NCBI GenBank assembly: GCA_036558745.1
Contig: DATBEZ010000003.1
Coordinates: forward strand, 196,352 to 260,351
Length of the DNA: 64,000 nucleotides
DNA from: Acidimicrobiia bacterium
GTDB lineage: Bacteria; Actinomycetota; Acidimicrobiia; IMCC26256; JAMXLJ01
Direction of reading: 5' to 3'
The notes beneath the pieces were generated by a model. That model had not been told where the DNA came from, did no database searches, and worked only from the letters and a program-made list of their open reading frames with translations. How positions within the stretch are numbered: position 1 is the stretch's first letter; every line of letters begins with the position of its first letter. Position numbers and translations under genes: made by a program. Shown in pieces: positions 1-64,000 of the stretch.

Positions 1-724
1 GCCGCTGCCGCTCGCGCTCGGCGTCGAGATGGGAACGGGTCGTGCCCGTGATCACCTGGGTGCCGCACACGAGCTCGAGGTCGCGCAGCTCGCGCTCCGC
101 CCGCGCGGCGCCGTTCATGAGGTTGGGCCGACACATCGTCTCGAGGTAGTGCGGGGTTGAGTTCGTCGGGTGGGTCACGAACCCCGCGGCGCGCTCCCCC
201 GCGAGCCGGCAGATCCCCACGTTCACACCGCCGAGGTAGGTCGGTGGCGGCACGGTGTCCGGGTCCGGTCCGGGATTGAAGTACGGCTGCATGCGCGTGA
301 CCCGGTAGTGACGGCCCTCGTGAGTCGGCGCGGTGCCTGTGCGAAAGGACGCGTACAACGCGTCGAGCACGTCGAGGTACTCGCGCATGTGGTCCACCGG
401 ATCGTGCCACGGCATGCCGTAGCGCTCCTCGATGTTCTGGCGGATCTGGGTGCCCAACCCGAGCTGGAACCGGCCGTGTGAGAACCGGGCGAGGTCCCAC
501 GCGGCGTACGCGGTCAAGGTCGGGCTGCGCGCGAACGCGAGCGTCACGCTCGTGCGGATCGTGATCCGCTCGGTGTGATCGGCGACGAGCAACGACACCG
601 CGAGCGAGTCGTGGACCGTCTCGGGGACGTGCAGCCCGTCGTAGCCCACGGCTTCGACGCGGCGCGCGTGCGCGATGCCGGCCGGAAGCGGGAGACGCGG
701 GTCCATCCCCGCGTAGACCTTCAT
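1..724 (-). CDS. LLM-class (luciferase-like) flavin/F420-dependent oxidoreductase, 3' end outside window
   Basis: Runs off the left edge, so it is absent from the ORF track. My minus-strand translation from ATG (comp. 722-724) reads MKVYAGMDPRLPLPAGIAHARRVEAVGYDGLHVPETVHDSLAVSLLVADHTERITIRTSVTLAFARSPTLTAYAAWDLARFSHGRFQLGLGTQIRQNIEERYGMPWHDPV..., a luciferase-like TIM-barrel N-terminus. GC3 is near saturation. Confidence 0.8.
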   Translation of the reverse strand, partial: MKVYAGMDPRLPLPAGIAHARRVEAVGYDGLHVPETVHDSLAVSLLVADHTERITIRTSVTLAFARSPTLTAYAAWDLARFSHGRFQLGLGTQIRQNIEERYGMPWHDPVDHMREYLDVLDALYASFRTGTAPTHEGRHYRVTRMQPYFNPGPDPDTVPPPTYLGGVNVGICRLAGERAAGFVTHPTNSTPHYLETMCRPNLMNGAARAERELRDLELVCGTQVITGTTRSHLDAERERQR

Positions 725-742
725 CGCGCGCCCGAACCAGCG

Positions 743-3700
743 CTACGTCGGACGCGACCGGTCGGCGCGCTGGGGGATCCGTCCGTACCCACCGGCGTGC
801 GCGGACGCGACGGCAGCGTCTGTGAGCGAACGGATGCGCGCGTCATCGTCGCGATCGCGACGGAGCGCGAGCGCACGGCCCAGGTCGAGACGGGCCTGCG
901 CGCTCCAGTACGGCGCACCGATACGCTCCGACAGCTCGACCGCCTGCGAGAGGTGCTCGATCGCGAGGTCGGCCTCCCCCTGCGCAGTGGCGAGGTTCCC
1001 GATCCAATGGTGTCCCGTGCCGAAGACCGCGCCGCCGACTCCGAACACGACCACGTGGTCCGCGCACGGCATGAGCAGCTCGGTCAGCAGCTGGTGCAAC
1101 CGGGTGTCGCACGCGTCGGCCACCGCACCCGCGAAGAGCGCGACCGCCGCGAGCCAGAAGACGTCGCGCGGCAGGCGGCTGCCGTCACGACCGAGGACCC
1201 GGTGGACGATGCGCGCGGCCTCGTCGGCGCGTCCGGTCTCGGCCGACGCCACCGCGGCGAGCGCGGCGCCGGCCCGGTACGCGGGCATCTCGTCGGCGGC
1301 TTTGCGCAGCGTCGGATGCATCTCCGCGAGACGTCCCTGCTGGTAGCGCACGACGAAGCGCTGCAGCATGTGCGCGCCCGGAGCCTGCTGGAGCTCCTGA
1401 CCGCGCAGCTCCGCCCCGCGCGCGAGCTGCTCCCCCGCGACCAGGTCACCGTGCAGGGTGGCCTGGGTCGCCCGCAACGCGGCGGACCAGTACATGTCGT
1501 GCGGGCTCCGGAGCTCGGTCGCCACCTGCTCGTAACGGTCGAGCCCCGCGTCGAAGTCGTCGATCCGCGCGTTCTCGAGCAGGTCGTTGAGGTGCAGTCG
1601 GCAGGCTCGCAGGTGCAGATCCGAGCGCTCGTCGCCCGTCGTCAGGCCCACCACCGCCTCCGACAGCGCGAGCCGTTCGCTCGACGCCTCCGGTCGGTGG
1701 GTCAGCCATCGGTGCAGCGCGAGTCGGCCCGCGGCGAGCGCGGCATCGTCGCCGAGCTGGTGCCCGAGCTCGAGCGCCTCCTCTGCGATGCGGCCTTCAC
1801 GGTCGGGGTCGACGTAGTAGAGCGCGGCGGCCAGACCGTTCAGCACCCGCGCCCGCCGGCCGAGGTCGCGATCACCGAGCGCGTCGAGCGCCTCGTCGAG
1901 CAGCTCGAGCACGACCGCCTGCGACGCGAATCCCGAGCTCCACGGACCCGCCGCAGCGACGGCGACGTCGGCCAGCAACGCCGGATCGCCCGCGTCCCGC
2001 GCGAGACGAGCGGCGGTCGTGTACGCGTCGCGCGCCCGCGCGAGCTGGCCGTCTCCCTCGTACGCGAGCGCGAGGCCGTACCAGAGGCCCGGGACGTCGT
2101 CGCAGCAGTCGGCCCCGAAGTGGATCGCGTGCTCGAACCAGCGGGCGGCCTCCGCGAACGCGAACCGCTCCGCCGCGTCCCGCCCCGCGTGGGCCGAGTA
2201 CCGGGCGGCCTTCGGCACCAGGTCCGGCCGCGACGCGGCCGCGACGAAGTGGTGCGCGAGCGCTGCGGGCGCACGTCCCACGTGCTGCATGGTCTCGAGC
2301 GCCTCACCGACGTGTCGGTGCAGCTCCACGCGTCGCGAGTCGGGGATCTGCGCGTACACGGCGTTGCGGACCATCGCGTGCGGGAACTGGAACCGGTCGA
2401 GATGATCGCCGTGCTCGACCAGCAACCGGGCCGCGAGGCACTCCTCCAACGCGTCCATGAGCTCGTCGCCGTCGAACGCGCACGCGGGCGCGAGCAGGTC
2501 GAGCGAGACGTCCATGCCGGAGATGGCGGCGACGTGGATCACGTCGCGCCCCCGTTCGGACAGACGTCCCATGCGACGCTCGACCAACGCGCGGACACCG
2601 GCGGGAGCGATGGTCGTGATGGTGCGCTCCAGCTCGGCGGTGTCGTCGAAGCGGCCCGACTCCTCGTCGAGCGAGCGCAGCAGCTCGCGGATGAAGAGCG
2701 GGTTGCCCGCCGTCACCTCCTGCACCGTCGGCACGAGCTCGACGAGTGATTCGACCGCCTCGGGCGCGGCGACCGCGCGCAGCAGCGCGCGCACCTCGTT
2801 GTGCCCGAACCCGCTCAGGTGCATCCGCTCGGTGGCCGCCGGCGGTGCGAGCGCGTCGAGCAGCTCGGCTGCCTCGCCGCCGATCTCGTCGTCGCGGAAC
2901 GTCACCACGACCATGACCCCGACCAACCCGCGGTGGCGCACCAGGTGACGCAACACCGCGAACGTCGGGCGATCGGCCCAGTGCGCGTCGTCGACGACGA
3001 GGACGAGCGGGCCGGCACCGGCCGCGGCGACGAGCGTCGCGACCGCCTCGTAGAGGCGGTACCGCTCCGACGCCGCGCCGAGACCACCGCCGGCCGGACG
3101 TGGCGCGCCGGGCGCGGGCAGGTCCGGCAGCAGCAGCTTGAGATCCGCGGGCAGCGACGCGCGCCCGGCCTCGTCGAGCCGGTCGACCAACGCGTGCAGG
3201 ATCTCCACCACGGACTCGTACTCCACGACCGGATCCGGGCGGCACCGTCCGATCACGACGGGCACGCCGCGCGTGACGGCGCGGTCCGAGAACTCCTCGA
3301 GCAACGTCGTCTTGCCGATGCCCTCCTGTCCCCCGATGAGCACGAGCCGGCGCTCGCCCGAGACGACCGCGTCGAGCGTCGCCAGCAACGTCGCCGTCTC
3401 CACCCGGCGGTCGATGAAGCGCGACGGCGCACCGCGCCGGCGTGGCGCGCTCGCGGCGACCGCCGGTCGCGGCGGCACGAAATCGAGCCCGGGGCGCTGG
3501 AGGAGGACGTCCTCCTCCAGGCTGCGCAGCGTTGCCGACGGCTCCACGCCCAGCGCCTCGTCGAGACGGCGGGCGTGCTCGGTGTACGCGCGCAACGCCT
3601 CCGCCTGCCGCCCGCACCGGTACAGCGCGCGCATCAGCTGCGCGGTGAACCGTTCGTGCAGCGGGAACTCCTCGATCGCGCCGCGGAGCACGTCGATCAC

Positions 3701-4243
3701 GAGCGCGTGGTCTCCGAGCGTCAGCCGGGCCTCGACCAGCTCCTCGAACGCGCGCGCCCGCAGCTCCTCGAGCCGGGCCCGCTCGGCCCGGGCCGCGCTG
3801 AGGTCGGCGATGTCGGCGAAGGCGCGGCCGTGCCACAGGTCGAGCGCGTCGGTGAGCCGGGCCGCCGCCGTACCGAAATCGCCGTCCCCGCTCGCGCTGC
3901 ATCCGTAGAGCACGAGCCGCTCGAACCGCTGCGCGTCCAGCTCGTCGGGCTCGACCCGCAGCAGGTAGCCGTACGGGCCGGCCGGAAGACGCCCGCTCGG
4001 CGCGTTCGCGTCGCGCTCGGGCTCGAGCACCTGACGGAGCCGCCCGACGTGCACCCGCAGCGCGGTCGCCGCGCTGGCCGGGGGCTCGCCCTCCCACAGC
4101 TCCTCGGTCAGCTGTTCGGCCGGGACGGAGCGATTGGGTCGTAGTGCGAGGAGTGCGAGGAGCTGGCGCGGCTTGACCCCGCGAAGCAGGAACGGCATCC
4201 CGTCGTGGCGAATCTCCAACGGCCCGAGTACCCGGAGCTCCAC
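743..4243 (-). CDS. AfsR/SARP-family transcriptional regulator (winged-helix + BTAD + P-loop NTPase + TPR-like C-terminus)
   Basis: ORF 743..4279 (1178 aa). Motifs: LRVLGPLEIRHDG...KPRQLLALLAL...ALRVHVGRLRQVL (OmpR-type wHTH); LDAQRFERLV...ALDLWHGRAFAD (BTAD); Walker A GGQEGIGKTTLL; Walker B LVLVVDDAHWAD; long helical repeat tail. Start moved to GTG 4243 (VELRVLGPLEI) because GGAGG lies 6 nt upstream. GTG 4279 is the longest alternative. Confidence 0.9.
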   Translation of the reverse strand: MELRVLGPLEIRHDGMPFLLRGVKPRQLLALLALRPNRSVPAEQLTEELWEGEPPASAATALRVHVGRLRQVLEPERDANAPSGRLPAGPYGYLLRVEPDELDAQRFERLVLYGCSASGDGDFGTAAARLTDALDLWHGRAFADIADLSAARAERARLEELRARAFEELVEARLTLGDHALVIDVLRGAIEEFPLHERFTAQLMRALYRCGRQAEALRAYTEHARRLDEALGVEPSATLRSLEEDVLLQRPGLDFVPPRPAVAASAPRRRGAPSRFIDRRVETATLLATLDAVVSGERRLVLIGGQEGIGKTTLLEEFSDRAVTRGVPVVIGRCRPDPVVEYESVVEILHALVDRLDEAGRASLPADLKLLLPDLPAPGAPRPAGGGLGAASERYRLYEAVATLVAAAGAGPLVLVVDDAHWADRPTFAVLRHLVRHRGLVGVMVVVTFRDDEIGGEAAELLDALAPPAATERMHLSGFGHNEVRALLRAVAAPEAVESLVELVPTVQEVTAGNPLFIRELLRSLDEESGRFDDTAELERTITTIAPAGVRALVERRMGRLSERGRDVIHVAAISGMDVSLDLLAPACAFDGDELMDALEECLAARLLVEHGDHLDRFQFPHAMVRNAVYAQIPDSRRVELHRHVGEALETMQHVGRAPAALAHHFVAAASRPDLVPKAARYSAHAGRDAAERFAFAEAARWFEHAIHFGADCCDDVPGLWYGLALAYEGDGQLARARDAYTTAARLARDAGDPALLADVAVAAAGPWSSGFASQAVVLELLDEALDALGDRDLGRRARVLNGLAAALYYVDPDREGRIAEEALELGHQLGDDAALAAGRLALHRWLTHRPEASSERLALSEAVVGLTTGDERSDLHLRACRLHLNDLLENARIDDFDAGLDRYEQVATELRSPHDMYWSAALRATQATLHGDLVAGEQLARGAELRGQELQQAPGAHMLQRFVVRYQQGRLAEMHPTLRKAADEMPAYRAGAALAAVASAETGRADEAARIVHRVLGRDGSRLPRDVFWLAAVALFAGAVADACDTRLHQLLTELLMPCADHVVVFGVGGAVFGTGHHWIGNLATAQGEADLAIEHLSQAVELSERIGAPYWSAQARLDLGRALALRRDRDDDARIRSLTDAAVASAHAGGYGRIPQRADRSRPT

Positions 4244-4312
4244 CCGGAACCTCCGTCTTCGAGGCGAGGGATCGGGCACGTTATACCGAGGTCAGCGCAT
4301 CGCGCGGGACTG

Positions 4313-4346
4313 CGTTTACGGCCCGTTTACGCCTCTCCGGTACCAC
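4313..4346 (+). promoter_or_regulatory. SARP-box promoter cassette A: CGTTTAC-n4-CGTTTAC-n10-TACCAC
   Basis: Heptamers at 4313-4319 and 4324-4330 (11-bp register), then 10 nt, then TACCAC at 4341-4346. About 200 nt upstream of the 140-aa gene and divergent from the SARP gene. Confidence 0.6.
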
Positions 4347-4545
4347 AGGACACCTCGGGGAGCGCCCGACCCGAGCGGTACGTCCGTCGCGTGGAGGGCA
4401 GCAGCGACGTCGGCGTCTGCGGCGGCCTCGACGGGTCGGCACGGATTCCGGCGGGGGCACGCTGTCGCCTTCCGCGCGACGGGCTCCGCCGCGCGTCGCG
4501 CACCACGAGCCCTCACCACGAACCATCGGAACGAGAGAGAGGACG

Positions 4546-4968
4546 ATGCCCCACCAGGAAGACCGGCACCAGGACGGCCAGCACCAGGGCAGGCAGGGAA
4601 CGCTCGTCGGCGACCCACTCAACGGGTTGGTCGTCGCGGGCAACCAGGGTTTGAAGGATCCGAACTTCCGCTCGAGCCTCCGAGACATGCACGAGAACAA
4701 CGTGCCGCTCGTGCAGATCGTGGAGAACCTCGGGCTCGACGGCGACATGAGCCCACAGGTGCGCCGGATCCTCGAGGACCTCGACCCCGCCGTGGTCGAC
4801 GGCATCCGCCAGGCGATGATCGACATGCTCGACCGTCAGGATCAGACGATGCCGCTTGCGTGCACCGTCACGCAGCAACAGCTGGACGCGGGAACACCGG
4901 TCGTCGTACAGGTCGTCACCACCGACAACAAGCGGACGGTCCAGGCCACACCTTCGAGCGGAACGTGA
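4546..4968 (+). CDS. hypothetical 140-aa protein (His/Gln/Asp/Arg-rich N-terminus), first gene of the SARP-box A unit
   Basis: ORF 4546..4968. ATG is preceded by GAGAGAGAGG. GC3 is high and the body has non-shadow composition (NVPLVQIVENLGLDGDMSPQVRRILEDLDPAVVDGIRQAMIDMLDRQDQ). No family recognised. Confidence 0.7.
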   Translation: MPHQEDRHQDGQHQGRQGTLVGDPLNGLVVAGNQGLKDPNFRSSLRDMHENNVPLVQIVENLGLDGDMSPQVRRILEDLDPAVVDGIRQAMIDMLDRQDQTMPLACTVTQQQLDAGTPVVVQVVTTDNKRTVQATPSSGT

Positions 4969-4993
4969 GCGGGCCCGCCGTGGTGCTGATGCT

Positions 4994-5767
4994 GTGACCG
5001 ACGCGGCGCACGACGCGCCGCGTCTGTTCGACCACCTCGACGTCAACGCGCTCGACGCACCGTCGCGCGAGTGCGACCAGGGTGCGCGCGTCGCCGCGGA
5101 CGGTTGGGGGCGGTTGCTGAACGACCGACTCCACACCTGCGCGTTCGCGGCGGCGGCGCACCTGGAACGGTGCTGGGGGTCGCAGACCGGCGCGGGCGCG
5201 GACCTCGACGACGGCGTGATCCTGCGCGCGTACGAGCTCGCGAGCGGCTACGACCGTGCGGGGCCCGCGACGCGCGACGTGGGCGTCACCGAGCTCGACG
5301 CGCTCGAGCACTGGCGGGTCCACGGGATCGGCACGAGTCGCATCGACGCGTATGCGACCGTCGCGCCCGTCACGCGCGTCGAGGTCGCGACCGCGATCGA
5401 GCACTTCGGGGGCTGCTACGCGGCGCTGGCCCTCCCCGTGTCCGCGCAAGCGCAGGACGTGTGGCGGGTGCCCGAGCGTGGACCCGAGGGGTGGCGCGCG
5501 CCGGGGTCCTGGCTCGCGCACGCGGTCGCGCTCGTCGCCTACGACGAGACGACGGTGACCGCGGTCGCGTGGGGCGCCCGAACGGCCATGACGTGGGAGT
5601 TCCTCGCCACCTACGGTGCCGCGACCTACGCCGTGGTCAGCACGCGGAGCTGGTTCGTCGCCGGGATCCCACCCGGCCTGGGCCTCGACCTCGAGGGCAT
5701 CCGCCGTGCCCTCGACCGGCGTCGCGGTGCTGCCTCGTTTTACCGGTCGTTTACGGGAGTCCCGTAG
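4994..5767 (+). CDS. putative papain-like (clan CA) cysteine peptidase, no signal peptide
   Basis: In frame of ORF 4856..5767. Start set to GTG 4994, 26 nt after the upstream stop. Candidate catalytic layout: Cys in NDRLHTCAFAAAAHLE (cf. papain QGxCGSCWAF); His in GSWLAHAVALVAYDE (cf. HAVxxVGY); then TAVAWGARTAMTW (cf. NSWGxxWG). Confidence 0.6.
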   Translation: MTDAAHDAPRLFDHLDVNALDAPSRECDQGARVAADGWGRLLNDRLHTCAFAAAAHLERCWGSQTGAGADLDDGVILRAYELASGYDRAGPATRDVGVTELDALEHWRVHGIGTSRIDAYATVAPVTRVEVATAIEHFGGCYAALALPVSAQAQDVWRVPERGPEGWRAPGSWLAHAVALVAYDETTVTAVAWGARTAMTWEFLATYGAATYAVVSTRSWFVAGIPPGLGLDLEGIRRALDRRRGAASFYRSFTGVP

Positions 5768-5770
5768 AAC
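5736..5770 (+). promoter_or_regulatory. SARP-box promoter cassette B: CGTTTTAC-n4-CGTTTAC-n10-TAGAAC
   Basis: Repeats at 5736-5743 and 5748-5754 (TTTAC cores 11 bp apart), then 10 nt, then TAGAAC at 5765-5770. The hexamer contains the peptidase stop codon (5765-5767). Confidence 0.5.
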
Positions 5771-5900
5771 GGCCACATCGTCCGCCGGTGCGGTGCAGCG
5801 CGCAGGGGCAGGACCGGTGCAGGCCGGAGCACGGCAGGAGCTGGTCATCGGGCCGGCGGGACGAACCGCACACCCGCGCACCGTGTGGGTGGTGCACCGC

Positions 5901-5940
5901 AGGCGGCGTGCCGGCTCCCCCCATTCCCGGCACGCCGCCT
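5901..5940. terminator. bidirectional stem-loop between convergent peptidase and SRPBCC genes
   Basis: AGGCGGCGTGCCGG-(12 nt)-CCGGCACGCCGCCT, a perfect 14-bp stem. Confidence 0.6.
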
Positions 5941-5950
5941 GCACGCGCCG

Positions 5951-6418
5951 TCAGCTCGTCGCGGTGACGAGCTCCTCGATCCGGACCAGGGTCTGCTCCA
6001 TGTTGCGGCGGGTCTTGTCGGGCGTCGGTCCGAGGCGCAGCAGCGCGCGCTGCTTGTCCTGTGAGAGGTCCCAGCTCTCGCGGACGCGGGTGCCGCCGTC
6101 GACGGGCTCGAGCTCGTAGCGCCAGATGCGCCCGGCCGAGATCCGCCCGGGCCAGCCCGGCGGGCGGGCCTGCCACGCGATCCGGCGGTTGTCCTCGTAC
6201 TCCACCACCGTGTTGACCATCGAGTACGGGATGCCGAGCTTCATCGACATCCCGAACGTCGCGCCGAGCGAGAGCCGCTCCGGCGCGCCGGCCTTGGCCT
6301 GCTTCACGGTCCCGGACCCGTCGATGTCCGGGTGACGCGACGCGTCGGCGAGCAGGGCGAAGATCGCGTCCGGCGGCGCCGGGATGACCCGCTCCACGGT
6401 CACCACGTCACCTTTCAT
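5951..6418 (-). CDS. SRPBCC-family (polyketide cyclase/dehydrase-like, START-fold) ligand-binding protein
   Basis: ORF 5951..6418. MKGDVVTVERVIPAPPDAIFALLADASRHPDIDGSG...RIWRYELEPVDGGTRVRESWDLS is a typical SRPBCC pattern. ATG is preceded by GGGGGAGG. Confidence 0.85.
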   Translation of the reverse strand: MKGDVVTVERVIPAPPDAIFALLADASRHPDIDGSGTVKQAKAGAPERLSLGATFGMSMKLGIPYSMVNTVVEYEDNRRIAWQARPPGWPGRISAGRIWRYELEPVDGGTRVRESWDLSQDKQRALLRLGPTPDKTRRNMEQTLVRIEELVTATS

Positions 6419-6509
6419 CGAAGCCTCCCCCGTTCGAGTGTCCCCGCGGGCGAGACCCTACGTGGCAGAGACGCGAGCGGCGAGCCTGCGAGCGCGAGGA
6501 AGGACGCCG

Positions 6510-6830
6510 TCAGCGGTCCGGCCTGATGCCGGCGCGGACGAGCACCTCGGCCGGCACCCCGAACTCGCGCCACGTCGCGTACTCGATGCCGTGGGCGACC
6601 GCGTACGTCCGCGCGTAGGCGACGAACCCGTGCTCGAGTCGTCGCACCTCGCGGTCCTCGGCGGAGGGCGACCGCTCGGCCGCGCCCGCCTCGCCGCCCG
6701 AGAGCGTCCGCGCCCGGTGCACGGCGCGGGCGTCGAGCGCCTCCAGGTAGCCGGCGACCGCGCCTGTCGACCGGCACCCGGTGCTCCGTCCCACTCGACG
6801 GTCGACCGACCGTCCCCGCGTCGTCAGCAT
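6510..6830 (-). CDS. hypothetical protein, first gene of the SARP-box C unit; start uncertain
   Basis: ORF 6510..6908 (GTG start). GC3 is saturated only from about AVAGYLEALDARAVHR onward, so ATG 6830 or GTG 6794 are more likely starts than 6908. The C-terminal half (EDREVRRLEHGFVAYARTYAVAHGIEYATWREFGVPAEVLVRAGI) looks like a real protein. No family recognised. Confidence 0.5.
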   Translation of the reverse strand: MLTTRGRSVDRRVGRSTGCRSTGAVAGYLEALDARAVHRARTLSGGEAGAAERSPSAEDREVRRLEHGFVAYARTYAVAHGIEYATWREFGVPAEVLVRAGIRPDR

Positions 6831-6995
6831 CGGCCGCCACCCCCGTGCCTCGTCAATCGGTCGCAATGCGACGCATCCGCTGTCGGAACCGCGCTCGTGT
6901 CGCTCCACGTCGGCGTCCTCGGCAGACCCGGTCCGTTCGTGGGCGCGCCCGCAACGCGCCCCAGCCCAGTCGACGGTCCGACGGTCCCGGGCCGT

Positions 6996-7029
6996 GTTCT
7001 AGGAGGGAGGTGTAAAGGGCCCGTAAACG
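6996..7029 (-). promoter_or_regulatory. SARP-box promoter cassette C (minus strand): CGTTTAC-n4-CCTTTAC-n10-TAGAAC
   Basis: Plus-strand GTAAACG at 7023-7029 and GTAAAGG at 7012-7018 (11-bp register), with GTTCTA at 6996-7001. Points toward the 6510-6908 and SRPBCC genes. Confidence 0.6.
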
Positions 7030-7109
7030 ACGGCCCGGCGAGCCCGTGGAGCGGTGCGGCAGACTCGCGCGCGCCGCCTCGCCGCGGCCCACGATCGCGG
7101 GAGAGCACA

Positions 7110-8345
7110 GTGACGACCACCGAGACGAACGCCCCGGCGACGCCCTTCTCACCAGGTCGGCTGGGACCGTTGACGCTGCGGAACCGCATCATCAAGGCGG
7201 CGACCTTCGAGGGCATGGCGCCCCGTCACGTCGTCACGGACTCGCTGATCGCCTACCACCGGGCCGTCGCCGCGGGTGGCGTCGCCATGACGACGCTGGC
7301 GTACTGCGCGGTCGGCGAGGACGGTCAGGGAGCACCGGGCGAGATCGTCATGCGGGAGGAGGCCGTGCCCGGGCTCCGGCGCTTCACCGAGGCGATCCAC
7401 GAGACCGGCGCGGCGGCGTCGATCCAGCTGGGCCATGCAGGGCCCGTCGCCGCGGGGACCGGACACCGCGGGCTGGCCCCGTCTCGGGTCTTCGCGCCGC
7501 AGGCGATGCGCTTCACCCAGGAGGTCACACCCGACGACATCACGCGCATCACGGGCGACTTCGCTCGCGCCGCGATGCTCGCGGTGGACGCGGGCTTCGA
7601 CGCGGTGGAGCTGCACTTCGGTCACGGGTACCTGCTGAGCGCGTTCATGAGCCCGCGCCTCAACAAGCGCACCGACCGCTTCGGCGGCTCGGTCGAGAAC
7701 CGCGCCCGGTTCGCACGCGACGTCGCGCTGGCGGTCCGCGACGCGGTCGGCCAGGGCGTCGCGGTGCTCGCCAAGCTGAACATGGCCGACGGGGTGCCCG
7801 GTGGGTTGTGGCTGGACGACAGCGTCGCCATCGCGCGCCTGCTCGAAGCCGACGGCGCCCTCGACGCGCTCGAGCTGACGGGCGGCAGCTCGTTCCAGAA
7901 CCCGATGTACCTCTTCCGCGGCGAAGCCCCGATCGCGGAGATGGCCCAGGCCTTTCCGCCGCCGCTGCGTCTCGGCTTCAAGCTGACCGCGAAGCGGTTC
8001 ATGCCCGAGTACCCGTTCGAGGAGGCGTTCTTCCTGCCGTACGCGCGCCAGTTCCGCGACGCGCTCGACATGCCGCTGATCCTCCTCGGCGGTGTCAACC
8101 GCGTCGACACGGTGCAGCGCGCGCTCGACGAAGGCTTCGCGTTCGTGGCGATGGGCCGCGCGCTCCTGCGCGAGCCGGATCTGGTGGAGCGCTGGCGCAA
8201 GGGCGACGTCGACGAGTCGTTGTGCGTCCACTGCAACAAGTGCATGCCGACGATCTACCGGGGCACGCACTGCGTGCTCGTCGCACCGGGCGAGCGCCCC
8301 GGGTTGGAGACCGGCCGCGTCCTCGCGTCCACGGCCGACGCCTGA
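7110..8345 (+). CDS. NADH:flavin oxidoreductase, Old Yellow Enzyme family
   Basis: In frame of ORF 6384..8345. Start set to GTG 7110 after GGGAGAG. LRNRIIKAATFEGM...IQLGHAG...FDAVELHFGHGYLLSAFMSPRLNKRTDRFGGSVENRARF is classic OYE. Confidence 0.9.
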   Translation: MTTTETNAPATPFSPGRLGPLTLRNRIIKAATFEGMAPRHVVTDSLIAYHRAVAAGGVAMTTLAYCAVGEDGQGAPGEIVMREEAVPGLRRFTEAIHETGAAASIQLGHAGPVAAGTGHRGLAPSRVFAPQAMRFTQEVTPDDITRITGDFARAAMLAVDAGFDAVELHFGHGYLLSAFMSPRLNKRTDRFGGSVENRARFARDVALAVRDAVGQGVAVLAKLNMADGVPGGLWLDDSVAIARLLEADGALDALELTGGSSFQNPMYLFRGEAPIAEMAQAFPPPLRLGFKLTAKRFMPEYPFEEAFFLPYARQFRDALDMPLILLGGVNRVDTVQRALDEGFAFVAMGRALLREPDLVERWRKGDVDESLCVHCNKCMPTIYRGTHCVLVAPGERPGLETGRVLASTADA

Positions 8346-8355
8346 GGCGAGATGC

Positions 8356-8898
8356 TCAGACGGGCTCGAGCGGGCGGTGGGGCTCGGGCGGCAGCTCGGC
8401 GACGACGGGATCGCCCGGTCGGACGTCACCGCCGTGCACGACGATCGCCATCACGCCCGCCTTGCGCACGACGTTGCCCTCGGCGTCGCGGTCGAGCACC
8501 GCGTCCATGAGCCCGGGCGCGACACCGTTGAGCTGCAGGCACGGGTTGCGCAGCCCGGTGAGCTCGACGACCGCGTCGGGACCGAGGCGCAGACGGGTCC
8601 CCACCGGCAGCTCCAGGAGCGGCAGGCCGCGGGTGGTCACGTTCTCACCCATCGCGCCGGCCGCGACCGTGAGGCCGTCGCGACGCAGCTCGTCGTGGAG
8701 CTCCGCGTGCACGAGGTGGACCTGGCGCAGGTTGGGCTGGGTCGGGTCGCGCCGCACCCGTGACCGGTGCTGCACCATCGCGCCGGCGTGCGCGTCACCC
8801 TCCACGCCGAGGCCCGCGACGAGCCTGATCATCTCGCGCGGCGGCTTGGTCATCGTGTGATCCGGGCTCGCGGCCACCGCTTCGATCGTCCCGCGCAC
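8356..8898 (-). CDS. MOSC domain-containing protein
   Basis: ORF 8356..8898. GLGVEGDAHAG...GAMGENVTTRGLPL...GTRLRLGPDAVVELTGLRNPC are MOSC beta-barrel motifs. Confidence 0.8.
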   Translation of the reverse strand: MRGTIEAVAASPDHTMTKPPREMIRLVAGLGVEGDAHAGAMVQHRSRVRRDPTQPNLRQVHLVHAELHDELRRDGLTVAAGAMGENVTTRGLPLLELPVGTRLRLGPDAVVELTGLRNPCLQLNGVAPGLMDAVLDRDAEGNVVRKAGVMAIVVHGGDVRPGDPVVAELPPEPHRPLEPV

Positions 8899-8962
8899 GG
8901 GTCCGGTCTATCTTGCTGGACGCCGCGGGCGCACGAGGTTTTCGCGTCGACATGGAGGACGC

Positions 8963-9439
8963 ATGGAGAGCCAGAAGGTCGAGCAGGTGTGGGAGACGCC
9001 CTCGCTCGAGGAGATCCCGGTGATCAGCAAGATGCACGTCGAGGCGATGGAGTCGTCCGACGACGACATGGTCTGGGTGCAGGCCGGGATGCACCACGTC
9101 GTCGTGCGCACGATCGGCCGCAAGTCGGGCAAGGAGCACAAGGTCGCGCTGCCCACGTGGCGCGATCCCCACGGCAACCGCATCGTGGTCGCGTCGTACG
9201 CCGGCGCGCCGCAGGATCCGTCGTGGTTCCTCAACCTGCGCGACCGCGACGCGAACCCCGAGGTGCTGTGTCGCGTGCAGGGCGGCGCATTCTGGTCGCG
9301 TCCGGAGATCCTCGAGGGTGACGACTACGACCGCACGTGGACCGGTCTCGTCGCCGACCGCGCGTGGTACACCGACTACCAAGCCAAGACCGAACGGCGG
9401 ATCCCGCTCGTCCGTCTCCCCGAGACGCGCCCGGCCTGA
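8963..9439 (+). CDS. nitroreductase-family deazaflavin (F420H2)-dependent oxidoreductase (DDN-like)
   Basis: ORF 8963..9439. RKSGKEHKVALPTWRDPHGNRIVVASYAGAPQDPSWFLNLRDRDANPEV...RIPLVRL matches the DDN/FDOR-A pattern. RBS GGAGGA upstream. Confidence 0.85.
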   Translation: MESQKVEQVWETPSLEEIPVISKMHVEAMESSDDDMVWVQAGMHHVVVRTIGRKSGKEHKVALPTWRDPHGNRIVVASYAGAPQDPSWFLNLRDRDANPEVLCRVQGGAFWSRPEILEGDDYDRTWTGLVADRAWYTDYQAKTERRIPLVRLPETRPA

Positions 9440-9468
9440 CGTTCCCCGATTCCGGTTCGGGGCGTCAG
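9436..9468. terminator. stem-loop spanning both stop codons of convergent DDN-like and TauD genes
   Basis: CTGACGttCCCCGA-ttccggt-TCGGGGCGTCAG (12 bp with a 2-nt bulge). Confidence 0.45.
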
Positions 9469-10448
9469 CTGAACGTCGCGCCGGCGAGCGCGAACGACTC
9501 CGAGCCGTCGGGCCCGACGGGCACGTCGCCCGCGAGGGTGATGCGCTGCATGGAGCGGCGCGCGCCGGACGGCACGTCCGTCGGGACGAGATGCGCGGTG
9601 GCGCGGTTGTCCCAGAACGCGATGCTGTCGGGCTGCCACCGGAAGCGGACCGTGAACTCCGGGTTGCTGAGGTGCTCGTAGAGCATGGCCAGGAGATGCC
9701 GTCCTTCCTGGCGCGAGAGCTCGACGATGTGACTGGTGAAGTTGGGGTTCACGAACAGGGCGCGCTCACCCGTCTCGGGATGGACACGCACGACGGGGTG
9801 TTGCGCGCGCAGGTCCTGCGCCTGGAACTGCTGCTGCAACTCCGGCGAGAGCTCACCACGAGACAACGGGAGCACGTTGTGGTGCACCGCGTGCAGCTCG
9901 TCGACGAGCGCGCGCACCGGCGCGGACAGGCGCTCGTACGCGACGACGAGGTTGGTCCACTGGGTGTCGCCGCCGTACTCGGGCACGATCACGCCCCGCA
10001 GGATCGAACCCATCGGCGGGTTGGGCACGAACGTCACGTCGGTGTGCCAACGGCTCTCGATCGACGGGCCGCCGCGGGCCCCTCCCGATGCCGCGTCGTC
10101 GCGGCCCTTGCGCTCCGCGCGCGCGAAGCGTTCGTTGTCGAGCAGCAGGATCTCGGGATGATCGGGGAACGCGGCCGGCAGCGTCGGGTGCGCCGGCGTC
10201 ACCTCGCCGAACGCGCGACCGAACGCGACGTGCTGGTCCTGGGTGACGTGCTGGTCGCGGAAGAAGACGACCTTCCAGCGCAGCAACGTGGCTCGGATCG
10301 CCTCGACCACCTCCGGCGCCAGCGGACGGGTCAGGTCGACGCCGTGGATCTCGGCGCCGATATGACCCGCCTGGGGCCGGACCTCCAGCCCCAGGGCGGC
10401 CGCCTCTGCCGGGTCGATTCCGTTGGCACCCCGCGTGCCCGTCGTCAT
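9465..10448 (-). CDS. TauD/TfdA-family Fe(II)/2-oxoglutarate dioxygenase
   Basis: In frame of ORF 9465..10502. ATG 10448 is preceded by GAGGAG. GAEIHGVDLTRPL...WHTDVTFVPNPPMGSILRGV...GGDTQWTN...AVHH. Confidence 0.85.
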   Translation of the reverse strand: MTTGTRGANGIDPAEAAALGLEVRPQAGHIGAEIHGVDLTRPLAPEVVEAIRATLLRWKVVFFRDQHVTQDQHVAFGRAFGEVTPAHPTLPAAFPDHPEILLLDNERFARAERKGRDDAASGGARGGPSIESRWHTDVTFVPNPPMGSILRGVIVPEYGGDTQWTNLVVAYERLSAPVRALVDELHAVHHNVLPLSRGELSPELQQQFQAQDLRAQHPVVRVHPETGERALFVNPNFTSHIVELSRQEGRHLLAMLYEHLSNPEFTVRFRWQPDSIAFWDNRATAHLVPTDVPSGARRSMQRITLAGDVPVGPDGSESFALAGATFS

Positions 10449-10740
10449 CCCGTCGCTCCTCACGCGCGTGACGGCGCGACGCGCCGCCCGATGGAGGCGC
10501 ATTCGAGCACGCGCCGGGCTCTCATGTCATCGAAAACGGCTGCCTTGTGCGCCGATGGTGGCGGTTCGCACCACCTGTTCCGGGCCCAAGGAATTTCCGA
10601 GGCACAATCGCTCCAAAATGCGTGCTTAACTGGCGCCGCGGTTGGTGCCGCGTGGTTCTGAGCCGGTCGGCCAGGCGGGGTCGGCGGTCCGGTCCCGCGG
10701 CACGCGACCGGGGGCCTGCACGTCGAGCCGCGAGGCGAGG

Positions 10741-11865
10741 ATGATCCGCGTTGCTACCGGAAACCACGATGCGCGTGGGTATCTCTCGTCGCGCACTCCC
10801 GACGAGGCGGCGCGCGAGTGGTTCGAGCTCACGGCCGCCATGTCACCCTTCGTCGTCGCGGTCGTCGACGCGGTCGACTTCCGGCTCGTGCACGCCAACG
10901 ACGCGTACGCGGCCGCGTTCGGCGAGGAGCTCGAGCAGCTGATCGGGCGATCCGTCGTCGACAACGCCCCCGCCGACGAGCTCCCCGAGATCCGCACCCG
11001 GATGCTCGCGGTGCTCCAGGGCAAGACCCCGCAGTTCGTGTTCACCCGGAAGTTCCGCCGGCGCGACGGCTCGACGTTCACGGCCGAGTGCGGTGTCGGC
11101 GGTCTGCGCGACGAGAGCGGTCGCGTGCGCTATCTCCTGGTGCAGGCGCGACCACTCGAGGATGTGCCCAAGATCGACCCCGACGGGACGAGCCGCACGC
11201 TCACCTTCCTCAAGCCGCTGCTGCGCCGCAGCGCCGACCTCGTGGTCGTGCTCGACGTCGCCGGCCGCACGGTGTGGGCCGGCAACTCGCTGCGCGACTG
11301 GCTCGGCGACGAGGCGGTCGCGCACGGATGCGACATCTTCGACGCCGTGGAGCGCGAGGACGCGACGCGGCTCGCCGCGTTCGTCGCCGCGGCGACCGCG
11401 AGCACCGACGTCACCGGGCCCTGCCGGGTGCGCATGGGCACGCCTACATCGACGCAGGACGTCGAGGTCTTCGCGTGCGGCCTGCCCGCCGACTCCACGC
11501 TCGTCTTCGCGCTCGTGCGCCGCTGCCTGTCGGCGGAGGAGCACGCGGCCACGCGGCACGAACGCGACCTCGAACGCTCGTTGCGCGAGATCATGCGCAG
11601 CGCGGCCGAGGTCCTCGGTGAGGCGGGCGAGGGCTTCTACGGGACGTTGCCGCCCGAGGTGGACTCGCTGACGACGCGTGAGCGCGAGATTCTCCTCCTG
11701 CTGCTGCGTGGGCACCGCGTGTCGACGATCGCGTCGCGCCTCTACCTCGCGCCCGGAACCATCCGGAACCACCTGTCGCGCATCTTCCAGAAGCTCGGGG
11801 TGCGCTCGCAGTCGGAGCTCCTCGACCGCCTGCACTCGTCGGCCGACGAGCTCGCGCCGCAGTAG
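10741..11865 (+). CDS. PAS-domain LuxR-family transcriptional regulator
   Basis: In frame of ORF 10642..11865. ATG 10741 follows GAGGCGAGG. PAS-like N-terminal halves are followed by a C-terminal LuxR HTH: TTREREILLLLLRGHRVSTIASRLYLAPGTIRNHLSRIFQKLGV. Confidence 0.8.
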   Translation: MIRVATGNHDARGYLSSRTPDEAAREWFELTAAMSPFVVAVVDAVDFRLVHANDAYAAAFGEELEQLIGRSVVDNAPADELPEIRTRMLAVLQGKTPQFVFTRKFRRRDGSTFTAECGVGGLRDESGRVRYLLVQARPLEDVPKIDPDGTSRTLTFLKPLLRRSADLVVVLDVAGRTVWAGNSLRDWLGDEAVAHGCDIFDAVEREDATRLAAFVAAATASTDVTGPCRVRMGTPTSTQDVEVFACGLPADSTLVFALVRRCLSAEEHAATRHERDLERSLREIMRSAAEVLGEAGEGFYGTLPPEVDSLTTREREILLLLLRGHRVSTIASRLYLAPGTIRNHLSRIFQKLGVRSQSELLDRLHSSADELAPQ

Positions 11866-11892
11866 TTCCGTCGCGTCCAAAGCGTCGCGCGC

Positions 11893-12798
11893 TCAGGCGG
11901 CCGCATCGAAGCGCACGCCGCCGGCCTCGGTCGTCCACGTGGACCCGTCGGCGCGCACCGTCAATGCAGCCGCGCCCAAGGACGCGACGAGATCGAGCCC
12001 GGCCTTCGCGCCGGCGACGAACGCGGCTTTGGCGAGCACCTCCGCCTGCCAGGCCTCGGCCGCGACCACGGTGACCGCGGGAGCGTCGGTCGCCGACGGC
12101 GCGCCCGTCCGCGGGTCGATGAGGTGGTGACGCGCGACGCCGTCATTCTTCCAACGCCGGCGGACGCGACTGCTCGTCGCGACACCGCCGTCGCGCAGAC
12201 CCACACGCGCGATCGGCGCGGGATCGAGCGGTCCCTCGACGTCGATGCACCACCCGAGCCCGGTCGGGCTCTCCCCCGCCACGCGCAGGTCGCCCCCGAC
12301 GTTCACCAGCGCGCCTGCGGCACCGGCGTCGAGCAGCTCTTCGGTGAGGAGATCCGCCGCGAGCCCCTTGCCCACGCCGCCGGGGTCGAAGCCGACCCCG
12401 CGCGGGAACCAGACCAATCCGTGCGGATCGACGGTCACATCCGCGGCGCCGCGCCGCATCGTCGAAGCCCCGGGGCCGGCGTCCTGCTCGAGCAACTCGA
12501 ACGAGCGGTCGTAGCCGGCCCGGATCACGTCGCCGAGGACCGTGGGGTCGAAGAGGCCGCCCGTCAGGCGCCACCCGTCGAGCGCGCGCTCGACGAGCAC
12601 GCGGGTGTCGCGGGACACGACGACAGGGTCACCCGCGTGCGCGTTCATGCGACTGACCTCGCTGCCGGGCAGGAAGCGGCTCCATCGGTGCTCGAGCTCG
12701 CCGACGCGCCGCCGGGCCCCGAGGAGCAGCTCCGGCTCGCCGACGACGACCACATGGACGTCGCTGCCCATCGCGCGCCAGGTCGCCTCAGCTGCCAT
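11893..12798 (-). CDS. apbE: FAD:protein FMN transferase (ApbE family)
   Basis: ORF 11893..12798. AMGSDVHVVV...RWSRFLPGSEVSRMN...GLFDPTVLGDVIRAGYDRSF...GVGKGLAAD matches ApbE. Confidence 0.85.
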   Translation of the reverse strand: MAAEATWRAMGSDVHVVVVGEPELLLGARRRVGELEHRWSRFLPGSEVSRMNAHAGDPVVVSRDTRVLVERALDGWRLTGGLFDPTVLGDVIRAGYDRSFELLEQDAGPGASTMRRGAADVTVDPHGLVWFPRGVGFDPGGVGKGLAADLLTEELLDAGAAGALVNVGGDLRVAGESPTGLGWCIDVEGPLDPAPIARVGLRDGGVATSSRVRRRWKNDGVARHHLIDPRTGAPSATDAPAVTVVAAEAWQAEVLAKAAFVAGAKAGLDLVASLGAAALTVRADGSTWTTEAGGVRFDAAA

Positions 12799-13117
12799 GG
12801 GTCGTGCTCTGTGACGAGGCGGAGGTCGCCGACTGCGACCCGGACGCGGAGACGGATCCGCTCGAGCTCGACGTGGTGGAGCTCGAGCTCGAGCTGCTCG
12901 CGGTCGTCGAGCTGGTCGAGCTGCCGGAGGTGCTCCCGTTGGTCGAGGTCGTCCCCGTCGCGTTGGTGGTCGCGCCGTTCTTGTGCGTCGCCGCGAGGCA
13001 ACCGCCGAGGCCGACGAAGCCGGTCACGCTCAACGCGGTGACGATGCGACGGGCCCGCCACGCCGGTGACCGGCGTGGGGTGCCCGTCCGTGTCGTGCGT
13101 GCTCGCGATGTGTCCAT
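12788..13117 (-). CDS. Ser/Thr-rich putative lipoprotein, overlaps the apbE start by 11 nt
   Basis: ORF 12788..13117. Basic N-terminus then hydrophobic stretch then lipobox (RRIVTALSVTGFVGLGGC), followed by about 70 aa of S/T/G low complexity. GC3 is high. Start/stop coupled to apbE. Confidence 0.5.
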   Translation of the reverse strand: MDTSRARTTRTGTPRRSPAWRARRIVTALSVTGFVGLGGCLAATHKNGATTNATGTTSTNGSTSGSSTSSTTASSSSSSSTTSSSSGSVSASGSQSATSASSQSTTHGS

Positions 13118-13207
13118 GCCGAGCAGCGTGAGCGAGACGCCTGTGGATCGGCTGTGGAGAGGCTGGACGACCTCGTAGAGCTCGCGAGCGCGATCAGCGA
13201 CCCGCGG

Positions 13208-14716
13208 TCACAGCCAGTCGGTGAGCGTCTTCGTGTCGAGCGTGCGCCAGACCTCGGGCCAGCGGCGGCGCAGGTCGTCCTGACGCGCGCGCATGACACC
13301 GGCGAGCTCGCCGGCCACGAACGCGAGCTGGGGACGGTCGGTGTCGCGGGCGGCGTCGGCGAGCCACGCGCGTGCGACGACGAGATCCTGATGCTCGCCG
13401 AGCACGTCCTGCAGCGCCGCGAGTCGCGACGCCATCCGGCGCGCGTGTGCACCGCTCACCGGCGCCACCGCCTCGGTCGCGTACCGGGCGCGCTTCGCCT
13501 TGATGCGGAGCTGGTGCAGCTCGGTGTCCGGCGCCTTCCGGTCCATCCGGCGTGCCTTCTTGCGGACGCGCTTCCACGGCGTGCGTACGAGCTCCGGCAA
13601 CGCGGCGGCCCCGCGTCGGTGCGCACGCGAGCGGCGCAGGCGTGGCGAGCGGGCCGCGTCGACGAGTCGGTTCAGCAGCCGCACGTAGCGGTCGGAGCGC
13701 ATGTCGGTGAGCAACACCTCGCGCGCCTCCTCGCGCTGGGCCGCGAGCCGGGCGAGGATCTCCTCGACCTCGGGAGCGTGGTCGGGTGGCAGCGCGCGGG
13801 CCTGGGTCCGCAGCAGGTCGCCGAGCACGTCCGCGTCGCGGACGGCACCGAGCGCACCGCCGATCCACTTGAGCTCGTCGCGCAGGGCGCCGGCCCATTC
13901 GTGGTCGAGGAGCGGGTCGAACGTCCGCAGGTCGGAGCGCAGACGCCGGGTCGCGACACGCGCCTGGTGCACGCCCTCCGGATCCGTGCCGATGCGTACG
14001 AGCGCGTCGTGCGCGAGCAGGCGTGCGACCGACGACGCGATGGCGGCGCGGACGACGCGACCGGACCGGGACCGCGGCCCGACGCGCGGCACGACGACGT
14101 CGGGCGGCGCGAGCGCGCGCCGCCCGATCGCCTTGGCGATCTTCGGGACCGGGCGAGCGCGTCCGGCACCGGCGTGCTGGAGGAACCGGACCAACCGCTT
14201 CGCGTCGCGGCGGCGGGCGTCCTCGGCCAGCTCGACCTCGAGCTCACGCCACTGCTTCGTCACCCGTTCGCGCTTGAGCACCGTCACGTGGTCGTCCACG
14301 ACCTCGGCCGCGTGATGACCGCTGTGATCCGCCAGCTCGTAGCGGTGACGCCGCGTCGCGATGCGGGCCACCACGTCGACGGGCACGGCGCGCGTGAACG
14401 CGATCACGAGATCGAGCACGTTCCGCGGCGGCGTGCCGGGCTCGCCGGCGAACGTGTGCTCGTGCCGGGTCAGCATCGCGTCGCTCTCGCCCTCCGGGAG
14501 CTTCACCGTCCACCCCTCGGGCTCGCGGTAGCGGAGACTCGCGCCCCAGCGGATCAGGCGCAGGTCACGGGTGTCGTAGTAGTCGGCGCGCAGGTCGATG
14601 ACCTCGGTCTTGACGACCTGCAGCCGGCGCACGGCGCGCCCCAGCTTCGGCATCCGGAATTTCCGCCGCACGTCGAGCTTCACTTCGCGCTCGCGCATCT
14701 CCCTACTGTGCCTCAC
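13208..14716 (-). CDS. CYTH + CHAD domain protein (triphosphate-tunnel / polyphosphate-granule-associated type)
   Basis: ORF 13208..14716. The N-terminus EREVKLDV...DTRDLRL...ASLRYRE is CYTH. The C-terminal half has CHAD helices (GVHQARVATRRLRSDLRTF..., LHQLRIKAKRARYATEAV). ATG 14698 is an alternative start. Confidence 0.85.
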   Translation of the reverse strand: MRHSREMREREVKLDVRRKFRMPKLGRAVRRLQVVKTEVIDLRADYYDTRDLRLIRWGASLRYREPEGWTVKLPEGESDAMLTRHEHTFAGEPGTPPRNVLDLVIAFTRAVPVDVVARIATRRHRYELADHSGHHAAEVVDDHVTVLKRERVTKQWRELEVELAEDARRRDAKRLVRFLQHAGAGRARPVPKIAKAIGRRALAPPDVVVPRVGPRSRSGRVVRAAIASSVARLLAHDALVRIGTDPEGVHQARVATRRLRSDLRTFDPLLDHEWAGALRDELKWIGGALGAVRDADVLGDLLRTQARALPPDHAPEVEEILARLAAQREEAREVLLTDMRSDRYVRLLNRLVDAARSPRLRRSRAHRRGAAALPELVRTPWKRVRKKARRMDRKAPDTELHQLRIKAKRARYATEAVAPVSGAHARRMASRLAALQDVLGEHQDLVVARAWLADAARDTDRPQLAFVAGELAGVMRARQDDLRRRWPEVWRTLDTKTLTDWL

Positions 14717-14817
14717 CGGGCGGCTCGGGAACTACTGCGGGTCTCCACCGCGCTTCGGCGTGACGCTCCCGTTACGGTTCCGGACCGCGACCTGTGCGCG
14801 TCGCCGTCGGAGGCTCT

Positions 14818-15864
14818 GTGACACTCGTGGCCCACCGTGACCCAACCGTGCTGCGCGACGGCCTGACCCGCTGGTTCGCGGCGCGCTGGGACCCCGTCGG
14901 AGCACGGATCGACGCGCTGGAGCACGCCGCCGTCGGCTACTCCAGCGAGACGATCCTCGTCGACGTCGTCTGGGACGGGCCCGACGGGCGGCGTTGCGAG
15001 TCCGTCGTCGTGCGCATGGCACCGGCGACGGTGGGGACGTTCGCCGACTACGACCTCACCGTCCAGGCCCGGGCCCACGAGCTCGCGGCGCGCGCCGGCG
15101 TGCCCGTCGCCACGCCGTTCGTCGTCGAGACCGACCCGACCTGGTTGGGCGATCCGTTCGCGGTGATGCCACGCGTCGAGGGGCACATCGCAGGGGAGTC
15201 GGCCGCGCACGACCGCTGGATCACGAGCCTCGAACCCGCGCGGCAACGCCGGCTCCACACCAATTTCGTCGACGCGCTGGCCCGGATCCACGACGCCGAC
15301 TGGTCCCACGGCGACGCCGATGGGCTCGTTCCCCGTCGCGACGTCGCGGCCGAGCTCGAGCGCTGGGCGCGTTACCTGGACTGGTCGTCGGATGGTGAGC
15401 CGCTGCCCGCGCTCGTCGACGCCTTGGCCTGGTGCCGGACGCACGCGCCCGACGACGAAGGCGCCGACGCTCGCGCCGCGTTGTTGTGGGGCGACGTGCG
15501 CCTGGGAAACGTCGTCTTCGGCGACGACCTCTCCGTGCGCGCCGTGCTCGACTGGGACATGACCTCAATCGGTCGGCCCGAGCACGACGTCGCGTGGCTG
15601 ACGACGCTCGAGTCGACGATGGCCGAGCTGACCGGTCGGCGCGTACCGGGCTTCCTCGATCGCTCCGGGGTGATCGAGCACTACGAGCGGGTGGCGGGCC
15701 GTACGTTGCACGACCTCGACTGGTACGAGGCGTTCGCGCTGGTGCGCAGCACCGCGATCATGGTGCGCATCGGGCTGCTGCGTCGCGAGGCCGGTGATCC
15801 CAGCCGCTCCCTCGTCGAGGAGAACCCGATCCTGCCGTTGCTGCTCCGACGGATACACGCATGA
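14818..15864 (+). CDS. phosphotransferase-family protein (APH/ChoK-like kinase fold)
   Basis: In frame of ORF 14794..15864. GTG 14818 is 4 nt after GGAGG. LLWGDVRLGNVVFGDDLSVRAVLDWDMTSIGRPEHDVAW is the catalytic loop/DxD region. Confidence 0.8.
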   Translation: MTLVAHRDPTVLRDGLTRWFAARWDPVGARIDALEHAAVGYSSETILVDVVWDGPDGRRCESVVVRMAPATVGTFADYDLTVQARAHELAARAGVPVATPFVVETDPTWLGDPFAVMPRVEGHIAGESAAHDRWITSLEPARQRRLHTNFVDALARIHDADWSHGDADGLVPRRDVAAELERWARYLDWSSDGEPLPALVDALAWCRTHAPDDEGADARAALLWGDVRLGNVVFGDDLSVRAVLDWDMTSIGRPEHDVAWLTTLESTMAELTGRRVPGFLDRSGVIEHYERVAGRTLHDLDWYEAFALVRSTAIMVRIGLLRREAGDPSRSLVEENPILPLLLRRIHA

Positions 15865-17531
15865 GCGCGTCACCCTCGCCGCATCCCGCGCCCGGAACAC
15901 TCGTCGACCTGCTCCGGATCCGAGCGGGCGACGACACGCCCGGGCTCGTCGCGGACGATCGGGTGTGGACGTGGCGTGAGCTCGTGCGCGCGTCGCAACG
16001 CCGGGCGCGCGAGCTCCAGGCGCTGCGGCGCGACGGACCGTTCCACGTCGGTGCGCTGCTCGAGAACACGCCCGACTACCTCGTCACGCTCTTCGGTGCC
16101 GCGCTCGCAGGTGCCGTGCTCGTCGGGATCAACTCGACCCGGCGCGGGGAGGAGCTCGCGCGCGACATCCGGCACACCGACTGCGCGATCGTCGTCACCG
16201 ACGTGAGCCAGCGTGCCCTCCTCGACGGTCTCGACCTCGCGGGTGCGCACGTCGTGGTCGCGCACGATCTCCGGTTGGACCCTTCCCCCGACACGACGCT
16301 GGTGGAGCGCGAAGCGCTGCCGGAGCCCGCGGCTTCGGACCTCCTGCTGCTGATCTTCACCTCGGGGTCGACCGGCGCACCCAAGGCGGTCCGGATGACG
16401 CACGGCCGCGCGACACGCGCCGCGCTGGGCTCGGTGTGGTTCACGAGCGACGACGTCCTCTACTGCGCCATGCCATTGTTCCACGGCAACGCGCTCAACG
16501 CGATCGTGCTGCCCGCACTCTCGACCGGCGCGACGATCGCGCTCCGCCACCGCTTCTCGGCGTCGCAGTTCGTGCCCGACCTCAGGCGCTACCACGCGAC
16601 GTTCTTCAGCACGGTGGGTCGCGCGCTCGCGTACATCCTGGCCACGCCGGCCCGCGACGACGATCGCGACCACCAGGTGAAGTACGCGCTCGCACCGGAG
16701 TCGTCGCCTGCCGACATGAAGGCGTTCACGAAGCGCTTCGGTATCCCGGTCGTCGCGGGCTACGGATCCAGCGAGAACGCGATCATCATGGTGCCGAAAC
16801 CCGGTATCCCGAAGGATGCGTTGGGCGTCCCGCAGGAGGGGCTCGACGCCGCGGTCGTCGACCCGGACACCGGTGAGGAACGACCGCGCGCGCGGTTCGG
16901 TCCCGATGGACGGCTGCTCAACGCGTCGGAAGCGATCGGCGAGATCGTCGGGCGCAACGTCGTGGACCGGTTCGAGGGCTATTACGCGAACCCCGACGCG
17001 GACGCAGCCCGGACGCGCAACGGCTGGTACTGGTCGGGCGATCTCGGCTACCGCGACGAACACGACGTGTTCTACTTCGCCGGCCGGAGCGGCGAGTGGC
17101 TGCGGGTCGACGGGGAGAACTTCGCAACCGCGCCGGTCGAGCGCATCCTCGGCCGCTTCCCCGGTGTGAGCGGCGTCGCGGTGTACCCGGTTCCCGACGA
17201 GCGCACCGCCGACGACCAGGTGATGGCGACGATCGAGATGCACGCGGGCGCGTCGTTCGACCCAGAGGCGTTCGACACGTTTCTCGCCGCGCAACCCGAT
17301 CTCGGGACGAAGTGGGCGCCACGCTATGTGCGGGTCGGCACGTTGCCGGTCGGCGCGACCAACAAGGTCGACAAGCGCCCGCTGCGCGCGCAACGTTGGT
17401 ACACGGACGACCCGATCTACTGGCGACCGGCACGCGAGGAGCCGTACCGGGCGTTCACGGTTGCGGATCGCGACGCGCTCGAGGCCCGCTTCTCCGAGTT
17501 CGGCCGCGCCGACGCGCTCACCCGCCCCTGA
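15861..17531 (+). CDS. AMP-dependent acyl-CoA synthetase/ligase (FadD-like)
   Basis: ORF 15861..17531. ATGA overlap with the upstream stop. AMP-binding motif LLLIFTSGSTGAPKAV, YGSSE, WYWSGDLGYRDE, KVDKRPLR. Confidence 0.9.
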   Translation: MSASPSPHPAPGTLVDLLRIRAGDDTPGLVADDRVWTWRELVRASQRRARELQALRRDGPFHVGALLENTPDYLVTLFGAALAGAVLVGINSTRRGEELARDIRHTDCAIVVTDVSQRALLDGLDLAGAHVVVAHDLRLDPSPDTTLVEREALPEPAASDLLLLIFTSGSTGAPKAVRMTHGRATRAALGSVWFTSDDVLYCAMPLFHGNALNAIVLPALSTGATIALRHRFSASQFVPDLRRYHATFFSTVGRALAYILATPARDDDRDHQVKYALAPESSPADMKAFTKRFGIPVVAGYGSSENAIIMVPKPGIPKDALGVPQEGLDAAVVDPDTGEERPRARFGPDGRLLNASEAIGEIVGRNVVDRFEGYYANPDADAARTRNGWYWSGDLGYRDEHDVFYFAGRSGEWLRVDGENFATAPVERILGRFPGVSGVAVYPVPDERTADDQVMATIEMHAGASFDPEAFDTFLAAQPDLGTKWAPRYVRVGTLPVGATNKVDKRPLRAQRWYTDDPIYWRPAREEPYRAFTVADRDALEARFSEFGRADALTRP

Positions 17532-17543
17532 CCCAGGTTCAGG

Positions 17544-18710
17544 TCACATCGGGGCGCCGGCATCGCTGAGGCCGATCTCGGGATGCGTGCCCGTCACGAT
17601 GCTCTGCAGGTCGCCGAACCCGACGCCGCCACCGACAGGATCGTCGACGCGCACGAGCGCCTGTCGGTGCTGGCGCACGCGCGCCACCGCGTCCGGCGCG
17701 GTGCAGTCGGCGATGTGCTCGCCCTCGACGTGCAGCCGCCCGCGCCACTGCCCGTGGGACCGGCCGTCGAACCCGCCGTACAGACCCGTCGCGAGGTGGA
17801 ACCCCGTCGCGGAGACCGGTGTGAGCGAGAGCCGACGCTCGCCGTCCGGGTCGGCCACCGTCACCGTCCCGCCGAGGAACCGCCGGGTCCGGTCGTCGAA
17901 GCGGAGGTCGGGGACCGCGTGACGGAACGGTCGGCGGCTCCCGTCCTCGTGCTCCATCGCGCCCTCGAACGTGCGCCGCTCGAACCCGGGTCCGGCGAAG
18001 CGCTGGTAGTAGAGGTGCAGCCCGTACGCGCTCCCGTCGGGCCGGGTGCAGAACGCGGGGAACCACAGCACGTAGCTCGTCACACCGGGCGGCATCGGGG
18101 TCGGCGCGACGTCGTCCACCGGCGCCCCGACGCCGTAGCGCACGCCCCACGAGCGGTCGCGGGTCGACACCCACGTCGACTCGTCGAGCTCGGTGCGCAC
18201 GCCGTCGAGCTCGAACCATCCGCGGGCGACACCGCTCTGGTGGAAGCGCAGGACGTCGGCGTCGAGCCGGTAGCGGTCGCGGCTGACGTGCACCTCGCGT
18301 TCTTCGAGCGCGGGCGGCACCGGCGACTCGAACACCCACTCGAACGCGATGGGCAGCACGTCGTTGCGGTCGAGCGCGAAGCGGATGCGGCGGCGGGGCG
18401 CGACGTCGAGGATCTCGTAGCGCAGCGGTCCCACCGTGGTGGTCTCGGGGTCGGGGGCGAGCTGCCGGCTCGCCCGCACCGTCCACTGCTCCACGCCGCG
18501 CGACATGCCCGCGTACGCGTCCATGACGTTGCGGTTCGTGTACTTGCCGATGCCGAACGACAGCTGCACGGACCCGTCGCGCGCCGCGGCCATCGCGCAG
18601 ACCTTCTCGGTCCACGCGCGGTCGGTTTGCGCGACGCGGGCCAAGGTGTCGACGGTCTGGTGGACGAAGTACTCGTCGGCACCCAGCAACGGTCCCGCAG
18701 GTGCGTGCAC
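17544..18710 (-). CDS. conserved hypothetical protein (actinobacterial lipid-metabolism-neighbourhood type)
   Basis: ORF 17544..18710 (388 aa). Mixed composition and high GC3. GADEYFVHQTVDTLARVAQTDRAWTEKV...STRDRSWGVRYGVG. No family name that I can assign with confidence. Confidence 0.7.
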   Translation of the reverse strand: MHAPAGPLLGADEYFVHQTVDTLARVAQTDRAWTEKVCAMAAARDGSVQLSFGIGKYTNRNVMDAYAGMSRGVEQWTVRASRQLAPDPETTTVGPLRYEILDVAPRRRIRFALDRNDVLPIAFEWVFESPVPPALEEREVHVSRDRYRLDADVLRFHQSGVARGWFELDGVRTELDESTWVSTRDRSWGVRYGVGAPVDDVAPTPMPPGVTSYVLWFPAFCTRPDGSAYGLHLYYQRFAGPGFERRTFEGAMEHEDGSRRPFRHAVPDLRFDDRTRRFLGGTVTVADPDGERRLSLTPVSATGFHLATGLYGGFDGRSHGQWRGRLHVEGEHIADCTAPDAVARVRQHRQALVRVDDPVGGGVGFGDLQSIVTGTHPEIGLSDAGAPM

Positions 18711-18800
18711 GGAGATCTCCCGGTCCGACCGCCGCGCCCTCCAGCGCGGCGCGCCGCACCCTACGCGGCGCGCGGTGCCGACGGGCTCTGCCGCTCCGGG

Positions 18801-18974
18801 TCAGTCCTCCGGGAGCACGTCGTGATGGTCCTCGCGAACCGCGCGGACCTCCTGGTCGACCTTCTCCTCGCCGGGATTGGGCTCGTCCTGCTCGGCGCGC
18901 CCCTCCGCCTCGACCTGGCGGTCACCGGTCACGGCACCGAGCACTTCCTTGACCGCGCCCTTGCGCTTGCCCAT
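18801..18974 (-). CDS. CsbD-family stress-response protein
   Basis: In frame of ORF 18801..18983. ATG 18974 is 8 nt after GGAGG. GKRKGAVKEVLGAVTGDRQVEAEGRAEQ is the CsbD signature. Confidence 0.75.
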   Translation of the reverse strand: MGKRKGAVKEVLGAVTGDRQVEAEGRAEQDEPNPGEEKVDQEVRAVREDHHDVLPED

Positions 18975-19037
18975 GGCTGTCACCTCCGGGTCGTCCGGTC
19001 GCGCCGCGGCTCGGGTCCGGGCGCCGGGATCGAGTTC

Positions 19038-19064
19038 ATACCCACACGCCGGGGTTCGGACACC
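19038..19064 (-). promoter_or_regulatory. SigF/SigB-type promoter candidate upstream of the CsbD gene
   Basis: The minus strand reads GGTGTC-n15-GGGTAT (plus strand GACACC 19059-19064 and ATACCC 19038-19043). Compare the mycobacterial SigF consensus GGTTTC-n15-17-GGGTAT as I recall it. Lies 64 nt upstream of ATG 18974. Confidence 0.4.
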
Positions 19065-19147
19065 GCGCCTGGTTGCGACGGCGCACGCGCTCTGGGAGTG
19101 TGCGCCGGGCGCAGGGACCCGACCGCGAAGCCGAGGAGACAGAGCTG

Positions 19148-19936
19148 ATGGACACGCTCCACGATCGGGTGGCCGTGGTCACCGGCGCGGCGGGTGGGAT
19201 CGGTCGCGGCATCGCGCTCGCGTGCGCGGCGGCGGGCATGCGGCTGGTGCTGGCCGACCTCGACGCGAAAGGCCTCGACGCCGTCGCCGAAGAGGTGAGC
19301 GGGCTCGGTGCACCCGTGCTCCCGGTCCCGACCGACGTGAGCGACGCGCGCTCGGTCGACGCGCTCGCCGACGCGACCCTCGCCGAGTACGGCGCGGTTC
19401 ACGTCGTGTGCAACAACGCCGGCGTCTCCACGGTCGGTGTGCAATGGGAGACGCCGCTCGCTGATTGGGAGTGGGTCGTGGGCGTCAACCTCTGGGGTGT
19501 GGTCAACGGCATTCGCAGCTTCGTGCCTCATCTGATCGAGCAGGACGAGGCCCACATCGTCAGCACGTCGTCGATGGGCGGGTTGATGACCGGTGCGCTG
19601 CTCGGTCCCTACACGGCGACCAAGCACGCGGTGGTCGGGCTCTCCAAGGGCTTGCGGGCGGAGCTCGCGTTCAAGGCACCGCACGTCGGCGTGTCGGTGA
19701 TCTGTCCCGGTGAGATCCACACGGAGATGATCGAGCGCATCAAGGTCGAGCCGAGCCCGGAGTCGGCCGCGATGCTGGACCGCCTGCGCGCCGTGATCGC
19801 GGAGGGATTGCCGCCGCTCGAGGTCGGCCGCATGGTCATCGAATCGATCAAGAGCCGGAAGTTCTGGATCCTGCCGAACGCGAAGCCCCATCTCGAGACG
19901 GTCCGCACCGAGATGGACGAGCTCTTCGGGAGTTGA
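19148..19936 (+). CDS. SDR-family oxidoreductase
   Basis: In frame of ORF 19073..19936. ATG 19148 follows GAGGAGA. VAVVTGAAGGIGRGIA, NNAG, Y..TKHAV (YxxxK). Confidence 0.9.
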   Translation: MDTLHDRVAVVTGAAGGIGRGIALACAAAGMRLVLADLDAKGLDAVAEEVSGLGAPVLPVPTDVSDARSVDALADATLAEYGAVHVVCNNAGVSTVGVQWETPLADWEWVVGVNLWGVVNGIRSFVPHLIEQDEAHIVSTSSMGGLMTGALLGPYTATKHAVVGLSKGLRAELAFKAPHVGVSVICPGEIHTEMIERIKVEPSPESAAMLDRLRAVIAEGLPPLEVGRMVIESIKSRKFWILPNAKPHLETVRTEMDELFGS

Positions 19937-19960
19937 GCCCGTCCCCGAGGCGGCGCGAGT

Positions 19961-20000
19961 TCCGACACGATGCGGCGCGCTGACGCCACATCGTGTCGGA
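19961..20000. terminator. stem-loop between convergent SDR and membrane-anchored protein genes
   Basis: TCCGACACGATG-(16 nt)-CATCGTGTCGGA, a perfect 12-bp stem. Confidence 0.5.
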
Positions 20001-21125
20001 TCACCCCGTCGTGGTCGCCGGCGATGTCGCGGCCGGCCGGGCCGGCGGCGCGACGACGCATCCCGGCGGCCCGGCCGGGCTGCCCCTTGAGCGTCCGGGA
20101 ACTGCGACCGCGCCCGCGCACCCGAACTGCGAGAACGTGTCCTCGGTCGTGATCGTGCCGCCGTCGCGAAACACCGCGACACTTCGCGTGTGACGGACGT
20201 ACCCCATGGGATCGATGCTGACGTCCTGCACCGTGTGCACGAATCCTTCGCCTGCCAGCACCGCGCGTGCGGCCGCGATCGCCGCGGCTTCGTCAGGAGA
20301 GACACCGGTCGGCGTCGCTGCGGGGTCGAGCGTGACGCGGAAGTTCGTCACCGGGATGCCGTCGAAGGTCGCCGTGCCGATCGGCTGAGCGGTTGCGATC
20401 GTGGCCTTCGTGATCGAGAGGTAGCCGTTCGGGCTGGCCATGCTCTGCATCGCGAGCGCACCTTCTCGGGGGCCGAGCGTGCCCTCGACCAGCCCGGCGA
20501 ACTGCGAGAAGGCAGCGCCCGGACCGGCGCTCACACCGTCGCTGCCGTAGTTCGCGCCGCCGAACTCCCAGACACTTGACTCGTCGGCGATGAGCGTGAC
20601 CGCGCCCAAGCTGCTCACGGTGGAGACCGCGCGCAACGCCTTGGGGTTCGTGTCGACGGTCGCCTCACCCGTCACGGTCACGTCATGCGGCGTGCACGCG
20701 GACGGCAGTGGTGACACCGTGCGCTCGCCGTCCGGACCCGGCACGCCCCGGCCGGCGCGCGCGAGTGCGTCCTGGCACGCGGTCGCGCTCGGCGACCCGG
20801 CCGCTTGCTCGCTCAACCGGTACATGACGTGGAAGCTGCCGATGCTCGTCGTCGTCTCGGCCGCGGCCGCGACGACCTGACGGGCGCGTGCGTCACCGCG
20901 GTCGGTGCTGATCCGCTCGGGCGCGGTCGTGACGGGCGTCTTGCGCGTCGAGCGGTGGGTCCGGCCCGAGGCGTGCACCGCCCACGCGACGAGCGCGGCC
21001 ACGACGACCACCGCGCCGGCCGCGATCAGTGGACGCCGTGCCGTGGCGCGCCGGGCGTGGTCCTTCGCGACGTCGAGGTCGAGCTCGATCGGTCCCGGGT
21101 CGTCCCTGCGAGCCACCTCGAGCAC
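20001..21125 (-). CDS. membrane-anchored exported hypothetical protein
   Basis: ORF 20001..21125. Single N-terminal TM (PLIAAGAVVVVAALVAWAV) followed by an approximately 300-aa mixed-composition ectodomain. A LolA/LppX-like fold is only a guess. Confidence 0.6.
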   Translation of the reverse strand: MLEVARRDDPGPIELDLDVAKDHARRATARRPLIAAGAVVVVAALVAWAVHASGRTHRSTRKTPVTTAPERISTDRGDARARQVVAAAAETTTSIGSFHVMYRLSEQAAGSPSATACQDALARAGRGVPGPDGERTVSPLPSACTPHDVTVTGEATVDTNPKALRAVSTVSSLGAVTLIADESSVWEFGGANYGSDGVSAGPGAAFSQFAGLVEGTLGPREGALAMQSMASPNGYLSITKATIATAQPIGTATFDGIPVTNFRVTLDPAATPTGVSPDEAAAIAAARAVLAGEGFVHTVQDVSIDPMGYVRHTRSVAVFRDGGTITTEDTFSQFGCAGAVAVPGRSRGSPAGPPGCVVAPPARPAATSPATTTG

Positions 21126-21290
21126 CCCCGCTCCTGCCGATAGCGCCGGCCCTCACCGCGCCGAGACCCGAAAGTGCTGGTCACCGAGCGCCTGGAAGAG
21201 TGCGCCATCGCGCCGGCGCCGTCAACGGCGAGGCGGTCCTACGCTGCCGCCACCCCGGGGTCGGGCCCGGATCGACAGGAGGAGATCGCG

Positions 21291-21953
21291 ATGCCGCGCC
21301 TCGCCCAGGTCCCGCGCGCCGACGACAACGCGCCGATCGTCACCGCGATGTACGACCTGCTCTTCGGCGAAGGGCGCGACCCCGTCTCGGAGCCGGGCAC
21401 CGACACGGGCTCGCCGGGCGACTGGTGGACCGTGTTCGCGCTCGTCCCCGACGTGTTGCAGCACGCGGTCGGCGGCTTCGCGCTCTACCAGAGTCCGAAA
21501 CGACTGCTGGACCCGAAGCTGCGCGAGCTGGGCCAGACCCGGGTCGGCTGGGCACGCGGAAGTCAGTTCGTGTTCTCGCAGCACTGCAAGTCGTGCCGGG
21601 CCGTCGGGCTCACGGAGGAGCAGATCGAGGCGATCCCGGCGTGGCCGGTCGCGACGTGCTTCGACGAGCGCGAGCGCGCGGTGCTCGCCTACACCGACGC
21701 GCTCGTCTACGACGGCGGTCGCGTCGCCGACGGCGTGTTCGACTCGCTGCGCCGGCACCTGAGCGATGCCGAGATCCTCGAGCTCACCTACATCACCGCG
21801 CTCTACGAGATGCACGCCGTCATGAGCCGCGCCCTGCGGACCGAGTTCGACGACCGCGACGAGCCGATCGTCGAGGTCGCAGGCCCGGAGAACGTGTCGG
21901 CGCTCGACGTGATCAGCGGCCACCGGGAAGGCCCGCAGCGCACCGACCGGTGA
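21291..21953 (+). CDS. carboxymuconolactone decarboxylase (CMD/AhpD-like) family protein
   Basis: In frame of ORF 21174..21953. ATG 21291 follows CAGGAGGAG. RELGQTRVGWARGSQFVFSQHCKSCRAVGLTEEQIEAI...ERERAVLAYTDAL. Confidence 0.8.
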   Translation: MPRLAQVPRADDNAPIVTAMYDLLFGEGRDPVSEPGTDTGSPGDWWTVFALVPDVLQHAVGGFALYQSPKRLLDPKLRELGQTRVGWARGSQFVFSQHCKSCRAVGLTEEQIEAIPAWPVATCFDERERAVLAYTDALVYDGGRVADGVFDSLRRHLSDAEILELTYITALYEMHAVMSRALRTEFDDRDEPIVEVAGPENVSALDVISGHREGPQRTDR

Positions 21954-21965
21954 CGCGCACGTCGG

Positions 21966-22346
21966 TTACGTGCCGTCGCCGAGGGCGCGGAGCATCCGCT
22001 TGAGCGCGACCTGTCGGTACGACGTGTCCATCAGCTCCGTGACCTCGCCCCAGTCGACACGCGCGGCGTCGAAGTCGAGCGCGAGCCAGCCCGACGGGCC
22101 GAAGTAGGGCGGCACGAAGAAGCGCTCGTCGGCGAGCAGCGCCGGACGCTCCTCCGCCTCGGGCTTGAACACGACGGAGTAGTGCTCTTCCTGTCCGCCC
22201 GTGAACACCGCGAACAGCTTCTTGCCGGCCCGGAACGTCGGCCGGCCCCACGCTTCCACCTCGGTCGACTCGGGGAACCGCAGGCAGATCCCGCGTAGCT
22301 CCGGTAGGTAGGGGTCGTCGTCCCGGTACATCCGGGGGTGGGCCAT
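21966..22346 (-). CDS. MmcQ/YjbR-family DNA-binding protein
   Basis: ORF 21966..22346. LRGICLRFPESTEVEAWGRPTFRAGKKLFAVF...PPYFGPSGWLALDF. Confidence 0.8.
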   Translation of the reverse strand: MAHPRMYRDDDPYLPELRGICLRFPESTEVEAWGRPTFRAGKKLFAVFTGGQEEHYSVVFKPEAEERPALLADERFFVPPYFGPSGWLALDFDAARVDWGEVTELMDTSYRQVALKRMLRALGDGT

Positions 22347-22568
22347 CGCGGCACGGTAGTTCGCGGTTGCCTTCAGATCTTCCGGCGCCCGCCGATCTGT
22401 CGACGTCGACTTCGGTCACGAGTGCCAGCGCGAAGCCCCGGCTCGCTGGCCGGCAACCCTCCTCCACGGTGGGGTGCCCCGGGTGAGGACCAGGCCGGTT
22501 CGCGCGTCGCGGCCGGCAAGCGTGGGCTCCGACGACTCCGGGGTCCCGAGAGAGGCCCGAGGTGTGTC

Positions 22569-23975
22569 ATGTCGGAACCGAGCAGAGGTGCACCACCGTG
22601 GACCGCGCTCCCCGTCGTCGGCGGCGACCTGCGCGTCCCGACCGTGCACGGCACCACCGTGCCCTACGCGAACCTCGACTACGCCGCGAGCGCGCCCTGC
22701 CTCGAGTCGGTGCGCGACACGATCGACGAGCTCCTCCCCTGGTACAGCAGCGTGCACCGCGGCGCGGGCTTCCCGTCGAGCGTCTGCACCGACCTCCTTG
22801 CGGCTGCGCGTGAGACCATTCGTCACTTCCTCGGTGGCCGGCCCGACGACGCGGTGGTCTTCACCCGCAACACCACGGATTCGCTGAACCTGCTCGCAGC
22901 CGCGCTCCCCCGCGACACGACCGTCGTGACCTTCGCGTCCGAGCACCACGCGAACCTGCTGCCGTGGCGGCGCCACGACGTCGTGCAGCTTCCGTTCCCC
23001 GCGACTCCGGAGCATGCCGTGGCCGCGGCCGACGCCGCGCTGCGCGCCGCCCGCGGCTCGCACCGCCTGCTCGCAGTGACGGGTGCGAGCAACGTGACCG
23101 GCGAGGTGTGGCCGGTCGCGGCGCTCGTCGAGGCGGCGCGCCGTCACGATGCCCGCGTCGTGCTCGACGCCGCGCAGCTCGCGCCGCACCGCGCGGTGGA
23201 CCTCACGGCCATCGACGTGGACTACGTCGCGCTCTCGGGTCACAAGCTCTACGCGCCGTTCGGTGCGGGTGTGCTGGTCGGCAGGTCGGACTGGCTCGAT
23301 CGCGCCGAGCCCTATCTGGCGGGCGGCGGCGCGGTCCGACGGGTCACGCTCGAAGACGCGGAGTGGGCGACGGGTGCGAGCCGCCACGAGGCCGGCACAC
23401 CGAACCTGGTCGGCGTCGTCGCGCTCGCTGCCGCGTGCGACACGCTCGACGCGGTCGGGATCGACGCTGTGGAGGCCACCGAGCGTGTGCTCGTCGGCGA
23501 GCTGGTCGACGGGCTTGCCGCGGTGCCGGGCCTCGAGCTGCTGTCGCTGTGGGGACCTGGTCACGAGCGCATCGGCGTCGCCGCGTTCACGCTCGACGGC
23601 TGGCACCACGGCCACCTTGCCGCGGTGCTGAGCGCGGAGTACGGCATCGGCGTGCGGGACGGCGCGTTCTGTGCACACCCGCTCGTCGGCTCACTGCTCG
23701 AACGCACGCCGAGGCATTCCGGTGGTGCGGTGCGCGCGAGCTTCGGGGTGGGCACGACACGTGACGAGATCGAGCGCCTCGTCACCTCCCTCCACGCGGT
23801 CGCGCGTCACGGCGCGCGGTGGTCCTATGCCGTCATCGACGGCCGCCATGTCCCCGACCCCGATCCCCGGCCGCGCCCGACCTTGCTCGGAAGGTTCGTG
23901 ATGACCGATTCGCCGGGCGCAGCGGGCACGGCACCGACCGAGCGGAGCTGCGCGGGCGTCGTCGCCGGGTCGTAA
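22569..23975 (+). CDS. class-V aminotransferase / cysteine-desulfurase-like PLP enzyme
   Basis: In frame of ORF 22338..23975, starting at ATG 22569. YANLDYAASAPCL...TRNTTDSLNLLA...ALSGHKLYAPFGAGVLVG (PLP lysine). Confidence 0.8.
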   Translation: MSEPSRGAPPWTALPVVGGDLRVPTVHGTTVPYANLDYAASAPCLESVRDTIDELLPWYSSVHRGAGFPSSVCTDLLAAARETIRHFLGGRPDDAVVFTRNTTDSLNLLAAALPRDTTVVTFASEHHANLLPWRRHDVVQLPFPATPEHAVAAADAALRAARGSHRLLAVTGASNVTGEVWPVAALVEAARRHDARVVLDAAQLAPHRAVDLTAIDVDYVALSGHKLYAPFGAGVLVGRSDWLDRAEPYLAGGGAVRRVTLEDAEWATGASRHEAGTPNLVGVVALAAACDTLDAVGIDAVEATERVLVGELVDGLAAVPGLELLSLWGPGHERIGVAAFTLDGWHHGHLAAVLSAEYGIGVRDGAFCAHPLVGSLLERTPRHSGGAVRASFGVGTTRDEIERLVTSLHAVARHGARWSYAVIDGRHVPDPDPRPRPTLLGRFVMTDSPGAAGTAPTERSCAGVVAGS

Positions 23976-24022
23976 CGCGGCAGCACGGCCGATCGCGCGC
24001 TGCCGGCGGATACCGTCGCGCC

Positions 24023-24799
24023 GTGACCCGAACGGCAGGGGAGATCGCGGCCGAGCGCGGAACCCGCGCCCGTCTCGTCGCCGCCTGGCTCTGCGCCCTC
24101 GTGGTGCCGATCGTCGTCGCGGTCGTCTGCGTACCGCTGCGGCCCCAGATCCCCGCCGCCGACCGTGCCCTGCTCCTCGCGGTCACCGTCCTCGTGGCCG
24201 CCGTGCTCGGTGGACGGCTCGTGGGTGCGGTCGCCGCGCTCGTCGCCGCGTTCGCGTTCGACTTCTTCCACACGCGCCCCTACTACTCCTTGCGGATCGA
24301 TCGGGCCGTCGACATCGAGACCGCGGTGCTGCTCCTCGTCGTCGGCATCGCGATCGGCGAGCTCGTGACGCGGAGCCGCTACTACCGCGCCCTCGCGGGC
24401 GCGTCCCGACAGGAGCTCGAGCGCGTCCGTCAACTGGCCGAGCTCGCCGCCGGTGGCGAGCCACCCGGACGGCTGATCCGGGTCGTGCGCAACCAGCTCG
24501 TCGAGCTGCTCGACCTCGAGGAGTGCGACTTCGAGGAGGCACCGTTCGTCGACTCGCTCCCGCGCCTTCGTCATACAGGCGTCACGTTGCCGGTCGCGCT
24601 CGAACGCGACGACGCGGCGATCGTGCGGGCCCACACCCAGATCGAGCTGCCGGTGTGGGGCGAGGGGCTCGAGCTCGGGCGGTTCGTGCTGACGATGCGC
24701 CCGGGTGCGACCGGCGTCGACTTCCCGGCCGACGCGCGCGCGTCCGCGCTCGCGCTCGCCGACCAGCTCGGCGTGATCCTCCTCGCCCACCGACGCTGA
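24023..24799 (+). CDS. DUF4118-type (KdpD-like membrane sensor domain) protein
   Basis: In frame of ORF 23819..24799, starting at GTG 24023. Three or four TM helices ending in AFAFDFFHTRPYYSLRI, followed by a soluble approximately 150-aa tail. Confidence 0.7.
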   Translation: MTRTAGEIAAERGTRARLVAAWLCALVVPIVVAVVCVPLRPQIPAADRALLLAVTVLVAAVLGGRLVGAVAALVAAFAFDFFHTRPYYSLRIDRAVDIETAVLLLVVGIAIGELVTRSRYYRALAGASRQELERVRQLAELAAGGEPPGRLIRVVRNQLVELLDLEECDFEEAPFVDSLPRLRHTGVTLPVALERDDAAIVRAHTQIELPVWGEGLELGRFVLTMRPGATGVDFPADARASALALADQLGVILLAHRR

Positions 24800-24844
24800 C
24801 CCGATGGCCAGCGCGCCACGGGGCGCGTTCCGTAGTCTGGCGCC

Positions 24845-27199
24845 ATGTCGATCGATCCGACGATCGGTGAGGATCAGGCGGTGCTCGACGCGGCCGAGCG
24901 GGACCTGGCGACACCGGCGGCACCTGCGCTCGGGCCCGACTCGCCGGTCGTGCCCGTCGTCCCGGAGAGCCGGCTCTACCGGGCAAAGATGCGGCTGCTC
25001 GGCCAGCCGCTGTCGACCGAGACGCTCGAGCACCAACGGCTCGGCAAACCGACCGCGCTCGCGGTCTTCGCGTCCGACAACCTGTCGTCGGCGGCGTACG
25101 GGACCGAGGAGATCCTCCGCGTCCTCGTTCCCGTCGTCGGCGTCGCCGCGTTCTCGCTCGTCATCCCGGTCACGACCGCGCTGCTCGTCGTCCTCGGCTT
25201 CCTGATCCTCTCCTATCGCCAGACGATCAAGGAGTACCCGTCGGCCGGCGGCGCCTACATCGTCACGAAGGACAACCTCGGCAAGGTCCCCTCCCTCGTG
25301 GCCGGCGTCTCGCTCCTCACCGACTACATCCTCACCGTCGCGGTGTCGGTCGCGGCGGGCACCGCGGCGCTCGCCTCGGCGGTCCCCGCGCTCGTCCACA
25401 TCGAGATCCCGCTGTCGATCCTGTTCGTGATGATCATCGCCTACGGGAACCTGCGGGGCGTGAAGGAATCGGGCCGCGTGTTCGCGATCCCGACGTACTT
25501 CTTCCTGTTCGACATGGCGATCCTCCTCGGCTGGGGTCTGTACCAACTCGCGGTCGGGCACCTCCCTGTGGAATCCCTCCATGCGCACGGGCTGGTCCCC
25601 GTCGGGACCGCGGGGGACGGGTTGCTCTACGGCGCCGCGCTGTTCGTCGTGCTCAGGGCGTTCGCATCCGGAGGTGCGGCCGTCACCGGGGTGGAGGCGA
25701 TCTCGAACGGGGTGCCCGCGTTCCGCGAGCCGGCGTGGAAGAACGCGCGCACGACGCTCGTGATCATGGGCACGACGCTCGGCGTCATGTTCCTCGGGCT
25801 CTCGACCCTCGCTGCGCAGATGCACGTCGCGCCGTACAAGGACGGGACGCCGACGGTGATCTCACAGGTCGGCAAGCTGGTCTACGGGACGAGCCCGCTC
25901 GGCCACACGCTGTTCTACCTGCTGCAGATCGGGACGCTCCTCATCCTGATCCTGGCCGCGAACACGAGCTTCGCCGACTTCCCGCGCCTCGCGAGCTTCG
26001 CGGCGGCCGACCACTTCATGCCGAGGCAGCTGACCAAGCGCGGGCACCGGCTCGTGTTCTCGAACGGCATCATCATGCTCGCCGGTACCGCCATCGTCGT
26101 GCTGCTCGCGACCGAGGCCAAGGTCTCCCGGCTCATCCCGCTCTACGCGATCGGCGTGTTCACGAGCTTCACCCTGTCCCAGGTCGGGATGGCGAAGCAC
26201 CACATCCGCAGGAAGGAGCCGGGCTGGCGTCGCGGCCTCTTCATCAACGGCACCGGCGCTGCGATGACGGCCGTCGTCACCGTGATCATCGCGGTCACGA
26301 AGTTCACCGAGGGCGGATGGGTGATCATCGTGGCGGTCCCGATCCTGGTGCTCGCGCTGCTGCGTCTGAACCGCGCGTACACGGCCGAGGGCGACGAGCT
26401 CCTCACCGACGCGAAACTCGCGGCGGAGGCGCCGATTCTGCGCCGTCACGTCGTGCTGGTGTTCCTCGGCTCGCTCGACCTGGCGGGAGCACGCGCGTTG
26501 CAGTACGCACGCGCGCTGACGCCCGACGAGATGCGTGCGGTGCACTTCGCCGTCGATATCCCGCGCGCGAACGCGCTGCGACTCGAGTGGCTCGAGCTCG
26601 GCCTGACCCGCATCCCCCTCGAGATCGTCGCCTGCGAGGACCGCCGGATCACGCGCGCCGCGGTCGAGACCGTCGCGGAGACGCTCGCCGACGGCAAGAC
26701 CGAGGTGACGATTCTCCTGCCGCGCATCGAGTACAACCGGCCGTGGCACCGGATCCTCCACGACCGGACGTCGCGTTCCATCGCGTCGGTGCTGTCCGAC
26801 CTTCCCCACGCGAACGTGACGTTCGTGCCCTACCAGCTCGGTCCGCGCCGCCGGCTCCACTTCGACGAGGCCACGCTCGCTGCGACGCAGCGTCTGGCCC
26901 AGGATCACGACGTTCCCACCGTCGCCGGCCCCGTCGCCCCCATCGACCATGCCGAGGCGCGCCACACCATCACGGTCGCGGGCAAGGTTCACTCGCTTCG
27001 GGTGCAGCCGCGGGCCGAGGTCGCGACGCTCGAATGCACGCTGCGCGACGAGACCGGCACGATCAACCTCGTCTTCCTCGGCCGCAAGCACGTGGCCGGC
27101 ATCGAGCCCGGCACCCGGCTCGTCGCGACCGGGATGGTCGGGCGCCGTCAGGGGCGGCTCGAGATCATCAACCCCGACTACGAGTTCCGTTCCGCCTGA
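24845..27199 (+). CDS. APC-superfamily permease fused to a cytoplasmic alpha/beta region and a C-terminal OB-fold domain
   Basis: ORF 24845..27199 (784 aa). N-terminal LGKPTALAVFASDNLSSAAYGTEEIL plus about 12 TM helices. C-terminal HTITVAGKVHSLRVQPRAEVATLECTLRDETGTINLVFLGRKHVAGIEPGTRLVATGMVGRRQGRLEIINPDYEF is an OB-fold (tRNA_anti-like) pattern. Confidence 0.85.
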   Translation: MSIDPTIGEDQAVLDAAERDLATPAAPALGPDSPVVPVVPESRLYRAKMRLLGQPLSTETLEHQRLGKPTALAVFASDNLSSAAYGTEEILRVLVPVVGVAAFSLVIPVTTALLVVLGFLILSYRQTIKEYPSAGGAYIVTKDNLGKVPSLVAGVSLLTDYILTVAVSVAAGTAALASAVPALVHIEIPLSILFVMIIAYGNLRGVKESGRVFAIPTYFFLFDMAILLGWGLYQLAVGHLPVESLHAHGLVPVGTAGDGLLYGAALFVVLRAFASGGAAVTGVEAISNGVPAFREPAWKNARTTLVIMGTTLGVMFLGLSTLAAQMHVAPYKDGTPTVISQVGKLVYGTSPLGHTLFYLLQIGTLLILILAANTSFADFPRLASFAAADHFMPRQLTKRGHRLVFSNGIIMLAGTAIVVLLATEAKVSRLIPLYAIGVFTSFTLSQVGMAKHHIRRKEPGWRRGLFINGTGAAMTAVVTVIIAVTKFTEGGWVIIVAVPILVLALLRLNRAYTAEGDELLTDAKLAAEAPILRRHVVLVFLGSLDLAGARALQYARALTPDEMRAVHFAVDIPRANALRLEWLELGLTRIPLEIVACEDRRITRAAVETVAETLADGKTEVTILLPRIEYNRPWHRILHDRTSRSIASVLSDLPHANVTFVPYQLGPRRRLHFDEATLAATQRLAQDHDVPTVAGPVAPIDHAEARHTITVAGKVHSLRVQPRAEVATLECTLRDETGTINLVFLGRKHVAGIEPGTRLVATGMVGRRQGRLEIINPDYEFRSA

Positions 27200-27299
27200 C
27201 GCGTACGCGCGCCGTCGAGGCGTGGCGCCCCGCGCTCGCGGGTAGTCCTCCGGCATCACGCGCGTGGTCTCGCCCGACCACGCCGGAGGAGGAACGACG

Positions 27300-27632
27300 A
27301 TGTGGTTCGCGGCGGTGATCCTGGCCCTCGTGGTGATCGCGGCGATCGCCGTGCTGATGGGCACGCGGCGGCGCGCGACACGGGCCGGTTCGACACGGCC
27401 GACGCCCGTACCGCCACCGATCCGTTCCGGGGGCGAGCCCACGCACCCGGAGACGTGGGCCGGCGCGATCGGCGACGACGACGCGCGCCGTCACGCCGAG
27501 GCGGTGGGCATGCAGGGAGTGGACGACGCCGATTCGCGCGAGATCGTCGAGCGGCTCCACGAGGAGCAGCCCAGCCGGCGGCTCCCGGCCCGCGCGGCTG
27601 ACGAAGGCGCAGGCGGTCGGGGCGGCGCGTAG
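27300..27632 (+). CDS. small single-pass membrane protein, hypothetical
   Basis: In frame of ORF 27264..27632. ATG 27300 follows GGAGGAGGAA. MWFAAVILALVVIAAIAVLMG is the TM segment, followed by a charged tail. Confidence 0.55.
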   Translation: MWFAAVILALVVIAAIAVLMGTRRRATRAGSTRPTPVPPPIRSGGEPTHPETWAGAIGDDDARRHAEAVGMQGVDDADSREIVERLHEEQPSRRLPARAADEGAGGRGGA

Positions 27633-27659
27633 GCCGGACGCGTCGGCGCACTCCTCGCG

Positions 27660-28508
27660 TCAGGGTCGCGCGAACCGCTGCACGAACGCGAGCGCGGTAT
27701 CGGCCACCTCACGCCACCCGTGATCGATCGTCAGCGCGTGCGCGCGATCGGCCATCTCCACGATCTCGGTGACACCCGGGTTCCGACGCTCCCGCTTGTA
27801 CGACGCGCGTGCGATCGCGGGCGGCACGGTGTGGTCCTTCTGGCCGTACACGACGAGCAGCGGCCCACGGTCGGGGTTCTTGGTCTTGACCTTCACCTCG
27901 GTCCACGGGTTCAGGTTCGCCGTCGCCGCTTGGAACAGCGGCGCGCCTGCGGCGGGCACCGCGTACGTCGCGTAGAGCTCCTTCGCCTCGTCCTCCGTCA
28001 CCGCGTTGGCGAACGCGTAACGAAACTGCTCGTACGTGAGCGGCACCGCACGTCCGTGATTCGCGGGGTTGCCGAGGACGGGTGAGGCGGAACGGAGCGC
28101 GGAGATGGGCAACGGCAAGACGCCGCGGAACGGCGCCGGCGAGATCGCGACGGTCACAGCGGACATGTCGCGGCCCGCGAGGATCTCCGCGAGCAGTCCG
28201 CCGAACGAGTGCCCGACGATCGCGGGCTTGCGGTCGAGCTTGCCGATCACGTCCTCGAAGTGGTCGGCGACCTCACCGACGGTCTTGTGGGCGAACACCT
28301 CGGGGTGACGCTTTGCGTCCTCGACGGTGTTGGGGTCGTCGGGCCAGCCCGGCGCGAGCGTCGTGTAGCCCGCGTCCTCGAACACCGTGCGCCACCGATC
28401 CCAGCTGCTCGGAAGGAGCCACAGCCCGTGGATGAAGACGACGGGCTCGCGGCCCGACGCGTTCGCGTGATCGATCTGCTGCTGCTCGTAGTCGGTGATG
28501 ACGGCCAC
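27660..28508 (-). CDS. alpha/beta hydrolase
   Basis: ORF 27660..28508. VVFIHGLWLLPSSW... and nucleophile elbow VGHSFGG. Confidence 0.85.
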   Translation of the reverse strand: MAVITDYEQQQIDHANASGREPVVFIHGLWLLPSSWDRWRTVFEDAGYTTLAPGWPDDPNTVEDAKRHPEVFAHKTVGEVADHFEDVIGKLDRKPAIVGHSFGGLLAEILAGRDMSAVTVAISPAPFRGVLPLPISALRSASPVLGNPANHGRAVPLTYEQFRYAFANAVTEDEAKELYATYAVPAAGAPLFQAATANLNPWTEVKVKTKNPDRGPLLVVYGQKDHTVPPAIARASYKRERRNPGVTEIVEMADRAHALTIDHGWREVADTALAFVQRFARP

Positions 28509-28552
28509 TGCTCCTCCTCGCGCGCGTCGGTGTCGCGCGGTCGAGTATGGCA

Positions 28553-28589
28553 GTCGGCTCCGCGCCCGTTGCCCGGGCGCGGAGCCGAC
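28553..28589 (-). terminator. stem-loop between the two tandem hydrolase genes
   Basis: GTCGGCTCCGCGCCCG-ttgcc-CGGGCGCGGAGCCGAC, a perfect 16-bp stem, 38 nt downstream of the 28627 stop. Confidence 0.6.
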
Positions 28590-28626
28590 GTCGTCATCGT
28601 ACGTTCAGCTCTCGTTGTCGACGCGG

Positions 28627-29508
28627 TCAGCTCGCGACGCGCTCGCTCGACGCGCCGGCCCAGTGCCGACGCAGGTGCGGCACCAGCTCGCCCGCGCGCT
28701 CGTCGGGGAAGAACAGCTTCGCTCCCTCGATCTCGACGACCTCGCGGGCACCCGGGATCAGGTCCCGCAGCCAGTAGGCCCACTTGACGTCGAAGAATTC
28801 GTCGGCCGTGCCCCACACGACGAGCGTCGGCACCTCGAGCCGGGCCAGCGCGGGCTCGACCGCGAGGAGGTAACGCGGCTCCATCGCGGCGAGCAGCTCC
28901 TCGAAGCGACGAGCCCGCTCCGGTGCACCGATGACGGGCTCGAGGAACGCGCGCACGATTTCGAGGTCGAGCTGCTCGGGATGCTCGTACCCCGTGCCGA
29001 ACACCGCGGTGCGGGCCGCACCGAGATCCGCGAGCAACGCCGGCGCGCTCGGGGCGAGCGCGCCCGCCTTCGCGAGCTCGACCGTCGGCGCGAACGCCTC
29101 CGGCGGCACGTTGTCGTGCACGTCGCAGTTCGTGAGCGTGAACGTGCGCAACCGCTCGGGACGACGCGCCGCGACGATCTGCGCGACCGCACCACCGGTG
29201 TCGTGCGCGACGAGGTCGATGTTGACGAGCCCGTCGGCCTCGCAGAACGCGTCCACCGCGTCGGCGAGACCGTCGAGGGTCAGGTCCTGATCGGGCGTCG
29301 CGGGACTGTGCCCGTGCAGGGGCAGGTCCAGCGCAATGCAGCGCCGCTCCGCCGCGAGGCGGTCGAGCACGTTGCGCCACAGGTACGCGTTGGTGCCGAC
29401 ACCGTGGACGAAGAGGGCGGGCGGACCCTCGCCGACGTCGATGCAGCTCACGTCGCCGGTCCGGGTGCCGACGGTCCTGCGGTGGCTCTCGAGGGTGTGC
29501 AGATCCAT
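28627..29508 (-). CDS. alpha/beta hydrolase (haloalkane-dehalogenase/epoxide-hydrolase-like)
   Basis: In frame of ORF 28627..29631, starting at ATG 29508. PALFVHGVGTNAYLWRNV...LVAHDTGGAVAQ. Confidence 0.85.
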   Translation of the reverse strand: MDLHTLESHRRTVGTRTGDVSCIDVGEGPPALFVHGVGTNAYLWRNVLDRLAAERRCIALDLPLHGHSPATPDQDLTLDGLADAVDAFCEADGLVNIDLVAHDTGGAVAQIVAARRPERLRTFTLTNCDVHDNVPPEAFAPTVELAKAGALAPSAPALLADLGAARTAVFGTGYEHPEQLDLEIVRAFLEPVIGAPERARRFEELLAAMEPRYLLAVEPALARLEVPTLVVWGTADEFFDVKWAYWLRDLIPGAREVVEIEGAKLFFPDERAGELVPHLRRHWAGASSERVAS

Positions 29509-29632
29509 GGCGCGACCTCGCTTTCGGGCGTGGGTGGCCCGGTCGGGACGCTGATCGGCGCATTGCCCGATGAGCGTCCCAACCGGGCGGGGGGACGGGC
29601 CGCCCGGTCCTCCGTGGGCTACGGTTGGCACC

Positions 29633-29670
29633 GACCGACTGTCGGTCTAGTATCCATACCGACAGTCGGT
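29633..29670. promoter_or_regulatory. twin palindromic operator candidates between the hydrolase and TetR genes
   Basis: GACCGACtGTCGGTC at 29633-29647 and ACCGACaGTCGGT at 29658-29670, centres 24 bp apart. Located in the divergent gap 29509-29723. Confidence 0.65.
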
Positions 29671-29723
29671 TTGTCAATGCGTTCTCGCAGGAATGTCGTG
29701 CTCGACGGGAAGGAGCGAGGTCG

Positions 29724-30326
29724 GTGGACCGGCGGGCCGAGCAGGGTCGGGCCACGCGCGAGCATCTGGTCGAGGTGGCCACGCGCCTGTTCGCCGAGCA
29801 CGGCTACGAGGGCACCTCGATCGAGTCGGTGCTCGAGGCGGCCGGTGTCAGCCGGGGCTCGCTGTACCACCACTTCAAGGGCAAGGACGCGCTCTTCGAC
29901 GAGGTGCTCGAGGCCGTCGAGACCCGCATCGGGGAGGAGACCCTCGCCGCGATCGTGGCCGAGACCGATCCGGCCGACCCCGATCCCGTCGTCGCGCTCC
30001 GCGCCGGCTCCCGCGCCTGGATCCGTCTCGCCGGTGATCCCGTCGTACGCCGCATCCTGCTCGTCGACGCGCCCGCGGTCCTCGGTTGGGAGCGGTGGCG
30101 CGAGATCGAGGAAGAGCACGCGCTCGGCGGGGTGAAGCTCACGATGCAGGCCGCCGCCGACCGCGGCCTCGTGCGTCCGGAGATGGTCGACCTCTTCGCG
30201 CACATGCTGCTCGCCGGGGTCAACGAGATCGCGCTCGTGCTCGCGCGCTCACCCGACGACCCTGACGCGAGACGCACCGCGGAAGCCGCGGTCGACGACT
30301 TCGTCGCGCGCCTGCTCGGGAGCTGA
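29724..30326 (+). CDS. TetR-family transcriptional regulator
   Basis: In frame of ORF 29625..30326. GTG 29724 follows GAAGGAGCGAGG and lies downstream of the operator palindromes. HTH: TREHLVEVATRLFAEHGYEGTSIESVLEAAGVSRGSLYHHFKGKDAL. Confidence 0.85.
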   Translation: MDRRAEQGRATREHLVEVATRLFAEHGYEGTSIESVLEAAGVSRGSLYHHFKGKDALFDEVLEAVETRIGEETLAAIVAETDPADPDPVVALRAGSRAWIRLAGDPVVRRILLVDAPAVLGWERWREIEEEHALGGVKLTMQAAADRGLVRPEMVDLFAHMLLAGVNEIALVLARSPDDPDARRTAEAAVDDFVARLLGS

Positions 30327-30417
30327 GCGCGCCGCCGGGCGCGAGTGGGCGTCGGCGGCCGCCGGTTGTCACAATGCCGGGGGAGCCCGACCGGACCGGG
30401 ACGCGTCGGGGCGGGAC

Positions 30418-31620
30418 ATGCGACTGGGACCCACGCTGATCGTCGCCGGCGTCGTGACGGGGCTCGCGGCAACCGGGGCCAGCGCGGCGGCGTGGACACG
30501 CGCGCGTCCACCCGGCTCGGCGCGTCTCGTCGGATCGGTCGCCACCCTGCCGACCGTTCCTGCTCCCCCACCCCCGCCCACCGCGACCACGGCGCACGCC
30601 GCGCGTCCGGTCACGACGACCACGACCGCGCCGCCGGATCCGATCTCCTCGCGCGCGCCGGCGGAGATCATCACGCCTCCGGGTCAGGACGTCGCCAACC
30701 CGTTCGTGCTCGTCGAGCCCGACCGCTACTGGTTGTACTCGAGCAACGGGCCGGCCGCGTCGGTGTGGACCGGACTGATCGCGCTCGCGAACGTGCCCGT
30801 GCGCACCTCGACCGATCTCCGCCACTGGCAGGTCGCGGCGGACGCGCTGCCCGCGCTGCCCGACTGGGCCCAACCCGGTGCGACGTGGGCGCCGGACGTC
30901 CGCAAGGTCGCGCCGGGCCGGTACGTCCTCTACTTCACCGCGCGCGTGCGCGGCGTGCGGCCCGACACGGAGTGCATCGGGGTGGGAACGTCGACCGTGG
31001 CGTGGGGTCCGTTCGCGCCCGCGCCGGCACCGCTCGTGTGCCAGCTCGACCATCACGGTTCGATCGACGCGCGCGCGGTCGGCCTCGGCACCGGACCGGG
31101 CGGCAGCGCGGGCGCGGACGCGGCGCCCGCAGTGCTGGTGTGGAAGGCGGACGACAACGCCAATCCGCAGCTCGGCGCGCGCGGCTACACGAGCATCTGG
31201 TCGCAGCCACTCACCCCCGACGGCACCCGACTCACGGGGTTGGCGACTCGCATCCTGGTCCCGTACGGACCCGCGCAGGCACGGATCGTCGAGGCGCCGC
31301 AGCTCATCCGCGACCAGGCCGGTCGCTGGTGGCTGCTCGCATCCGGCGGTTGGTACAACCAGTCGACGTACCACATGTTCTGGGCCCAGTGCGCGACGCC
31401 ACAGGGATCGTGCTTCGACACCGGCATCCCGTGGCTCCGTTCGAACGCACAGGGCACGGGTCCCGGTGAGGGCTCGCTGTTCGTCGATCGCGACGGCACG
31501 ACCTATCTCGTGTACTCGCCACACAACGTGTCCGGGCGCCGCGCGACGCCGCGTCCCGTCGCGATGGCGCGCGTCGCGTTCGGGCCCGACGGTCCGTACT
31601 TCGGCGCGCTGCCGCGCTGA
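30418..31620 (+). CDS. secreted glycoside hydrolase, family 43-like five-bladed propeller
   Basis: ORF 30418..31620. Signal/TM then a Pro/Thr linker. DVANPFVL...TWAPDVRKVAPGRYVLYFTA...IVEAPQLIRDQAGRWWLLAS. Confidence 0.75.
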   Translation: MRLGPTLIVAGVVTGLAATGASAAAWTRARPPGSARLVGSVATLPTVPAPPPPPTATTAHAARPVTTTTTAPPDPISSRAPAEIITPPGQDVANPFVLVEPDRYWLYSSNGPAASVWTGLIALANVPVRTSTDLRHWQVAADALPALPDWAQPGATWAPDVRKVAPGRYVLYFTARVRGVRPDTECIGVGTSTVAWGPFAPAPAPLVCQLDHHGSIDARAVGLGTGPGGSAGADAAPAVLVWKADDNANPQLGARGYTSIWSQPLTPDGTRLTGLATRILVPYGPAQARIVEAPQLIRDQAGRWWLLASGGWYNQSTYHMFWAQCATPQGSCFDTGIPWLRSNAQGTGPGEGSLFVDRDGTTYLVYSPHNVSGRRATPRPVAMARVAFGPDGPYFGALPR

Positions 31621-31632
31621 ACACAGCGCGGC

Positions 31633-33099
31633 CTACGCGGCCGCGGCCGCGCCGAACCAGGCCGTGAGCGCTCGTGGCAGCTCAGGCTCCGTGAGCTCAC
31701 CCGCAAAGACGACGTGACCGTCGGGTCGGATCAACACGGCTGCGGGAGCCGCGACCTCGCCGAGGACCGGAAGCTCCCACACCCCGTCGCACCTCGCGTC
31801 GACCACGCGGACCCGACCCGCCCATGGCGAGACGTCGAGACCGCCGGGCTCACCGAGGTTCAGGAGCACGGGACGAGCGTCGTGCAGCAGGCTGAACACG
31901 CGCGTGGGCCCCTCCGCGGTGTGCACGTCGAGGTCGGGCATGCGCCGCCCGAGCAGCGGGTGTCCGTCTCCGAGGTCGTAGTGGATGTCGAGCGCGGCGA
32001 GCATCGCGGCGATGCGCCGGCGCGGCTCGTCCATACTGAGCAGTTCGGTCATGGTGTCGCGAAGGGCCCCGTGACGGTCGTCGGGCGTGCCGAGCGCGAC
32101 GATCGCCATGGTCGTGTGCAGCACCCGCGCACCGACGGGGTGCCGTTCCGCGTGGTACGTGTCGAGGAGGCCCTCGGGTGATGTCCCGTTGACCACCTGG
32201 GCCAGCTTCCATCCCAGGTTCACGGCATCCTGCACACCGGTGTTCAGCCCCTGGCCGCCGTTCGGAGGATGCACGTGTGCCGCGTCTCCGGCCAGCAACA
32301 CACGCCCGTCGCGATACGACGCGGCCTGGCGCGTCATGTCCGTGAACCGCGAGATCCAGCCCGCGCTGCGAAGCCCGTAGTCCGTGCCGTACACGGTGAC
32401 GAGCGCGTCGCGAAGCTCGCCCATGTCGGGGTCGCCGGTGTGGTCCGGGTGTCGTTCCGTGAGGACGACCCGGATCGGTTCCCCGGCTTCCCTCCGATTG
32501 AGGGCATGCGTGCCGGCGCTGTCGCGCCGGATGCCGAACTCCGGCTCCTCGTCCATCTCGACGTCGGCGATGATCCAGCTCGTCGTCGGATCCAACCCGG
32601 GGAAGTCGATCCCGGCCGCCTTGCGGATCACGCTTCGTCCTCCATCGCAGCCGACGAGGTACTCCGCTCGCAGCGACAGGTCACCGGATACTTCGACGTC
32701 GACACCGCGGCCGTCTTGCGCGAAGCCCGTCACCTCGCGACGACGAAGGATCGGAACGCCGAGCTCCGCGACCCAGCCGGCCAGGATGCGCTCGAAGTGG
32801 CTCTGCCAGAGCGCGAGCACGTAGTTGTGCCGGCTGGGGAAGTCGCCGACGTCCATCGGGATCAGCGAGAACGTCTGCACCTGGCCGACCCTCCCCGCCG
32901 AGATGAAACGTTGCGCGATGCCACGCTGGTCGAGCACCTCGATGGTGCGCGAGAAGAGACCTCCGGCTCGCGATCCGTCGAGCTCCTGATTGGCGCGTCG
33001 TTCGACGACAACGACGTCGACACCCGCCAACGCGAGCTCGCCCGCCAACATCAGCCCCGTCGGGCCGCCGCCTGCGATCACCACCGCATGCTCGGTCAT
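31633..33099 (-). CDS. FAD-dependent aromatic-ring monooxygenase (PheA/TfdB-type)
   Basis: ORF 31633..33099. VVIAGGGPTGLMLAGELALAGVDVVVVER, LLAGDAAHVHPPNGGQGLNTGVQDAVNLGWKLA. Confidence 0.9.
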   Translation of the reverse strand: MTEHAVVIAGGGPTGLMLAGELALAGVDVVVVERRANQELDGSRAGGLFSRTIEVLDQRGIAQRFISAGRVGQVQTFSLIPMDVGDFPSRHNYVLALWQSHFERILAGWVAELGVPILRRREVTGFAQDGRGVDVEVSGDLSLRAEYLVGCDGGRSVIRKAAGIDFPGLDPTTSWIIADVEMDEEPEFGIRRDSAGTHALNRREAGEPIRVVLTERHPDHTGDPDMGELRDALVTVYGTDYGLRSAGWISRFTDMTRQAASYRDGRVLLAGDAAHVHPPNGGQGLNTGVQDAVNLGWKLAQVVNGTSPEGLLDTYHAERHPVGARVLHTTMAIVALGTPDDRHGALRDTMTELLSMDEPRRRIAAMLAALDIHYDLGDGHPLLGRRMPDLDVHTAEGPTRVFSLLHDARPVLLNLGEPGGLDVSPWAGRVRVVDARCDGVWELPVLGEVAAPAAVLIRPDGHVVFAGELTEPELPRALTAWFGAAAAA

Positions 33100-33220
33100 C
33101 GCGCCTCCTCGCGAGCTGACTCAATGGAGGACGCATGGTGAGCACGTTCGGGTCGCTTGCGGCAAGCCCCGTCGCTCGCGTTATCGTTCGTATGGCAGCG
33201 CGTGTCCCTGCCCGGACGGT

Positions 33221-33264
33221 TCAGATCTCGGACGCTCAGATCTCGGACGCTCAGACCTCGACGG
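33221..33264. repeat. 15-bp tandem repeat (about 2.9 copies) that reiterates the MBL gene stop codon
   Basis: TCAGATCTCGGACGC | TCAGATCTCGGACGC | TCAGACCTCGACGG. The third, diverged copy carries the real stop (comp. 33251-33253). Confidence 0.85.
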
Positions 33265-34072
33265 TCGTGAGGTCGTCGCCCACGACGATCCTGCCGTCGA
33301 AGTGCTCGGCAGCCAGCGCACGCCACTCGTCCTCGTTCCCACGGGGAAGGCCGGGGATGTAGTGCGTCAGCACGAGCGTGCCGACACCTGCGCGCGCCGC
33401 GGTGTCGGCGGCCTCCTCGACACTCGAGTGGTAGTCGAGGATGTCCTGCAGTCGCGGGTTCGGCACGTTGCGCACGAGGTCGGCGCGGAGGACCGTCTGC
33501 ACGTACGCGTCCGCGCCTGCACACACCGCGTCGAGAGTCGCGCAGGGCACGCCGTCACCCGCGAGCACGACCGCGCGTCCGTCGTCCTCCACGCGGTACG
33601 CGACGCTGGGCTCCACCGGGCGATGGTCGGTCGCGGCGACGCGCACGGTGGCGCTGCCGAGGGTGAGCACGTCGCCCACTTGCACCTCGGTGACCTCGAC
33701 CTGCGGGCGCCATGTCAGGTCCTCGTGGTGCGCGAGCCGGTACTCCATGTCGGGCGCGAGCGCAGCCAGCGTCGCGTCCACGACCTCGCGGGTGCGCGCC
33801 GGGCCGTAGACGCGCAACGGCGTCGGCGCGGTGGTCATCACCCAGTGCGTGGTGATGACGTCGTTCAGGTCGGTGAGGTGGTCGCTGTGGAGGTGGGTCA
33901 GCAGCACGCCGTCGAGCATCAACGGCAGCACGCCCGCGGCGACGAGGCGCATGAGCACGCCCCGCCCGCAGTCGACGAGCGCCACCGCGCCGCCGGTCTG
34001 CACGAGCGTCGCGGGGCCGGCGCGGGCTGCGTCCGGGATCGGGCTCCCCGTGCCGAGCAGCGTGATCCTCAT
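33251..34072 (-). CDS. MBL-fold metallo-hydrolase (RNase Z-like)
   Basis: In frame of ORF 33251..34168. ATG 34072 follows GGGAGGA. MRITLLGTGSPIPD...VLLTHLHSDHLTDL. Confidence 0.85.
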   Translation of the reverse strand: MRITLLGTGSPIPDAARAGPATLVQTGGAVALVDCGRGVLMRLVAAGVLPLMLDGVLLTHLHSDHLTDLNDVITTHWVMTTAPTPLRVYGPARTREVVDATLAALAPDMEYRLAHHEDLTWRPQVEVTEVQVGDVLTLGSATVRVAATDHRPVEPSVAYRVEDDGRAVVLAGDGVPCATLDAVCAGADAYVQTVLRADLVRNVPNPRLQDILDYHSSVEEAADTAARAGVGTLVLTHYIPGLPRGNEDEWRALAAEHFDGRIVVGDDLTTVEV

Positions 34073-34129
34073 GCGCCGTCCTCCCGTCGATCGCCCGGAT
34101 GCGAGCGCCCTTGTCCGGCGTCCGGGAAG

Positions 34130-34139
34130 AACTGTACAG
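34130..34139. promoter_or_regulatory. short palindrome ACTGTACAGT in the AT-richer MBL/TetR divergent gap
   Basis: Context is GGGAAGAACTGTACAGTATGTAAACTTCATG. It is the only AT-rich patch in the 79-bp gap and a possible TetR operator or -10 region. Confidence 0.3.
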
Positions 34140-34151
34140 TATGTAAACTTC

Positions 34152-34784
34152 ATGGCCACGGCGACCACACCCGCGCGGAACCCCGATCGGCCCCGCCCGT
34201 ACCTCCGGGCCGAGGACCGGCGCCGGCACCTCCTCGACGCGGCGGCGCGCCTCTTCGTACGCGAGGGCTACGCGGGAATGACGATGGTGGCGCTCGCGGC
34301 CGAGGCCGGCGTCAGCCGGCGCCTGGTGTACGACCACTTCCCCGACCTCGCCGCGCTCTACGGCGCGTTCTTCGAGGACCGCGCGTCGCGCTACCTCGCG
34401 TCGATCGACCGCGCGATCACCGACGGCCACGGCGACCCCGTCGCCTCGTTCACCGGTGCGTTCGGACACCTGCTCGCGGTGCCGGCCGACGACCAGCGCG
34501 CGATCCGTCTCGTCGTGGCCGACTCCGGCCTGCCCGAGCTCGAACCGGTGCGCGCCGCCTTTCGCGCGCGCGTGGAAGCCCGGTGGCTGCCGTTCTTCAA
34601 CGAGCACATCGACCGCGACTCCGCACGCGCGCTGCTGTGGACGCTCGCGAGCGGCCTCCTCGCGCTCGCTGATCTCGTGGCGCGCGGCGAGATCACGACG
34701 GACGTGGCCATGACACTCGCCCGGGCGCTCGTCGAACAGCTCCCCGGCGTCATCACCGGCGTGAACGCGGCGACCGGCACGTGA
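34152..34784 (+). CDS. TetR-family transcriptional regulator
   Basis: In frame of ORF 33831..34784, starting at ATG 34152. RRRHLLDAAARLFVREGYAGMTMVALAAEAGVSRRLVYDHFPDLAAL. Confidence 0.8.
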   Translation: MATATTPARNPDRPRPYLRAEDRRRHLLDAAARLFVREGYAGMTMVALAAEAGVSRRLVYDHFPDLAALYGAFFEDRASRYLASIDRAITDGHGDPVASFTGAFGHLLAVPADDQRAIRLVVADSGLPELEPVRAAFRARVEARWLPFFNEHIDRDSARALLWTLASGLLALADLVARGEITTDVAMTLARALVEQLPGVITGVNAATGT

Positions 34785-34815
34785 ACTGCTGCACCGCACG
34801 ATCGACAGGAGGACG

Positions 34816-35223
34816 ATGGCGACCTGGCCGACACCCGAGCAGATCGAGGAGTTCCTCGCGGGCCCGCCCGACGAGCCGGTCGTGATGCTGAACATGCTGA
34901 AGTTCAAGGCCGAGGCCGAACCGTCGCACACCGGGATGACCGGCGCCGAGGCCGTGCGCCTCTACTCGGTGCAGATGAAGGAGTTCGTCGAGGCGCGCGG
35001 CGGCACGTTCGTGCTCGCGGCGAACATCGACTCGCAGCTGATCGGCGAGGGTGGTGAGGACTTCGAGTTCGTCGGGATCATGCGCTACCCGTCACGGCGC
35101 CGCTATCTCGAGCTCGCCGGCGATCCCGAGGTCGCGCGCACGATCGGTAGGCATCGCGAGGCCGGGCTCGAGAGTCAGTGGCTGTTCGCGATGACCGAGG
35201 TGACCTCGGAGGTGACGGCATGA
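34816..35223 (+). CDS. DUF1330 domain protein
   Basis: ORF 34816..35223. PVVMLNMLKFKAEA...YSVQMKEFVEARGGTFVLA...FEFVGIMRYPSRRRYLEL. Confidence 0.8.
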   Translation: MATWPTPEQIEEFLAGPPDEPVVMLNMLKFKAEAEPSHTGMTGAEAVRLYSVQMKEFVEARGGTFVLAANIDSQLIGEGGEDFEFVGIMRYPSRRRYLELAGDPEVARTIGRHREAGLESQWLFAMTEVTSEVTA

Positions 35224-35732
35224 GCAGCGCGTGCGACGTCCCGACCGCGCACACGCCTCCCGGCGGGTACGGCGAGGTGATGCCCCCGCCGGTGCTCTCC
35301 GGTTGCGACGAACCGCTCGCCGAGTCGGCACCCGATCTCCGCGGCCTCTGGCGCGCCGTCGACGTGCAGACCGAGGCCGCACCGCTCCCCGCCGACCATC
35401 GGCTGCGGGATCACATCGAGCGCATCGAGCAGGCCGGGAACCGCGTCGTGGTCACCGCGGGCGGCGTCGTGCACGACATGGTCGCCGACGGCACGTTCGA
35501 GAACGGTGTGAACGACGTGATGGCCGCGGACTTCGTCACACCGATCAGCGTCGCGGCGACGTTCGAGCACGAGGCGTTGGTGTTGCGGCCGCGAGGCATG
35601 CCGGGCGTCGAGGTGCGTCGTTGGCGAGAGGGCGAGCAGCTGCTCTGGCGCTACGACACGCAGTTCACGATGCGCATGGAGCGCGTCGACGACGGGGTCC
35701 GGTCCGCGTCGCCCGGGCTCACGACCGACTGA
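35220..35732 (+). CDS. hypothetical protein, ATGA-coupled to the DUF1330 gene
   Basis: In frame of ORF 35178..35732. ATG 35220 overlaps the upstream TGA. Mixed composition (LRGLWRAVDVQTE...VVVTAGGVVHDMVADGTFENGVNDVMA). Confidence 0.6.
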   Translation: MSSACDVPTAHTPPGGYGEVMPPPVLSGCDEPLAESAPDLRGLWRAVDVQTEAAPLPADHRLRDHIERIEQAGNRVVVTAGGVVHDMVADGTFENGVNDVMAADFVTPISVAATFEHEALVLRPRGMPGVEVRRWREGEQLLWRYDTQFTMRMERVDDGVRSASPGLTTD

Positions 35733-35768
35733 GGTCGCGGCGCACAGCCCCCACGCTGAACGGGTCGT

Positions 35769-35951
35769 TCAGCGCTCCGACTCGGACGCGTCGTCGCGCG
35801 CGCCCTCTTCCACGCCCCGCTTGAACTCCTTCGACGCCGCGCCGAGCGACCGGGCCAGCTTCGGGATCTGTGAGCCGCCGAAGAGCAGCGCGACCACGGC
35901 CAGGACGATCAGCAAATCGGGACCGATGATCTCGGCCAGCACGGGATGCAT
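35769..35951 (-). CDS. tatA: twin-arginine translocase subunit TatA/E
   Basis: C-terminal 60 aa of ORF 35769..36314, from ATG 35951: MHPVLAEIIGPDLLIVLAVVALLFGGSQIPKLARSLGAASKEFKRGVEEG is the canonical TatA TM plus amphipathic helix. Confidence 0.85.
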   Translation of the reverse strand: MHPVLAEIIGPDLLIVLAVVALLFGGSQIPKLARSLGAASKEFKRGVEEGARDDASESER

Positions 35952-36133
35952 CTCGATCGGTCTCCCTTGTCCGTGCCGCCGCCGCTCGGCCCTTCCTTTG
36001 TAGCCGCCCACGGGCCGCGGCGGTGCTCGGAGCGGCCAGATTCCTCGGCATTTCCAGGTCCGGGCCCGATCGGGAGCGGGCTCACCCCGCCGTGTCGTCC
36101 GGGCCGGCGAGGGCCTGACCTTCGACGGACGCG

Positions 36134-36415
36134 CTACGAGGTGGCGTCGAGCGAGCTCAAGCCCTGCCGCGCCGCGCGCTCCATGGACGCGACGTCGGTC
36201 GTGGGCGGCAGGCACGACGCGCACATGCAGCCGTCGCCGTCGGTGTGCACACCGGAGAGCGCGAGCTCGACGCCGTTCGACCACGTCGCCAGACAGTTCC
36301 CGGTGACGCACCATTCCTCACGGTCGTCGGGCCCGAACTCCTCCACGTACGCGTAGCGGCGACGCTGCCAGCGACCGCAGCGGGAACAGTGGCCGATGTC
36401 GTCGGGGTGTGCCAT
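36134..36415 (-). CDS. Cys-rich small protein (putative zinc-binding), hypothetical
   Basis: In frame of ORF 36134..36466. ATG 36415 lies 1 nt after the STAS gene stop. Seven Cys, including HCSRC (CxxC), CVTGNC and CMCASC. Confidence 0.55.
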   Translation of the reverse strand: MAHPDDIGHCSRCGRWQRRRYAYVEEFGPDDREEWCVTGNCLATWSNGVELALSGVHTDGDGCMCASCLPPTTDVASMERAARQGLSSLDATS

Positions 36416-36416
36416 C

Positions 36417-36815
36417 TCACGCACTCCATCCCGGACGTCCGATCGCGCTGCGTGGCGCTCGCCCATCGGAGTCGCCCGGCTCGATCAGGTACTGCAACCT
36501 CGTGATCTCGAGCAGGCTCCGCATCGCCGGCGGCGGCGATCGCAACACGATTCGGACTCCGTGCTCTTCCGCCGCGTGATGGGAACGGACCAGCACCGCG
36601 AGACCGCTCGAGTCGCAGAACTCCAGGTCGGTCACGTCGAGCACGACCGTGTCGACGCCCGGGTCGTGGAGCCCGTCCACCACGCCGGCCAGCAGCGGTG
36701 CCGTCGCGAGGTCGAGCTCACCGGCCACAGCGACGACGGTTTCACCATCGGCGCTCGCCACGTCGCAGGAGAGGCCATGGGAGTCCACGTTCGACGGGAA
36801 CCCGACGATCCGCAT
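36417..36815 (-). CDS. STAS-domain anti-sigma-factor antagonist
   Basis: In frame of ORF 36417..36911. ATG 36815 follows GAGGAGG. VVAVAGELDLATAPLL...VVLDVTDLEFCDSSGLAVLV. Confidence 0.8.
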   Translation of the reverse strand: MRIVGFPSNVDSHGLSCDVASADGETVVAVAGELDLATAPLLAGVVDGLHDPGVDTVVLDVTDLEFCDSSGLAVLVRSHHAAEEHGVRIVLRSPPPAMRSLLEITRLQYLIEPGDSDGRAPRSAIGRPGWSA

Positions 36816-36972
36816 CCCCCACCTCCTCGCGGACTGGGCATCGACGCCGGTGACCTCCAGGTCAACACTAGACCTGCCCCGGCCAGGCCAACCAACGGAC
36901 AACGACCGCACAGCGTTTGAAGTGGTCGGAAATTGGCAGGCATGTCGTTGCGCGATCGAACGGGGCGTCGTG

Positions 36973-37791
36973 CTACACGCGGCGGAACCGCATCACCGCG
37001 AGCGCGCCGAAGACGACGACGAGCGCGGCGCTCCACACGATCGCTGAGACCACGTCGTACCCGGGTCCGTGACCGAGCACTTCGTGGGCCCGCCCACCCA
37101 GACACAGGCCGCGAACCGCGTCGACCATCGGGGTGATCGGTTGGTGCTCGGCGAATGCCTGCATCCAACCCGGCATGGTGCGCACCTGCACGTACGCGCT
37201 GGACACGAACGTGAGCGGAAAGACGAGCAACGACATCCCCTGTGCCGCTTGCGCGTTCCCCGCGACGAGACCCAACAGGATGAACAACCACGTGAACGCG
37301 AAGCCGAACAACGCGCACAACGCGAAGGCGGCGATACCGGCCGCGACGCTGCCGTGCAAGCGGAACCCTACGGCGAAGCCGATCGCGACCGTGATCGCGA
37401 GGTTCCAGACGAGCATCTGGCTGTCGGCCAGCGCGCGGCCGGCGAGCACGGCGGCACGCGGGATGGGAAGGCTCCGCAACCGGTCCACGAAGCCCTGCTC
37501 GAGATCCTCGGCGATGCCGGCCGCGGTCGACATGCCGACGAAGAGCACCGACGTGGTCACGAAGCCGGGCACGAGGAAGTCGACGTAGGGCACACCGCCG
37601 CCGTTGATCGCTCCGCCGAAGACGTAGCGGAAGATCAACAGGAACATCGCGCCCTGGATGGTGCCCACGACGACGAGCTGGGGCGTGCGCAAGAACTTGC
37701 GGGTCGTGCGTCGCGCCACCGAGCGTGTCGCCCGCAACATCGACGCACCGCGAGCGGCGCCGCGTGTGACGGGAGTGGTGATCGCGGTCAT
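36973..37791 (-). CDS. ABC-2 type transporter permease (DrrB-like)
   Basis: ORF 36973..37791. FLRTPQLVVVGTIQGAMFLLIFRYVFGGAI plus six TM helices. ATGA overlap with the ATPase gene. Confidence 0.85.
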   Translation of the reverse strand: MTAITTPVTRGAARGASMLRATRSVARRTTRKFLRTPQLVVVGTIQGAMFLLIFRYVFGGAINGGGVPYVDFLVPGFVTTSVLFVGMSTAAGIAEDLEQGFVDRLRSLPIPRAAVLAGRALADSQMLVWNLAITVAIGFAVGFRLHGSVAAGIAAFALCALFGFAFTWLFILLGLVAGNAQAAQGMSLLVFPLTFVSSAYVQVRTMPGWMQAFAEHQPITPMVDAVRGLCLGGRAHEVLGHGPGYDVVSAIVWSAALVVVFGALAVMRFRRV

Positions 37792-38846
37792 GCCGAGGTC
37801 CTTTCGAGCGACGTGACGGCGGAGCCGTCGTGATCGGTGGACGCGACGGCGGAGTCGTCGTGATCGGTGGACGCGACGACGGAGTCGTCGGGATCGTCCC
37901 GGTCGCGGTCGAGCACGCGGCCGGTGAGGGCGAGGAACACCTCGTCGAGCGTGGGCCGGCGCAGACTGATGTCGTCGATGGTCACGCGCTCCTCCTCCAG
38001 CGAACGGGCCGCCGCGGTGAGCCGCTCCGTCCCGGCGTCGACCGGCAACGAGACCCGCCGGGTCGGCGCGTCGACGGTCGGCTCGTCGGCGCCGACGCGC
38101 GCGAGCGCGCGTGCAGCTGCCTCCAGATCCGCGGCGTCGCGCGTGTGCACCTCGATCACGTCTCGGCCGGCGCGGGCCTTGAGCTCACCCGGTGTCCCGT
38201 CCGCGACGACGCGGCCGTGATCGACGATCACGATGCGCGCTGCCAGCTGGTCGGCCTCGTCCAGGTACTGCGTCGTCAGCAGCACGTCAGTCCCGCCCGC
38301 GGCCAGGTCGCGGATCGCATCCCAGAGCTCGAGACGACTACGCGGGTCGAGACCCGTGGTCGGCTCGTCGAGCAGGAGCAGACGCGGCGCGCCGGCGAGG
38401 CTCGCGCCGAGGTCGAGACGTCGCCGCTGCCCACCCGAGTAGGTGCGCGCGAGCCGGTCGGCGACGGCATGCAGGCTCAGTTGCTCGATGACCTGCGCAG
38501 CCCGCGCTCGGGACTGCCGGCGGTCGAGCCCGTAGAGGGTCGCGACCATCTCGAGGTTCTCCCGTCCCGTCATCGCGTCCTCGACCGCGGCGTGCTGCCC
38601 GGCCAGGCCGATGAGCGCACGGACCCGCGGCGCCTCGCGCACGACGTCGCGACCGTCGACGAGCACGGTGCCCGAGTCGGGCCGGAGCAGCGTCGCGAGC
38701 GTGCGCACCAGGGTCGTCTTGCCCGCGCCGTTGGGACCGAGGAGGGCGACGACCTGCCCCGGCTCGATCACGAGGTCGAGGCCGGCCAGGGCTTCGACCT
38801 TCCCGAAGCGCTTGGTCACACCCCGGGCGTCGACGATTGCCGTCAT
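37788..38846 (-). CDS. ABC transporter ATP-binding protein (DrrA/daunorubicin-resistance-like) with a repeat-bearing acidic C-terminal tail
   Basis: ORF 37788..38846. Walker A GPNGAGKTT, signature YSGGQRRRLDL, Walker B LLLLDEPTTGLD. The tail is DDSVVASTDHDDSAVASTDHDGSAV. Confidence 0.9.
   Translation of the reverse strand: MTAIVDARGVTKRFGKVEALAGLDLVIEPGQVVALLGPNGAGKTTLVRTLATLLRPDSGTVLVDGRDVVREAPRVRALIGLAGQHAAVEDAMTGRENLEMVATLYGLDRRQSRARAAQVIEQLSLHAVADRLARTYSGGQRRRLDLGASLAGAPRLLLLDEPTTGLDPRSRLELWDAIRDLAAGGTDVLLTTQYLDEADQLAARIVIVDHGRVVADGTPGELKARAGRDVIEVHTRDAADLEAAARALARVGADEPTVDAPTRRVSLPVDAGTERLTAAARSLEEERVTIDDISLRRPTLDEVFLALTGRVLDRDRDDPDDSVVASTDHDDSAVASTDHDGSAVTSLERTSA
37815..37896. repeat. 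30-bp in-frame tandem repeat (2 full copies plus 1 degenerate) in the 3' end of the ABC ATPase gene
   Basis: GACGGCGGAG(C/T)CGTCGTGATCGGTGGACGC at 37815-37844 and 37845-37874 differ by 1 nt. A degenerate third copy follows. They encode ASTDHD(D/G)SAV decapeptides. Confidence 0.85.
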
Positions 38847-38883
38847 GGTTCCTCCCGATCGAGCGCCGTTCGACTTAGATCAT

Positions 38884-38916
38884 TGCTCGCTCTCGATCAT
38901 TGATCGAGAGCGAGCA
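38884..38916. promoter_or_regulatory. 33-bp perfect palindrome, TetR operator candidate for the DrrAB-like pump
   Basis: TGCTCGCTCTCGATCA-T-TGATCGAGAGCGAGCA (16-bp arms). Lies 38 nt upstream of the ABC ATPase start (38846) and 41 nt upstream of TetR GTG 38957. Confidence 0.7.
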
Positions 38917-38956
38917 CCGTTTTACAATCGCGAGGCACAATCGGTCAAGGGATTTC

Positions 38957-39739
38957 GTGGACGAGGAGCCGACGGTGACGGACGACACTCCGAGCGCGGT
39001 GGTCGAGCCGCCGTGGTGGCGTCCGTCGCGCGCGACGGGTCGCCGTCGGCAGCCGCTGTCGCGCGAGCTCATCATCGAGGCCGCTGTGCGCATCCTCGAC
39101 GCCGAGGGCGCCGACGCGCTGACCGTGCGACGGCTCGGCGAGGAGCTGGACACCGGGTCCGCCACCCTCTACTGGTACGTCGGCAGCAAGGACGAGCTCG
39201 GCGAGCTCGTGTACGACCACGTGATGGGCGAGGTCGAGCTCCCCGAGCCGGACCCCGACCGATGGCAGGACCAGATCAAGCAGCTCGGGCGTCAGGCGTA
39301 CCGCGTGATGCTCCGGCACAACGACGCGGTGCGCCTGTCACTCGGTCGTGTCCCGGTCGGGCCGAACATGCTACGGATCATGGAGTGGAGCCTCGAGCTG
39401 TTCCGCCGCGCGGGCATCGACGAGCGCGCGGCGAGCTTCTTCGGCGACATCTTCGGCCGGTATCTCGACGCGTCCGTGCTCGAGGTGACCGCGCACGGAG
39501 GTCCGCCCGTCGAGCAAGTGGGCGCGTACTTCCAGTCGCTGCCGCCCGACCGCTTTCCGAACGTGGCCGCCTTGGCCGCGACGATGACGGGTGGGGACGA
39601 CGACGAGCGCTTCGAGTTCGGGCTCGATCTGCTCGTGCGCGGGCTCGAGACCTACGTCAGCGAGGAACGGAAGAGCCGGGACGCATCCCCGCGCACCCGC
39701 ACGCGACGATCCTCCGGCCGCGCCGGGTCAGGGCGGTGA
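38957..39739 (+). CDS. TetR-family transcriptional regulator
   Basis: In frame of ORF 38900..39739. TTG 38900 sits inside the operator palindrome, so GTG 38957 is preferred. LSRELIIEAAVRILDAEGADALTVRRLGEELDTGSATLYWYVGSKDEL. Confidence 0.8.
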   Translation: MDEEPTVTDDTPSAVVEPPWWRPSRATGRRRQPLSRELIIEAAVRILDAEGADALTVRRLGEELDTGSATLYWYVGSKDELGELVYDHVMGEVELPEPDPDRWQDQIKQLGRQAYRVMLRHNDAVRLSLGRVPVGPNMLRIMEWSLELFRRAGIDERAASFFGDIFGRYLDASVLEVTAHGGPPVEQVGAYFQSLPPDRFPNVAALAATMTGGDDDERFEFGLDLLVRGLETYVSEERKSRDASPRTRTRRSSGRAGSGR

Positions 39740-39934
39740 CTCGCTCACGCACTGCACGTCGACGAGGAGCAGACCCAGATCCCGGATCTTCTCGAGCGCG
39801 CGATGCAGCGTCGCCTGGTCCTGCACCTGGGCCCGCAACACCGTCTCGGTCGAGACCTCGAACCCGTCGAACGCCTGCGCGAGCCGGTCACCGATGTGAC
39901 CCTTGATGCGGATCTCGTACGCAGCGCCGGTCAT
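39728..39934 (-). CDS. small (68 aa) hypothetical protein, paralog 2 of a tandem pair
   Basis: In frame of ORF 39728..40009. ATG 39934 overlaps the upstream TGA (ATGA). MTGAAYEIRIKGHIGDRLAQAFDGFEVSTETVLRAQVQDQATLHRALEKIRDLGLLLVDV. Confidence 0.65.
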   Translation of the reverse strand: MTGAAYEIRIKGHIGDRLAQAFDGFEVSTETVLRAQVQDQATLHRALEKIRDLGLLLVDVQCVSESPP

Positions 39935-40152
39935 GGCGCACCGTCCGCAGGCGACGCGATCCCCGCACGGCGGACGTCGAGCAGCTCGAAGCCGTGCTCG
40001 TCGATCCACGCGAGGAGGCCGTGCAACGCGGCCTGATCGGCCAGCACGGCTCGAACGACGCTCTCGGTCCGCACGCTCGCGCCGTCGAAGAGATCCTCGA
40101 TCGGAGCGGGAACCGAACCCTTGACACGAACTTCGTACACGGCGCCGGGCAT
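39931..40152 (-). CDS. small (73 aa) hypothetical protein, paralog 1 of a tandem pair
   Basis: ORF 39931..40152. MPGAVYEVRVKGSVPAPIEDLFDGASVRTESVVRAVLADQAALHGLLAWIDEHGFELLDV. Aligns with the 68-aa neighbour along its whole length (YE[IV]R[IV]KG...FDG..V.TE.V.RA...DQA.LH..L..I...G..L.DV). Confidence 0.65.
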   Translation of the reverse strand: MPGAVYEVRVKGSVPAPIEDLFDGASVRTESVVRAVLADQAALHGLLAWIDEHGFELLDVRRAGIASPADGAP

Positions 40153-40187
40153 CTCGATCGCGACCCCTCGATCAGCCGAACCATCTG

Positions 40188-40754
40188 TCAGGATCGGCGG
40201 GAGAGGCGTGTGAGGTCGTCACCTCCATCGGATGATCCGACGGTGATGCGGGGTGATTCTTGCGTGACGAAACGACTCTCGAGCTCGACCCCGTGGACCC
40301 GCCAGTCGTAGACGACCCTGGTTCGGGCGAGCATGTCCGCCCAGCCCCGCCGCTTCGGGTCGAGCGCGACCCAGAGGAACCCGAGCCCGAAGGCCGCGGT
40401 CGAGAGTCCGTAGCCGACCAGGCGGACGAGGGCCCGCGCCCAGCCGACCCGCCCGCCGCTGCGGGCGACGACCCGGAGCCCGAGCACGGCCTTGCCGACG
40501 GTCTTCCCGAACCACCACCACGCGATCCAGAAGTAGAGGAGCGTCCAGGCTCCCAGCAGGATCGGCACGAGCCACGTCGGGATGGCGGCGACGTCGAGCT
40601 GACGGACGCGCAGCACCTGCACCGTCAGCGTTCCGAGCGCGAGCCCGCCATAGAAGGTCGCCGCGATCGCGAGCACATCGATCGTCATCGCGGCCGCCCG
40701 ACTGACGAAACCTGCCGTCGCGCCGGGGCCGCCCGGTGCAACCGGTGACCTCAC
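40188..40754 (-). CDS. RDD-family membrane protein
   Basis: C-terminal part of ORF 40188..41468. GTG 40754 overlaps the upstream TGA (GTGA). AGFVSRAAAMTIDVLAIA...WWWFGKTVGKAVLGLRVV...DPKRRGWADMLARTRVV is the RDD pattern. Confidence 0.8.
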   Translation of the reverse strand: MRSPVAPGGPGATAGFVSRAAAMTIDVLAIAATFYGGLALGTLTVQVLRVRQLDVAAIPTWLVPILLGAWTLLYFWIAWWWFGKTVGKAVLGLRVVARSGGRVGWARALVRLVGYGLSTAAFGLGFLWVALDPKRRGWADMLARTRVVYDWRVHGVELESRFVTQESPRITVGSSDGGDDLTRLSRRS

Positions 40755-41449
40755 CCGGGGGCCGCCGGCACGATCGCGGCACCGTCGGGCGGAACGCGAC
40801 GCTGGGCGCCGCGTCGGCGGAGCGGTGCGAGGATCCGGTCGACGAGCGTGTCGGCGTCGGCGGCGCGGGAACGCGCGACGTCGAGCACCCGGCCCGTCAC
40901 CGTCTCGGTCGACGAGACGATGATGTCGGTGAGCTCGAGACTGGCGATGATGTCGTCGAGCGGCAGCTGCTCGACGACATGGCCCACGTCGAAGCGGTCG
41001 ACGATCACGTCCGTCATCAGGGTCATCGCGTTCACGAGCGTCGCCGCCGCCACGGCCTGACTCCGCTCGCGCTCCGCGGCACCGGCGGCGCGCCACGCCG
41101 CGACCCGCCGGGATACCGGCGCGCGGACGATGACGGGCGTCACCGCGACGATGGTGGTCGGGACGCGCGCGACGGCGCCGGCCGCGGTGCGCGCGACGGT
41201 CGTGAGCGCGCCCGACGGGGGCCGGGCCGCGCCGTCGGTCGGGGGCGCGCCGCCTGTCGTCCCGTCGGGCGCGCCGACGGCCGCGGCACCGTCGAGCAGG
41301 CGCCCCAGGCCGCTTCCCGCGAGGAGGACCGTCCCGAGCGCGACGCGGGTCGCCGCGACGAGGCGCGCGCCGGTCCCGCTCGTCGGCGTCGTATCGGCGG
41401 CGCCGTCCCCTGTGGACAGCGCTTCCCGCGGAGGCCCGTCGGGCTGCAC
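40751..41449 (-). CDS. hypothetical protein with an Ala/Gly/Thr-rich N-terminal half and a conserved-looking acidic C-terminal half
   Basis: ORF 40751..41449 (GTG start). C-terminal VNAMTLMTDVIVDRFDVGHVVEQLPLDDIIASLELTDIIVSSTETVTGRVLDVARSRA looks like real protein. The N-terminal extent is uncertain. Confidence 0.55.
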   Translation of the reverse strand: MQPDGPPREALSTGDGAADTTPTSGTGARLVAATRVALGTVLLAGSGLGRLLDGAAAVGAPDGTTGGAPPTDGAARPPSGALTTVARTAAGAVARVPTTIVAVTPVIVRAPVSRRVAAWRAAGAAERERSQAVAAATLVNAMTLMTDVIVDRFDVGHVVEQLPLDDIIASLELTDIIVSSTETVTGRVLDVARSRAADADTLVDRILAPLRRRGAQRRVPPDGAAIVPAAPG

Positions 41450-41483
41450 GGGCAGAGCATCCCGCCACCCGCTCAGGGGCGCC

Positions 41484-41500
41484 TCACCCGTTCCGGGTGA
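41484..41500. promoter_or_regulatory. palindrome copy 1: TCACCCgttccGGGTGA
   Basis: Perfect 6+6 arms. Lies 33 nt after the LAL-1 stop and 35 nt upstream of the 232-aa/RDD/small-paralog operon start. Confidence 0.6.
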
Positions 41501-41532
41501 TGCCGCGACCCGCCTCGGGGACCGGCACCGGC

Positions 41533-44076
41533 TCAGAGCAGTCCGAGCCGGCGCGCGCTGGCGACCGCCTCCTCGCGCGACCCGACGCCGAGCTTGCGGT
41601 AGATGGCCTTGACGTGCGACTTGAGCGTGTTGCGCGAGATGAAGAGCTCGCTCGCGATCTGGGCGCTGTTCCCCGCACCGCCGAGATGTCGGAGCACGAC
41701 GAGCTCACGCTCGCTGAGGGCCGCCGGTGCCGGCGGCGCGGGCCGGATCGTCACGGACGGAGCCCGTTCCTCCCAGAACACGGACGCGTACCGCTCCGGT
41801 TCGGCCAAGCGCACGGCCCGCTCGAGATGGCCCGCCGAGTCCGCCTCGCCCCTCGCGGCGCGGGCGAGGAGCAGCTCCCTGACGATCCGGTCGCGCGTGC
41901 CTTCGGGACGCGTCGCGTCGAGACGGGCCCGCGCCGACGCGGGATCGGCGGCCAGCTCCGCGCGCGCCTGGAGCAGCTCGCGCTCGACGGAAGGCGGGAG
42001 TGTCGCGATGAGCACGGCGGCCCGTTGGAGGTCACCCGTCCTGACGCGGATACGGGCCTCCAGCGCGTCCGCGCGACGGGCGAGCGCGGTCCCTTCCGAA
42101 CGCGCCCCATACGAACGCGCTCGGCCGAGTCGCCACGCGACGTCCTCGAGGTCGTCGCGTCGCCAGGCGAGTTCCGCATGTGCGAGCTCCGCGTGGGTGA
42201 GATGCATGACCGAGTCGAGATCCGCCGCGCGCGCCTCCAACTCCGTGAGCGCGGCTTCGGCGGCAGGTCGCTCGTCGCGCTCGAGGAGGACCCGGACGAG
42301 CGCGAGTTGAGCGTCGAGGACGCCGAAGTGGCCCGCAGGCGCGCTCGGCGCGTGACGGAGCGCGTCGCGTGCGAGCGCCTCCGCGTCCCGCAGCCGATCG
42401 TCTGCCGCCGCGACGTTGGCTCGGATCGCGGGAAGCACGACGAGCGACGCGACGTCCGAGAGCCGATCGCGCTCGCGGAGCAGATCGACCATCGCCTTCG
42501 CGTCCGGAAGTTGGCCGAGGATCAGGTACGAGCGGGCCAGGTTCACCGGCAACCGCTCGAACACGACGTCGTCCCACTCGCGCTCGTCGATGGGAAGCAT
42601 CGGGGCCCCGAGCTCCACCGCGCGTGCGGCATCCCCGCGCAAGGCCGCCAGCTGTGCCCGCATCGCGGCGAGCCGTCGCTCGAGCCCCGGTGCGGCGCCG
42701 TCCTCGACCACGGCCTGGGCCCGTTCGAGCCAGATGAGGGCGTCGGTGAAGCTCGATTGCATGACCAGCGCGACGACCAACCTCGCGATGCGCTGCGGCT
42801 CCGCGCCGACGTAGTCGGGCGGCAGCAGGTCGAGCCAGTCGCTCTGTCCCGAGCGCGTCGAGCGCCCGCGCGGTGCTTCCTCGATCGCGAGGGTGAACGC
42901 GCCGTCGGTGTCTCCTGCGTCGAGCAGATGGCTCACCGCGAGGCGTACGTCGCCCTCGTCACGGAACCACGCGGCCGCGACGGCATGGAGGCGGCGGAGG
43001 CGGTCCGGATCCCGGGCCTCGAGGTCGTTGCACAGGAAGTCGCGGAAGAACTGGTGGTAGCGGAACGATCGGCGGTGCGCGTCGAGGGGGACGAGGAACA
43101 GGCGGCGGTCCTCGATCGTCCGCAGCATCTCCTGCGTGTCGTCCCGCCCCGTCAACGCGCGGCAGAGCTCGACGTCGAACCTCTCGACGACGCAGGTGTC
43201 GCCCAGGAACTCGCGAACCGCGGTCGACTGGAGGCTCAGGACCTCGCGGACGAGGAGATCGGCGACCGCTTCCCGCCCGGTCGACGCATCCGCGTCCGCG
43301 TGCTCCGGACCGCGACGATGCGTCCCGCTCGACGCGAGCGCGGCGAGCTGCAGCCCGGCAACCCATCCCTCTGCTTCGTCCACCAGCGTCGCGAGATCCT
43401 CGTCCGCGAGCTCGACACCCTCGAACGAGGCGAGCAGCGCAGCCGCCTCGTCGCGCCGGAACGCGAGCGCCGACTCCGACACCTCGCCGACGAGGCCCCG
43501 GGCCCGCCACCGCGCGAGTGGGAGCGGCGGGTGCTGCCGCGTGATGAGCACGAACCGGAGCAGCGGCGGCGCGTGCTCGAGGAGCTGCTCGAGCGACCGG
43601 AGGACCCGGCGGTCGTGCACGACGTGCAGGTCGTCGAGCACGAGGACCAGTCGCCGTCGCGCCCGGGCCACGTCGGTGACGAGCGCGCCGACGAAGGCGT
43701 CGTCCGATGCGCCGGACTCGGTCAGCGCGTCGATGGCGCGCCTCGCCACCCCGGGCAGCGCGGCGTCGACGGCGGACAGGACGTCGTACCAGAAGCGCAT
43801 CGGGTGGTCGTCGCTGCGGTCGAACGTGAGCCACGCGACGCGCGAGCCGGCACGCTCGACCCAGTCCCGGACCGCAACCGTCTTTCCCCATCCCGTCTGC
43901 GCGATGACGAGGGTGATGTTCGGTCCCTCGGGTGGGGCCACGAGCGCGTCGAGCCGCGGACGGGCCACGTGGTGCGCGGCGCGCGGAGGCAGCCCGACCG
44001 TGCTCGTGACGCCGCCGGCCGACGCGTGCCCTGCATCGACGTCCATGACGCGCCCGCCGCCGTCGGCTGCGTTCAT
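41533..44076 (-). CDS. LAL-family (large ATP-binding LuxR / MalT-like STAND) transcriptional regulator, copy 1
   Basis: 3' part of the composite ORF 41533..46821. ATG 44076 overlaps the K+ channel stop (ATGA). Walker A AQTGWGKT, Walker B LVLVLDDLHVV, EGWVAGLQLAAL, long TPR-like region. C-terminal LuxR HTH: LSERELVVLRHLGGAGNSAQIASELFISRNTLKSHVKAIYRKLGV. Confidence 0.9.
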   Translation of the reverse strand: MNAADGGGRVMDVDAGHASAGGVTSTVGLPPRAAHHVARPRLDALVAPPEGPNITLVIAQTGWGKTVAVRDWVERAGSRVAWLTFDRSDDHPMRFWYDVLSAVDAALPGVARRAIDALTESGASDDAFVGALVTDVARARRRLVLVLDDLHVVHDRRVLRSLEQLLEHAPPLLRFVLITRQHPPLPLARWRARGLVGEVSESALAFRRDEAAALLASFEGVELADEDLATLVDEAEGWVAGLQLAALASSGTHRRGPEHADADASTGREAVADLLVREVLSLQSTAVREFLGDTCVVERFDVELCRALTGRDDTQEMLRTIEDRRLFLVPLDAHRRSFRYHQFFRDFLCNDLEARDPDRLRRLHAVAAAWFRDEGDVRLAVSHLLDAGDTDGAFTLAIEEAPRGRSTRSGQSDWLDLLPPDYVGAEPQRIARLVVALVMQSSFTDALIWLERAQAVVEDGAAPGLERRLAAMRAQLAALRGDAARAVELGAPMLPIDEREWDDVVFERLPVNLARSYLILGQLPDAKAMVDLLRERDRLSDVASLVVLPAIRANVAAADDRLRDAEALARDALRHAPSAPAGHFGVLDAQLALVRVLLERDERPAAEAALTELEARAADLDSVMHLTHAELAHAELAWRRDDLEDVAWRLGRARSYGARSEGTALARRADALEARIRVRTGDLQRAAVLIATLPPSVERELLQARAELAADPASARARLDATRPEGTRDRIVRELLLARAARGEADSAGHLERAVRLAEPERYASVFWEERAPSVTIRPAPPAPAALSERELVVLRHLGGAGNSAQIASELFISRNTLKSHVKAIYRKLGVGSREEAVASARRLGLL

Positions 44077-44819
44077 GCCGGCCCGCTGCCGCGTACGGTG
44101 TCCTCCGCTGCCGGCGACGGGGTGGCGAGACGTCGATGACCGATCGCGCCGACGAGCACGGCAACGACGGTCACGAGATAGATCTGGCCGAGCAGCGCCT
44201 CCATCACCGCGGACGCACGACCGAATCCGCCCGCAGCGGTGAGGTCGCCGTACCCGACCGTGGTCAGTGTGATGAAGCTGAAGTACAGGTAGTCCGAGAT
44301 CGTCGCGTGGTTCACCTGTGCGAAGAACGGGTTGCTGCCCAGGGTGCCGATCGCCGCGTAGACGAACGCGAACAGCATGCCGATGAGAACGTAGACGCAC
44401 AGCGCGCCGAGCACGGTGCGCACGTCGATGACCGCTCGCCGGATCAGGCCGCGGACGATCATGACGGGCGCCACGCCGACGAGCAACGCGCTCACGAGGA
44501 AATAGGCACCCCTCAGCGCGTCGCTCCCCTCGCCCCACGGCAAGGCGGCGATGAGCAGCAACGTGAACACGGCCATCACCACGCCGACGATGCGCACCGT
44601 GCGGGCATGGACGCGGGACGCACCCATCGCGACGAGGAGGGTCAGCTCCTGGAGCACGATGACCACGAGTCGCGCCCAGGCCTGGGTCGGCGCCGCCACC
44701 GAGACCACGTACGTCACCATCAGGAGCAGGAGCACGAGGCCGTAGCGGTACCCGGGAAGGCGACCCTCGAGGCTGCGAAGGCGCGGGTCCGACACTGGTC
44801 GCGTGACGTCCGTCGTCAT
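44073..44819 (-). CDS. potassium channel protein (TVGYGD selectivity filter)
   Basis: C-terminal 248 aa of ORF 44073..45374, from ATG 44819. Multiple TM helices. Pore region: ISDYLYFSFITLTTVGYGDLTA. Confidence 0.85.
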   Translation of the reverse strand: MTTDVTRPVSDPRLRSLEGRLPGYRYGLVLLLLMVTYVVSVAAPTQAWARLVVIVLQELTLLVAMGASRVHARTVRIVGVVMAVFTLLLIAALPWGEGSDALRGAYFLVSALLVGVAPVMIVRGLIRRAVIDVRTVLGALCVYVLIGMLFAFVYAAIGTLGSNPFFAQVNHATISDYLYFSFITLTTVGYGDLTAAGGFGRASAVMEALLGQIYLVTVVAVLVGAIGHRRLATPSPAAEDTVRGSGPA

Positions 44820-44929
44820 CCCTCGACCGGCGGGCAGCCGCCCACGGCGCTCCTCCTCGACCGCAGCGCCTGCGGATGGGAACCGTTCCCTGCGCCACCC
44901 GAGGCTGCCCGAGCCTCTGCACAGGGGCA

Positions 44930-44946
44930 TCACCCGCGACGGGTGA
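44930..44946. promoter_or_regulatory. palindrome copy 2: TCACCCgcgacGGGTGA
   Basis: Perfect arms. Sits in the 271-bp divergent gap between K+ channel/LAL-1 (start 44819) and LAL-2 (start 45091). Confidence 0.6.
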
Positions 44947-45090
44947 ACAGATCGCGAGCCCGAGCCGTGATCGGAATCGACGAAGGTTCCGCGGCGGTCT
45001 TGTTGCGAACTCGACTGCGCACCCCCACCCGTGGTGCGTCCGTTGTGATGTCGCGTCGGTGCTTGACAGAAGGTGGGATCCACGCCGACC

Positions 45091-47733
45091 ATGAACAACT
45101 TGGTCCCAACACGCCGAGCGGGCGCACCGGGCGCCGCGATCGAACTGAAGCTGGCTCCACCGCCGCCCCCTCGGCACCACGTCACACGTCCGCGGGTGAC
45201 CGCGCGCTTCCCGGCGGCCGACGGCGGCCGGCTCACGCTCGTCACGGGGCCCCCCGGGGCGGGGAAGACGACGGCGGTCCAGGAGTGGCTGCACGCGACC
45301 GGCCGTCGCGCCGCGTGGCTGACGCTCGACATCGACGACAACGCCGCGCCGGCGTTCTGGCGCGACGTGCTCACGGCGGTGCGACAGGTGACGCGCGCAT
45401 CGCCGGCCCGCGCATCGCCGCGCGACGTCGTGCCCCGGCACGCGTCGTTGGATCACGTCCTCACGGAGCTGGACGCGCTGGACGACGAGCTGGTGCTGGT
45501 CCTCGACGACTTCCACGTCGTGCACGCGCGTGCGGTCCATGGAGACGTCCGGTCGCTCCTCGAGCGCAAGCCACCTGCGCTTCACGTCGTGCTCGTCAGC
45601 CGGTCCGATCCCGCGTTGCCTCTCGCGCGCTGGCGCGTGCGCGACGAGCTCGTGGAGATCCGCGAGGCCGACCTCCGGTTCGACGCGGAAGAGGCGGGCG
45701 CGTACCTGGGCGCATTCGAAGATCTGCAGCTCGACGACCGCGCGGTGTCGACGCTCGCGCGGCGGACCGAGGGCTGGATCGCCGGGCTGCAGCTCGCGGT
45801 CATCTCGCTCCGCGCGAGCGACGACCGGGACACCTTCATCGAGAGCTTCGGTGGCACGGACCGCTTCATCGCGGATTTCCTGCTCGACGAGGTTCTCGGC
45901 GGCCAGCCGGACGACATCCGCGAGTTCCTGCTGCTGACTTCGGTGCTCCCCCGGTTCGACGCGCAGCTCTGCGAGGCGGTGACCGGACGGTCCGACGCGG
46001 ACGCCCAGCTTCGCCGCCTCGAGGCCGCGAACCTCTTCCTGGTACGCGCCGACTCGGCCGGAACCTCGTTCCGGTACCACAGCCTCTTCCGTGACCTCTT
46101 GCGCTCGGAGCTCGAGACTCGTGACCCGGAACGCGCGCGGGCGGCGCGCGCCGAGGCCGCGTGGCAGCTGGCCCGCGCCGACGACACGCTTGCCGCAGTC
46201 GAGCTCCTCGTCGCGGCGGGAAAGCACGAGGAGGCCTTCGCGCTCGCGCTCCCTCGTCAGGCCGAGCTCACCCCGGCGGCCCGCGTCACGACGAGCAGTT
46301 GCCTCGATCTGCTGCCCGCCTCGTTCGTCGCGCGTGACCGCGAGCGTTCGCTCCTCTACGCCGACGCGTTGCGCAAGATCGGTCGCCAGGACGACGCCGC
46401 GGTGTGGCTCGAGCGCGCGTCGCTGGCCATCGAACCCGACGGCACCGACGCCGCTGAGCAGAACCGGACCGAGGCGCTCTGGATCGCGTGGTATGCCGCG
46501 GAGGGAGACGCGCACGCGTCGGTCAACCACGCCCATCGGGCGAGACGCGTCGCCGCCGGCGCGGGTTCTTCGGCGGTTCGAGACCGCATCGCCGACGGCG
46601 TCCAGCTGGATCTTGCACGCGCGTGGCTCCTCCTGGGCAACTTCGACCGCGCGCGGCGATCGTTGGCCAGGGTGTCGCGTGACGTGGACCCTGTCGTCGA
46701 CGAGGTCGCGGTACCCGCGGTGCTCGCTCGCGTGCAGGCCGGCGAGGGACGGCTCCGCGACGCGGAGGTGAGCGCCGAACGGGCGCTGCGCATGGCCGCC
46801 GCGCTGGACGTCGGCGGTCATCCGGCGACGATGGACGCGCTCCTCGCTCGGGCCGCGCTCGGGCGCGAGCGCGACGACCTCATCGGGGCCACGCGCGACG
46901 TGGACGAGGCGTTCGCGCTCGCGGAGGACCTCGCGTCACCGCCGTACCGGGTCCTGACGCGGCTCGAGCACGTGCGGAACGTGGAGGCGGTGGCCGGTCC
47001 GCACGACGCGCTCGAGCACCTGCGCGCGGTGCGCGCCGCGTTCGGCGACCCCCGTCCACCGGCGCTCCTCGACGCCACGAACCGGGTCGACGTCAGGCTG
47101 TCGATGCGTTGCGGCGATCTCTCCCGCGCCGCGCTCGTCGCCGGGACGCTCCCCGTCGGCTTCGGCCGCGAGCTGCTCCTGGCCGGGATCGAGGTCGGCG
47201 AGGGCCGCAGCGGCCGCGCGCGTCGACGGCTCGCCGCGCTCCAGCCCGTGTACCTCGGGGACCGGATCCGCCACGAGCTGCTCCGCGGCACCGCGGCGGA
47301 GCGCCTCGACGAGCTCCGGCGCCACGTCAGCCGTGCGGCCGAGCTCGCGGCGCCGGAAGGGTTCCGGCGGACGTTCATCGAGTGCGGCCCGGGCGTGTCA
47401 CGCGCGCTGCGCTCGCTCGCCTCCTCCCCGCGGCTGCACCCGATGACGATCGACCTCGTGCGCGCGGTGGTGGACCTCCCCGCGCTCCGTGCCGGCCGGA
47501 CCCTCCTCGAGCCGCTGAGCGAGCGCGAAGAGTCGGTGCTCAGGTACTTCCCGACGACGCTGAGCTACCACGACATCGCGACCGAGCTGCTGATCTCGGT
47601 CAACACGCTGAAGACCCACGTGCGCAGCATCCACCGCAAGCTGGGCGTGTCCTCGCGCGCCGAGGCGATCCGCCAGGCCGAAGCGCTGGGGATGTTGAGC
47701 CGCACCGGGGGCACTCGCCGCGCGACGGGATGA
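45091..47733 (+). CDS. LAL-family (MalT-like STAND + LuxR HTH) transcriptional regulator, copy 2
   Basis: ORF 45073..47733 (GTG 45073 or ATG 45091). Walker A GPPGAGKT, Walker B LVLVLDDFHVV, EGWIAGLQLAVI. HTH: LSEREESVLRYFPTTLSYHDIATELLISVNTLKTHVRSIHRKLGV. Clearly paralogous to copy 1. Confidence 0.9.
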   Translation: MNNLVPTRRAGAPGAAIELKLAPPPPPRHHVTRPRVTARFPAADGGRLTLVTGPPGAGKTTAVQEWLHATGRRAAWLTLDIDDNAAPAFWRDVLTAVRQVTRASPARASPRDVVPRHASLDHVLTELDALDDELVLVLDDFHVVHARAVHGDVRSLLERKPPALHVVLVSRSDPALPLARWRVRDELVEIREADLRFDAEEAGAYLGAFEDLQLDDRAVSTLARRTEGWIAGLQLAVISLRASDDRDTFIESFGGTDRFIADFLLDEVLGGQPDDIREFLLLTSVLPRFDAQLCEAVTGRSDADAQLRRLEAANLFLVRADSAGTSFRYHSLFRDLLRSELETRDPERARAARAEAAWQLARADDTLAAVELLVAAGKHEEAFALALPRQAELTPAARVTTSSCLDLLPASFVARDRERSLLYADALRKIGRQDDAAVWLERASLAIEPDGTDAAEQNRTEALWIAWYAAEGDAHASVNHAHRARRVAAGAGSSAVRDRIADGVQLDLARAWLLLGNFDRARRSLARVSRDVDPVVDEVAVPAVLARVQAGEGRLRDAEVSAERALRMAAALDVGGHPATMDALLARAALGRERDDLIGATRDVDEAFALAEDLASPPYRVLTRLEHVRNVEAVAGPHDALEHLRAVRAAFGDPRPPALLDATNRVDVRLSMRCGDLSRAALVAGTLPVGFGRELLLAGIEVGEGRSGRARRRLAALQPVYLGDRIRHELLRGTAAERLDELRRHVSRAAELAAPEGFRRTFIECGPGVSRALRSLASSPRLHPMTIDLVRAVVDLPALRAGRTLLEPLSEREESVLRYFPTTLSYHDIATELLISVNTLKTHVRSIHRKLGVSSRAEAIRQAEALGMLSRTGGTRRATG

Positions 47734-47746
47734 GCGCGGCAAACGA

Positions 47747-47763
47747 TCACCCCGCGTGGGTGA
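47747..47763. promoter_or_regulatory. palindrome copy 3: TCACCCcgcgtGGGTGA
   Basis: Perfect arms (extendable to ATCACCC/GGGTGAT). Lies 14 nt after the LAL-2 stop and 79 nt upstream of the 84-aa gene. A second hairpin, TGATGTGGgagaCCACATCA, follows immediately at 47761-47780. Confidence 0.55.
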
Positions 47764-47841
47764 TGTGGGAGACCACATCACGGCCGGATTCTCACGGGGG
47801 CGGGCACACGATGCACCACGTCGGCCGGTGGGAGGCACGAC

Positions 47842-48096
47842 ATGCAGGACGCTCGGGACCTGATCGACGTCGCACGACCGACCGTGCCGGCCGACGACCG
47901 TGAGGCGCTGCGGGTCACGCAGACCGTCGGAAGGCTGGTCGACCGCTTCGGCGACATGGTCGCGCCCGAGTTCCTCGAAGCGCGGGTGCGCGCGCTCTAT
48001 GCCACGTTCGACCGCGCGCAGGTGCGCGAGTTCGTCCCCATCCTCGTGGAGCGCGAGGTCATGAGGGAGCTTGCCGCGCTCCGTCGGCGTCCGTAG
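47842..48096 (+). CDS. small three-helix-bundle-type protein (resembles the dimerisation domain found N-terminal to some actinobacterial LMW phosphatases/ArsC)
   Basis: ORF 47842..48096. ATG follows GGGAGG. VGRLVDRFGDMVAPEFLEARVRALYATFDRAQVREFVPILVEREVMRELA. The family call is from memory of the ...FVP.LVER..R..L pattern. Confidence 0.6.
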   Translation: MQDARDLIDVARPTVPADDREALRVTQTVGRLVDRFGDMVAPEFLEARVRALYATFDRAQVREFVPILVEREVMRELAALRRRP

Positions 48097-49456
48097 CACC
48101 TGCCGCCGCGTGCCCGTTCGTGCCGTCGGGTGCGCCCCCACGCACGAGATCCCACAGCGCGGCGAACGTCGCCCCGTCGAGACGGACGTCCGGCGCTCGC
48201 GGATTCGCCCCCGGCGCGCTCGGCGCGAGCCAGACCCGCAGCGCGCCCGGCCGCATCCGGAAGCGGATCGGGGGATCGAGACGGACGGACTCTCCGTCGA
48301 TGCCGGCAGGCACGGGTCCGTCGGCGTCGACCTCGAACTCCTCGGTCGCCCACATGGCGCAACCCGGGAAGTCGCGTGCACGACCGGCGAGCTGCAGGGC
48401 GGTGAAGCGTGCCGCGTCCGCCGCGTCGGCGACGGCGACGCTGACGACGCCGAGCCTCCCCGTGTCGAGTCGCGGGCGCTTCCCGAACCCTCCGATGCCG
48501 CTGAGCTCGTAGGGGTTGTTGGAGACGAGCACGAGATCGCGCGTCGATCGGGGCGACCCGTCGGGGCCGCGGAAGCGCAGCTCGGCCGCGGTCGCCTCCG
48601 GCCCGATCAGATCGGGCAACATCGCGGCCGCCGTCTGCACCTTCGCGTCGCGGTACTCGTCCGACTGCACGATCTCGCCGTACACCCCGAACGACACGTT
48701 GTTGACGAACACGCGGTCGTCGACGAGGCCGACGTCGACCCGGTGCTCGGGGCCCTCCGCGAACGCGTCGAGCGAGCCGACGACGTCGTTCCGGTCGACG
48801 CCGAGGTCGAGCGCCAGGTGGTTGCGGGTACCCGCCGGAATGCAGACGAACGGCAACCCGTGCTCGATCGCGATCGACGCGACGATGGCCTGGGAGCCGT
48901 CGCCGCCGGCGACGCCGAGCGCGTCGGCGCCGCGCGCGATCGCCGCGAGCACGAGCGTCCGCAGGTCGTCACCCCGCTCCAGGAGGATCGCCTCGATCCC
49001 CCGCCGCCGTGCCTCCTCGACCAGGTTGAACCGTCCGACCTTGCCGCCGCCCGACTTCGGGTTCATGAACACGACCGGATGCCCGGCGGTGCGGCGCATC
49101 GTTGCGGCGGTCGGCAACGCGACCCGACGCGGGCTGAGCGCGAACCGACCGAGCAAGAGCGCGACGACGAGGAGAACCGCGATGAGCACCACATCGCGGA
49201 GCGCGCGGGTCGACGGGAGCACCACGAAGAACGCCGCGACAACAGTGAGCGCGGCGAGCGCCGCGACGATCGCCCCTGCGAGGCGTGTTGCCCCGCGACG
49301 CGTGATCGCGAGCCATCCGGCCGCGCTCATCACGACGAGCGCCACGACCGTGACGAGGAGCAGCACCAGATGCGTCACCGCGAACACGATCGCGAGCACC
49401 GGCGCGACGACGAGAGCGAACAGGGCCGCGGCCGCGGCCACCCGTCGGAGCATCAC
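48059..49456 (-). CDS. diacylglycerol-kinase-family lipid kinase with an N-terminal multi-TM domain
   Basis: ORF 48059..49456. About 4 TM helices, then VVFMNPKSGGGK...GVAGGDGSQAIVASIAIEHGLPFVCIPAGTRNHLALDLG (DAGK catalytic domain). Confidence 0.85.
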   Translation of the reverse strand: MMLRRVAAAAALFALVVAPVLAIVFAVTHLVLLLVTVVALVVMSAAGWLAITRRGATRLAGAIVAALAALTVVAAFFVVLPSTRALRDVVLIAVLLVVALLLGRFALSPRRVALPTAATMRRTAGHPVVFMNPKSGGGKVGRFNLVEEARRRGIEAILLERGDDLRTLVLAAIARGADALGVAGGDGSQAIVASIAIEHGLPFVCIPAGTRNHLALDLGVDRNDVVGSLDAFAEGPEHRVDVGLVDDRVFVNNVSFGVYGEIVQSDEYRDAKVQTAAAMLPDLIGPEATAAELRFRGPDGSPRSTRDLVLVSNNPYELSGIGGFGKRPRLDTGRLGVVSVAVADAADAARFTALQLAGRARDFPGCAMWATEEFEVDADGPVPAGIDGESVRLDPPIRFRMRPGALRVWLAPSAPGANPRAPDVRLDGATFAALWDLVRGGAPDGTNGHAAAGATDADGARQAPS

Positions 49457-49510
49457 CGCGATCGTGCAGCGAGCGCGCTCGGGTGACGTCCTCCCGAGCG
49501 GGTGAAAGCG

Positions 49511-49693
49511 TCAGATGCCGATGGCCGAAGCGAGTCGCGTCGCGGAACGCTGCACCAACGGCACGACGACGATGCCGGCCAGCGCGCCGACCAGCCGGTT
49601 CGTCCGCCGCGCGACGTAGGCGCCGACCGCGGCGCCGACCGCCACGCCGATGATCTCGGCGGCGAGACTGGCCTCGTCGGTCGTCGTGCTCAT
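49511..49693 (-). CDS. small (60 aa) membrane protein, hypothetical
   Basis: ORF 49511..49693. GC3 is near saturation. Two hydrophobic stretches (IIGVAVGAAVGAYVA, LVGALAGIVVVPLV). Confidence 0.5.
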   Translation of the reverse strand: MSTTTDEASLAAEIIGVAVGAAVGAYVARRTNRLVGALAGIVVVPLVQRSATRLASAIGI

Positions 49694-49756
49694 CGCCGCT
49701 CCCCCACTGACCCGGTCAGAAGCAATGCCCCGGAGCGAGGTGCGGCTCCGGCAGCG

Positions 49757-49957
49757 TCAGTCCATCCTCGCGCGCAGGCGGCGCCAGACATGACCTGCCT
49801 CGAGCAGCATCCAGAGACCGATGACGACGACCCAGGCCACGGCGATGGCGAGGCGCACGGCCCGGGACCGCGAAGCCGCCTGGTGGGCGGCGGCCGACGT
49901 GCGCGCGCCCGCCGCCTGGGGTCGGGCGGGACGTTCGGCGGTGACGACGGGACCCAT
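49757..49957 (-). CDS. small (66 aa) membrane protein, hypothetical
   Basis: ORF 49757..49957. High GC3. One TM (LAIAVAWVVVIGLWMLL). Lies 64 nt downstream of palindrome copy 50021-50037. Confidence 0.45.
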   Translation of the reverse strand: MGPVVTAERPARPQAAGARTSAAAHQAASRSRAVRLAIAVAWVVVIGLWMLLEAGHVWRRLRARMD

Positions 49958-50020
49958 GCCCAGCCTCCTCTGTCGCGGGCTCGGACACTCGGAGGGTGCG
50001 GGAGCGCGGTGGTCACGTCG

Positions 50021-50037
50021 TCACCCGGCAGGGATGA
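50021..50037. promoter_or_regulatory. palindrome copy 4 (1 mismatch): TCACCCggcagGGATGA
   Basis: Lies between the MFS stop (50052) and the start of the small-TM/small-TM/DAGK gene string (49957). Confidence 0.45.
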
Positions 50038-50051
50038 TCCGCCGCGAGCGG

Positions 50052-51506
50052 TCAGGCCGGCTCCGGCGTCCTGATCTGCTCACGGGGCAGACGGAGCGCG
50101 GCGACGAGACCGGCGAGCGTGATGACCATCATGACGACGAGGGCCGCGGCGAAGTGCTTGTTGATCACCGTGGACACGAGCACCGAGCCGACGAGCGCGG
50201 TGCCGAGCGACGATCCGAGATTCGAGATGCTCCGCGAGAGACCGGAGATCTCGCCCTGGTCCTTCTCGGGGAACGCCGACTGCACGACGTTGACCGACGC
50301 CGTGAGCATGATCCCGATCGCGAGCCCGATCACCAGCAGCCCCGGCACGAACGCGAGGATGTTCGAGTGAGCGCGCGCGAACAGCAGCAGGAGGCCCATT
50401 CCGGCCGCGTTCCCGGCGAAGCCGACCCAGATGAGCGTGCGCTGCGGGCGGCGCTGCGCCAGCCGTCCCGCGGCCGCGGACGACACGAGCAGCCCGATCG
50501 TCGAGGGGGTGAGCGCCAGCCCAGTCTCGATCGCGCTGAACCCCCGCACGGTCTGCAGGAACACCGAGACGACGAACGAGGTGCCCTGGAGCGTGAGCCA
50601 CTGGATCAGCTGGGTCGTCAGCCCGAGATTCGCGACGTGGTTGCGGAACAGGCGCGTCGAGAGGAGCGGCTCGCGCCCCTTGCGTTCGTCGGAACGGATG
50701 TGCACGAAGAACCACGCGAGGAGGACCGCTCCGGCCACGACGAAGACCCAGACCGGCGAGACGCCGCCCTCGTGGATCAGGACCGTGTCGCCGACCTTCC
50801 AGTCCGCACGCGACTTCAGCCAGCCGAACGTGCGACTCTCCAGCACACCGATCACGATCAGCACCAGGCCGGCGGCCGAGAGGATCGTCCCCATCACGTC
50901 GAAGCGCGAGGGCGTCGGGGCCGGGTGATCGTCGGGCACGCGTCGAGCGAGGTAGATCACCGCGAGCACGATCGCGATCTGGAGTCCGAACGACGCGCGC
51001 CAGCTGATGGCCGTCGTGATCAGGCCCCCGATGAGCGGGCCCGCTGCGGCGCCGATCCCCGCTGCGCCGCTGACCGCGCCGAAGTACTTCGCCCGGCTCT
51101 TCACGTCGGGGAACATGACCGTGACGAGGATGTAGATCGGCGGGATGAGCAAGGCCGACCCGATCCCCTCGAGGAGCGAGTAGCCGACGACGAGGACGCC
51201 GATGCCCTGCGCGAGCGCCGCGATCAGTGCTCCCGCCCCGTATACGACGAGACCGATGAGGAAGCAACGCTTGCGACCCCATCGGTCGGTCAGCTTGCTG
51301 CCCGGGATCATCAGCGCGGCCATCGTCAGCGTGAACAACGTGATCGCGGTCTGAACACCGCTGACGTCGGTGCCGATGTCCTTCGCGATGCTGTTGATCG
51401 CGACGTTCATGTTCGTGCACGCGTAGCTCGCGACGAACTGCGCGAGCGCGAGCGGAAAGACCGCGGCCCACGGTGAGAACGTCGTCCTCTGCTCGGATGT
51501 CGCCAT
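50052..51506 (-). CDS. MFS transporter (DHA2/EmrB-QacA-like, 14-TM type)
   Basis: ORF 50052..51506. LTDRWGRKRCFLIGLVVYGAGALIAALA and many TM helices. Confidence 0.9.
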   Translation of the reverse strand: MATSEQRTTFSPWAAVFPLALAQFVASYACTNMNVAINSIAKDIGTDVSGVQTAITLFTLTMAALMIPGSKLTDRWGRKRCFLIGLVVYGAGALIAALAQGIGVLVVGYSLLEGIGSALLIPPIYILVTVMFPDVKSRAKYFGAVSGAAGIGAAAGPLIGGLITTAISWRASFGLQIAIVLAVIYLARRVPDDHPAPTPSRFDVMGTILSAAGLVLIVIGVLESRTFGWLKSRADWKVGDTVLIHEGGVSPVWVFVVAGAVLLAWFFVHIRSDERKGREPLLSTRLFRNHVANLGLTTQLIQWLTLQGTSFVVSVFLQTVRGFSAIETGLALTPSTIGLLVSSAAAGRLAQRRPQRTLIWVGFAGNAAGMGLLLLFARAHSNILAFVPGLLVIGLAIGIMLTASVNVVQSAFPEKDQGEISGLSRSISNLGSSLGTALVGSVLVSTVINKHFAAALVVMMVITLAGLVAALRLPREQIRTPEPA

Positions 51507-51537
51507 CGCCGCGACCTCGCTCGGCGTGGAGCCCCGT

Positions 51538-53382
51538 TCAGCCCGCCTCGACGACCCTGACCCGCCCCGACCCGTGGTCGAGCTGGTAGTCGAGGTTCAC
51601 GGCCGCGTTGATCAGCGCGAGGTGCGTGAACGCCTGGGGAAAGTTCCCGAGCTGCTCACCGCTCAGGCCGATCTCCTCCGCGAAGAGTCCGACGTGGTTC
51701 GCGTACGTCAACATCTTCTCGAACGTCAGCCGGGCGTCGTCGAGCCGGCCCGAACGCGCGAGCGCGTCCACGTAGTGGAACGTGCACAGCGAGAACGTGC
51801 CCTCCGACCCGCGCAGCCCGTCGGGCGAAGCGGCCGGGTCGTAGCGGTACACGAGGCTGTCCGACACGAGGACCTTGTCCATGGCCCGCAGCGTCGATTG
51901 CCACTTGTCGTCGGCGGGCGCGATGAAGCCGACGAGCGGCATCAGGAGCAGCGACGCGTCGAGCACGTCGCTGCCCTCGTACTGCACGAACGCCTGCATC
52001 GACTCGTTCCATCCGCGCGTCATGACCGCGCGGTAGACGTCGTCGCGCCCGCGGATCCACCGGTCGAGCGCGGCCGGACGGCCGTGGTCCACGGCCATCC
52101 GGATGGCCCGGTCGAACGCGACCCACGTCATGACGCGGCCGTACGTGAACGGCTTGCGCCCGCCGCGTGTCTCCCAGATCCCCTCATCGGGCTGGTCCCA
52201 GTTGTCGCACAACCAATCGATCAGCCGCACGATGTCGTTCCACGCGTCATCCGTCACGCCGGCCGCCGGCAGGGTCACGTCGGCCAACCGGACGGAATCC
52301 ATCGCCTCGCCGAAGATGTCGAGCTGGAGCTGGGTCGCAGCGCCGTTGCCGATGCGCACGGGCCGCGAGCCGCGGTATCCCTCGAAGTGGTCGAGGGTCT
52401 CCTCCTCGAGGTCCGGGCTGCCGTCGATGCGGTACATGATGTTGAGCGGGATGTCGCCCTGCGTCGCGGCGTTCGCCTCCGCGGTGCGCCGCAACCACTT
52501 CCCGAACGCGGCCGCCTCGTCGATGTATCCGAGACCGAGCAGCGCGTAGACGGAGAACGACGCGTCGCGCACCCACGTGTAGCGATAGTCCCAGTTCCGT
52601 TCGCCGCCAACCTGCTCGGGGAGACCGGCGGTCGGCGCGGCGACCAACCCGCCGGTCGGCGCGTACGTCATGAGCTTGAGCGTGATGGCCGAGCGCTGGA
52701 CCGCTTCGCGCCAGCGACCCGCGTAGCGGCTCTTCGCCACCCAGTCCTTCCAGAACCCGATCGTGTCCGCGAAGAGGGCCAGCATCTCGCCGTGCCCGAT
52801 CGTCTGGGGCGTGGTGAGCTCGCCGGATTCGAGGACGAAGCCGAACAGGTCGCCCGGCTTGACCGTGAACCGCGCGCTGACGTCGTCGCCGTCGTGCTTG
52901 AGGGGCATCGTTGCCGTGAGGTTGAGCGTCAGCCCGGGCGACTCGAACACGGCGGTCGGGCCGTCCACATGAGTCTTGTGGGATTGGCGCGCGTAGTCGA
53001 AGCGCGGCCGGATGCACGCGTCGAACTCGACCTCGCCGCGGATACCTCGGATACCGCGCACGAGCCGGTGATGGTCGGTCACGACCTCCGGATCCTCGAT
53101 GGGCATGAAGTCGATCACCTCGGCGACGCCGGCCGGCGACAGCGACCGGGTGACGACGACCGCGGTGTCGGGCAGGTACATCTGCTTCGTCACGTGGTCG
53201 GTGCTCGTCGGGCAGAGGTCGAAGCTGCCGCCCTTCTCCTGGTCGAGCAACGACGCGAACACGGCCGGCGAGTCGAAGCGCGGGCAACAGAACCAGTCGA
53301 CGGAGCCACCCGTGGTCACGAGCGCCGCCGTCTGCAGGTCACCGATGAGGGCGTGGTCGGCGATGGCCGGGTACTCGGACAT
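51538..53382 (-). CDS. glycoside hydrolase family 15 (glucoamylase/trehalase-type)
   Basis: In frame of ORF 51538..53469, starting at ATG 53382. IADHALIGDLQTAALVTTGGSVDWFCCPRFDSPAVFASLLD...WDYRYTWVRDASF...FTHLALINAA. Confidence 0.9.
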   Translation of the reverse strand: MSEYPAIADHALIGDLQTAALVTTGGSVDWFCCPRFDSPAVFASLLDQEKGGSFDLCPTSTDHVTKQMYLPDTAVVVTRSLSPAGVAEVIDFMPIEDPEVVTDHHRLVRGIRGIRGEVEFDACIRPRFDYARQSHKTHVDGPTAVFESPGLTLNLTATMPLKHDGDDVSARFTVKPGDLFGFVLESGELTTPQTIGHGEMLALFADTIGFWKDWVAKSRYAGRWREAVQRSAITLKLMTYAPTGGLVAAPTAGLPEQVGGERNWDYRYTWVRDASFSVYALLGLGYIDEAAAFGKWLRRTAEANAATQGDIPLNIMYRIDGSPDLEEETLDHFEGYRGSRPVRIGNGAATQLQLDIFGEAMDSVRLADVTLPAAGVTDDAWNDIVRLIDWLCDNWDQPDEGIWETRGGRKPFTYGRVMTWVAFDRAIRMAVDHGRPAALDRWIRGRDDVYRAVMTRGWNESMQAFVQYEGSDVLDASLLLMPLVGFIAPADDKWQSTLRAMDKVLVSDSLVYRYDPAASPDGLRGSEGTFSLCTFHYVDALARSGRLDDARLTFEKMLTYANHVGLFAEEIGLSGEQLGNFPQAFTHLALINAAVNLDYQLDHGSGRVRVVEAG

Positions 53383-53465
53383 GGCCACTCCTCGTGTCGC
53401 GTCGAGAGGGGATCGCGCAGACAACCGAACGTGCTCGACGCTCGCAGACTCCGAGCGTCGCCCCA

Positions 53466-53482
53466 TCATCCCGGCGGGGTGA
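53466..53482. promoter_or_regulatory. palindrome copy 5 (1 mismatch): TCATCCcggcgGGGTGA
   Basis: Sits in the divergent gap between GH15-MFS (start 53382) and the PLDc_N-SHOCT gene (start 53643). Confidence 0.45.
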
Positions 53483-53642
53483 AAGCGCTCGCACCGTCCG
53501 CCCGACGGGTGCCCGCCGACGCGCGAATCGCCCGCTGTGGGGGATGGCCGCGATGAGGAAACCGATCACCCTGGCTGCGGTACGAGGTGGAGCGGGACTT
53601 ATCCGGTTCCCCCGATGAGGGGACGAGTTGGAGGAAGCAGTC

Positions 53643-54047
53643 GTGACGCTTGCAGCAGATTGGGGATCCGGCCAGGTCCTGTTGTCGATGCTGTGGTTCT
53701 TCCTGTTCTTCGTGTGGATCTGGCTCTTGATCGTCGTCTTCGCGGACATCTTCCGCAGCCCCGACATGGGCGGGTGGGCGAAGGCACTGTGGACGATCTT
53801 CGTCATCGTGATGCCGTACCTGGGCGTGTTCATCTACTTGATCGCCCGCGGCCACAAGATGGGTGAGCACGCGGCGCAGCAGGCACAGGCCCAGGACGCG
53901 GCGTTTCGCGCCTACGTGAAGGACGCGGCCGGCAACGGCTCGAGCAGCCCGGCGGCCGAGCTCGACCGGCTCGCCGACCTCAAGGCGCGCGGCGTGATCG
54001 ACGACGCCGAGTTCACGCGCCTGAAGGCAAAGGTCGTCAGCGCCTGA
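53643..54047 (+). CDS. PLD-nuclease-N-terminal-type (PLDc_N) membrane domain + SHOCT domain protein
   Basis: In frame of ORF 53628..54047 (TTG). GTG 53643 is 7 nt after GGAGGA. LWFFLFFVWIWLLIVVFADIFRSPDMGGWAKALWTIFVIVMPYLGVFIYLIARG, then C-terminal ELDRLADLKARGVIDDAEFTRLKAKV (SHOCT). Confidence 0.8.
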   Translation: MTLAADWGSGQVLLSMLWFFLFFVWIWLLIVVFADIFRSPDMGGWAKALWTIFVIVMPYLGVFIYLIARGHKMGEHAAQQAQAQDAAFRAYVKDAAGNGSSSPAAELDRLADLKARGVIDDAEFTRLKAKVVSA

Positions 54048-54072
54048 TCCCTCTGGGGCGTTGACCAAGGCG

Positions 54073-54114
54073 CCCGGCGCGATGTGGTGAGTCCCGCTCC
54101 CACATCGCGCCGGG
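54073..54114. terminator. stem-loop between convergent PLDc_N-SHOCT and PPK2 genes
   Basis: CCCGGCGCGATGTGG-(12 nt)-CCACATCGCGCCGGG, a perfect 15-bp stem. Confidence 0.6.
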
Positions 54115-54166
54115 TTCGTCGCGCGCATCACCCGGTTCGGTCGATAGGCGCGCGCGGCGACCGGCG

Positions 54167-55165
54167 TTACGCGTGCTGCTCCGCCTTCTTGCCGTTCCGG
54201 CTCCCGAGCTCCGTCGCGATCGGGTCGGGGGCCGCACCCGGTGGTGCCTCCGCCTCGAGCTGGGTCTTCACGGCCGCCAGCTCCTCGAGCTTCTCGGGTC
54301 CGACCTTCGGGTACTCCGGTCCGATCTCGATGAGGGTGTGGGCCAGGATCGCGGACACGCAGAGGCGCGCGAACCACTTCCGGTCCGCGGGGACCACGTA
54401 CCACGGGGCCCACGGCGTGCTCGTCGCCGACAGCATCTCGGAGAACGCGTCCTGGTAGTCGTCCCAGTACGCGCGTTCGCGCACGTCGTTGGGCGAGAAC
54501 TTCCAGTTCTTCTCGGGCACGTCGATGCGCGCGAGGAAGCGGCAGCGCTGCTCCTCCTTCGACAGGTTGAGGAACAGCTTCACGACCGTGATGCCGTTCT
54601 CCGTGAGGTAGCGCTCCCAGTCGTTGATCTGGCGGTAGCGACGGCGCCAGATCCCCTTGTCCTTGGCCTTGGGCGGCAGCTTCTGACGGTCGAGGTTCTC
54701 GGGATGCACGCGCACAACGAGGACCTCCTCGTAGTGTGAGCGGTTGAAGATGCCGATCTCGCCGCGCGCCGGGAGTCGTCGCGCGTACCGCCAGAGGTAG
54801 TCGTGGTCGAGCTCCTCCGAGGAGGGAACCTTGAAGCTCGTCACGTGGACGCCCTGCGGGTTCACCCCGCTCATGACATGGCGGATCGCGCCGTCCTTGC
54901 CGCCCGCGTCGAGCGCCTGCAGGCACACGAGAACGCCACGCTTGTCCTGCGCCGCGAGACGCGACTGGTACTCCGACAGCAGCGTCACGCCCGTCTGGAG
55001 CATGCCGGCGCCGTCCTTCTTCTTGACGAAGTCCGCCTTGTAGCGCGGGTCGAAGTCCCGCGCGAGGTGGACGCTCGAGCCGGGCTTCACACGCAACGGC
55101 TTGATGGCCTCGGCGATGCGCGTCGCTCTGTCGTCCGCCACACCGACTCCTTTCGGGTCACTCAC
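54167..55165 (-). CDS. ppk2: polyphosphate kinase 2 family protein (polyP:nucleotide phosphotransferase)
   Basis: ORF 54167..55165. GTG 55165 overlaps the upstream stop. GTG 55141, 5 nt after AAGGAG, is an alternative start. VLVCLQALDAGGKDGAIRHV...EELDHDYLWRYARRLPARGEIGIFNRSHYEEVLVVRV. Confidence 0.9.
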   Translation of the reverse strand: MSDPKGVGVADDRATRIAEAIKPLRVKPGSSVHLARDFDPRYKADFVKKKDGAGMLQTGVTLLSEYQSRLAAQDKRGVLVCLQALDAGGKDGAIRHVMSGVNPQGVHVTSFKVPSSEELDHDYLWRYARRLPARGEIGIFNRSHYEEVLVVRVHPENLDRQKLPPKAKDKGIWRRRYRQINDWERYLTENGITVVKLFLNLSKEEQRCRFLARIDVPEKNWKFSPNDVRERAYWDDYQDAFSEMLSATSTPWAPWYVVPADRKWFARLCVSAILAHTLIEIGPEYPKVGPEKLEELAAVKTQLEAEAPPGAAPDPIATELGSRNGKKAEQHA

Positions 55166-55626
55166 GCCGGGTCGCGCCGACGGCGTGCTTCGTCGCCCGA
55201 GAGCAGACCGAGTCCCTGCATGAACGCGACCTCGTCCCAGTACTGGCGAAACGCCTTGATCCGCGACCCCCGGAATTCGGCGACCGTGACACCGCGCAGC
55301 TCAAGCCTTCGCCCGGTCGCATCGACGACCATCTCGTCGTCGAGGACCAATGGTCCGCTGTGAGTCGCTGTCACCGACCACTCTGCATAGCCGTGATCGT
55401 CGGCGATGTCGATGGGCCGCACGGTGATGTCGACGTCGGTGAAGGCGCCGACGCGCTGCTCGAGCTCGACCGCGAGCTCGTCGCGTGAGCACACGACGAG
55501 CGCCGGAGACCAACCCTTGACGTCGTCGGTGTACAGGTCGGGAAGGAGCGCGGTGTCGCCCGCGATGCTCACCTCCAACGCGAGGCGGAGGTTCGCGGCC
55601 CGCTCCTCCTCGAGCGGCGTCGTCAT
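55162..55626 (-). CDS. NTF2-like / SnoaL-like (ester-cyclase type) protein
   Basis: In frame of ORF 55162..55650. ATG 55626 is 5 nt after GAGGAG. ANLRLALEVSIAGD...LYTDDVKGWSP...RGVTVAEFRGSRIKAFRQYWDEVA. Confidence 0.7.
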   Translation of the reverse strand: MTTPLEEERAANLRLALEVSIAGDTALLPDLYTDDVKGWSPALVVCSRDELAVELEQRVGAFTDVDITVRPIDIADDHGYAEWSVTATHSGPLVLDDEMVVDATGRRLELRGVTVAEFRGSRIKAFRQYWDEVAFMQGLGLLSGDEARRRRDPA

Positions 55627-55646
55627 GATGGCTCCTCGTCGTCCGG

Positions 55647-55931
55647 TCACACGCCGAGCACCTGCGCCTTCGCCGTGCCGAACTCCGCGTCGGTCAGAGC
55701 GCCCGCATCGTGGAGCCGTGCGAGGCGCTCGAGCTGACCGGTGCGATCGGCCGACGCCACGACGGCGGGCGGCGAGGAGGACGAGCGGTAGGCGGATGGA
55801 GGCGGCGGATTGCCCATGGCGTGCCCGCCGCCGGCACGGCCGCGGGTGCCGGCGCGACCGGAAGCCTTCCCGGTCGCGTCACCGGCTGCGAGTCGGAGGA
55901 GTGACCGGCTCGGTCGCATGAGCAGCGCCAT
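55647..55931 (-). CDS. SHOCT-domain protein with a disordered Gly/Arg/Pro-rich N-terminus
   Basis: In frame of ORF 55647..55997, starting at ATG 55931. C-terminal GQLERLARLHDAGALTDAEFGTAKAQVLGV is a SHOCT motif. Confidence 0.6.
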   Translation of the reverse strand: MALLMRPSRSLLRLAAGDATGKASGRAGTRGRAGGGHAMGNPPPPSAYRSSSSPPAVVASADRTGQLERLARLHDAGALTDAEFGTAKAQVLGV

Positions 55932-56024
55932 GGACACCCCACTCCTTCGGCGGCCTCGACGACGGGCACGAGAGTCCCACTCGTGCACGGTGTGCATCGC
56001 ATCGCGCGCGCGACGGGTGCGACA

Positions 56025-56041
56025 TCACCCAGCCGGGGTGA
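56025..56041. promoter_or_regulatory. palindrome copy 6: TCACCCagccgGGGTGA
   Basis: Perfect arms. Sits in the divergent gap between SHOCT-NTF2-PPK2 (start 55931) and lipoprotein-DUF2252 (start 56138). Confidence 0.6.
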
Positions 56042-56058
56042 ACCTCCGGTTCGGGCGT

Positions 56059-56075
56059 TCACCCCGTCCGGGTGA
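56059..56075. promoter_or_regulatory. palindrome copy 7: TCACCCcgtccGGGTGA
   Basis: Perfect arms. Centre is 34 bp from copy 6. Its flank, GGGTGATGCC, is identical to that of copy 1. Confidence 0.6.
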
Positions 56076-56137
56076 TGCCCGGCCCCGCCCGTCCGCGGTG
56101 CGATGCACGAGGTCCGGCGATCGACGGGAGGTCCCCC

Positions 56138-56659
56138 ATGGGCACTCGCGCGCGGCTCTCGATCGCGCTCCTTCTGCTCGCGCTCCTCGGCGCGAGCGCG
56201 TGCTCGAGCTCCGGGTCGAGCTCGAAGAGCACATCGAATTCGAAATCGACGTCGACCACCACGAAGACGTACTCGATCTCGACGAGCGAGGGTGAGGCGT
56301 CGGTCTCACTCGACGGCAAGCTGCCCGCGGGATGGCCGCAGGGCTTCCCGGTCCCGTCCGGCGCGGACGCGGCGGGCTCCGGATCCGTCGCGGGCAAGTC
56401 CGAGGGTGTGATGGTCGGCGTGTACACGTTGTCGGGCTCCGCGCAGGACGCGTACAACTTCTACAAGAGCAACAGCCAGCTGACCGTCACGAGCTCGTCG
56501 TCCGTCGGCTCGAACAAGGCCTTCGTCGGCATGGTGAGCTTCAAGGGCTCCTACGACGGCTCCGTCACCATCGGTGCGGTCGGTGATACCAACGGACTGG
56601 TCGTCGTGCTGAACACGGGCGGTACGACGGGTTCGTCGTCGAGCACGACCGCTGCGTGA
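56138..56659 (+). CDS. putative lipoprotein, hypothetical
   Basis: In frame of ORF 56072..56659. ATG 56138 follows GGGAGG. Signal peptide plus lipobox: MGTRARLSIALLLLALLGASAC. Ser/Thr linker then a mixed-composition domain. Confidence 0.7.
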   Translation: MGTRARLSIALLLLALLGASACSSSGSSSKSTSNSKSTSTTTKTYSISTSEGEASVSLDGKLPAGWPQGFPVPSGADAAGSGSVAGKSEGVMVGVYTLSGSAQDAYNFYKSNSQLTVTSSSSVGSNKAFVGMVSFKGSYDGSVTIGAVGDTNGLVVVLNTGGTTGSSSSTTAA

Positions 56660-56675
56660 CCGACGGGAGGTTGCC

Positions 56676-58121
56676 ATGACGGTGGACGTGCAGGCGCCGT
56701 CGGAAACGGCCGTCCGGCGCATCGACCATCCCAGCGCGGACGAACGAGCCGCGCGCGGCCGCGAGGCGCGCCGTCTCGTCCCGCGCTCGTCGCACGCGGG
56801 GTGGAAGCCCGCCGACGACCGATCCGACCCCGTCGCCCTCCTGCAGGAGCAGGACCGCACTCGCGAGCCTGATCTCGTGCCGGTGCGTCACGGACGGATG
56901 ATGGCTTCGCCGTTCACGTTCTATCGCGGCGCGGCGAAGGTCATGGCCGCCGACCTCGAGGGCACACCCCGCGCCGGGCTCGAGGTGCAGCTCTGTGGCG
57001 ACGCGCACCTCTCGAACTTCGGCGTCTTCGCGTCACCCGAGCGCACACTGCTCTTCGATCTCAACGACTTCGACGAGACGCTGCCAGGCCCGTTCGAGTA
57101 CGACGTGGCGCGACTCGCTGCCAGCTTCGCCATCGCTGCACGCAACAACGGCTTCGCGGGCGCGGACGTCGCCGAAGCCGCGACGGCGACGGTGCGCTCG
57201 TACCGGAATGCCATCGCGGAGTTCGCCGAGATGGGAAACCTCGCGATCTGGTATTCGCGCCTTCCTGCCGACGACGTCCTCGATCTGATCCGTCGATCTG
57301 CGACCTCGAAGAAGGAACGGGTCGGCACCGCCCGGGCGGAGAAGCTCGTCGCGCAGGCGCGTACGCGCGACAGCGTGCAGGCGCTCGCGAAGCTGGGTGA
57401 GCTCGTCGACGGCCAGTACCGCATCGTGAGCCAGCCACCGCTCATCGTCCCCTTGCGCGACGTGGCCCTGCACTACGGGCTCGACCCCAAGGAGACGGAG
57501 GACGGGATCCGCGTCCTGTTGCGTCAGTACCGCGCGACGCTCGAGGACGATCGCCGCCACCTCCTGGACGGCTTCCAGGTCGTCGACGTCGCCCGAAAGG
57601 TCGTCGGCGTCGGCAGTGTCGGCACACGCGCCTTCATCGCGCTGCTCCAAGGCCGCGACGAAGCGGACCCGCTGTTCCTCCAGGTGAAGGAGGCGACGAC
57701 CTCGGTCCTGGAAGACCACCTGCCGAAGAGTCGATACGCGAACCACGGTGAGCGCGTCGTGCGGGGCCAACGCATGATGCAGGCCGCGAGCGACATCTTC
57801 CTCGGGTGGACGAGGGGCCTCGACGTCGACCGCCACTATTATTGGCGCCAGCTTCGCGACATGAAGGGTTCGGCGGCGGTCGAGACGATGTCGCCCCTCG
57901 CGATGAGCGTCTACGCGGGAATGTGCGGTTGGACGCTGGCCCGCGCGCACGCACGATCCGGTGACCCGATCGCGATCAACGCCTACCTCGGTCGCCGCGA
58001 CAGCTTCGACCGCGCCATGACCGACTTCGCGTGCCGGTACGCGGATCAGAACGAACGCGATTACGAACGGTTCGTCGACGCGATCCACGACGGAGCGCTC
58101 GAAGCCGAGGAGGGCGTCTGA
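56676..58121 (+). CDS. DUF2252 domain protein
   Basis: ORF 56676..58121. RHGRMMASPFTFYRGAAKVMAADL...CGDAHLSNFGVFASPERTLLFDLNDFDETLPGPFEYDVARLAASF is the DUF2252 signature. Confidence 0.85.
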   Translation: MTVDVQAPSETAVRRIDHPSADERAARGREARRLVPRSSHAGWKPADDRSDPVALLQEQDRTREPDLVPVRHGRMMASPFTFYRGAAKVMAADLEGTPRAGLEVQLCGDAHLSNFGVFASPERTLLFDLNDFDETLPGPFEYDVARLAASFAIAARNNGFAGADVAEAATATVRSYRNAIAEFAEMGNLAIWYSRLPADDVLDLIRRSATSKKERVGTARAEKLVAQARTRDSVQALAKLGELVDGQYRIVSQPPLIVPLRDVALHYGLDPKETEDGIRVLLRQYRATLEDDRRHLLDGFQVVDVARKVVGVGSVGTRAFIALLQGRDEADPLFLQVKEATTSVLEDHLPKSRYANHGERVVRGQRMMQAASDIFLGWTRGLDVDRHYYWRQLRDMKGSAAVETMSPLAMSVYAGMCGWTLARAHARSGDPIAINAYLGRRDSFDRAMTDFACRYADQNERDYERFVDAIHDGALEAEEGV

Positions 58122-58216
58122 GCGAGAGCGTCGAGGCACGCTTCGGTCCGGACGCGAATTCCGTGTTCAACCGACGCGGATCAGGGAAACGACTGAAGGA
58201 CCGAATCTCCCCGGGG

Positions 58217-58429
58217 ATGCAGACGATGACCGCTGGCGACACGGCTCGGAGTGGTGCCCTCCACCCTGCGATCGCGGCCGAGATGGCGACCCTGCTGCGC
58301 GAATCCGCCGACACCGTCGAAGAGCTGGCCGGGTGCGGCGACGCCCGGGCCCGGCTCGCGCTCTGGCAGCAGCTCGCGTCGCACATGGCGAGGTTCGACA
58401 CGCTGCTCCCCGAGGAGCTGCCTCTCTGA
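58217..58429 (+). CDS. small (70 aa) hypothetical protein
   Basis: 3' part of ORF 58031..58429, from ATG 58217 (or 58226). GC3 is high. HPAIAAEMATLLRESADTVEELAGCGDARARLALWQQLASHMARFDTLL. Followed by the hairpin GGGGGA-N6-TCCCCC. Confidence 0.45.
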   Translation: MQTMTAGDTARSGALHPAIAAEMATLLRESADTVEELAGCGDARARLALWQQLASHMARFDTLLPEELPL

Positions 58430-58569
58430 GCGCAGCCGCCTGGGGCATCGAGGGCCGCCGGGGGACGTTCATCCCCCTCGGATGACGACCGTTCGGGCGA
58501 CCGGACGCGAGAGTGCCGGCACACGCGCACTCCAGCGCGGTCCGAGTCGTCGAGCCGGAGGCGGTTGTG

Positions 58570-59946
58570 ATGGCAGACGGCACTGGTACCGAGCCGCGGC
58601 GAGACACCGAGGTCGAGACCCTCCAAGCGGAGCTGGACGCCGAGCGGAAGCACGCCGCCGACCTCGAGGCCCGCAACGCCGCCCTCCAAGGCCGCGACCC
58701 CGCGAAGAACGGCAGCGACGGGACCAAGCGGGCTCGGCGAGGCCACCGCTGGTTGGTCGCCCTCCTCCTCGTGCTGGGCTTCATCCTCACCCCGATCACG
58801 ATCGTGGTGCTCTTCGCGCACACCGAGCTCACGGACACCGGGCGCTATGTCTCGACGATCAAGCCGCTTGCGAGCGACCCGGCGGTCCAGGCCTACGCCG
58901 CCGATCAGATCACGACGAACCTCTTCGACCAGGTCGATGTCAACGCGTACGTCAAGGACGCGTTGCCGGACCGGGCCCAGGCGCTCGCCGGCCCGCTCAC
59001 GAGCGCGCTCCGGAGCTTCACCCACGAAGCCGCGCTGCGGCTGCTGGAGAGCAAGGAGTTCCAGACCCTCTGGGTCGAGGCGAACCGGGCCGCGCACAGC
59101 CAGATCAACGACATCCTGAGCGGCAGGAAGGGCGGTGGCGCCATCAGCGCCAACACCAACGGCGCCATCACCCTCGACCTCTCCAAGCTCGCGCAGCGGG
59201 TCAAGCAGCGGCTGGAGGACACGGGCATCGGCGTGTTCTCCAAGATCCCGGCCGACAAGGTCTCGGGCAAGATAACGATCTTCCAGGCGCGGAACCTCTA
59301 CAAGGCCCGCCGCGGCCTTCAGGCCCTGAACCGGCTCGCGTTCGTGTTGCCCTTCCTGGTGTTCGCGTGCTTCGGCGGCGCCATCTTCCTGTCCCGGAAC
59401 CGCCGCCGCGGCTTCATTAAAGCCGCCGTCGTGTTCACGCTGGGTGCCGCGCTTCTCGCGGTGGTCCTCGCCATCACGCGGGGCCTCTACTTGGACAGTG
59501 CCGTCAACAATGGCATCCCCCACGACGCGGCCGCGTCGGTCTACGACAACTTGATCCGGCTGTTGCAGACCTCGATGCGCAGCATCCTTGCGTTCAGCAT
59601 CGTGGTCGTCGTGGTGGCCGTGCTCGCCGGGCCGTCACGGCTGGCCGTGTGGTTCCGGGCCGAGATGCGCGCCGCCGCGAGCTGGTTGGGCCGACAGAGC
59701 GACGCCGCAGGCTGGAGCGCGTTGGGCCCCAGCGGGTTCGTCGTCGCCCACAAGGCCGGCATGCGGATCGCGGTCGCCGTCATCGGCTTCGCCGTCCTGT
59801 TCCTCTGGAACCGGCCGACCCCCATGGTCGTCGTGTGGCTCGGGGTGCTGGCGTTGCTGGCGCTCGCGCTGATCGAGTTCTTCGGACGTGAGCGCAGCGC
59901 GCCTGCGGTGGGCACCGCCCCACCCGCCGTCAGCGCCCCCGCCTAG
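58570..59946 (+). CDS. integral membrane protein, hypothetical (coiled N-terminus, large loop, multi-TM C-terminal half)
   Basis: In frame of ORF 58513..59946. ATG 58570 follows GGAGG. WLVALLLVLGFILTPITIVVLFA and several later TM helices. Confidence 0.7.
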   Translation: MADGTGTEPRRDTEVETLQAELDAERKHAADLEARNAALQGRDPAKNGSDGTKRARRGHRWLVALLLVLGFILTPITIVVLFAHTELTDTGRYVSTIKPLASDPAVQAYAADQITTNLFDQVDVNAYVKDALPDRAQALAGPLTSALRSFTHEAALRLLESKEFQTLWVEANRAAHSQINDILSGRKGGGAISANTNGAITLDLSKLAQRVKQRLEDTGIGVFSKIPADKVSGKITIFQARNLYKARRGLQALNRLAFVLPFLVFACFGGAIFLSRNRRRGFIKAAVVFTLGAALLAVVLAITRGLYLDSAVNNGIPHDAAASVYDNLIRLLQTSMRSILAFSIVVVVVAVLAGPSRLAVWFRAEMRAAASWLGRQSDAAGWSALGPSGFVVAHKAGMRIAVAVIGFAVLFLWNRPTPMVVVWLGVLALLALALIEFFGRERSAPAVGTAPPAVSAPA

Positions 59947-60001
59947 CTCGAGCCCCGCTCGGCCGACCGCGGTTCGCGTTCGCGGAAGCTCCCCTCGTCA
60001 C

Positions 60002-60019
60002 TCACCCACAGTGGGGTGA
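60002..60019. promoter_or_regulatory. palindrome copy 8: TCACCCacagtgGGGTGA (6-nt spacer)
   Basis: Arms are extendable to CTCACCC/GGGTGAG. Lies 95 nt upstream of the LAL-3/SulP unit and 56 nt after the upstream membrane-protein stop. Confidence 0.55.
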
Positions 60020-60113
60020 GGCGGGATCACCCTGACCCGGCGCATGCTGCGGACGGGAGCGGTGAAGGGGCGCGGGGCACCGTGTCCCGGCGGCGAACGA
60101 AAGGCGGACCGGG

Positions 60114-62327
60114 GTGGTGACGGTCGTACCAGATCGCTTCCGTGCAGGCACGGCGCGGCAGCCTTGGAAGACGTCCCGGGCGGAGGTCCCGCGATCTCTG
60201 CTCATCGAGCGGCTCGTCGCCGCCGGCGACCGTCTCGTCGCGGTCGCCGCTCCCGCGGGCTACGGGAAGACGACGCTGCTCCGGCAGTGGGCCGAGGCCG
60301 ACGAACGGCCCTTCGCGTGGGTCGCGGCCGACGGCACGAGCAACGACCCGCGCGCATTGCTCCTCGCGATCATGCGCGCGCTCGATGACCTCGACCCGTT
60401 CGGACACCATGCGGTGTCGTCGCTCGATGGCGCGGAGACCCAGACCGTCGCGTCGGTCCTCCACATGGGCGCGGTCCTCGCGACCCTCGGCACGCCGTGC
60501 GTGCTGGTCATCGACGACGTTCACCATCTCGTGTCACCTCACGCGCTGCTCGTCGTCTCCGAGGTGTCGCGTGCGCTGCCGTCGGGCAGCCGTCTCGTGC
60601 TGAGCGGGCGCTGCGACGCGACGCTCGATCTGGAGTTGCTCCCGGGCCATGTCTTCGCGCGACCGCTCCGCGTCGGCGCGTCGGATCTCGCGTTCGACGC
60701 GACGGAGGGTGAGCTGTTGCTCGGCGCGACGGGTGTTCTGCTGGACGCGGGCGAGCTCGAGACCGTCATGAGGCGCACCGAGGGATGGCCGACCGCTCTC
60801 GCGATCGCCGCGATGTCGCTCGACGACGACAACAGCGTCGACGACTTCGACGGCGGCGACCGTCGCATCGTCGACTACGTCGATCGTGCCGTGCTCGATC
60901 AGCTCGAGCCGACCATCGTCGACTTCCTGCTCCAGACCGCCGTGCTCGAGGAGCTCACGCCGTCGTTGTGCGACGCGGTGAGCGAGCGTGACGACTCCGC
61001 CCAGTTGTTGGAGCGTCTGCATCGGGCCAACCTGTTCGTCGTCCCTCTCGACTCCCGGGCCGAGCGCTTCCGCTACCACCGCTTGTTCCGAGAGGCGCTG
61101 CAGCACGAGCTGCACCGTCGGGATCCGCTCGCCGAGCAACCTCTGCACCGGCGCGCGAGCGGCTGGTACACGGCGCACGGGCGGCTGGAGCCCGCGATCC
61201 GGCACTCGATCGCCGCGTCCGACGACGAGCATGCGGCCTGGTTGGTCTGGCAGAACGCGCCGACGTGCATCACGCGCGGTCAGGTTGCGACGTTGCAGCA
61301 CTGGTTGGACGCGTTCGGCGAGGACCAGACCGCCGGCCACCCGTTGCTGGCCCTGACCGCCGCATCGGTCGACGCGGTCGAGGGCCGTGCCGACGAGGCG
61401 ACGCACTGGTTGTGGGTGGCACAGCACTCGGCGTCGGCCGTCGACTACGCGACCGACGAGGACGTCGAGGCCCATGCGCTCCTGCTGAGGTCGTTGCTGT
61501 CCGAGCACGGTCTCGCGGCGATGCAGGCGGACGCGACCCGCGCCTTCGAGCTGGATCGCGACGCCAGTCCGTGGCGCGCGCTCGCCGGGCTGTACCTCGG
61601 CGTCACGCACCACCTCGCCGGGGACGACGACGCGGCGCGGCGCGCGCTCGAAGACGCGCTCGTCCGCTCTGCCGTCCTGTGGCCGAGCGTGCACGCGAAC
61701 TGCCTCGCGGAGCTCGCATTGCTCGACGCCGAGAGCGGCGCCTGGGAGCGCGCCGCGGAACGGGCCGATCTCGCGCAGCAGTGCGTCGCGAAGCGGCGGC
61801 TCGACGACCACGCGCCGGTGGCGATCGTTCCCGCGGTGGCGGCCCTGACGCTCGTGCACCGGCGCGAGGCCCGCAGCGCGCGGGAGTGCTTGGGTCACGG
61901 CCAGCGACTGGTGAGATCGCTTGGTCGCGTCGCGCCCGCGCTGCGGGCCGAGACGCTCACGGTGCTCGCGCGCGCCGCGCTCCTGTCGGGCGACACGGCG
62001 ATGACGAAGGAATTGCTGCGAGAGCTCCGTCCCCTCGTCGCGGCGATGCCGGAAGCCGTCGCGCTGCGCACGCGCGTCGACGAGCTCGACGTCGACCTGG
62101 AAGTGGTCGCAGACACGATCGTGGGGCCGCTCGCGCTCACGGCCGCCGAGCTGCGCGTGCTCGGGTACCTCCCGATGCACCTGTCGATGGCCGAGATCGC
62201 CGAGAAGCTCTACGTCTCGCGCAACACCGTGAAGTCGCAGGCGATCGCGATCTACCGCAAGCTCGCGGTCTCGTCACGCGGGGCCGCGGTCAGCCGGGCA
62301 CGCGAGCTCGGCCTCCTCGACACCTGA
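60114..62327 (+). CDS. LAL-family (MalT-like STAND + LuxR HTH) transcriptional regulator, copy 3
   Basis: ORF 60114..62327 (GTG). Walker A APAGYGKTT, Walker B CVLVIDDVHHL, EGWPTALAIAAM. HTH: LTAAELRVLGYLPMHLSMAEIAEKLYVSRNTVKSQAIAIYRKLAV. Confidence 0.9.
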   Translation: MVTVVPDRFRAGTARQPWKTSRAEVPRSLLIERLVAAGDRLVAVAAPAGYGKTTLLRQWAEADERPFAWVAADGTSNDPRALLLAIMRALDDLDPFGHHAVSSLDGAETQTVASVLHMGAVLATLGTPCVLVIDDVHHLVSPHALLVVSEVSRALPSGSRLVLSGRCDATLDLELLPGHVFARPLRVGASDLAFDATEGELLLGATGVLLDAGELETVMRRTEGWPTALAIAAMSLDDDNSVDDFDGGDRRIVDYVDRAVLDQLEPTIVDFLLQTAVLEELTPSLCDAVSERDDSAQLLERLHRANLFVVPLDSRAERFRYHRLFREALQHELHRRDPLAEQPLHRRASGWYTAHGRLEPAIRHSIAASDDEHAAWLVWQNAPTCITRGQVATLQHWLDAFGEDQTAGHPLLALTAASVDAVEGRADEATHWLWVAQHSASAVDYATDEDVEAHALLLRSLLSEHGLAAMQADATRAFELDRDASPWRALAGLYLGVTHHLAGDDDAARRALEDALVRSAVLWPSVHANCLAELALLDAESGAWERAAERADLAQQCVAKRRLDDHAPVAIVPAVAALTLVHRREARSARECLGHGQRLVRSLGRVAPALRAETLTVLARAALLSGDTAMTKELLRELRPLVAAMPEAVALRTRVDELDVDLEVVADTIVGPLALTAAELRVLGYLPMHLSMAEIAEKLYVSRNTVKSQAIAIYRKLAVSSRGAAVSRARELGLLDT

Positions 62328-62330
62328 GCC

Positions 62331-64000
62331 GTGGCCGAACCCGTCCGCGGGATCGAGCGCTGGATCCCGGGCGTCACGAGCCTCGCGACGTACCGGCGCG
62401 GGTGGCTCCGGTCCGACGTCGTCGCCGGGATCGTGCTCGCCGCGATCCTCATCCCGCAGGGGATGGCCTACGCGGAGCTCGCGGGGCTCCCGGCAGTCAC
62501 CGGGTTGTACACGACGGTCGCCTGTCTCGTCGGCTACGCGCTGTTCGGCCCGTCGCGGGTGCTCGTGCTCGGCCCGGACTCCTCCGTGGGACCGCTGATC
62601 CTCGTCGCGATCACACCGTTGCTCGTCACCAACGATCCGAAGAGCGCGGTCGCGCTCGCGGGCGTGCTCGCGCTGCTGGTCGGGCTCATCGAGATCGGCC
62701 TCGGCGTCGCCAAGCTCGGGTTCGTCGCCGACCTCCTCTCGATCGAGATCCAGGTCGGCTACATGAACGGCCTCGCGATCACGATCATCGTCGGGCAGCT
62801 CCCGAAGCTGTTCGGGTTCTCGACCGATGCCACGTCGTTTCTCGGCGACGTCCGCGCGTTCTTCGGCTCGCTCGACGAGACGTCCGCGGTCACGCTCACG
62901 GTCGGCCTCGCGGTGCTGGCAACGTTGCTGGTGCTGCCCCACTTCACGCGGCGGGTTCCGGCGGTGCTCGTCGCGGTCGTCGGTGCAACCGTCGTGTCGG
63001 CGGTGTTCGACCTTGCGGCGCACGGCGTCGCCACGGTCGGATCGCTGCCCAGCGGCCTGCCCCGGCCCTCCTTCCCGTGGACGAACGCGAAGGACGCCCT
63101 CGAGCTGCTCGCGGCTGCGGCCGGGATCACGCTCGTCTCGCTGACCGACACGATCGCGACGGCGGCCAGCTTCGCGGCGCGTCGTGGGGAGGAGGTTCAC
63201 CCGAACCAGGAGATGATCGGCATCGGCGCCGCCAACATCGCAGCCTCGTTCTTCCAGGGCTTCGCGGTGTCGACGAGCGGATCGCGCACGGCCGTCGCGG
63301 AGCAGTCGGGTGCGAAGAGTCAGGTCACCGGTCTGGTCGGGGCGGGACTGGTGGTGATCCTGCTGCTCTTCCTCAATTCACTGCTCGCCGACCTTCCCCA
63401 GACCGTGCTCGCCGCGGTCGTCATCGCCGCCGCCCTCTCCCTGGCCAACCTCGCCGCGATACGGAGGTACTACGCCGTCCGCAAGAGCGCGTTCGTGCTC
63501 TCGCTCGTCGCGACGCTGGGCGTCGTGCTCTTCGGTGTGCTCGAAGGGATCGGCATCGCGGTCGGGCTCGCCGTGCTGCTGGTGTTCCAACGGAATTGGC
63601 GTGCGCACAGTGCCGTCCTCGGCCAGGTTGAAGGGATCGAGGGCTGGCACGACGTCGAGCGCTTCCCGCATGCGGCGCAACCGCCGCGCATCGTGGTGTA
63701 CCGGTGGGAGGCACCACTGTTCTTCGCCAACGCCGGTGCGTTCCGGGAGGAGGTGTTGAGCATCGCTCGCGAGCGCAAGCCCGACTGGGTCGTCGTCCAC
63801 TGCGAGGCCGTGACCGACGTGGACGTGACCGCGGCGGAGATGCTCGAAGACCTCGACAAGGACCTCAACGCCAACGGGATCCACATGGCCTTCGCAGGCA
63901 TGCGGACGCGTCTCCAGGATCTCATCGTGCGCTACGGCCTGTTCGAGACGCTCGATCGCGACCACTTCTACCCGACGCTGGACGCGGCGCTCGACGCGAT
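62331..64000 (+). CDS. SulP-family anion transporter with a C-terminal STAS domain, 3' end outside window
   Basis: Absent from the ORF track because there is no stop in the window. My translation from GTG 62331, 3 nt after the LAL-3 stop, reads VAEPVRGIERWIPGVTSLATYRRGWLRSDVVAGIVLAAILIPQGMAYAELAGLPAVTGLYTT...VGYMNGLAITIIVGQLPKLFG...; late VVYRWEAPLFFANAGAFRE is STAS. Confidence 0.85.
   Translation, partial: MAEPVRGIERWIPGVTSLATYRRGWLRSDVVAGIVLAAILIPQGMAYAELAGLPAVTGLYTTVACLVGYALFGPSRVLVLGPDSSVGPLILVAITPLLVTNDPKSAVALAGVLALLVGLIEIGLGVAKLGFVADLLSIEIQVGYMNGLAITIIVGQLPKLFGFSTDATSFLGDVRAFFGSLDETSAVTLTVGLAVLATLLVLPHFTRRVPAVLVAVVGATVVSAVFDLAAHGVATVGSLPSGLPRPSFPWTNAKDALELLAAAAGITLVSLTDTIATAASFAARRGEEVHPNQEMIGIGAANIAASFFQGFAVSTSGSRTAVAEQSGAKSQVTGLVGAGLVVILLLFLNSLLADLPQTVLAAVVIAAALSLANLAAIRRYYAVRKSAFVLSLVATLGVVLFGVLEGIGIAVGLAVLLVFQRNWRAHSAVLGQVEGIEGWHDVERFPHAAQPPRIVVYRWEAPLFFANAGAFREEVLSIARERKPDWVVVHCEAVTDVDVTAAEMLEDLDKDLNANGIHMAFAGMRTRLQDLIVRYGLFETLDRDHFYPTLDAALDA

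Follow-up and report, generated by a model that had tools for sequence, protein, structure and literature searches.

Conserved SARP-box-like cassettes around an orphan SARP gene in an uncultured Acidimicrobiia lineage

Three cassettes clustered around a SARP gene, each with two direct repeats followed at a fixed distance by a TA..AC hexamer, occur in a 64-kb stretch of DNA (the window) from the MAG of an uncultured member of the Acidimicrobiia, which is the host of all three. The cassettes are non-random, are conserved as DNA together with the SARP gene, and match both the geometry of SARP boxes and the core of the AfsR motif. We consider it probable (roughly 70%) that they are afs-box-type cis sites for this SARP, each at the heart of a promoter that depends on an activator; they would then turn on two small operons and a structured non-coding RNA. 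A preliminary description of this DNA had proposed SARP-box promoters of the adjacent SARP, in a regulon outside a biosynthetic cluster; that proposal agrees with all available computational tests, although several of its parts had to be corrected.

A SARP gene and three phased cassettes

The regulator gene, a conserved block upstream of it and the three cassettes are as follows.

743..4243, minus strand: SARP gene, 1,166 aa, with an OmpR-type wHTH, a BTAD, an AAA_16 STAND-type ATPase and a TPR-like C-terminus
4274..4295, minus strand: invariant block GGGCACGTTATACCGAGGTCAG, with TATAAC at 4285-4280, 42 nt upstream of the SARP start
4313-4346, plus strand: cassette A, CGTTTAC (4313-4319), ggcc, CGTTTAC (4324-4330), gcctctccgg, TACCAC (4341-4346); in 11-nt units, upstream repeat 4313-4323, downstream repeat 4324-4334, a 6-bp gap and the hexamer TACCAC; predicted transcription start ~4353
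5736-5770, plus strand: cassette B, CGTTTTAC (5736-5743), cggt, CGTTTAC (5748-5754), gggagtcccg, TAGAAC (5765-5770); in 11-nt units, upstream repeat GTTTTACCGGT at 5737-5747, downstream repeat 5748-5758, hexamer TAGAAC 5765-5770; predicted start ~5777
7029-6996, minus strand: cassette C, CGTTTAC (7029-7023), gggc, CCTTTAC (7018-7012), acctccctcc, TAGAAC (7001-6996); in 11-nt units, upstream repeat 7029-7019, downstream repeat 7018-7008, hexamer TAGAAC 7001-6996; predicted start ~6989

The protein encoded beside cassette A has the arrangement of the SARP family, with a winged helix of the OmpR type at the N-terminus and a BTAD next to it. It matches the Pfam families BTAD (5.6e-42), Trans_reg_C (3.3e-10) and AAA_16 (2.3e-24), and its N-terminal 320 residues align with the structures of AfsR and EmbR (E ~1e-29), so that Pfam and structure alignment both bear out its identification as a genuine SARP. 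The central domain is AAA_16/AAA_22 in Pfam, and the AfsR chains in the PDB gave no match for residues 280-715, the ATPase region. The C-terminus is matched weakly by TPR_12, TPR_8, TPR_2 and TPR_1 (E 1e-5 to 5e-4, all under the Pfam gathering scores). Orthology with AfsR was rejected: the NCBIfam AfsR equivalog scored 139 bits against a cut-off of 1430 and covered residues 14-327 only. The block GGGCACGTTATACCGAGGTCAG is unchanged in six divergent loci (alignment A1), and we infer that its TATAAC is a candidate -10 of the SARP gene's own promoter. No biosynthetic gene cluster was found near the SARP gene, whose neighbours are ordinary metabolic genes.

The common geometry of the three cassettes, reported in the preliminary description, is real. 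Each has two direct repeats with TTTAC cores 11 nt apart, as have all orthologous copies, and a 22-bp box followed by a 6-bp gap, so that the hexamer starts 28 nt after the start of the box in A, B and C alike. Read as TTTACNN, the last repeat does end 8 bp from the hexamer. Because the upstream repeat of cassette B in strict register is GTTTTACCGGT, it is the TTTAC core and not the CG that is phased in all three; the 11-bp register claimed for whole heptamers holds for the core in A, B and C and fails for the CG in cassette B.

The pattern CGTTTACN4CGTTTAC, with up to two mismatches, has three matches in 64 kb against 0.01 expected, and none of 100 shuffles reached three. Of the window's five GTTTAC hexamers, four fall inside the cassettes. 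With a position weight matrix derived from 13 distinct cassettes, the three sites scored 52, 50 and 46 bits and the next best window site -0.5, and the matrix scan found no further cassette-like site in the 64 kb. Conservation in syntenic metagenomic loci, whose proteins are 62-85% identical, had been suggested as a check and was found for all three cassettes: all 13 distinct sequences have TTTAC in both repeats and TA..A in the hexamer, while the spacers drift. Cassette A is kept in L001-L004 and L006-L011, with spacers ggcc, gtca, ggcg and gcca and hexamers TACCAC, TACGAC and TAGCAC. The footprint at A is not specific to the box, because the entire intergenic region is conserved. Cassette B, preceded by 45 poorly conserved nucleotides, is kept in L006, L008, L009-L011, L013 and L014; it may be dispensable, because the L012 lineage has a degraded copy (CGTGTAC and GAGAAC, with the stop codon lost). 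Cassette C is kept in L012, in L015, L016 and L017 (hexamer TACAAC) and in L018 (second repeat CGTTTAC, hexamer TAGAAA). The SARP, 140-aa, 257-aa, SRPBCC and 106-aa genes occur together in every sufficiently long contig, and a conserved downstream feature follows each cassette.

It is very improbable that something else produced the similarity as a side effect, be it AT-rich words arising by chance, constraint on the codons for the C-terminus of the 257-aa protein or relics of a mobile repeat. Cassette B does occupy the last 11 codons of the 257-aa gene (ASFYRSFTGVP, then stop), the TAG of TAGAAC being the stop codon, but A and C are intergenic, and in L008 cassette B is kept though the same DNA is read in another frame. 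The cassette copies show no flanking similarity and no repeat-element features. The chance expectation, the L008 frame and the matrix scan effectively refute this explanation.

Comparison with afsS and other regulated promoters

The afs box spans 22 bp at -40 to -19, with the -10 at -12 to -7, and the general rule for SARPs is an 11-bp period between repeats and a distance of 8 bp from the 3' repeat to the -10 (PMC10936776); a SARP site typically consists of heptamers separated by 4 nt (PMC8780764). Cassettes A, B and C each contain two direct repeats phased at 11 bp, and their spacing is exactly that of the afsS promoter (box at about -40 to -19, 8 bp to the -10), provided that the hexamer is the -10. 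AfsR recognizes the motif YGTTYAKSD, with the core YGTTYA (PMC10832544). CGTTTA fits this core in four of the six window repeats, and the upstream repeat of cassette B (GTTTTA in register) and the downstream repeat of cassette C (CCTTTA) are each one or two bases off; the K position of the motif is a mismatched C in the cassettes. In AfsR, R92 reads the first T of GTT, and the equivalent arginine is kept in the window SARP, as are the equivalents of W74, P79, R87 and R94; the T88 equivalent is Val.

AfsR of Streptomyces coelicolor is likewise a large SARP with an ATPase and a repeat-type sensor, encoded outside any biosynthetic cluster, and its 22-bp site likewise consists of two 11-bp direct repeats with the core YGTTYA. 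In the afsS promoter the box lies over a poor -35 and a gap of 20 bp precedes the weak -10, and afsS is a small orphan protein gene beside the regulator that serves as a direct target, as we predict here. The direct regulon of AfsR is very small, consisting of afsS and wblH (2026 preprint). The systems differ in that AfsR has an NB-ARC domain whereas the window SARP has an AAA_16-type ATPase, and in that Streptomyces has one box at afsS whereas this Acidimicrobiia locus has three, one of which faces a candidate non-coding RNA; the targets here are unrelated to afsS, and the hexamer ends in C. The boxes of the small cluster-situated SARPs ActII-ORF4, DnrI and RedD also have heptamer repeats with 4-nt spacing and an 11-bp period, a 3' repeat 8 bp from the -10 and several target promoters near the regulator gene, but they are of the TCGAG type and control antibiotic biosynthesis genes, whereas the cassettes have a TTTAC core and no biosynthetic cluster.

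The boxes could instead belong to a different winged-helix protein of the OmpR/PhoB type whose gene lies elsewhere, such as a PhoP-like response regulator, the adjacency of the SARP being coincidental or reflecting competition such as that of PhoP with AfsR at afsS. Repeat phasing by itself does not name the protein: the PHO boxes of PhoP, found at phosphate-regulon genes, also consist of 11-nt direct repeats, with a GTTCA core that in Streptomyces lies over the -35 region. At afsS the sites of AfsR and PhoP overlap, with the GTTYA core in common (PMC10832544), and both the K position and the T88 equivalent depart from AfsR here. We nevertheless regard another regulator as improbable. All three sites in the 64 kb lie within 2.8 kb of the SARP gene, with none elsewhere, and in all related contigs the boxes accompany that gene; all 13 distinct cassettes have TTTAC as their core, where a PHO box would have TTCAC, and none of the flanking genes is related to phosphate.

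The hexamers (TACCAC, TAGAAC, TAGCAC, TACGAC, TACAAC and TAGAAA) end in C in 12 of 13 sequences and never in T. TAGAAC had been described as matching the Streptomyces -10 consensus TAGAPuT at five of six positions; the final T, at -7, of the actinobacterial consensus TANNNT, as reported for Streptomyces (PMC8780764), is absent from the hexamers, and the host belongs to the Acidimicrobiia, not to Streptomyces. A generic sigma-70 scan predicted no promoter at the cassettes. The missing -7 T counts against the main reading, as do the departures from AfsR at the K position and the T88 equivalent. It is conceivable that the repeats bind the SARP or another protein but that TA..AC is not a -10. The cassettes would then be operators, autoregulatory or titration sites, or would work with a different sigma factor and start site, and cassette B would be no promoter, the RNA downstream of it being the 3' UTR and terminator shared by two convergent operons. 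The absent T and the sigma-70 result speak for this alternative; however, the hexamer keeps its position and its TA..A without exception across the three sites and every lineage, which is unexpected for a spacer, and the spacing is that of afsS. With the evidence from the RNA region given below, we consider this alternative unlikely.

Predicted outputs of the cassettes

The features downstream of the cassettes are the following.

4353..4545, plus strand: 5' leader of the 140-aa gene, ~190 nt, conserved and structured, with a 5' hairpin and an 18-bp long-range helix
4546..4968, plus strand: orphan 140-aa protein gene, the first gene 3' of cassette A
4994..5767, plus strand: orphan 257-aa protein gene, with 7 homologue clusters, Cys49 and His176 (HAVALVAYD motif)
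5777..5945, plus strand: candidate non-coding RNA, ~170 nt, conserved and structured, with a multi-helix domain (5778-5865), a hairpin (5868-5895) and a 16-bp terminator-like hairpin (5899-5942)
5951..6418, minus strand: SRPBCC (Polyketide_cyc2/AHSA1) gene, 155 aa, Pfam 5.1e-12
6510..6830, minus strand: 106-aa protein gene, the first gene 3' of cassette C, start ATG 6830
6831..6989, minus strand: 5' leader of the 106-aa gene, ~160 nt, conserved (alignments A4 and A9), ending in the G-rich ribosome-binding site GGGGGUGG

The leader behind cassette A folds in RNAalifold at -73 kcal/mol, with compensatory change at five pairs (alignment A1), and has no match in Rfam. Homologues of the 140-aa protein form only 8 clusters among 5.8 billion proteins, all of them metagenomic; the protein has no match in Pfam, NCBIfam or PADLOC and no fold match (AF2 pLDDT 63). 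The 257-aa protein had been labelled a papain-like peptidase, a label unsupported by any profile or fold search. Its His motif HAVALVAYD resembles the HAVAAVGYG of papain, and Cys49 (TCAF) and His176 are unchanged in five homologues (alignment A7), but hhalign against papain aligned 22 columns, in the His motif only, with a probability of 1%. Pfam gave nothing at E<=10 except a noise-level DUF match, PDB profiles gave no match, and the AF2 model is unusable (pLDDT 34). The conserved pair is consistent with a possible cysteine hydrolase.

Behind cassette C, the reading frame that had been placed at 6510-6908 most likely starts at ATG 6830 and not at GTG 6908: homologues are 102-110 aa long, and upstream extension is blocked by a stop in L015 (alignment A4). 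A C-terminal 45-aa domain of the 106-aa protein is shared by 261 cluster representatives and belongs to no Pfam family. Cassette C had been said to face this hypothetical gene and the SRPBCC gene; the 106-aa gene is indeed the first, but the SRPBCC gene may have its own promoter, as suggested by a conserved TAGGGT (6460-6455) 42 nt 5' of its ATG. GTAGGGTCTCG is kept in the window, L006 and L012, although L006 has a different upstream gene. At 160-190 nt, the leaders behind cassettes A and C are long, which counts against the main reading.

Cassette B has no gene downstream; because it faces a conserved, structured candidate non-coding RNA, the regulon is not simply the four genes first proposed. 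The candidate RNA folds in RNAalifold at -104 kcal/mol, with 96% of cells paired, and shows compensatory change at four pairs, a number attained in 2 of 500 shuffles, among six sequences only. No conserved reading frame was found in 5777..5945 and no Rfam family for the RNA, with 6C unmatched even at E<=10 in a 200-nt search. Its strong hairpin sits between convergent genes, and L012 tolerates the loss of cassette B, both of which fit a shared 3' UTR and terminator. However, the RNA region is more conserved than the adjacent coding sequence (79-85% against 72-77% DNA identity between loci), including loops that would be superfluous in a terminator, and both the G-U pairs and the folding scores favour the plus strand (z = -3.3, against -0.5 for the minus strand). 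The loop of the terminator-like hairpin, CUCCCCCCAUUC (5915-5926), is invariant and C-rich, with six consecutive Cs.

A possible self-contained module

If the AfsR-afsS initiation complex is taken as the model, the two 11-bp repeats of each cassette (core TTTAC) would be occupied by two adjacent SARP domains. The bound repeats, at about -40 to -19, would substitute for a functional -35 contact, and the SARP dimer would recruit RNA polymerase to the weak hexamer TA[C/G]NAC; SARP activity is presumably governed by the AAA_16 ATPase and the TPR-like sensor part. Cassette A would drive the orphan 140-aa gene, with its long and structured leader, and the gene for the 257-aa Cys/His protein. Cassette B would be a promoter within the last codons of the 257-aa gene and would produce the structured RNA of ~170 nt, predicted to end at the strong hairpin that also parts it from the convergent SRPBCC gene. 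Cassette C would drive the 106-aa gene and its leader, with possible read-through into the SRPBCC gene.

Tentatively, and with less confidence than we place in the cassettes as SARP sites, we suggest that this orphan AAA_16/TPR-like SARP, restricted to one rare lineage of uncultured Acidimicrobiia, has a self-contained module of three promoters under its direct control. The outputs of the module would be two lineage-restricted proteins (the 140-aa protein and the hydrolase-like Cys/His protein), a small member of a widespread, uncharacterized actinobacterial protein family (the 106-aa protein) and a new structured small RNA that would use its C-rich loop to target G-rich ribosome-binding sites within the module. 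The six-C loop could pair, for example, with GGGGGAGG ahead of the SRPBCC gene and with the site ahead of the 106-aa gene, GGGGGUGG; no target pairing of this loop was demonstrable. If true, this would be the first SARP-activated regulatory RNA, and one of the many 'ectopic' AfsR-like regulators, which have no known targets, would gain a complete predicted regulon. The mechanism would be ordinary, yet the predicted target set would be a rare one for an orphan regulator.

Two comparisons with known small RNAs serve only as leads. With the 6C/B11 C-rich-loop small RNAs of actinobacteria, the candidate RNA shares only the C-rich loop. Small RNAs of the MicL/DapZ type derive from 3' UTRs and have their own promoter inside the upstream coding sequence; the candidate RNA resembles them in its predicted promoter at a coding 3' end and in its predicted end at an operon terminator hairpin.

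Phased cassettes around the SARP gene

Reading the window from 4100 to 7300, we found three SARP-box cassettes, each made of two 11-bp-phased repeats, a gap and a TA..AC hexamer, exactly where the preliminary description had placed them.

The SARP gene and the three cassettes in the window
743-4243, minus strand: SARP gene, 1166 aa; Trans_reg_C, BTAD and AAA_16 domains, with weak TPR matches
4313-4346, plus strand: cassette A, CGTTTAC ggcc CGTTTAC gcctctccgg TACCAC
5736-5770, plus strand: cassette B, CGTTTTAC cggt CGTTTAC gggagtcccg TAGAAC
7029-6996, minus strand: cassette C, CGTTTAC gggc CCTTTAC acctccctcc TAGAAC

The upstream repeat of cassette B, read in strict 11-nt register, is GTTTTACCGGT, so that the phased element common to A, B and C is the pentamer TTTAC. 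A search of the 64-kb window for CGTTTACN4CGTTTAC with up to two mismatches returned three matches versus 0.01 expected, which excludes a chance origin. The window has a G+C content of 72%, and four of its five GTTTAC hexamers lie inside cassettes. A weight matrix of the 13 distinct cassette sequences gave the three sites 46-52 bits, whereas no other site in the window exceeded −0.5. The cassettes are real and far beyond chance.

We then compared syntenic loci, as the preliminary description had proposed, in the metagenomic contigs that carry homologues of the 140-, 257- or 106-aa orphan proteins encoded beside the cassettes (L001-L018 and L100-L105). Each of the three cassettes recurs among these contigs. 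Cassette A was present in every contig spanning the intergenic region between the SARP and 140-aa genes, cassette B in L006, L008, L009-L011, L013 and L014, and cassette C in L012, L015-L017 and L018. Gene order in the related contigs was SARP (−), 140-aa (+), 257-aa (+), SRPBCC (−), 106-aa (−) and oxidoreductase (+). Among the 13 distinct cassettes, TTTAC of both repeats, the C preceding the second repeat and hexamer positions 1, 2 and 5 (T, A and A) were invariant, whereas the 4-nt spacers and the 10-nt gap varied freely.

Cassette B overlaps a coding sequence. Its DNA encodes the C terminus of the 257-aa protein, ASFYRSFTGVP, and the first three bases of its hexamer are the TAG stop codon of that gene. 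L008 carries this DNA in another reading frame, with an unrelated C terminus as the result, which excludes coding constraint as the cause of the cassettes. Together with the poor conservation of the 45 nt preceding cassette B, this indicates that selection is on the DNA motif and not on the protein, and cassette B supplies the strongest single argument. In L012 (1044-1080), cassette B has degraded, with a repeat reading CGTGTAC and TAGAAC changed to GAGAAC. With this decay the 257-aa gene loses its stop codon, and the resulting read-through gene call, 383 aa long, overlaps the SRPBCC gene.

Two lineages that are more divergent have an extra gene between the 106-aa and the 155-aa SRPBCC genes, which the window lacks.

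Extra AHSA1-like or SRPBCC-like gene in related contigs
L015, 2566-3177
L018, 1260-1610
L006, 2790-3011

The adjacent SARP as predicted regulator

SARP targets contain direct repeats at 11- or 22-bp spacing, the 3′ repeat lying 8 bp from the −10 element (PMC10936776), typically as heptamers with 4-nt spacing (PMC8780764). The afs box of AfsR spans 22 bp from −40 to −19 and consists of two 11-bp repeats, with the first 8 bp of each repeat contacted and the −10 element ending at −7 (PMC10936776). Cassettes A, B and C likewise comprise a 22-bp box, 6 bp and a hexamer, exactly the same geometry. The AfsR motif derived from 20 afsS promoters is YGTTYAKSD (PMC10832544); CGTTTA fits its YGTTYA core, although the K position is C in the cassettes. 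Base reading in AfsR involves R92, which recognizes the first T of GTT, and T88, which recognizes position 5. The SARP keeps the equivalents of R92, W74, P79, R87 and R94, but has valine in place of T88. By analogy, geometry, motif and residues support, but do not prove, the predicted binding of the cassettes by the adjacent SARP. The phased repeats could also serve a different regulator of the winged-helix type, for example one resembling PhoP, but the sites were found only around the SARP gene and the TTCAC core is never present in them. We put the probability that the adjacent SARP activates transcription from the cassettes at about 70%; the mechanism itself is the known SARP-box mechanism.

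The role of the hexamer is less clear-cut. In 12 of the 13 sequences it reads TA[C/G]NA followed by C. The Streptomyces −10 consensus is TANNNT (PMC8780764), from which the cassette hexamers differ in lacking the final T; no shifted register supplies it. The hexamer may therefore not be a −10 element, in which case cassette B might serve for binding only, with the RNA downstream of it a shared 3′ UTR. A generic promoter scan, which found no promoter at the cassettes, points the same way. However, the hexamer is invariant and stands at a fixed distance, which argues that it is functional. Upstream of the window's other genes, TA...T and TA..AC were too infrequent for counts of them to establish a −10 preference for the host. 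We infer that the hexamer is a −10 element, and it could be a poor one that makes the promoter activator-dependent.

The host is an uncultured member of the Acidimicrobiia and not a streptomycete, and we know of no study of SARPs in this class. The 106-aa protein of the locus matches, with full identity, an Acidimicrobiia MAG protein with locus tag VIB48_01195. Residues 1-320 of the SARP align to the AfsR and EmbR structures (E ~1e-29). Orthology with AfsR was rejected on the basis of the NCBIfam AfsR model, which scored 139 bits against a cut-off of 1430, and of the ATPase region (residues ~280-715), which had no AfsR chain among its PDB matches. This region is an AAA_16/AAA_22-type ATPase, also similar to the ATPase part of the TOMM kinase/cyclase fusion model TIGR03903 (2.4e-38), whereas AfsR has NB-ARC instead; the protein thus has a SARP + AAA_16 + TPR-like architecture with no LuxR domain. 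Among 185,579 species genomes, we found no close relative (best match, 34% identity) and no orthologous system in a cultured organism. None of 80 loci of SARP relatives from these genomes contained TTTAC-type boxes, and their only two GTTYA-N6-GTTYA matches were PHO/afs-like sites in Streptomyces, far from the match.

A block between the SARP start and cassette A (GGGCACGTTATACCGAGGTCAG, window 4274-4295) is invariant in six divergent loci. On its minus strand, TATAAC stands 42 nt before the start of the SARP gene, a possible SARP promoter whose hexamer again ends in C.

Genes and leaders facing cassettes A and C

The locus had been described as looking like a compact SARP regulon of four genes and not a classical antibiotic cluster. 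The second part holds, as there is no biosynthetic cluster among the neighbouring genes, which on the right encode an Old Yellow Enzyme-type oxidoreductase, MOSC, an F420H2-dependent quinone reductase, TauD, PAS-LuxR and ApbE, followed by CYTH-CHAD, APH, acyl-CoA synthetase and SDR proteins. The four-gene regulon stands less well, as cassette B faces a non-coding region and no gene.

Cassette A faces a conserved leader of ~190 nt (window 4353-4545, plus strand) and then the 140-aa and 257-aa genes. The leader is conserved to the level of coding sequence. It has a 5′ hairpin and, by prediction, a long-range helix of 18 bp in which some changes are compensatory, and it may act as a regulatory leader or in the manner of a riboswitch; Rfam at permissive thresholds returned only generic hairpin noise for it. 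Cassette C faces a conserved leader of ~160 nt and then the 106-aa gene. This gene had been drawn at 6510-6908, but in L015 the reading frame upstream is closed, and every homologue is 102-110 aa long, which places its start at ATG 6830 (window 6510-6830, minus strand). A canonical promoter of its own may drive the SRPBCC gene, judging from GTAGGGTCTCG, which is conserved 42 nt before its ATG in the window, L006 and L012, even with a different upstream neighbour, and contains the canonical TANNNT hexamer TAGGGT (window 6455-6460, minus strand). The transcripts downstream of A, B and C showed no mutual sequence similarity above chance, and we rejected the idea that they are paralogous leaders.

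The 140-, 257- and 106-aa proteins each have 7-8 homologue clusters among 5.8 billion proteins, nearly all metagenomic. Scans of Pfam, NCBIfam and PADLOC found no family for any of them and gave no support to a defence-system reading. The 257-aa protein had been called a papain-like peptidase. We could not confirm this: profile searches of Pfam and PDB gave no match, and hhalign against papain aligned the His motif alone with a probability of 1%; the AF2 model was unusable (pLDDT 34). Invariant Cys49 and His176 nevertheless make a cysteine hydrolase possible. For the 140-aa protein, the AF2 model was mediocre (pLDDT 63), and Foldseek against PDB returned noise only. A 45-residue C-terminal domain of the 106-aa protein (GFVxxARxYAxxHGIEYATWREFGVPAEVLxRAGI) is shared by 261 cluster representatives, small actinobacterial-looking proteins of which many have an N-terminal AYLEAL motif; neither Pfam nor NCBIfam has a family for this domain.

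A candidate RNA downstream of cassette B

Downstream of cassette B lie ~170 nt of non-coding DNA (window 5777-5945, plus strand), 79-85% identical between lineages versus 72-77% for neighbouring coding sequences and including a near-invariant stretch of 75 nt. One-base indels place conserved segments in differing relative frames between lineages, so the region is not coding, and a small ORF was rejected. The structure predicted by RNAalifold comprises a multi-helix domain and two hairpins, of which the terminal one is 16 bp long and has the invariant loop CUCCCCCCAUUC. In this structure, 96% of cells were paired and four pairs showed compensatory change, a result matched by 2 of 500 shuffles. 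Folding z-scores of −3.3 for the plus strand and −0.5 for the minus strand, together with invariant G-U pairs, favour an RNA from the plus strand.

We consider this RNA a candidate new small RNA. Whether cassette B is an internal promoter for such a 3′-UTR-type small RNA is close to an even bet, and this possibility is our main addition to the preliminary description. Rfam gave no match to it, and at permissive thresholds only generic hairpin noise. An exact search for the invariant loop region GCCGGCTCCCCCCATTCCCGGC gave no match in genome_contigs and one in metagenome_contigs, a near-duplicate of L013, which suggests that the RNA is as rare as the proteins. One idea is that its C-rich loop pairs with ribosome-binding sites; predicted duplexes with the A, C, SARP and SRPBCC leaders were no better than shuffles, in a prediction in which full-length GC-rich duplexes swamp the signal.

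A preprint counted 3,853 AfsR-like regulators in Actinomycetota, 58% of them outside biosynthetic clusters and with unknown regulatory targets (10.64898/2026.09.02.748808). The locus offers a clean, conservation-backed prediction of both binding site and target set for one such orphan regulator. What is new is that, in the Acidimicrobiia, an ‘ectopic’ large SARP comes with a complete and conserved module of three sites, whose outputs are orphan targets and, probably, an RNA. Should cassette B prove to be a genuine promoter, it would show SARPs driving a regulatory RNA from within a coding sequence, an arrangement of which our literature search found no description. An uncultured host limits the immediate impact; at only 34 bp each, the cassettes are within reach of direct synthesis and heterologous assay.

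Across the window, the sole Rfam family above its gathering score was an ordinary SAM-IV riboswitch (22414-22528, plus strand; RF00634, 101.8 bits). In L009 (~7850), the candidate RNA is missing 11 nt (GCACGGCAGGA), the gap falling between two GGAGC repeats, and several contigs of the same species (L009-L011 and L100-L105) stop inside or very close to the RNA region. Strain variation may account for this, as may assembly breaks at the strong hairpin.

Follow-up and report, generated by a model that had tools for sequence, protein, structure and literature searches.

Genes and features of the locus

The window analysed here, i.e. the whole stretch of DNA, has 64 kb (64,000 nucleotides) and comes from a soil Acidimicrobiia MAG. 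It contains a pair of short plus-strand genes that lie divergently from the gene of a large SARP regulator and are followed by an RNA-like element and by two minus-strand genes. The locus is a fresh combination of already known parts, listed here in window coordinates:

743..4279, minus strand: AfsR-type large SARP (OmpR-type DNA-binding, BTAD, NOD/AAA_16 and TPR regions), divergent from the 140-aa gene
4313..4346, plus strand: promoter-like box P1, CGTTTACGgcc CGTTTACGcct at 4313-4334, a 6-bp gap and TACCAC at 4341-4346, upstream of the 140-aa gene
4353..4545, plus strand: structured 5' leader ahead of the 140-aa gene, with a small hairpin at ~4355-4374 and a second, long and imperfect one at ~4375-4490 whose apex varies, followed by the ribosome-binding site GAGAGAGAGGA
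4546-4968, plus strand: gene of the 140-aa protein, ATG start, preceded by GAGAGAGAGGA
4994-5767, plus strand: papain-fold enzyme gene, GTG start at 4994, stop TAG at 5765-5767
5737..5770, plus strand: promoter-like box P2, GTTTTACCggt CGTTTACGgga at 5737-5758, a 6-bp gap and TAGAAC at 5765-5770
5771..5945, plus strand: 3' RNA-like element, ~170 nt, non-coding, three hairpins, downstream of P2 and of the enzyme 3' end
5951..6418, minus strand: SRPBCC/START-like protein, 155 aa, a convergent syntenic neighbour (Polyketide_cyc2, 5e-12)
6510..6830, minus strand: 106-aa protein, basic (pI 10.3), without a Pfam match; its gene precedes that of the SRPBCC protein in the direction of transcription
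6996..7029, minus strand: promoter-like box P3, CGTTTACGggc CCTTTACAcct, a 6-bp gap and TAGAAC, upstream of the 106-aa/SRPBCC operon

The gene pair is present as the preliminary description had it, with two refinements: the enzyme has 257 aa (258 codons including the stop) and the spacer between the genes is 25 nt. Codon usage is native, as previously noted, with GC3 values of 0.87 and 0.91 that are similar to those of other genes in the window. In pairwise comparisons with orthologous loci, dN/dS was 0.22-0.41 (140-aa gene) and 0.36-0.48 (enzyme gene). Both genes are real, and purifying selection acts on each. In a Kyte-Doolittle scan, neither the 140-aa nor the 257-aa protein had a stretch hydrophobic enough for a signal peptide or a transmembrane helix (highest 19-residue means of 0.62 and 1.25, respectively), which agrees with the earlier statement that the enzyme lacks a signal peptide.

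The SARP and the nearby promoter-like boxes

The product of the 743..4279 gene has all the domains of an AfsR-type large SARP. Pfam matched Trans_reg_C (3.3e-10, residues 37-89), BTAD (5.6e-42, 114-259) and AAA_16 (2.3e-24, 288-457), and TPR matches were found at 732-762 and 1090-1148. PADLOC returned only sub-threshold P-loop matches for this protein. Its start codon is uncertain, being either the GTG at 4279 or, as in the JGI call, a TTG some 60 nt downstream; the orthologue in locus L093 was called at 1158 aa.

The core of P1 is a perfect direct repeat, CGTTTACG-N3-CGTTTACG, at 4313-4331, and is invariant in five orthologous loci; the P1 site is invariant in L001-L004 and L093-L095. The hexamer of P2 overlaps the stop codon of the enzyme gene. 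P2 is conserved in L001, L002, L091 and L093-L095 and degenerate in L092, where P3 is conserved. The composite box (22-bp direct repeat plus a TAnnAC -10-like hexamer) occurs exactly three times in the 64 kb, each time at most 2.7 kb from the SARP gene, and did not occur in any of 300 shuffles. Apart from these sites, their orthologues and a copy in the sister locus L176 described below, no box was found in the 1.5 Mb of fetched loci. We found no sigma-70 consensus promoter, nor a sigma-70-like -35 element at the operon. An afs box consists of two 11-bp repeats, of which the first 8 bp are conserved, that overlap the -35 element and are separated from the -10 by some 6-8 bp (PMC10936776). The three predicted sites are identical in architecture and have this repeat spacing, the -35 overlap and a weak -10; the comparison is one of geometry, the repeat CGTTTACG having been taken from these loci. 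Control of the operon by the SARP, proposed in the preliminary description, is well supported by the domains of the regulator, the afs-box geometry, the lack of a sigma-70 consensus promoter, the conservation of the boxes in orthologous loci, their number relative to the shuffles and the recurrence of box and hexamer ahead of the sister enzyme in L176. The SARP would bind at P1, P2 and P3, with predicted transcription starts at ~4353, ~5777 and ~6989, respectively.

Two RNA elements accompany the boxes. The 5' leader of the 140-aa gene is conserved and contains the inverted repeat I1; RNAalifold on four loci identified six pairs with compensatory changes. The 3' RNA element has a folding z-score of -3.27, seven compensatory pairs and an invariant 75-nt block, and 1-nt indels are present. 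Its last hairpin (~5898-5943), with the C-rich loop CUCCCCCCAUUC, is probably also a bidirectional terminator. A covariance model of the element retrieved a single copy from each locus and no others. Neither the leader nor the 3' element matched Rfam, no motif common to the leaders was found, and predicted duplexes of the 3' RNA with the P1 leader, the P3 leader or the SARP 5' end were no stronger than those of shuffled sequences. The 3' element could function as a separate sRNA, as the 3'UTR of the enzyme mRNA, or as both.

The convergent SRPBCC gene is present in L001, L091 and L092, and L002 has a 137-aa minus-strand gene at that position. Other neighbours encode a luciferase-like monooxygenase, OYE, MOSC, F420H2 quinone reductase, TauD, PAS-LuxR, CYTH-CHAD, APH, an acyl-CoA ligase and an SDR. 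SARP control had been taken as a sign of a specialised-metabolism or signalling output. An output in specialised metabolism is not evident: there are no biosynthetic genes within ~20 kb, and we rejected a biosynthetic-cluster context on these grounds. The locus looks instead like a compact three-promoter mini-regulon of the AfsR-afsS type. As in Streptomyces, the regulator combines SARP, NOD and TPR regions, a target gene is adjacent, and two 11-bp repeats lie over the -35 with the same spacing to the -10. In contrast with AfsR-afsS, the putative outputs are a papain-fold enzyme, a 140-aa orphan, an RNA element and a 106-aa/SRPBCC operon, and the host is a soil Acidimicrobiia with no antibiotic cluster near the locus. 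With outputs that comprise the enzyme, the structured RNA and the orphan protein but no biosynthetic cluster, the regulon would extend the AfsR-afsS paradigm beyond Streptomyces. It provides an AfsR-type SARP whose entire local regulon is readable from sequence and which is experimentally tractable.

The papain-fold enzyme and its family

The three motifs quoted in the preliminary description were found in the enzyme in the order given there. Their positions, and the roles that we assign to individual residues, are:

Residues 47-56: HTCAFAAAAH
Residues 174-185: LAHAVALVAYDE
Residues 191-201: VAWGARTAMTW
Asn43: candidate oxyanion residue
Cys49 and His176: putative catalytic dyad
Trp193: equivalent of papain Trp177

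The AF2 model of the enzyme (pLDDT 94.3, pTM 0.92) has the two lobes of clan CA, with Cys49 at the start of a helix (49-65) followed by His176 on a strand (174-183). Asn43 and Trp193 provide the oxyanion Asn/Gln and the His-shielding aromatic of the clan. When the model was compared with the PDB using Foldseek, the best match was xylellain (3OIS, E 3e-6, TM 0.60), and further matches included papain, Cwp84, cathepsins and Lpg2622; the probability was 1.00 for papain, cathepsins and xylellain. The best matches in BFVD were Peptidase_C1 proteins from phages and giant viruses. Judging from the model, the enzyme has a papain-like clan CA fold that is C1/xylellain-like, and the earlier assignment to this clan is borne out.

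An hhalign comparison with papain aligned the His-Trp segment alone, pairing His176 with papain His159 and Trp193 with Trp177. Asn43 lies six residues ahead of Cys49, the same spacing as from Gln19 to Cys25 in papain. Across ~270 family members, Cys49 is conserved in 100% and His176, Asn43 and Trp193 each in ~99%, and all four are invariant throughout the clade that bears the 140-aa partner. The preliminary description would have abandoned the peptidase assignment had the Cys and His varied; they do not. The third catalytic Asn/Asp is absent: the position of papain Asn175 is occupied by Val191 in the alignments with papain (hhalign) and xylellain (HMMER), and by Val or Ile family-wide. Dyad-only papain-fold enzymes exist (PMC10318531). 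The protein is probably a soluble, signal-less and catalytically competent Cys-His enzyme. It had no match to Pfam Peptidase_C1 (PF00112) at E<=1, and one of 116 relatives matched this model, at E 0.014, below the cutoff. There is no Pfam match to an I29 prodomain either, and only ~42 residues precede the Asn43-Cys49 region.

Xylellain, from Xylella fastidiosa, is also the one sequence-profile match of the enzyme in the PDB, a weak one (E 0.036), and the profile alignment pairs GDC with GSC, GGHAV with GGHAV and tWG with SWG. The enzyme resembles xylellain and other short C1A peptidases in being a signal-less single domain of ~250-290 aa with a brief N-terminal extension in place of the I29 prodomain. 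Peptidases of the short xylellain type are widespread and horizontally mobile, and occur in Caudoviricetes (PMC10380794). The enzyme differs from xylellain in that identity is ~12%, the catalytic Asn of NSWG is replaced by Val, the match to Pfam Peptidase_C1 is not significant, and its family has as hallmarks an N-terminal motif of its own and a conserved Glu. Xylellain is not known to have a partner protein or to be under SARP control.

The family to which the enzyme belongs comprises at least 3,329 clusters at 50% identity. A scan of GTDB species-representative genomes gave 557 matching stretches, and members were found in Acidobacteriota, Bacteroidota, Polyangia, Actinomycetota, Planctomycetota and Thermoplasmata, as well as on 181 IMG/VR viral contigs. 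Searches of Pfam, NCBIfam and the PADLOC models for anti-phage defence and toxin-antitoxin systems with the enzyme gave no match, and the single match in PHROGs was phrog_19005 (function unknown). The family is large, unnamed, partly phage-borne and without a Pfam or NCBIfam model. The locus exposes a very large papain-fold family that lacks a characterised member.

Papain-fold families also comprise amidases, deamidases and acyltransferases (PMC10318531), and for this reason "peptidase" is a putative designation of the enzyme. It could be a papain-fold amidase, a lysin-like hydrolase of peptidoglycan peptides, a deamidase or an acyltransferase, with the 140-aa protein as an immunity or holding factor or as an unrelated product. 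Some family members would fit such a role: there are fusions to Phage_lysozyme plus Lipase_3 and to an Rv2525c glycoside-hydrolase-like domain, one member adjoins an N-acetylmuramoyl-L-alanine amidase in phage MW202816, another sits after tail genes in a prophage, and a GH25-like gene is found beside the family member in 6/80 viral loci. The viral contigs point the same way. However, the best structural matches are true C1 peptidases and not NlpC/P60 or CHAP proteins, lysis cassettes are absent from most genomic and viral contexts, no neighbour proved to be conserved across the 80 genomic and 80 viral loci, and our locus contains no holin, signal peptide or wall-binding domain. Moreover, the pocket residues changed in the partner-bearing clade, and an ancestral substrate need not apply there. 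We consider this explanation unlikely.

The 140-aa protein and its pairing with the enzyme

The 140-aa protein is acidic (pI 4.7) and is a lineage-specific orphan. Only the N-terminal ~20 residues, which are rich in His, Gln, Asp and Arg, are variable; conservation is uniform over the remainder, through to the C-terminus. Mean column identity is 76%, a tighter constraint than on the enzyme. The protein is predicted to be helical at 24-96, with an invariant MPLxC segment at 102-106 and a C-terminal beta-hairpin; the low-confidence model (pLDDT 62.7) has five helices and one hairpin. Searches of Pfam, NCBIfam and PADLOC gave no match and one phrog was non-significant; there was no match in the PDB by sequence, or by Foldseek with the poor model (best E 0.8). 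Scans of GTDB representatives, JGI metagenome contigs and IMG/VR retrieved no relatives (the scans were pattern-limited and absence from them is weak evidence), and the 64-kb window holds no paralogue. One homologue is labelled "ParB-like nuclease" by JGI, a label that we rejected, as Pfam gives it no support.

The order of the two genes is identical in L001-L004 and L093-L095, with a 4-nt overlap in L001 and L002. L092 has the same enzyme locus, but the upstream partner gene is truncated by the contig end. Every orthologous locus has the pair. Because these loci are all closely related, synteny alone is weak evidence of functional coupling. Outside the clade, the 140-aa gene is missing from all enzyme-family loci examined, 80 genomic and 80 viral, and from L176, the locus of the closest outgroup enzyme. 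The expected co-occurrence of the two families hence holds as a tight pairing within this clade and breaks down elsewhere. The enzymes of the clade also share the substitutions G174L, G175A, E210A, T192A and D48T, and have lost the family residue G47 near the active site along with D48 and T192. Outside the clade, G174, G175 and E210 are conserved in 93-100% of the family, and L174, A175 and A210 are found together in the partner-bearing clade only. Glu210 would be placed in the substrate pocket, and the loss of G174, G175 and E210 could alter or reduce activity.

We favour, at about an even chance, the interpretation that the locus is a two-gene operon of a papain-fold Cys-His enzyme and a clade-restricted 140-aa binding partner, switched by the SARP within a three-promoter mini-regulon. 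The first gene would encode the acidic, mostly helical protein and the second the enzyme. The operon would most likely be transcribed only when the divergent AfsR-type SARP, with its STAND/NLR-like NOD and TPR regions as a putative sensor, binds the 22-bp direct repeat over the -35; the same box would act at two further sites, before the ~170-nt RNA and before the 106-aa plus SRPBCC operon. With lower certainty, the 140-aa protein may bind the enzyme stoichiometrically, as an inhibitor, a specificity adaptor or a regulatory subunit; its acquisition would have been accompanied by a remodelling of the substrate pocket, in which Glu210 became Ala and the GG next to the catalytic His became LA.

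Small dedicated proteins encoded beside a clan CA peptidase in one operon are found in the staphopain-staphostatin and SpeB-Spi pairs. Staphopain, SpeB and the KLIKK peptidases are secreted, with inhibitors that shield the producing cell or work at the surface, unlike the present pair, in which both proteins are signal-less. Staphostatins are ~110-aa eight-stranded beta-barrels encoded downstream of the peptidase. A staphostatin-like inhibitor had been suggested here, an analogy that we rejected: the 140-aa gene is upstream, its product is predicted (with low confidence) to be helical, and it has no similarity to known inhibitors by sequence or fold. The KLIKK peptidases, which are of several catalytic classes, have the gene of their small potempin inhibitor directly upstream (PMC9890683), the same arrangement as for the 140-aa gene.

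The 140-aa protein could otherwise be a dedicated substrate or precursor, cut for example in the invariant TMPLxC, which would release or destroy a small regulatory protein as an AfsS-like processed output. This explanation is consistent with co-transcription and tight pairing, with the extended and invariant MPLxC segment, and with pocket residues beside the His that are hydrophobic in exactly this clade and would accommodate a hydrophobic P2 residue, for example Leu104; the direct target of AfsR, afsS, also encodes a small regulatory protein (PMC10936776). However, the 140-aa protein contains no double-glycine leader pattern or other known leader or cleavage motif, and a variable N-terminus with a uniformly conserved remainder is unlike RiPP precursors. 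The particular version put forward earlier, a precursor processed by a C39-type leader peptidase, was rejected, with fold, motif and context all against it. The folds matched by the enzyme are C1, it had no match to Peptidase_C39 (one of 116 relatives matched C39_2, at E 0.13), and the genes adjoining the locus include no ABC exporter and no modification genes. We regard a substrate role in general as unlikely.

The clade enzyme might instead be a catalytically crippled pseudo-enzyme whose sole function, together with the 140-aa protein, is that of a binding scaffold. This would agree with the loss of G174, G175, E210, G47, D48 and T192 and with the missing Asn175 equivalent, but is very unlikely given that every clade member retains Cys49, His176, Asn43 and Trp193 under purifying selection, that a few other family members without Glu210 keep the Cys and His, and that dyad-only enzymes are known (PMC10318531).

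One can also envisage a broader role, which we consider unlikely: an NLR-like (STAND) AfsR-type sensor would have as dedicated outputs a domesticated phage-type enzyme, a newly acquired partner and a small structured RNA in place of an antibiotic pathway. These would make up a self-contained "sense, transcribe, proteolyse" switch that serves dormancy or a response to stress or phages, and the arrival of the partner would have re-tuned the pocket. The sister locus L176 offers a natural experiment on a peptidase gaining a dedicated partner. Its enzyme, P0016, has unmodified pocket residues and no 140-aa partner, and a box and hexamer of the same type lie immediately upstream of it. The gene preceding P0016 ends in a tail that aligns with the last 45 residues of the window SARP, and the target lies immediately downstream on the same strand, as does afsS.

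The gene pair and the fold of the enzyme

Two adjacent genes, encoding an orphan protein of 140 aa (the partner) and a peptidase-like protein of 257 aa (the enzyme), are accompanied by a divergent regulatory gene and by three predicted SARP-box promoter sites (P1-P3).

Features of the locus
743-4279, minus strand: divergent gene of an AfsR-type large SARP (Trans_reg_C, BTAD, AAA_16/NOD and TPR domains)
4313-4346, plus strand: P1, predicted, ahead of the 140-aa gene
4546-4968, plus strand: partner gene, ATG start, 140 aa
4994 (GTG) to 5765-5767 (stop), plus strand: enzyme gene, 257 aa, after a 25-nt spacer
5737-5770, plus strand: P2, predicted, overlapping the enzyme stop codon
5951-6418, minus strand: SRPBCC gene, downstream of the 106-aa ORF
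6510-6830, minus strand: conserved ORF for a basic 106-aa protein, family unassigned, upstream of the SRPBCC gene
7029-6996, minus strand: P3, predicted, ahead of the 106-aa ORF and the SRPBCC gene

Both reading frames of the preliminary description are thus present, in a window with a G+C content of 70-76%. Their GC3 (0.87 for the partner gene, 0.91 for the enzyme gene) and pairwise dN/dS relative to orthologous metagenome loci (0.22-0.41 and 0.36-0.48, respectively) indicate that both genes are real and constrained. The 140-aa protein (HEY7133653.1, locus tag VIB48_01180) is annotated as hypothetical. Both products are free of hydrophobic segments resembling a signal peptide or a membrane span, in line with the description of the enzyme as lacking a signal peptide.

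The enzyme had zero Pfam or NCBIfam matches. Its AlphaFold2 model, built from a 116-sequence alignment, is confident (pLDDT 94.3, pTM 0.92), and Foldseek placed it among C1 peptidases, as the claim of a papain-like fold had anticipated. The best match was xylellain (3OIS, E 3e-6, TM 0.60); papain, Cwp84, cathepsins and Lpg2622 came next. In BFVD, Peptidase_C1 proteins from phages and giant viruses ranked first. The family profile aligns weakly with xylellain over GDC/GSC, GGHAV/GGHAV and tWG/SWG, and hhalign equates His176 and Trp193 with papain His159 and Trp177. Among ~270 family members, Cys49 is conserved in 100%, and His176 and Asn43 in ~99%. Asn43 lies six residues N-terminal to Cys49, the spacing of papain Gln19 to its Cys. 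The position of papain Asn175 is Val or Ile family-wide, so the enzyme is of a Cys-His type without the canonical third residue, a state documented in several papain-fold families (PMC10318531). Short, signal-less C1A peptidases of the xylellain type are widespread, mobile and also found in tailed phages (PMC10380794). Hence, a cytoplasmic and prodomain-free enzyme is not by itself unusual.

A widespread enzyme family and a clade-specific partner

A word-indexed search retrieved only seven close homologues of the enzyme. The exhaustive profile search gave a family of 3,329 representatives at 50% identity (E<=1e-3), 1,912 of them at E<=1e-10. Every named example is annotated 'hypothetical', and a Pfam scan of 116 members assigned no family. 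The GTDB species-representative genomes contain 557 matching stretches, of which the best 80 come from Acidobacteriota, Bacteroidota, Polyangia, Thermoleophilia, Planctomycetota, Thermoplasmata and others. The family also occurs on 181 viral contigs of IMG/VR.

The enzyme could alternatively be a non-protein amidase or a lysin-like hydrolase. In P0165, P0022/P0028 and P0094 the papain-fold domain is fused to Phage_lysozyme and Lipase_3, to an Rv2525c glycoside-hydrolase-like domain, or to DUF4214, a hint that part of the family acts on the cell envelope. A member in phage MW202816, annotated 'cysteine protease', adjoins an N-acetylmuramoyl-L-alanine amidase, another follows the tail genes of a prophage, and 6 of 80 viral loci have a GH25-like gene immediately upstream. 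No family-wide conserved neighbour was found in 80 genomic and 80 viral loci, and other members are isolated chromosomal genes. A role in the cell wall or lysis is therefore plausible for a subset only.

The partner has eight close homologues, all metagenomic. Its N-terminal ~20 residues vary in length and are rich in His/Gln/Asp/Arg; the rest is highly conserved (76% mean column identity), with an invariant M-P-L-x-C segment. The protein is acidic (pI 4.7). Its AlphaFold2 model, from a shallow alignment, is weak (pLDDT 62.7) and suggests, at low confidence, a disordered N-terminus, five helices (24-96), an extended segment and a C-terminal hairpin. No PDB entry matched by fold or sequence, Pfam, NCBIfam, PADLOC and PHROGs gave no matches, and pattern scans of GTDB, JGI metagenome contigs and IMG/VR returned no relatives.

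The partner gene lies directly upstream of the enzyme gene in every recovered ortholog (loci L001-L004, L093-L095 and L092, where a contig end cuts it) and shares 4 nt with it in L001 and L002. It was found in none of 80 genomic loci of the wider enzyme family. As a consequence, the proposed test of co-occurrence gives a mixed result: the pair is obligate in one narrow clade, and no pair was found outside it.

Asn43, Cys49, His176 and Trp193 are retained in this clade, the only one to combine G174L with G175A. These are the two residues preceding the catalytic His, which correspond in the hhalign register to papain Val157 and Asp158. In papain, these contribute to the S2/S1 subsites. Further substitutions are E210A, D209A, T192A, D48T, G47H/R and G144A; all these positions are 85-100% conserved in the remaining family. 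A handful of other members lack Glu210 and keep Cys and His, which argues that the family Glu210 is not strictly catalytic. We infer that the clade substitutions remodel a putative substrate pocket.

The closest outgroup enzyme, P0016 on contig L176, is 45% identical to the window enzyme, has the canonical GG-His and Glu, and lies directly behind CGTTTACCGGCGATTTACG-N9-TAGAAC. The 140-aa gene is absent from L176. The tail of the gene preceding P0016 aligns to window SARP residues 1124-1168 (38% identity, E 0.014 in a single comparison). This outgroup independently supports SARP control. Hence, the link between regulator, box and enzyme is older than the partner, whose arrival coincides with the pocket substitutions. 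Positions 1-260 of L176 read, on the same strand, SARP-like-tailed gene, box with TAGAAC, RBS and P0016, a layout resembling the afsR-afsS tandem.

Predicted SARP boxes and structured RNA elements

A perfect repeat, CGTTTACG-N3-CGTTTACG, lies at 4313-4331 and is invariant in five loci. The composite pattern (two 11-bp repeats with the first 8 bp conserved, a 6-bp gap and TAnnAC) occurs exactly three times in the 64 kb and in none of 300 shuffled windows. SARP targets and the afs box have 11-bp repeats, contacted in their first 8 bp and ending ~6-8 bp before a weak -10 (PMC10936776); P1-P3 share this geometry. No sigma-70-type consensus promoter was found in the region. The proposed SARP-box control of the pair is thus borne out at the level of prediction, with one site ahead of the 140-aa gene. 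Within the 1.5 Mb of loci retrieved, it is only in the clade and the L176 lineage that the box occurs. P1 is kept in all orthologous loci covering it, P2 in all except L092, and P3 in one other locus only, L092. The more distant locus L001 is without the 106-aa ORF and its box. In L092 (1075-1452), the degenerate P2 has TTTAC changed to TGTAC and TAGAAC to GAGAAC; the same change abolishes the stop of the peptidase gene, whose frame then reads through to 383 aa and into overlap with the SRPBCC gene.

Two conserved stretches follow P1 and P2; neither matched Rfam. The leader of ~190 nt (4353-4545, plus strand) separates P1 from the start codon of the 140-aa gene; six compensatory pairs, from four loci, support its long, imperfect hairpin of ~30 bp (about 4375-4490). 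It could act in attenuation, in RNA processing or as an uncharacterised riboregulator. Conservation of the intergenic element downstream of P2 (5771-5945, plus strand) exceeds that of the proteins on either side: a 75-nt block does not vary among loci with protein identities of only 59-67%. Indels of 1 nt show the element to be non-coding. Its predicted fold has three hairpins (z -3.27), and comparison of five loci gave seven compensatory pairs. The last hairpin has a C-rich loop, CUCCCCCCAUUC, and probably also ends both convergent transcripts. With a covariance model, each orthologous locus yielded a single copy and no further copies were found; predicted targets did not rise above background. 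The element appears to have its own SARP-box-type promoter-like site, 5737-5770, over the peptidase stop codon.

Across the annotated SARP start codon, whose true position is uncertain, lies a 20-nt block (4274-4293, GGCACGTTATACCGAGGTCA) with 18 of 20 positions invariant in five loci. It holds an imperfect repeat-like CGTTATAC, 34 nt upstream of P1, and a TATAAC hexamer on the minus strand. The SARP gene may have its own promoter here, or a site of autoregulation.

A model of the locus

Most likely, the AfsR-type regulator would be activated via its NOD/TPR module and bind the three boxes as a side-by-side dimer, recruiting RNA polymerase to promoters without a -35 element. The leader-140-aa-enzyme operon, the RNA element and the 106-aa/SRPBCC operon would then be switched on jointly. 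Inside the cell, the enzyme probably works as an active Cys-His hydrolase whose specificity has changed. The likeliest role of the partner is to bind the enzyme stoichiometrically, as a regulatory subunit, an inhibitor or an adaptor: its gene precedes that of the enzyme and is coupled to it in translation, it is more constrained than the enzyme, and it seems to have been acquired together with the pocket changes. It could instead be a substrate or precursor of the enzyme, a reading likewise based on the pairing of the genes. Less probably, the 257-aa protein could be a pseudo-enzyme, given its substitutions around the active site.

The observations of the preliminary description were therefore confirmed, and its interpretation is partly supported. 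The known parts are a Pfam-less member of a C1-like family under an AfsR-like regulator; what this analysis adds is a mini-regulon of three predicted promoters, a structured RNA and a sister lineage without the partner. A specialised-metabolism output, suggested from SARP control, found no support: no biosynthetic genes flank the locus, whose neighbours are redox enzymes and miscellaneous genes. Elsewhere in the window, a SAM-IV riboswitch lies at 22414-22528 on the plus strand (Rfam RF00634, 101.8 bits, E 1.5e-17).

Follow-up and report, generated by a model that had tools for sequence, protein, structure and literature searches.

A probable counterpart in Acidimicrobiia of the MalT-like (LAL) activator island of Actinoplanes sp. 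SE50/110, marked by a 17-bp palindromic promoter element

Introduction

In Actinoplanes sp. SE50/110, MalT (ACSP50_3915) activates a region of 51 genes, the MRLGR, and its motif, 5'-TCATCC-5nt-GGATGA-3', was found at 17 mapped transcription starts, where it overlaps the -35 element and ends 34.4 +/- 1.0 nt from the start (Droste et al. 2020; PMC7567727). The evidence is genetic: deletion of ACSP50_3915 lowers the expression of 42 of the 51 genes and overexpression raises that of 39. Both maltose and the growth phase affect the region, and the authors could assign no function to it. Its gene list includes SHOCT, DUF1269, AI-2E, BrkB, MFS, DAGK and DUF308 genes and two LuxR/MalT genes, to which relatives add DUF2252 and ppk2 (PMC7567727). 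In the MalT systems of Escherichia coli and Klebsiella pneumoniae, the proximal MalT box also overlaps the -35 element (as quoted in PMC7567727). A further related site is the BldM Group I box of Streptomyces venezuelae, 5'-TCACcCgnncGgGTGA-3', which is bound by an activator dimer and belongs to a developmental regulon that includes whiB and ssgR (Al-Bassam et al. 2014; PMC4125116).

Here we analyzed a 64,000-nt stretch of an Acidimicrobiia metagenome-assembled genome (the window). Its part from 39.7 to 64 kb, which continues beyond the window end, is very probably an Acidimicrobiia form of the MalT-like (LAL) activator island reported earlier from Actinoplanes SE50/110. The initial annotation of this DNA had proposed a candidate undescribed regulon and named no described one with this operator, a claim that is not supported, since the operator, its overlap with the -35 element and the MalT-like activator were published in 2020 (PMC7567727).

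Results

The palindrome in the window

The eight copies of TCACCC-N5/6-GGGTGA listed in the initial annotation are all present, with correct coordinates and sequences: five perfect copies with a 5-nt spacer (N5; 41484, 44930, 47747, 56025 and 56059), two N5 copies with one mismatch (50021 and 53466) and a perfect copy with a 6-nt spacer (N6; 60002). The seven N5 copies with at most one mismatch compare with 0.19 expected from shuffled sequences, and none of 100 shuffles gave seven. The scan of positions 1 to 39.7 kb found no N5 copy at this threshold, as had been noted by eye for 1-39 kb. Related loci show that the two mismatches are a tolerated variant at position 4 (C/T, with G/A on the other arm), and the consensus is TCA(C/T)CC-N5-GG(G/A)TGA. 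Under this relaxed consensus there are four further sites, one strong (58469) and three weaker (53528, 49489 and 40219), which the earlier list had missed together with a one-mismatch N6 copy at 45182. In total, nine strong and three weak operators lie within 24 kb and none in the remaining 40 kb, and sites with a 4-nt spacer (N4) are absent from the window. The sites are as follows, with counterparts in the syntenic Acidimicrobiia island L002 and in the loci L001 and L003.

40219..40235, minus strand: weak candidate operator TCACCTCCATCGGATGA, inside the 3' end of the RDD gene; -10 GATCCT (40195-40190) towards two 68-73-aa paralogs
41484..41500, minus strand: operator TCACCCGTTCCGGGTGA, predicted to drive the 232-aa/RDD/small-protein unit leftwards; just past the LAL-1 stop codon; -10 GATGCT (41461-41456, minus strand); counterparts L003:445 and L002:2784
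44930..44946, minus strand: operator TCACCCGCGACGGGTGA; -10 CAGCCT (44907-44902) on the side of the K+ channel/LAL-1 operon; counterparts L002:9728 and L003:3868
45182..45199, unstranded: N6 one-mismatch copy TCACACGTCCGCGGGTGA, over the probable LAL-2 start codon (5' end)
47747..47763, plus strand: operator TCACCCCGCGTGGGTGA; -10 GATTCT (47787-47792) towards the 84-aa gene; counterpart L003:6748
49489..49505, minus strand: weak candidate operator TCCTCCCGAGCGGGTGA; -10 CACGAT (49466-49461), immediately before the DAGK gene
50021..50037, minus strand: operator TCACCCGGCAGGGATGA, position-4 variant; -10 CACCCT (49998-49993); predicted targets two tiny membrane-protein genes and DAGK; L002:13687 at the same place
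53466..53482, minus strand: operator TCATCCCGGCGGGGTGA; -10 GAGCGT (53443-53438) towards the GH15-MFS operon; counterpart L002:17186, also with -10 GAGCGT
53528..53544, plus strand: degenerate operator TCGCCCGCTGTGGGGGA; -10 CACCCT (53567-53572) towards PLDc_N-SHOCT; counterpart L002:17252, with identical 17-mer and -10
56025..56041, minus strand: operator TCACCCAGCCGGGGTGA, left member of a back-to-back pair, towards SHOCT-SnoaL-PPK2; -10 non-canonical (TGCGAT); counterpart L002:18977, with -10 GACAGT
56059..56075, plus strand: operator TCACCCCGTCCGGGTGA, right member of the pair, towards lipoprotein-DUF2252; -10 non-canonical (TGCGAT); counterpart L002:19025
58469..58485, plus strand: operator TCATCCCCCTCGGATGA; -10 GAGAGT (58509-58514) towards the 477-aa SHOCT-cluster gene
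60002..60019, plus strand: operator TCACCCACAGTGGGGTGA, exceptional 6-nt spacer, towards LAL-3/SulP; -10 CATGCT (60043-60048) spaced normally relative to the proximal arm; counterpart L001:3999, identical

All eight originally listed copies are intergenic according to codon-model gene calls, as had been claimed, but 53466 only if the GH15 gene begins at 53388 instead of at the ATG within the site; the start at 53388 is required by the predicted promoter geometry of this site. The view that the palindrome marks most transcription units of the block was also borne out.

The LAL regulators and their neighbors

Pfam agrees with the gene content described earlier. The regulators and putative target genes of the island are listed below.

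39728..41449, minus strand: target unit of a 232-aa protein, an RDD protein and two small paralogs
41533..44076, minus strand: LAL-1, MalT-like STAND ATPase with TPR and GerE HTH (Pfam, gene call)
45196..47733, plus strand: LAL-2, MalT-like, 845 aa
47842..59946, unstranded: targets comprising the 84-aa three-helix-bundle protein, DAGK, two tiny membrane proteins, MFS, GH15, PLDc_N-SHOCT, PPK2, SnoaL, SHOCT, lipoprotein, DUF2252, a 70-aa protein and the 477-aa protein
60114..62327, plus strand: LAL-3, divergent MalT-like paralog, about 130 bits to LAL-1 and LAL-2
62331 to the window end: SulP-STAS, directly after LAL-3

LAL-1 is predicted to be co-transcribed behind a K+ channel gene (44073-44795), and the 68-73-aa family of the two small paralogs often adjoins LAL genes elsewhere. 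The three window LALs carry AAA_16/22, TPR_MalT and GerE domains in Pfam, and WHD_MalT is among the precomputed domains of an identical protein (P0001). Their top matches are the NCBIfam MalT model and E. coli MalT (8BOB; E=3.9e-39 for LAL-2), and LAL-2 is 100% identical to an NCBI protein from an Acidimicrobiia MAG. Judged by these domains and matches, all three are MalT-family proteins. They were rejected as equivalogs of E. coli MalT: the model gives 294 (LAL-1), 276 and 233 bits against a cut-off of 537, and no malEFG, malPQ or lamB-type genes were found in the island by Pfam. Apart from the LALs, the window encodes a single GerE protein, a PAS-LuxR protein 30 kb away, and the island holds no response-regulator GerE gene.

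Promoter geometry

The geometry was derived from more than 100 genomic bins selected by the site pattern. Among the flanks of sites without a second site downstream, 232 of 361 show an A-N3-T at +40/+41, and the fraction rises to 163 of 211 (77%) in those facing a gene; at other offsets the pattern occurs in about 2%, and almost never in flanks directed towards a second site. This -10-like element lies exactly 23-24 nt beyond the site end, which places the predicted transcription start about 34-35 nt from it; starts in the window were derived by proxy from the position of the -10. Each site is matched by a single -10, on one of its two flanks, and so serves one promoter; where two sites occur together, they belong to divergent promoters set back to back. 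The degenerate sites 53528, 49489 and 40219 each have a correctly placed -10.

This geometry bears on several individual genes. The -10 of site 41484 predicts a start at about the GTG start codon at 41449, and thus a leaderless transcript, while the -10 of site 58469 suggests that the called start of the 477-aa gene (58513) is probably too far upstream. Site 44930 had been assigned to both the K+ channel/LAL-1 operon and the divergent LAL-2; the former assignment stands, whereas the flank towards LAL-2 shows no correctly placed -10. Copy 45182, which is perfect in L003 (position 4182) and absent from L002, has a -10 on neither side. LAL-2 has no site with a correctly placed -10.

Related loci and distribution

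The initial annotation had suggested phylogenetic footprinting, and the syntenic island L002, whose LAL-2 is 52% identical, has 12 sites in gaps equivalent to those of the window, with the degenerate PLDc_N site identical in both. This conservation and the -10 at a fixed distance support the earlier proposal of sequence-specific recognition over a generic hairpin, and the palindrome is supported by its sequence pattern as a sequence-specific promoter operator.

Bins selected by the double-site DNA pattern alone, without gene criteria, numbered at least 120 and belong mostly to Actinomycetota. The same gene families as in the window were found in 92 of 101 non-repeat bins. In the pattern-selected bins, 274 of 279 N5 sites (98%) are intergenic, and the distance from a site to the start codon downstream of it is 40-160 bp. 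The spacer across related loci is strictly 5 nt (279 N5 sites versus one N4 site in 840 kb), and both arms are equally conserved, unidirectional promoters included. Acidimicrobiia, Thermoleophilia and, provisionally, Chloroflexia have the motif; its carriers include the cultured genera Kribbella, Nocardia, Streptomyces, Microbacterium, Cellulomonas and Solirubrobacter. In the Actinoplanes loci L086 and L097, it lies beside DUF6325, SHOCT, BrkB, MFS, DUF2252, DUF1269 and AI-2E genes. A search of the loci with the published ACSP50_3915 qPCR primers gave chance matches only.

The large clusters of genes found close to sites include no regulator family except LAL (42 genes in 32 loci), as judged via Pfam or homology to window genes. 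A LAL gene is visible in 28 of the 101 eight-kb bins, and the other 73 show none within 8 kb. The motif-linked LALs are highly diverse overall; those with the HTH signature NT(V/L)K(T/S)H...(Y/H)RKL have nearby sites (window, L002, L003, L127 and L129), and those of a sister clade with NTVR(T/S)HT...YAKL (L124, L125 and L131) have no sites in 68 kb. The former signature is common to many MalT-like proteins and is suggestive, not diagnostic. Similarly, translation confirmed the three HTH strings reported earlier as near-identical recognition helices, but these are a family trait and alone do not prove specificity.

Discussion

The LALs had been put forward as the obvious binders of the palindrome, and the lack of any other regulator family in the large gene clusters around the sites and the direct match to the Actinoplanes MalT regulon favor that proposal; sequence and analogy support them as the best candidates. 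Another LuxR-type protein could by analogy compete or substitute, which is conceivable because BldM, a non-LAL GerE protein, reads the same half-site. The stronger form of this idea, in which the LAL genes are mere targets and the palindrome is bound by a LuxR/GerE-type regulator from another locus, such as a BldM-like orphan response regulator, is in our judgment improbable. BldM of Streptomyces is an activator with the same half-sites and most bins show no LAL within 8 kb; however, the BldM spacer is 4 nt where here it is 5, the only non-LAL GerE protein of the window is distant, the motif extends to Acidimicrobiia, Thermoleophilia and provisionally Chloroflexia, deletion and overexpression place the Actinoplanes region under a MalT-like gene, and the HTH signature separates LAL clades with and without sites. 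Membership in the BldM Group I regulon itself was rejected on the N4 counts (none in the window, one against 279 N5 in 840 kb) and the absence of a response-regulator GerE gene.

Two further explanations were considered. SigB/SigF-type promoters of actinobacteria contain GGGTA-like elements, and with the fixed distance from site to -10 this could suggest that the GGGTGA arm serves an alternative sigma factor as its -35-like element, the palindromy being incidental. We regard this as very improbable, given that both arms are conserved alike even where the promoter is unidirectional, that the 22 nt from arm to -10 hexamer are too long for sigma-70-family spacing, that the A-N3-T is of the ordinary housekeeping type and that the Actinoplanes genetics points to MalT. 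Slightly less probable still is a role of the copies as hairpins of the REP or terminator type, which would work in DNA or RNA without a dedicated regulator. Pairing of the GC-rich 6-bp arms is feasible, site 41484 follows the LAL-1 stop, and hairpin arrays with the same arms occur in Planctomycetota, Verrucomicrobia and Myxococcales; yet those arrays have identical spacers and lack the -10 geometry, whereas in the window copies and related loci the spacers vary, the arms are invariant and compensatory changes are absent. Furthermore, the sites lie upstream of predicted starts and would mostly escape transcription, the palindrome has no match in Rfam, and the one gap scanned (44800-45300) contains neither a terminator-like site nor a T-tract. 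The REP-like alternative, which the initial annotation had itself raised, is also at odds with the intergenic position of 98% of the sites at a short distance upstream of start codons.

In the preferred reading, the LAL-dependent one, the 17-bp palindrome TCA(C/T)CC-N5-GG(G/A)TGA would be an activator site standing in for the -35 element, with its center near -43 and a minimal -10 (A-N3-T) 23-24 nt downstream of the proximal site end. A LAL, composed of a STAND ATPase, a MalT-type winged helix, a TPR sensor and a C-terminal GerE HTH, would be switched on by ATP and an inducer; a pair of LAL HTH domains would thereupon occupy both arms, and RNA polymerase would be recruited. About 12 island promoters would be wired to such sites. 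The promoter of the K+ channel gene and LAL-1 and the promoter of LAL-3 would be among them, giving positive feedback; the autoregulation proposed earlier agrees with the position of both genes downstream of sites. The motif, its conservation, the promoter geometry and the link to one LAL subgroup were computed here, genetic dependence on a MalT-like LAL is taken from the Actinoplanes literature, and we infer the binding by the window LALs, the roles of the paralogs and the signal. The reading as a stress or dormancy island is a guess.

We lean towards the view that the TCAYCC-N5-GGRTGA/MalT-like system is more than a maltose-related peculiarity of Micromonosporaceae, namely an ancient regulon across Actinomycetes, Acidimicrobiia, Thermoleophilia and possibly Chloroflexia, with a core of small membrane proteins (SHOCT, DUF7144, DUF6325, DUF1269 and the 70-aa LAL-linked protein), channels or transporters and storage-polymer enzymes, and that different signals, each sensed by one of the three divergent LALs of this MAG, converge on a single operator. 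The regulator-operator pair is already known from Actinoplanes (2020), and the window is a distant further example of it, not a new category. What appears to be new is its spread over several Actinomycetota classes, and provisionally Chloroflexia, along with the conserved set of core genes. The sole experimental study covered one family, while our data indicate that the operator, promoter geometry and core of uncharacterised membrane-protein genes recur in distant actinobacterial classes. Their connection to one regulator makes the function of the SHOCT, DUF7144, DUF6325, DUF1269 and DUF2252 families testable, and the rule of a site, 23-24 nt and A-N3-T predicts activator-dependent promoters and their starts in high-GC genomes.

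Comparison with known systems

The BldM box shares with the window sites identical half-sites (TCACCC/GGGTGA), a palindromic form and, on the BldM side, binding by a GerE-type HTH dimer; it differs in being a 16-bp site with a 4-nt spacer read by an orphan response regulator, against a spacer of 5 and LALs as candidate readers here. The MalT proteins of E. coli and K. pneumoniae, also activators, match the window LALs in architecture, from the STAND NTPase and winged helix to the TPR-like sensor and GerE HTH, and their half-site core GGA(T/G)GA is close to GG(G/A)TGA. However, their boxes are asymmetric decamers in repeats, whereas the window has a 6-5-6 palindrome, and the E. coli regulon serves maltodextrin uptake and catabolism, whereas the window island is without mal genes.

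The Actinoplanes region is the closest match. Both islands have the 6-5-6 palindrome at many of their promoters, an equal distance from site end to start (34.4 +/- 1.0 nt there, 34-35 nt predicted here) and more than one MalT-like LAL encoded within the island. They draw on a common gene pool of SHOCT, AI-2E, BrkB, MFS, DAGK, DUF308, DUF2252, PPK2 and alpha-glucan hydrolases; the families shared with the MRLGR at the window are SHOCT, MFS, DAGK, DUF2252 and PPK2, with a DUF308 gene just past the window end. They differ in host (an Acidimicrobiia MAG versus Micromonosporaceae), in the number of LAL paralogs (three versus two) and in the preferred arm: TCACCC/GGGTGA predominates here, and TCATCC/GGATGA, the Actinoplanes motif, is the minor variant. 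The cargo also differs, with a K+ channel, SulP-STAS, GH15, PPK2 and RDD in the window and an arginine deiminase operon, amylase/glucosidase and peptidases in Actinoplanes.

Sites of the island and its relatives

A pattern search of the window for TCACCC-N5-GGGTGA, at no more than one mismatch, found seven copies, all between 41.4 and 56.1 kb, with an expected count of 0.19; seven or more copies were obtained in 0 of 100 dinucleotide-preserving shuffles. The copy at 60002 is perfect and has an N6 spacer, and no perfect copies were found in the window at spacings of 0-15 other than N5 and N6. The G+C content of the window is 68-74%. Genes were called with a codon log-odds model, whose training set was the window and related loci, and the calls bear out that the eight copies described in the initial annotation are all intergenic. 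Pfam analysis also agreed with its gene list: three LAL regulators, a K+ channel, DAGK, MFS, GH15, PLDc_N-SHOCT, PPK2, SnoaL, SHOCT, DUF2252, SulP-STAS and RDD proteins.

An NCBI "Acidimicrobiia bacterium" MAG encodes, on a 286,783-bp contig, a protein with 100% identity to LAL-2. Three related contigs were compared with the island. L001 (13 kb, from JGI) has a sequence nearly identical to that of the window end, extends about 4 kb past it and shows an extra site, which falls between the genes for a DUF308 protein and a 162-aa protein. One site differs between the two: L001:22-38 reads GGGATGA and window 56025-56041 reads GGGGTGA, a naturally occurring variation at arm position 4, where variants are tolerated. 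In L003, LAL-2 is 85% identical and the sites are kept. In L002, from another Acidimicrobiia MAG, LAL-2 is only 52% identical and the island is syntenic, with genes for RDD, small proteins, PLDc_N-SHOCT, LAL-1, K+ channel, LAL-2, MFS, GH15, SnoaL, SHOCT, lipoprotein and DUF2252. L002 contains 12 sites in gaps equivalent to those of the window. Position 4 of each arm is degenerate in this comparison (C/T and G/A), so the two copies previously taken as carrying a mismatch are consensus sites. With the degenerate consensus, TCA(C/T)CC-N5-GG(G/A)TGA, a ninth window site is visible at 58469, before a 477-aa gene.

Distribution of the double-site pattern

GTDB genomes, one per species, were scanned for two sites 10-40 nt apart, independently of any protein, and at least 120 eight-kb bins matched. 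The majority of the listed matches belong to several classes of Actinomycetota, and a few to Chloroflexia. Listed carriers are Kribbella, Nocardia, Streptomyces, Micromonospora, Actinoplanes, Microbacterium, Cellulomonas, Williamsia, Nakamurella, Solirubrobacterales, Thermoleophilia, Gaiellaceae and Acidimicrobiia. Two bins from "uncultured Chloroflexia" MAGs (L005:5070-5132 and L023:2880-2942) show paired sites with unlike spacers and outward -10 elements, adjoining a 726-aa gene present in both; the bins also contain MFS genes, and AI-2E genes are about 4 kb off. If their binning is right, these loci hint that the system is found outside Actinomycetota.

TCACCC...GGGTGA arrays in low-GC MAGs, Planctomycetota, Verrucomicrobia, Myxococcales and Acidobacteria were rejected as unrelated to the regulon on account of their identical spacers. 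They show a regular 24-49 bp period, without -10 geometry and without regulon genes, and a motif-only scan would mistake them for the operator.

Tandem hairpin arrays with identical spacers
L048: 4348-4859
L060: 2055-2298
L069: 3991-4079
L015: 4060-4138
L083
L105

Site and family counts exclude these loci; among the matches listed, family counts are based on 101 bins and site counts on 840 kb. In the latter, 274 of 279 N5 sites are intergenic, where about 87% of the DNA is coding, and each of the other spacings from N2 to N9 shows at most two sites in the 840 kb. Start codons, among the matches listed, are mostly 40-160 bp downstream of the sites.

Promoter geometry

Alignment of the flanks on the site shows a sharp A at +40/+41, counted from the first base of the site, and a T four bases on. 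A-N3-T is the minimal -10 element of actinobacterial housekeeping promoters. Among the matches listed, it is found at +40/+41 in 232 of 361 flanks without a second site downstream (64%) and, within the subset facing a gene start 45-250 bp off, in 163 of 211 (77%); at any other offset it is found in about 2%. In flanks pointing to a second site it is essentially absent from +40/+41, so one site serves one promoter, and a double site consists of two divergent promoters arranged back to back. Given the -7 T at +44/+45, transcription is predicted to start 34-35 nt from the site end, which should centre the site near -43 and its proximal arm near -37.5. The bases directly past the proximal arm are biased (tGc). 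Furthermore, the centre-to-centre distances of paired sites (loci L004-L123) cluster at about 28, 38 and 48 bp. The 10-bp periodicity (R = 0.33; uniform null, p < 0.001) would put both activator dimers on one face of the DNA, an arrangement compatible with cooperative MalT-like oligomers.

Window sites and their direction according to the -10 rule
41484, 44930, 50021 and 53466: leftwards
47747, 58469 and 60002: rightwards
56025 and 56059: outwards, with a non-canonical -10 (TGCGAT)
40219: weak site facing the small paralogs, -10 correctly placed
49489: weak site facing DAGK, -10 correctly placed
53528: weak site facing PLDc_N-SHOCT, -10 correctly placed; site and -10 identical in L002

From site 41484, transcription is predicted to start right at the GTG codon (41449) with which the 232-aa gene begins, pointing to a leaderless mRNA. 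For GH15 (ATG 53469), the 477-aa gene (58513) and the K+ channel gene of L002 (9724), the called start is upstream of the predicted transcription start and probably wrong. The 84-aa target protein (47842-48096, + strand) has no Pfam match and matches the NCBIfam "MSMEG_6209_Nter three-helix bundle dimerization domain" (E = 8e-15).

No correctly placed -10 was found from site 44930 towards LAL-2. An N6 palindrome covers the probable GTG start of LAL-2 (45182-45199); it has one mismatch in the window, is perfect in L003:4182-4199 and is absent in L002. No -10 is present on either side of the window copy, which may act in autoregulation, as a repressing site, or have no role at all. As neither palindrome offers a -10 towards LAL-2, this gene may be expressed independently of the sites. 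A generic sigma-70/terminator scan of the gap found nothing; by eye, TTGACA-18-GACCAT at 45063-45092 reads as a candidate promoter.

Gene families recurring near the sites

Family names were assigned by Pfam matches and by similarity to genes of the window, and at least one recurring family is present in 92 of the 101 bins among the matches listed. By the same assignment, LAL is the sole regulator family in the large clusters among these matches.

Recurring families, as bins out of 101 among the matches listed
SHOCT proteins: 43/101
DUF7144: 31/101
LAL: 28/101
DUF6325: 25/101
MFS: 23/101
70-aa protein family: 21/101
AI-2E transporter: 18/101
DUF1269: 16/101
SfLAP: 16/101
SulP: 15/101
Sulfatase: 14/101
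DUF2252: 13/101
K+ channel: 11/101
FGE: 10/101
BrkB: 10/101
GH15: 8/101
DAGK: 7/101

The 70-aa family, whose members have 68-83 residues and no Pfam or NCBIfam match, includes the two small paralogs of the window (39728-39934 and 39931-40152, - strand); other examples are L031:6632-6883, L107:3080-3277, L034:5902-6120 and L129:1823-2041. Its genes are often the direct target of a site. Among the matches listed, a member directly adjoins the LAL gene for eight of 26 long LALs, and nine of 25 members have a LAL neighbour. The family may modulate the LAL regulator or act as its partner.

LAL proteins as candidate binders

The three window LALs score 294, 276 and 233 bits with the NCBIfam MalT model (equivalog cut-off 537), and the solved structure that they match best is 8BOB, of E. 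coli MalT (E = 3.9e-39); judged from these matches, all three are MalT-family proteins. The HTH signature NT(V/L)K(T/S)H...(Y/H)RKL is found in window LAL-1, LAL-2 and LAL-3, in the LALs of L002 and L003, and in P0011 and P0035, all with adjoining sites (two in L127 and one in L129). A second signature, NTVR(T/S)HT...YAKL, is found in P0054 (Geodermatophilus), P0062 (Cryobacterium) and P0020, beside DUF4386 genes, and no sites were found near these three in 68 kb. The protein-first test split the LALs cleanly. For P0016, where sites are predicted and gene calls alone were used, the neighbours (DUF6325, sulfatase and a 69-aa gene) fit.

In L124, L125 and L131 (about 10001-14000 in each), LALs with this second signature make up a tight sister clade, with more than 900 bits between members; downstream of each LAL come a 75-96-aa gene and a DUF4386 gene, and no TCAYCC-N5-GGRTGA site was found nearby. 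These LALs presumably control a different regulon through another operator. Delimiting the motif-linked clade by whole-length similarity was rejected, as pairwise scores span 60-550 bits and only the HTH signature splits the groups. Apart from the LALs, the window encodes a single GerE-type HTH protein, a PAS-LuxR of 374 aa (10741-11865, + strand), 30 kb from the island, with no operator copy near it.

Comparison with known systems

To our knowledge, none of the PhoP PHO boxes, CRP/FNR sites, DosR/OsdR box or CsoR sites fits a 6-5-6 TCACCC/GGGTGA palindrome; PHO boxes are direct repeats, and CRP/FNR sites have their arms in opposite orientation.

We propose that a MalT-like LAL activator system has this palindrome as its operator, a class-II-type site in place of the -35. 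The window holds a distant member of this type, from Acidimicrobiia, in which there are three LAL paralogs and about twelve promoters predicted to depend on the system.

In Actinoplanes sp. SE50/110, Droste et al. (2020) reported a MEME motif, 5'-TCATCC-5 nt-GGATGA-3', at 17 mapped starts, with its 3' end 34.4 +/- 1.0 nt from the start and overlapping the -35 (PMC7567727). Deletion of the MalT gene lowered expression in 42 of 51 genes and overexpression raised it in 39; a second MalT-like gene within the region, 3917, had only slight effects (PMC7567727). The authors linked the motif to GGA(T/G)GA, the core of the MalT box in E. coli, found that the region responds to maltose, and reported it in Micromonosporaceae only, noting ppk2 genes in relatives (PMC7567727). 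Their gene table contains SHOCT, three DUF1269 genes, AI-2E, BrkB/YihY, MFS, diacylglycerol kinase, DUF308, glucosidase/amylase and two LuxR/MalT genes, with DUF2252 in A. missouriensis (PMC7567727).

Motif, spacer, start distance, regulator type and cargo all match those derived independently for the window and its related loci. Furthermore, two other Actinoplanes genomes of the scan (L086 and L097) show the motif beside the same gene families as the published region; the published qPCR primers gave only chance matches to the loci (2-3 mismatches). The LAL-operator mechanism of the initial annotation stands in outline, but its novelty does not, since the same type of operator and regulator is published for Actinoplanes (PMC7567727). 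In the literature searched, no later paper extending that system was found. Alpha-glucan enzymes recur in the islands (GH15 in the window, amylase/glucosidase in Actinoplanes) and, together with the maltose response, make a putative alpha-glucan-derived inducer a reasonable guess.

The BldM Group I box of Streptomyces, 5'-TCACcCgnncGgGTGA-3' (PMC4125116), has the same half-sites as the window operator, but differs in its 4-nt spacer, in its binder, an orphan response regulator, and in its developmental regulon. Compared with published work, what apparently goes beyond it is the spread over several Actinomycetota classes and, provisionally, Chloroflexia (L005 and L023), the conserved core of uncharacterised membrane-protein genes, and the strict site-to-(-10) rule.
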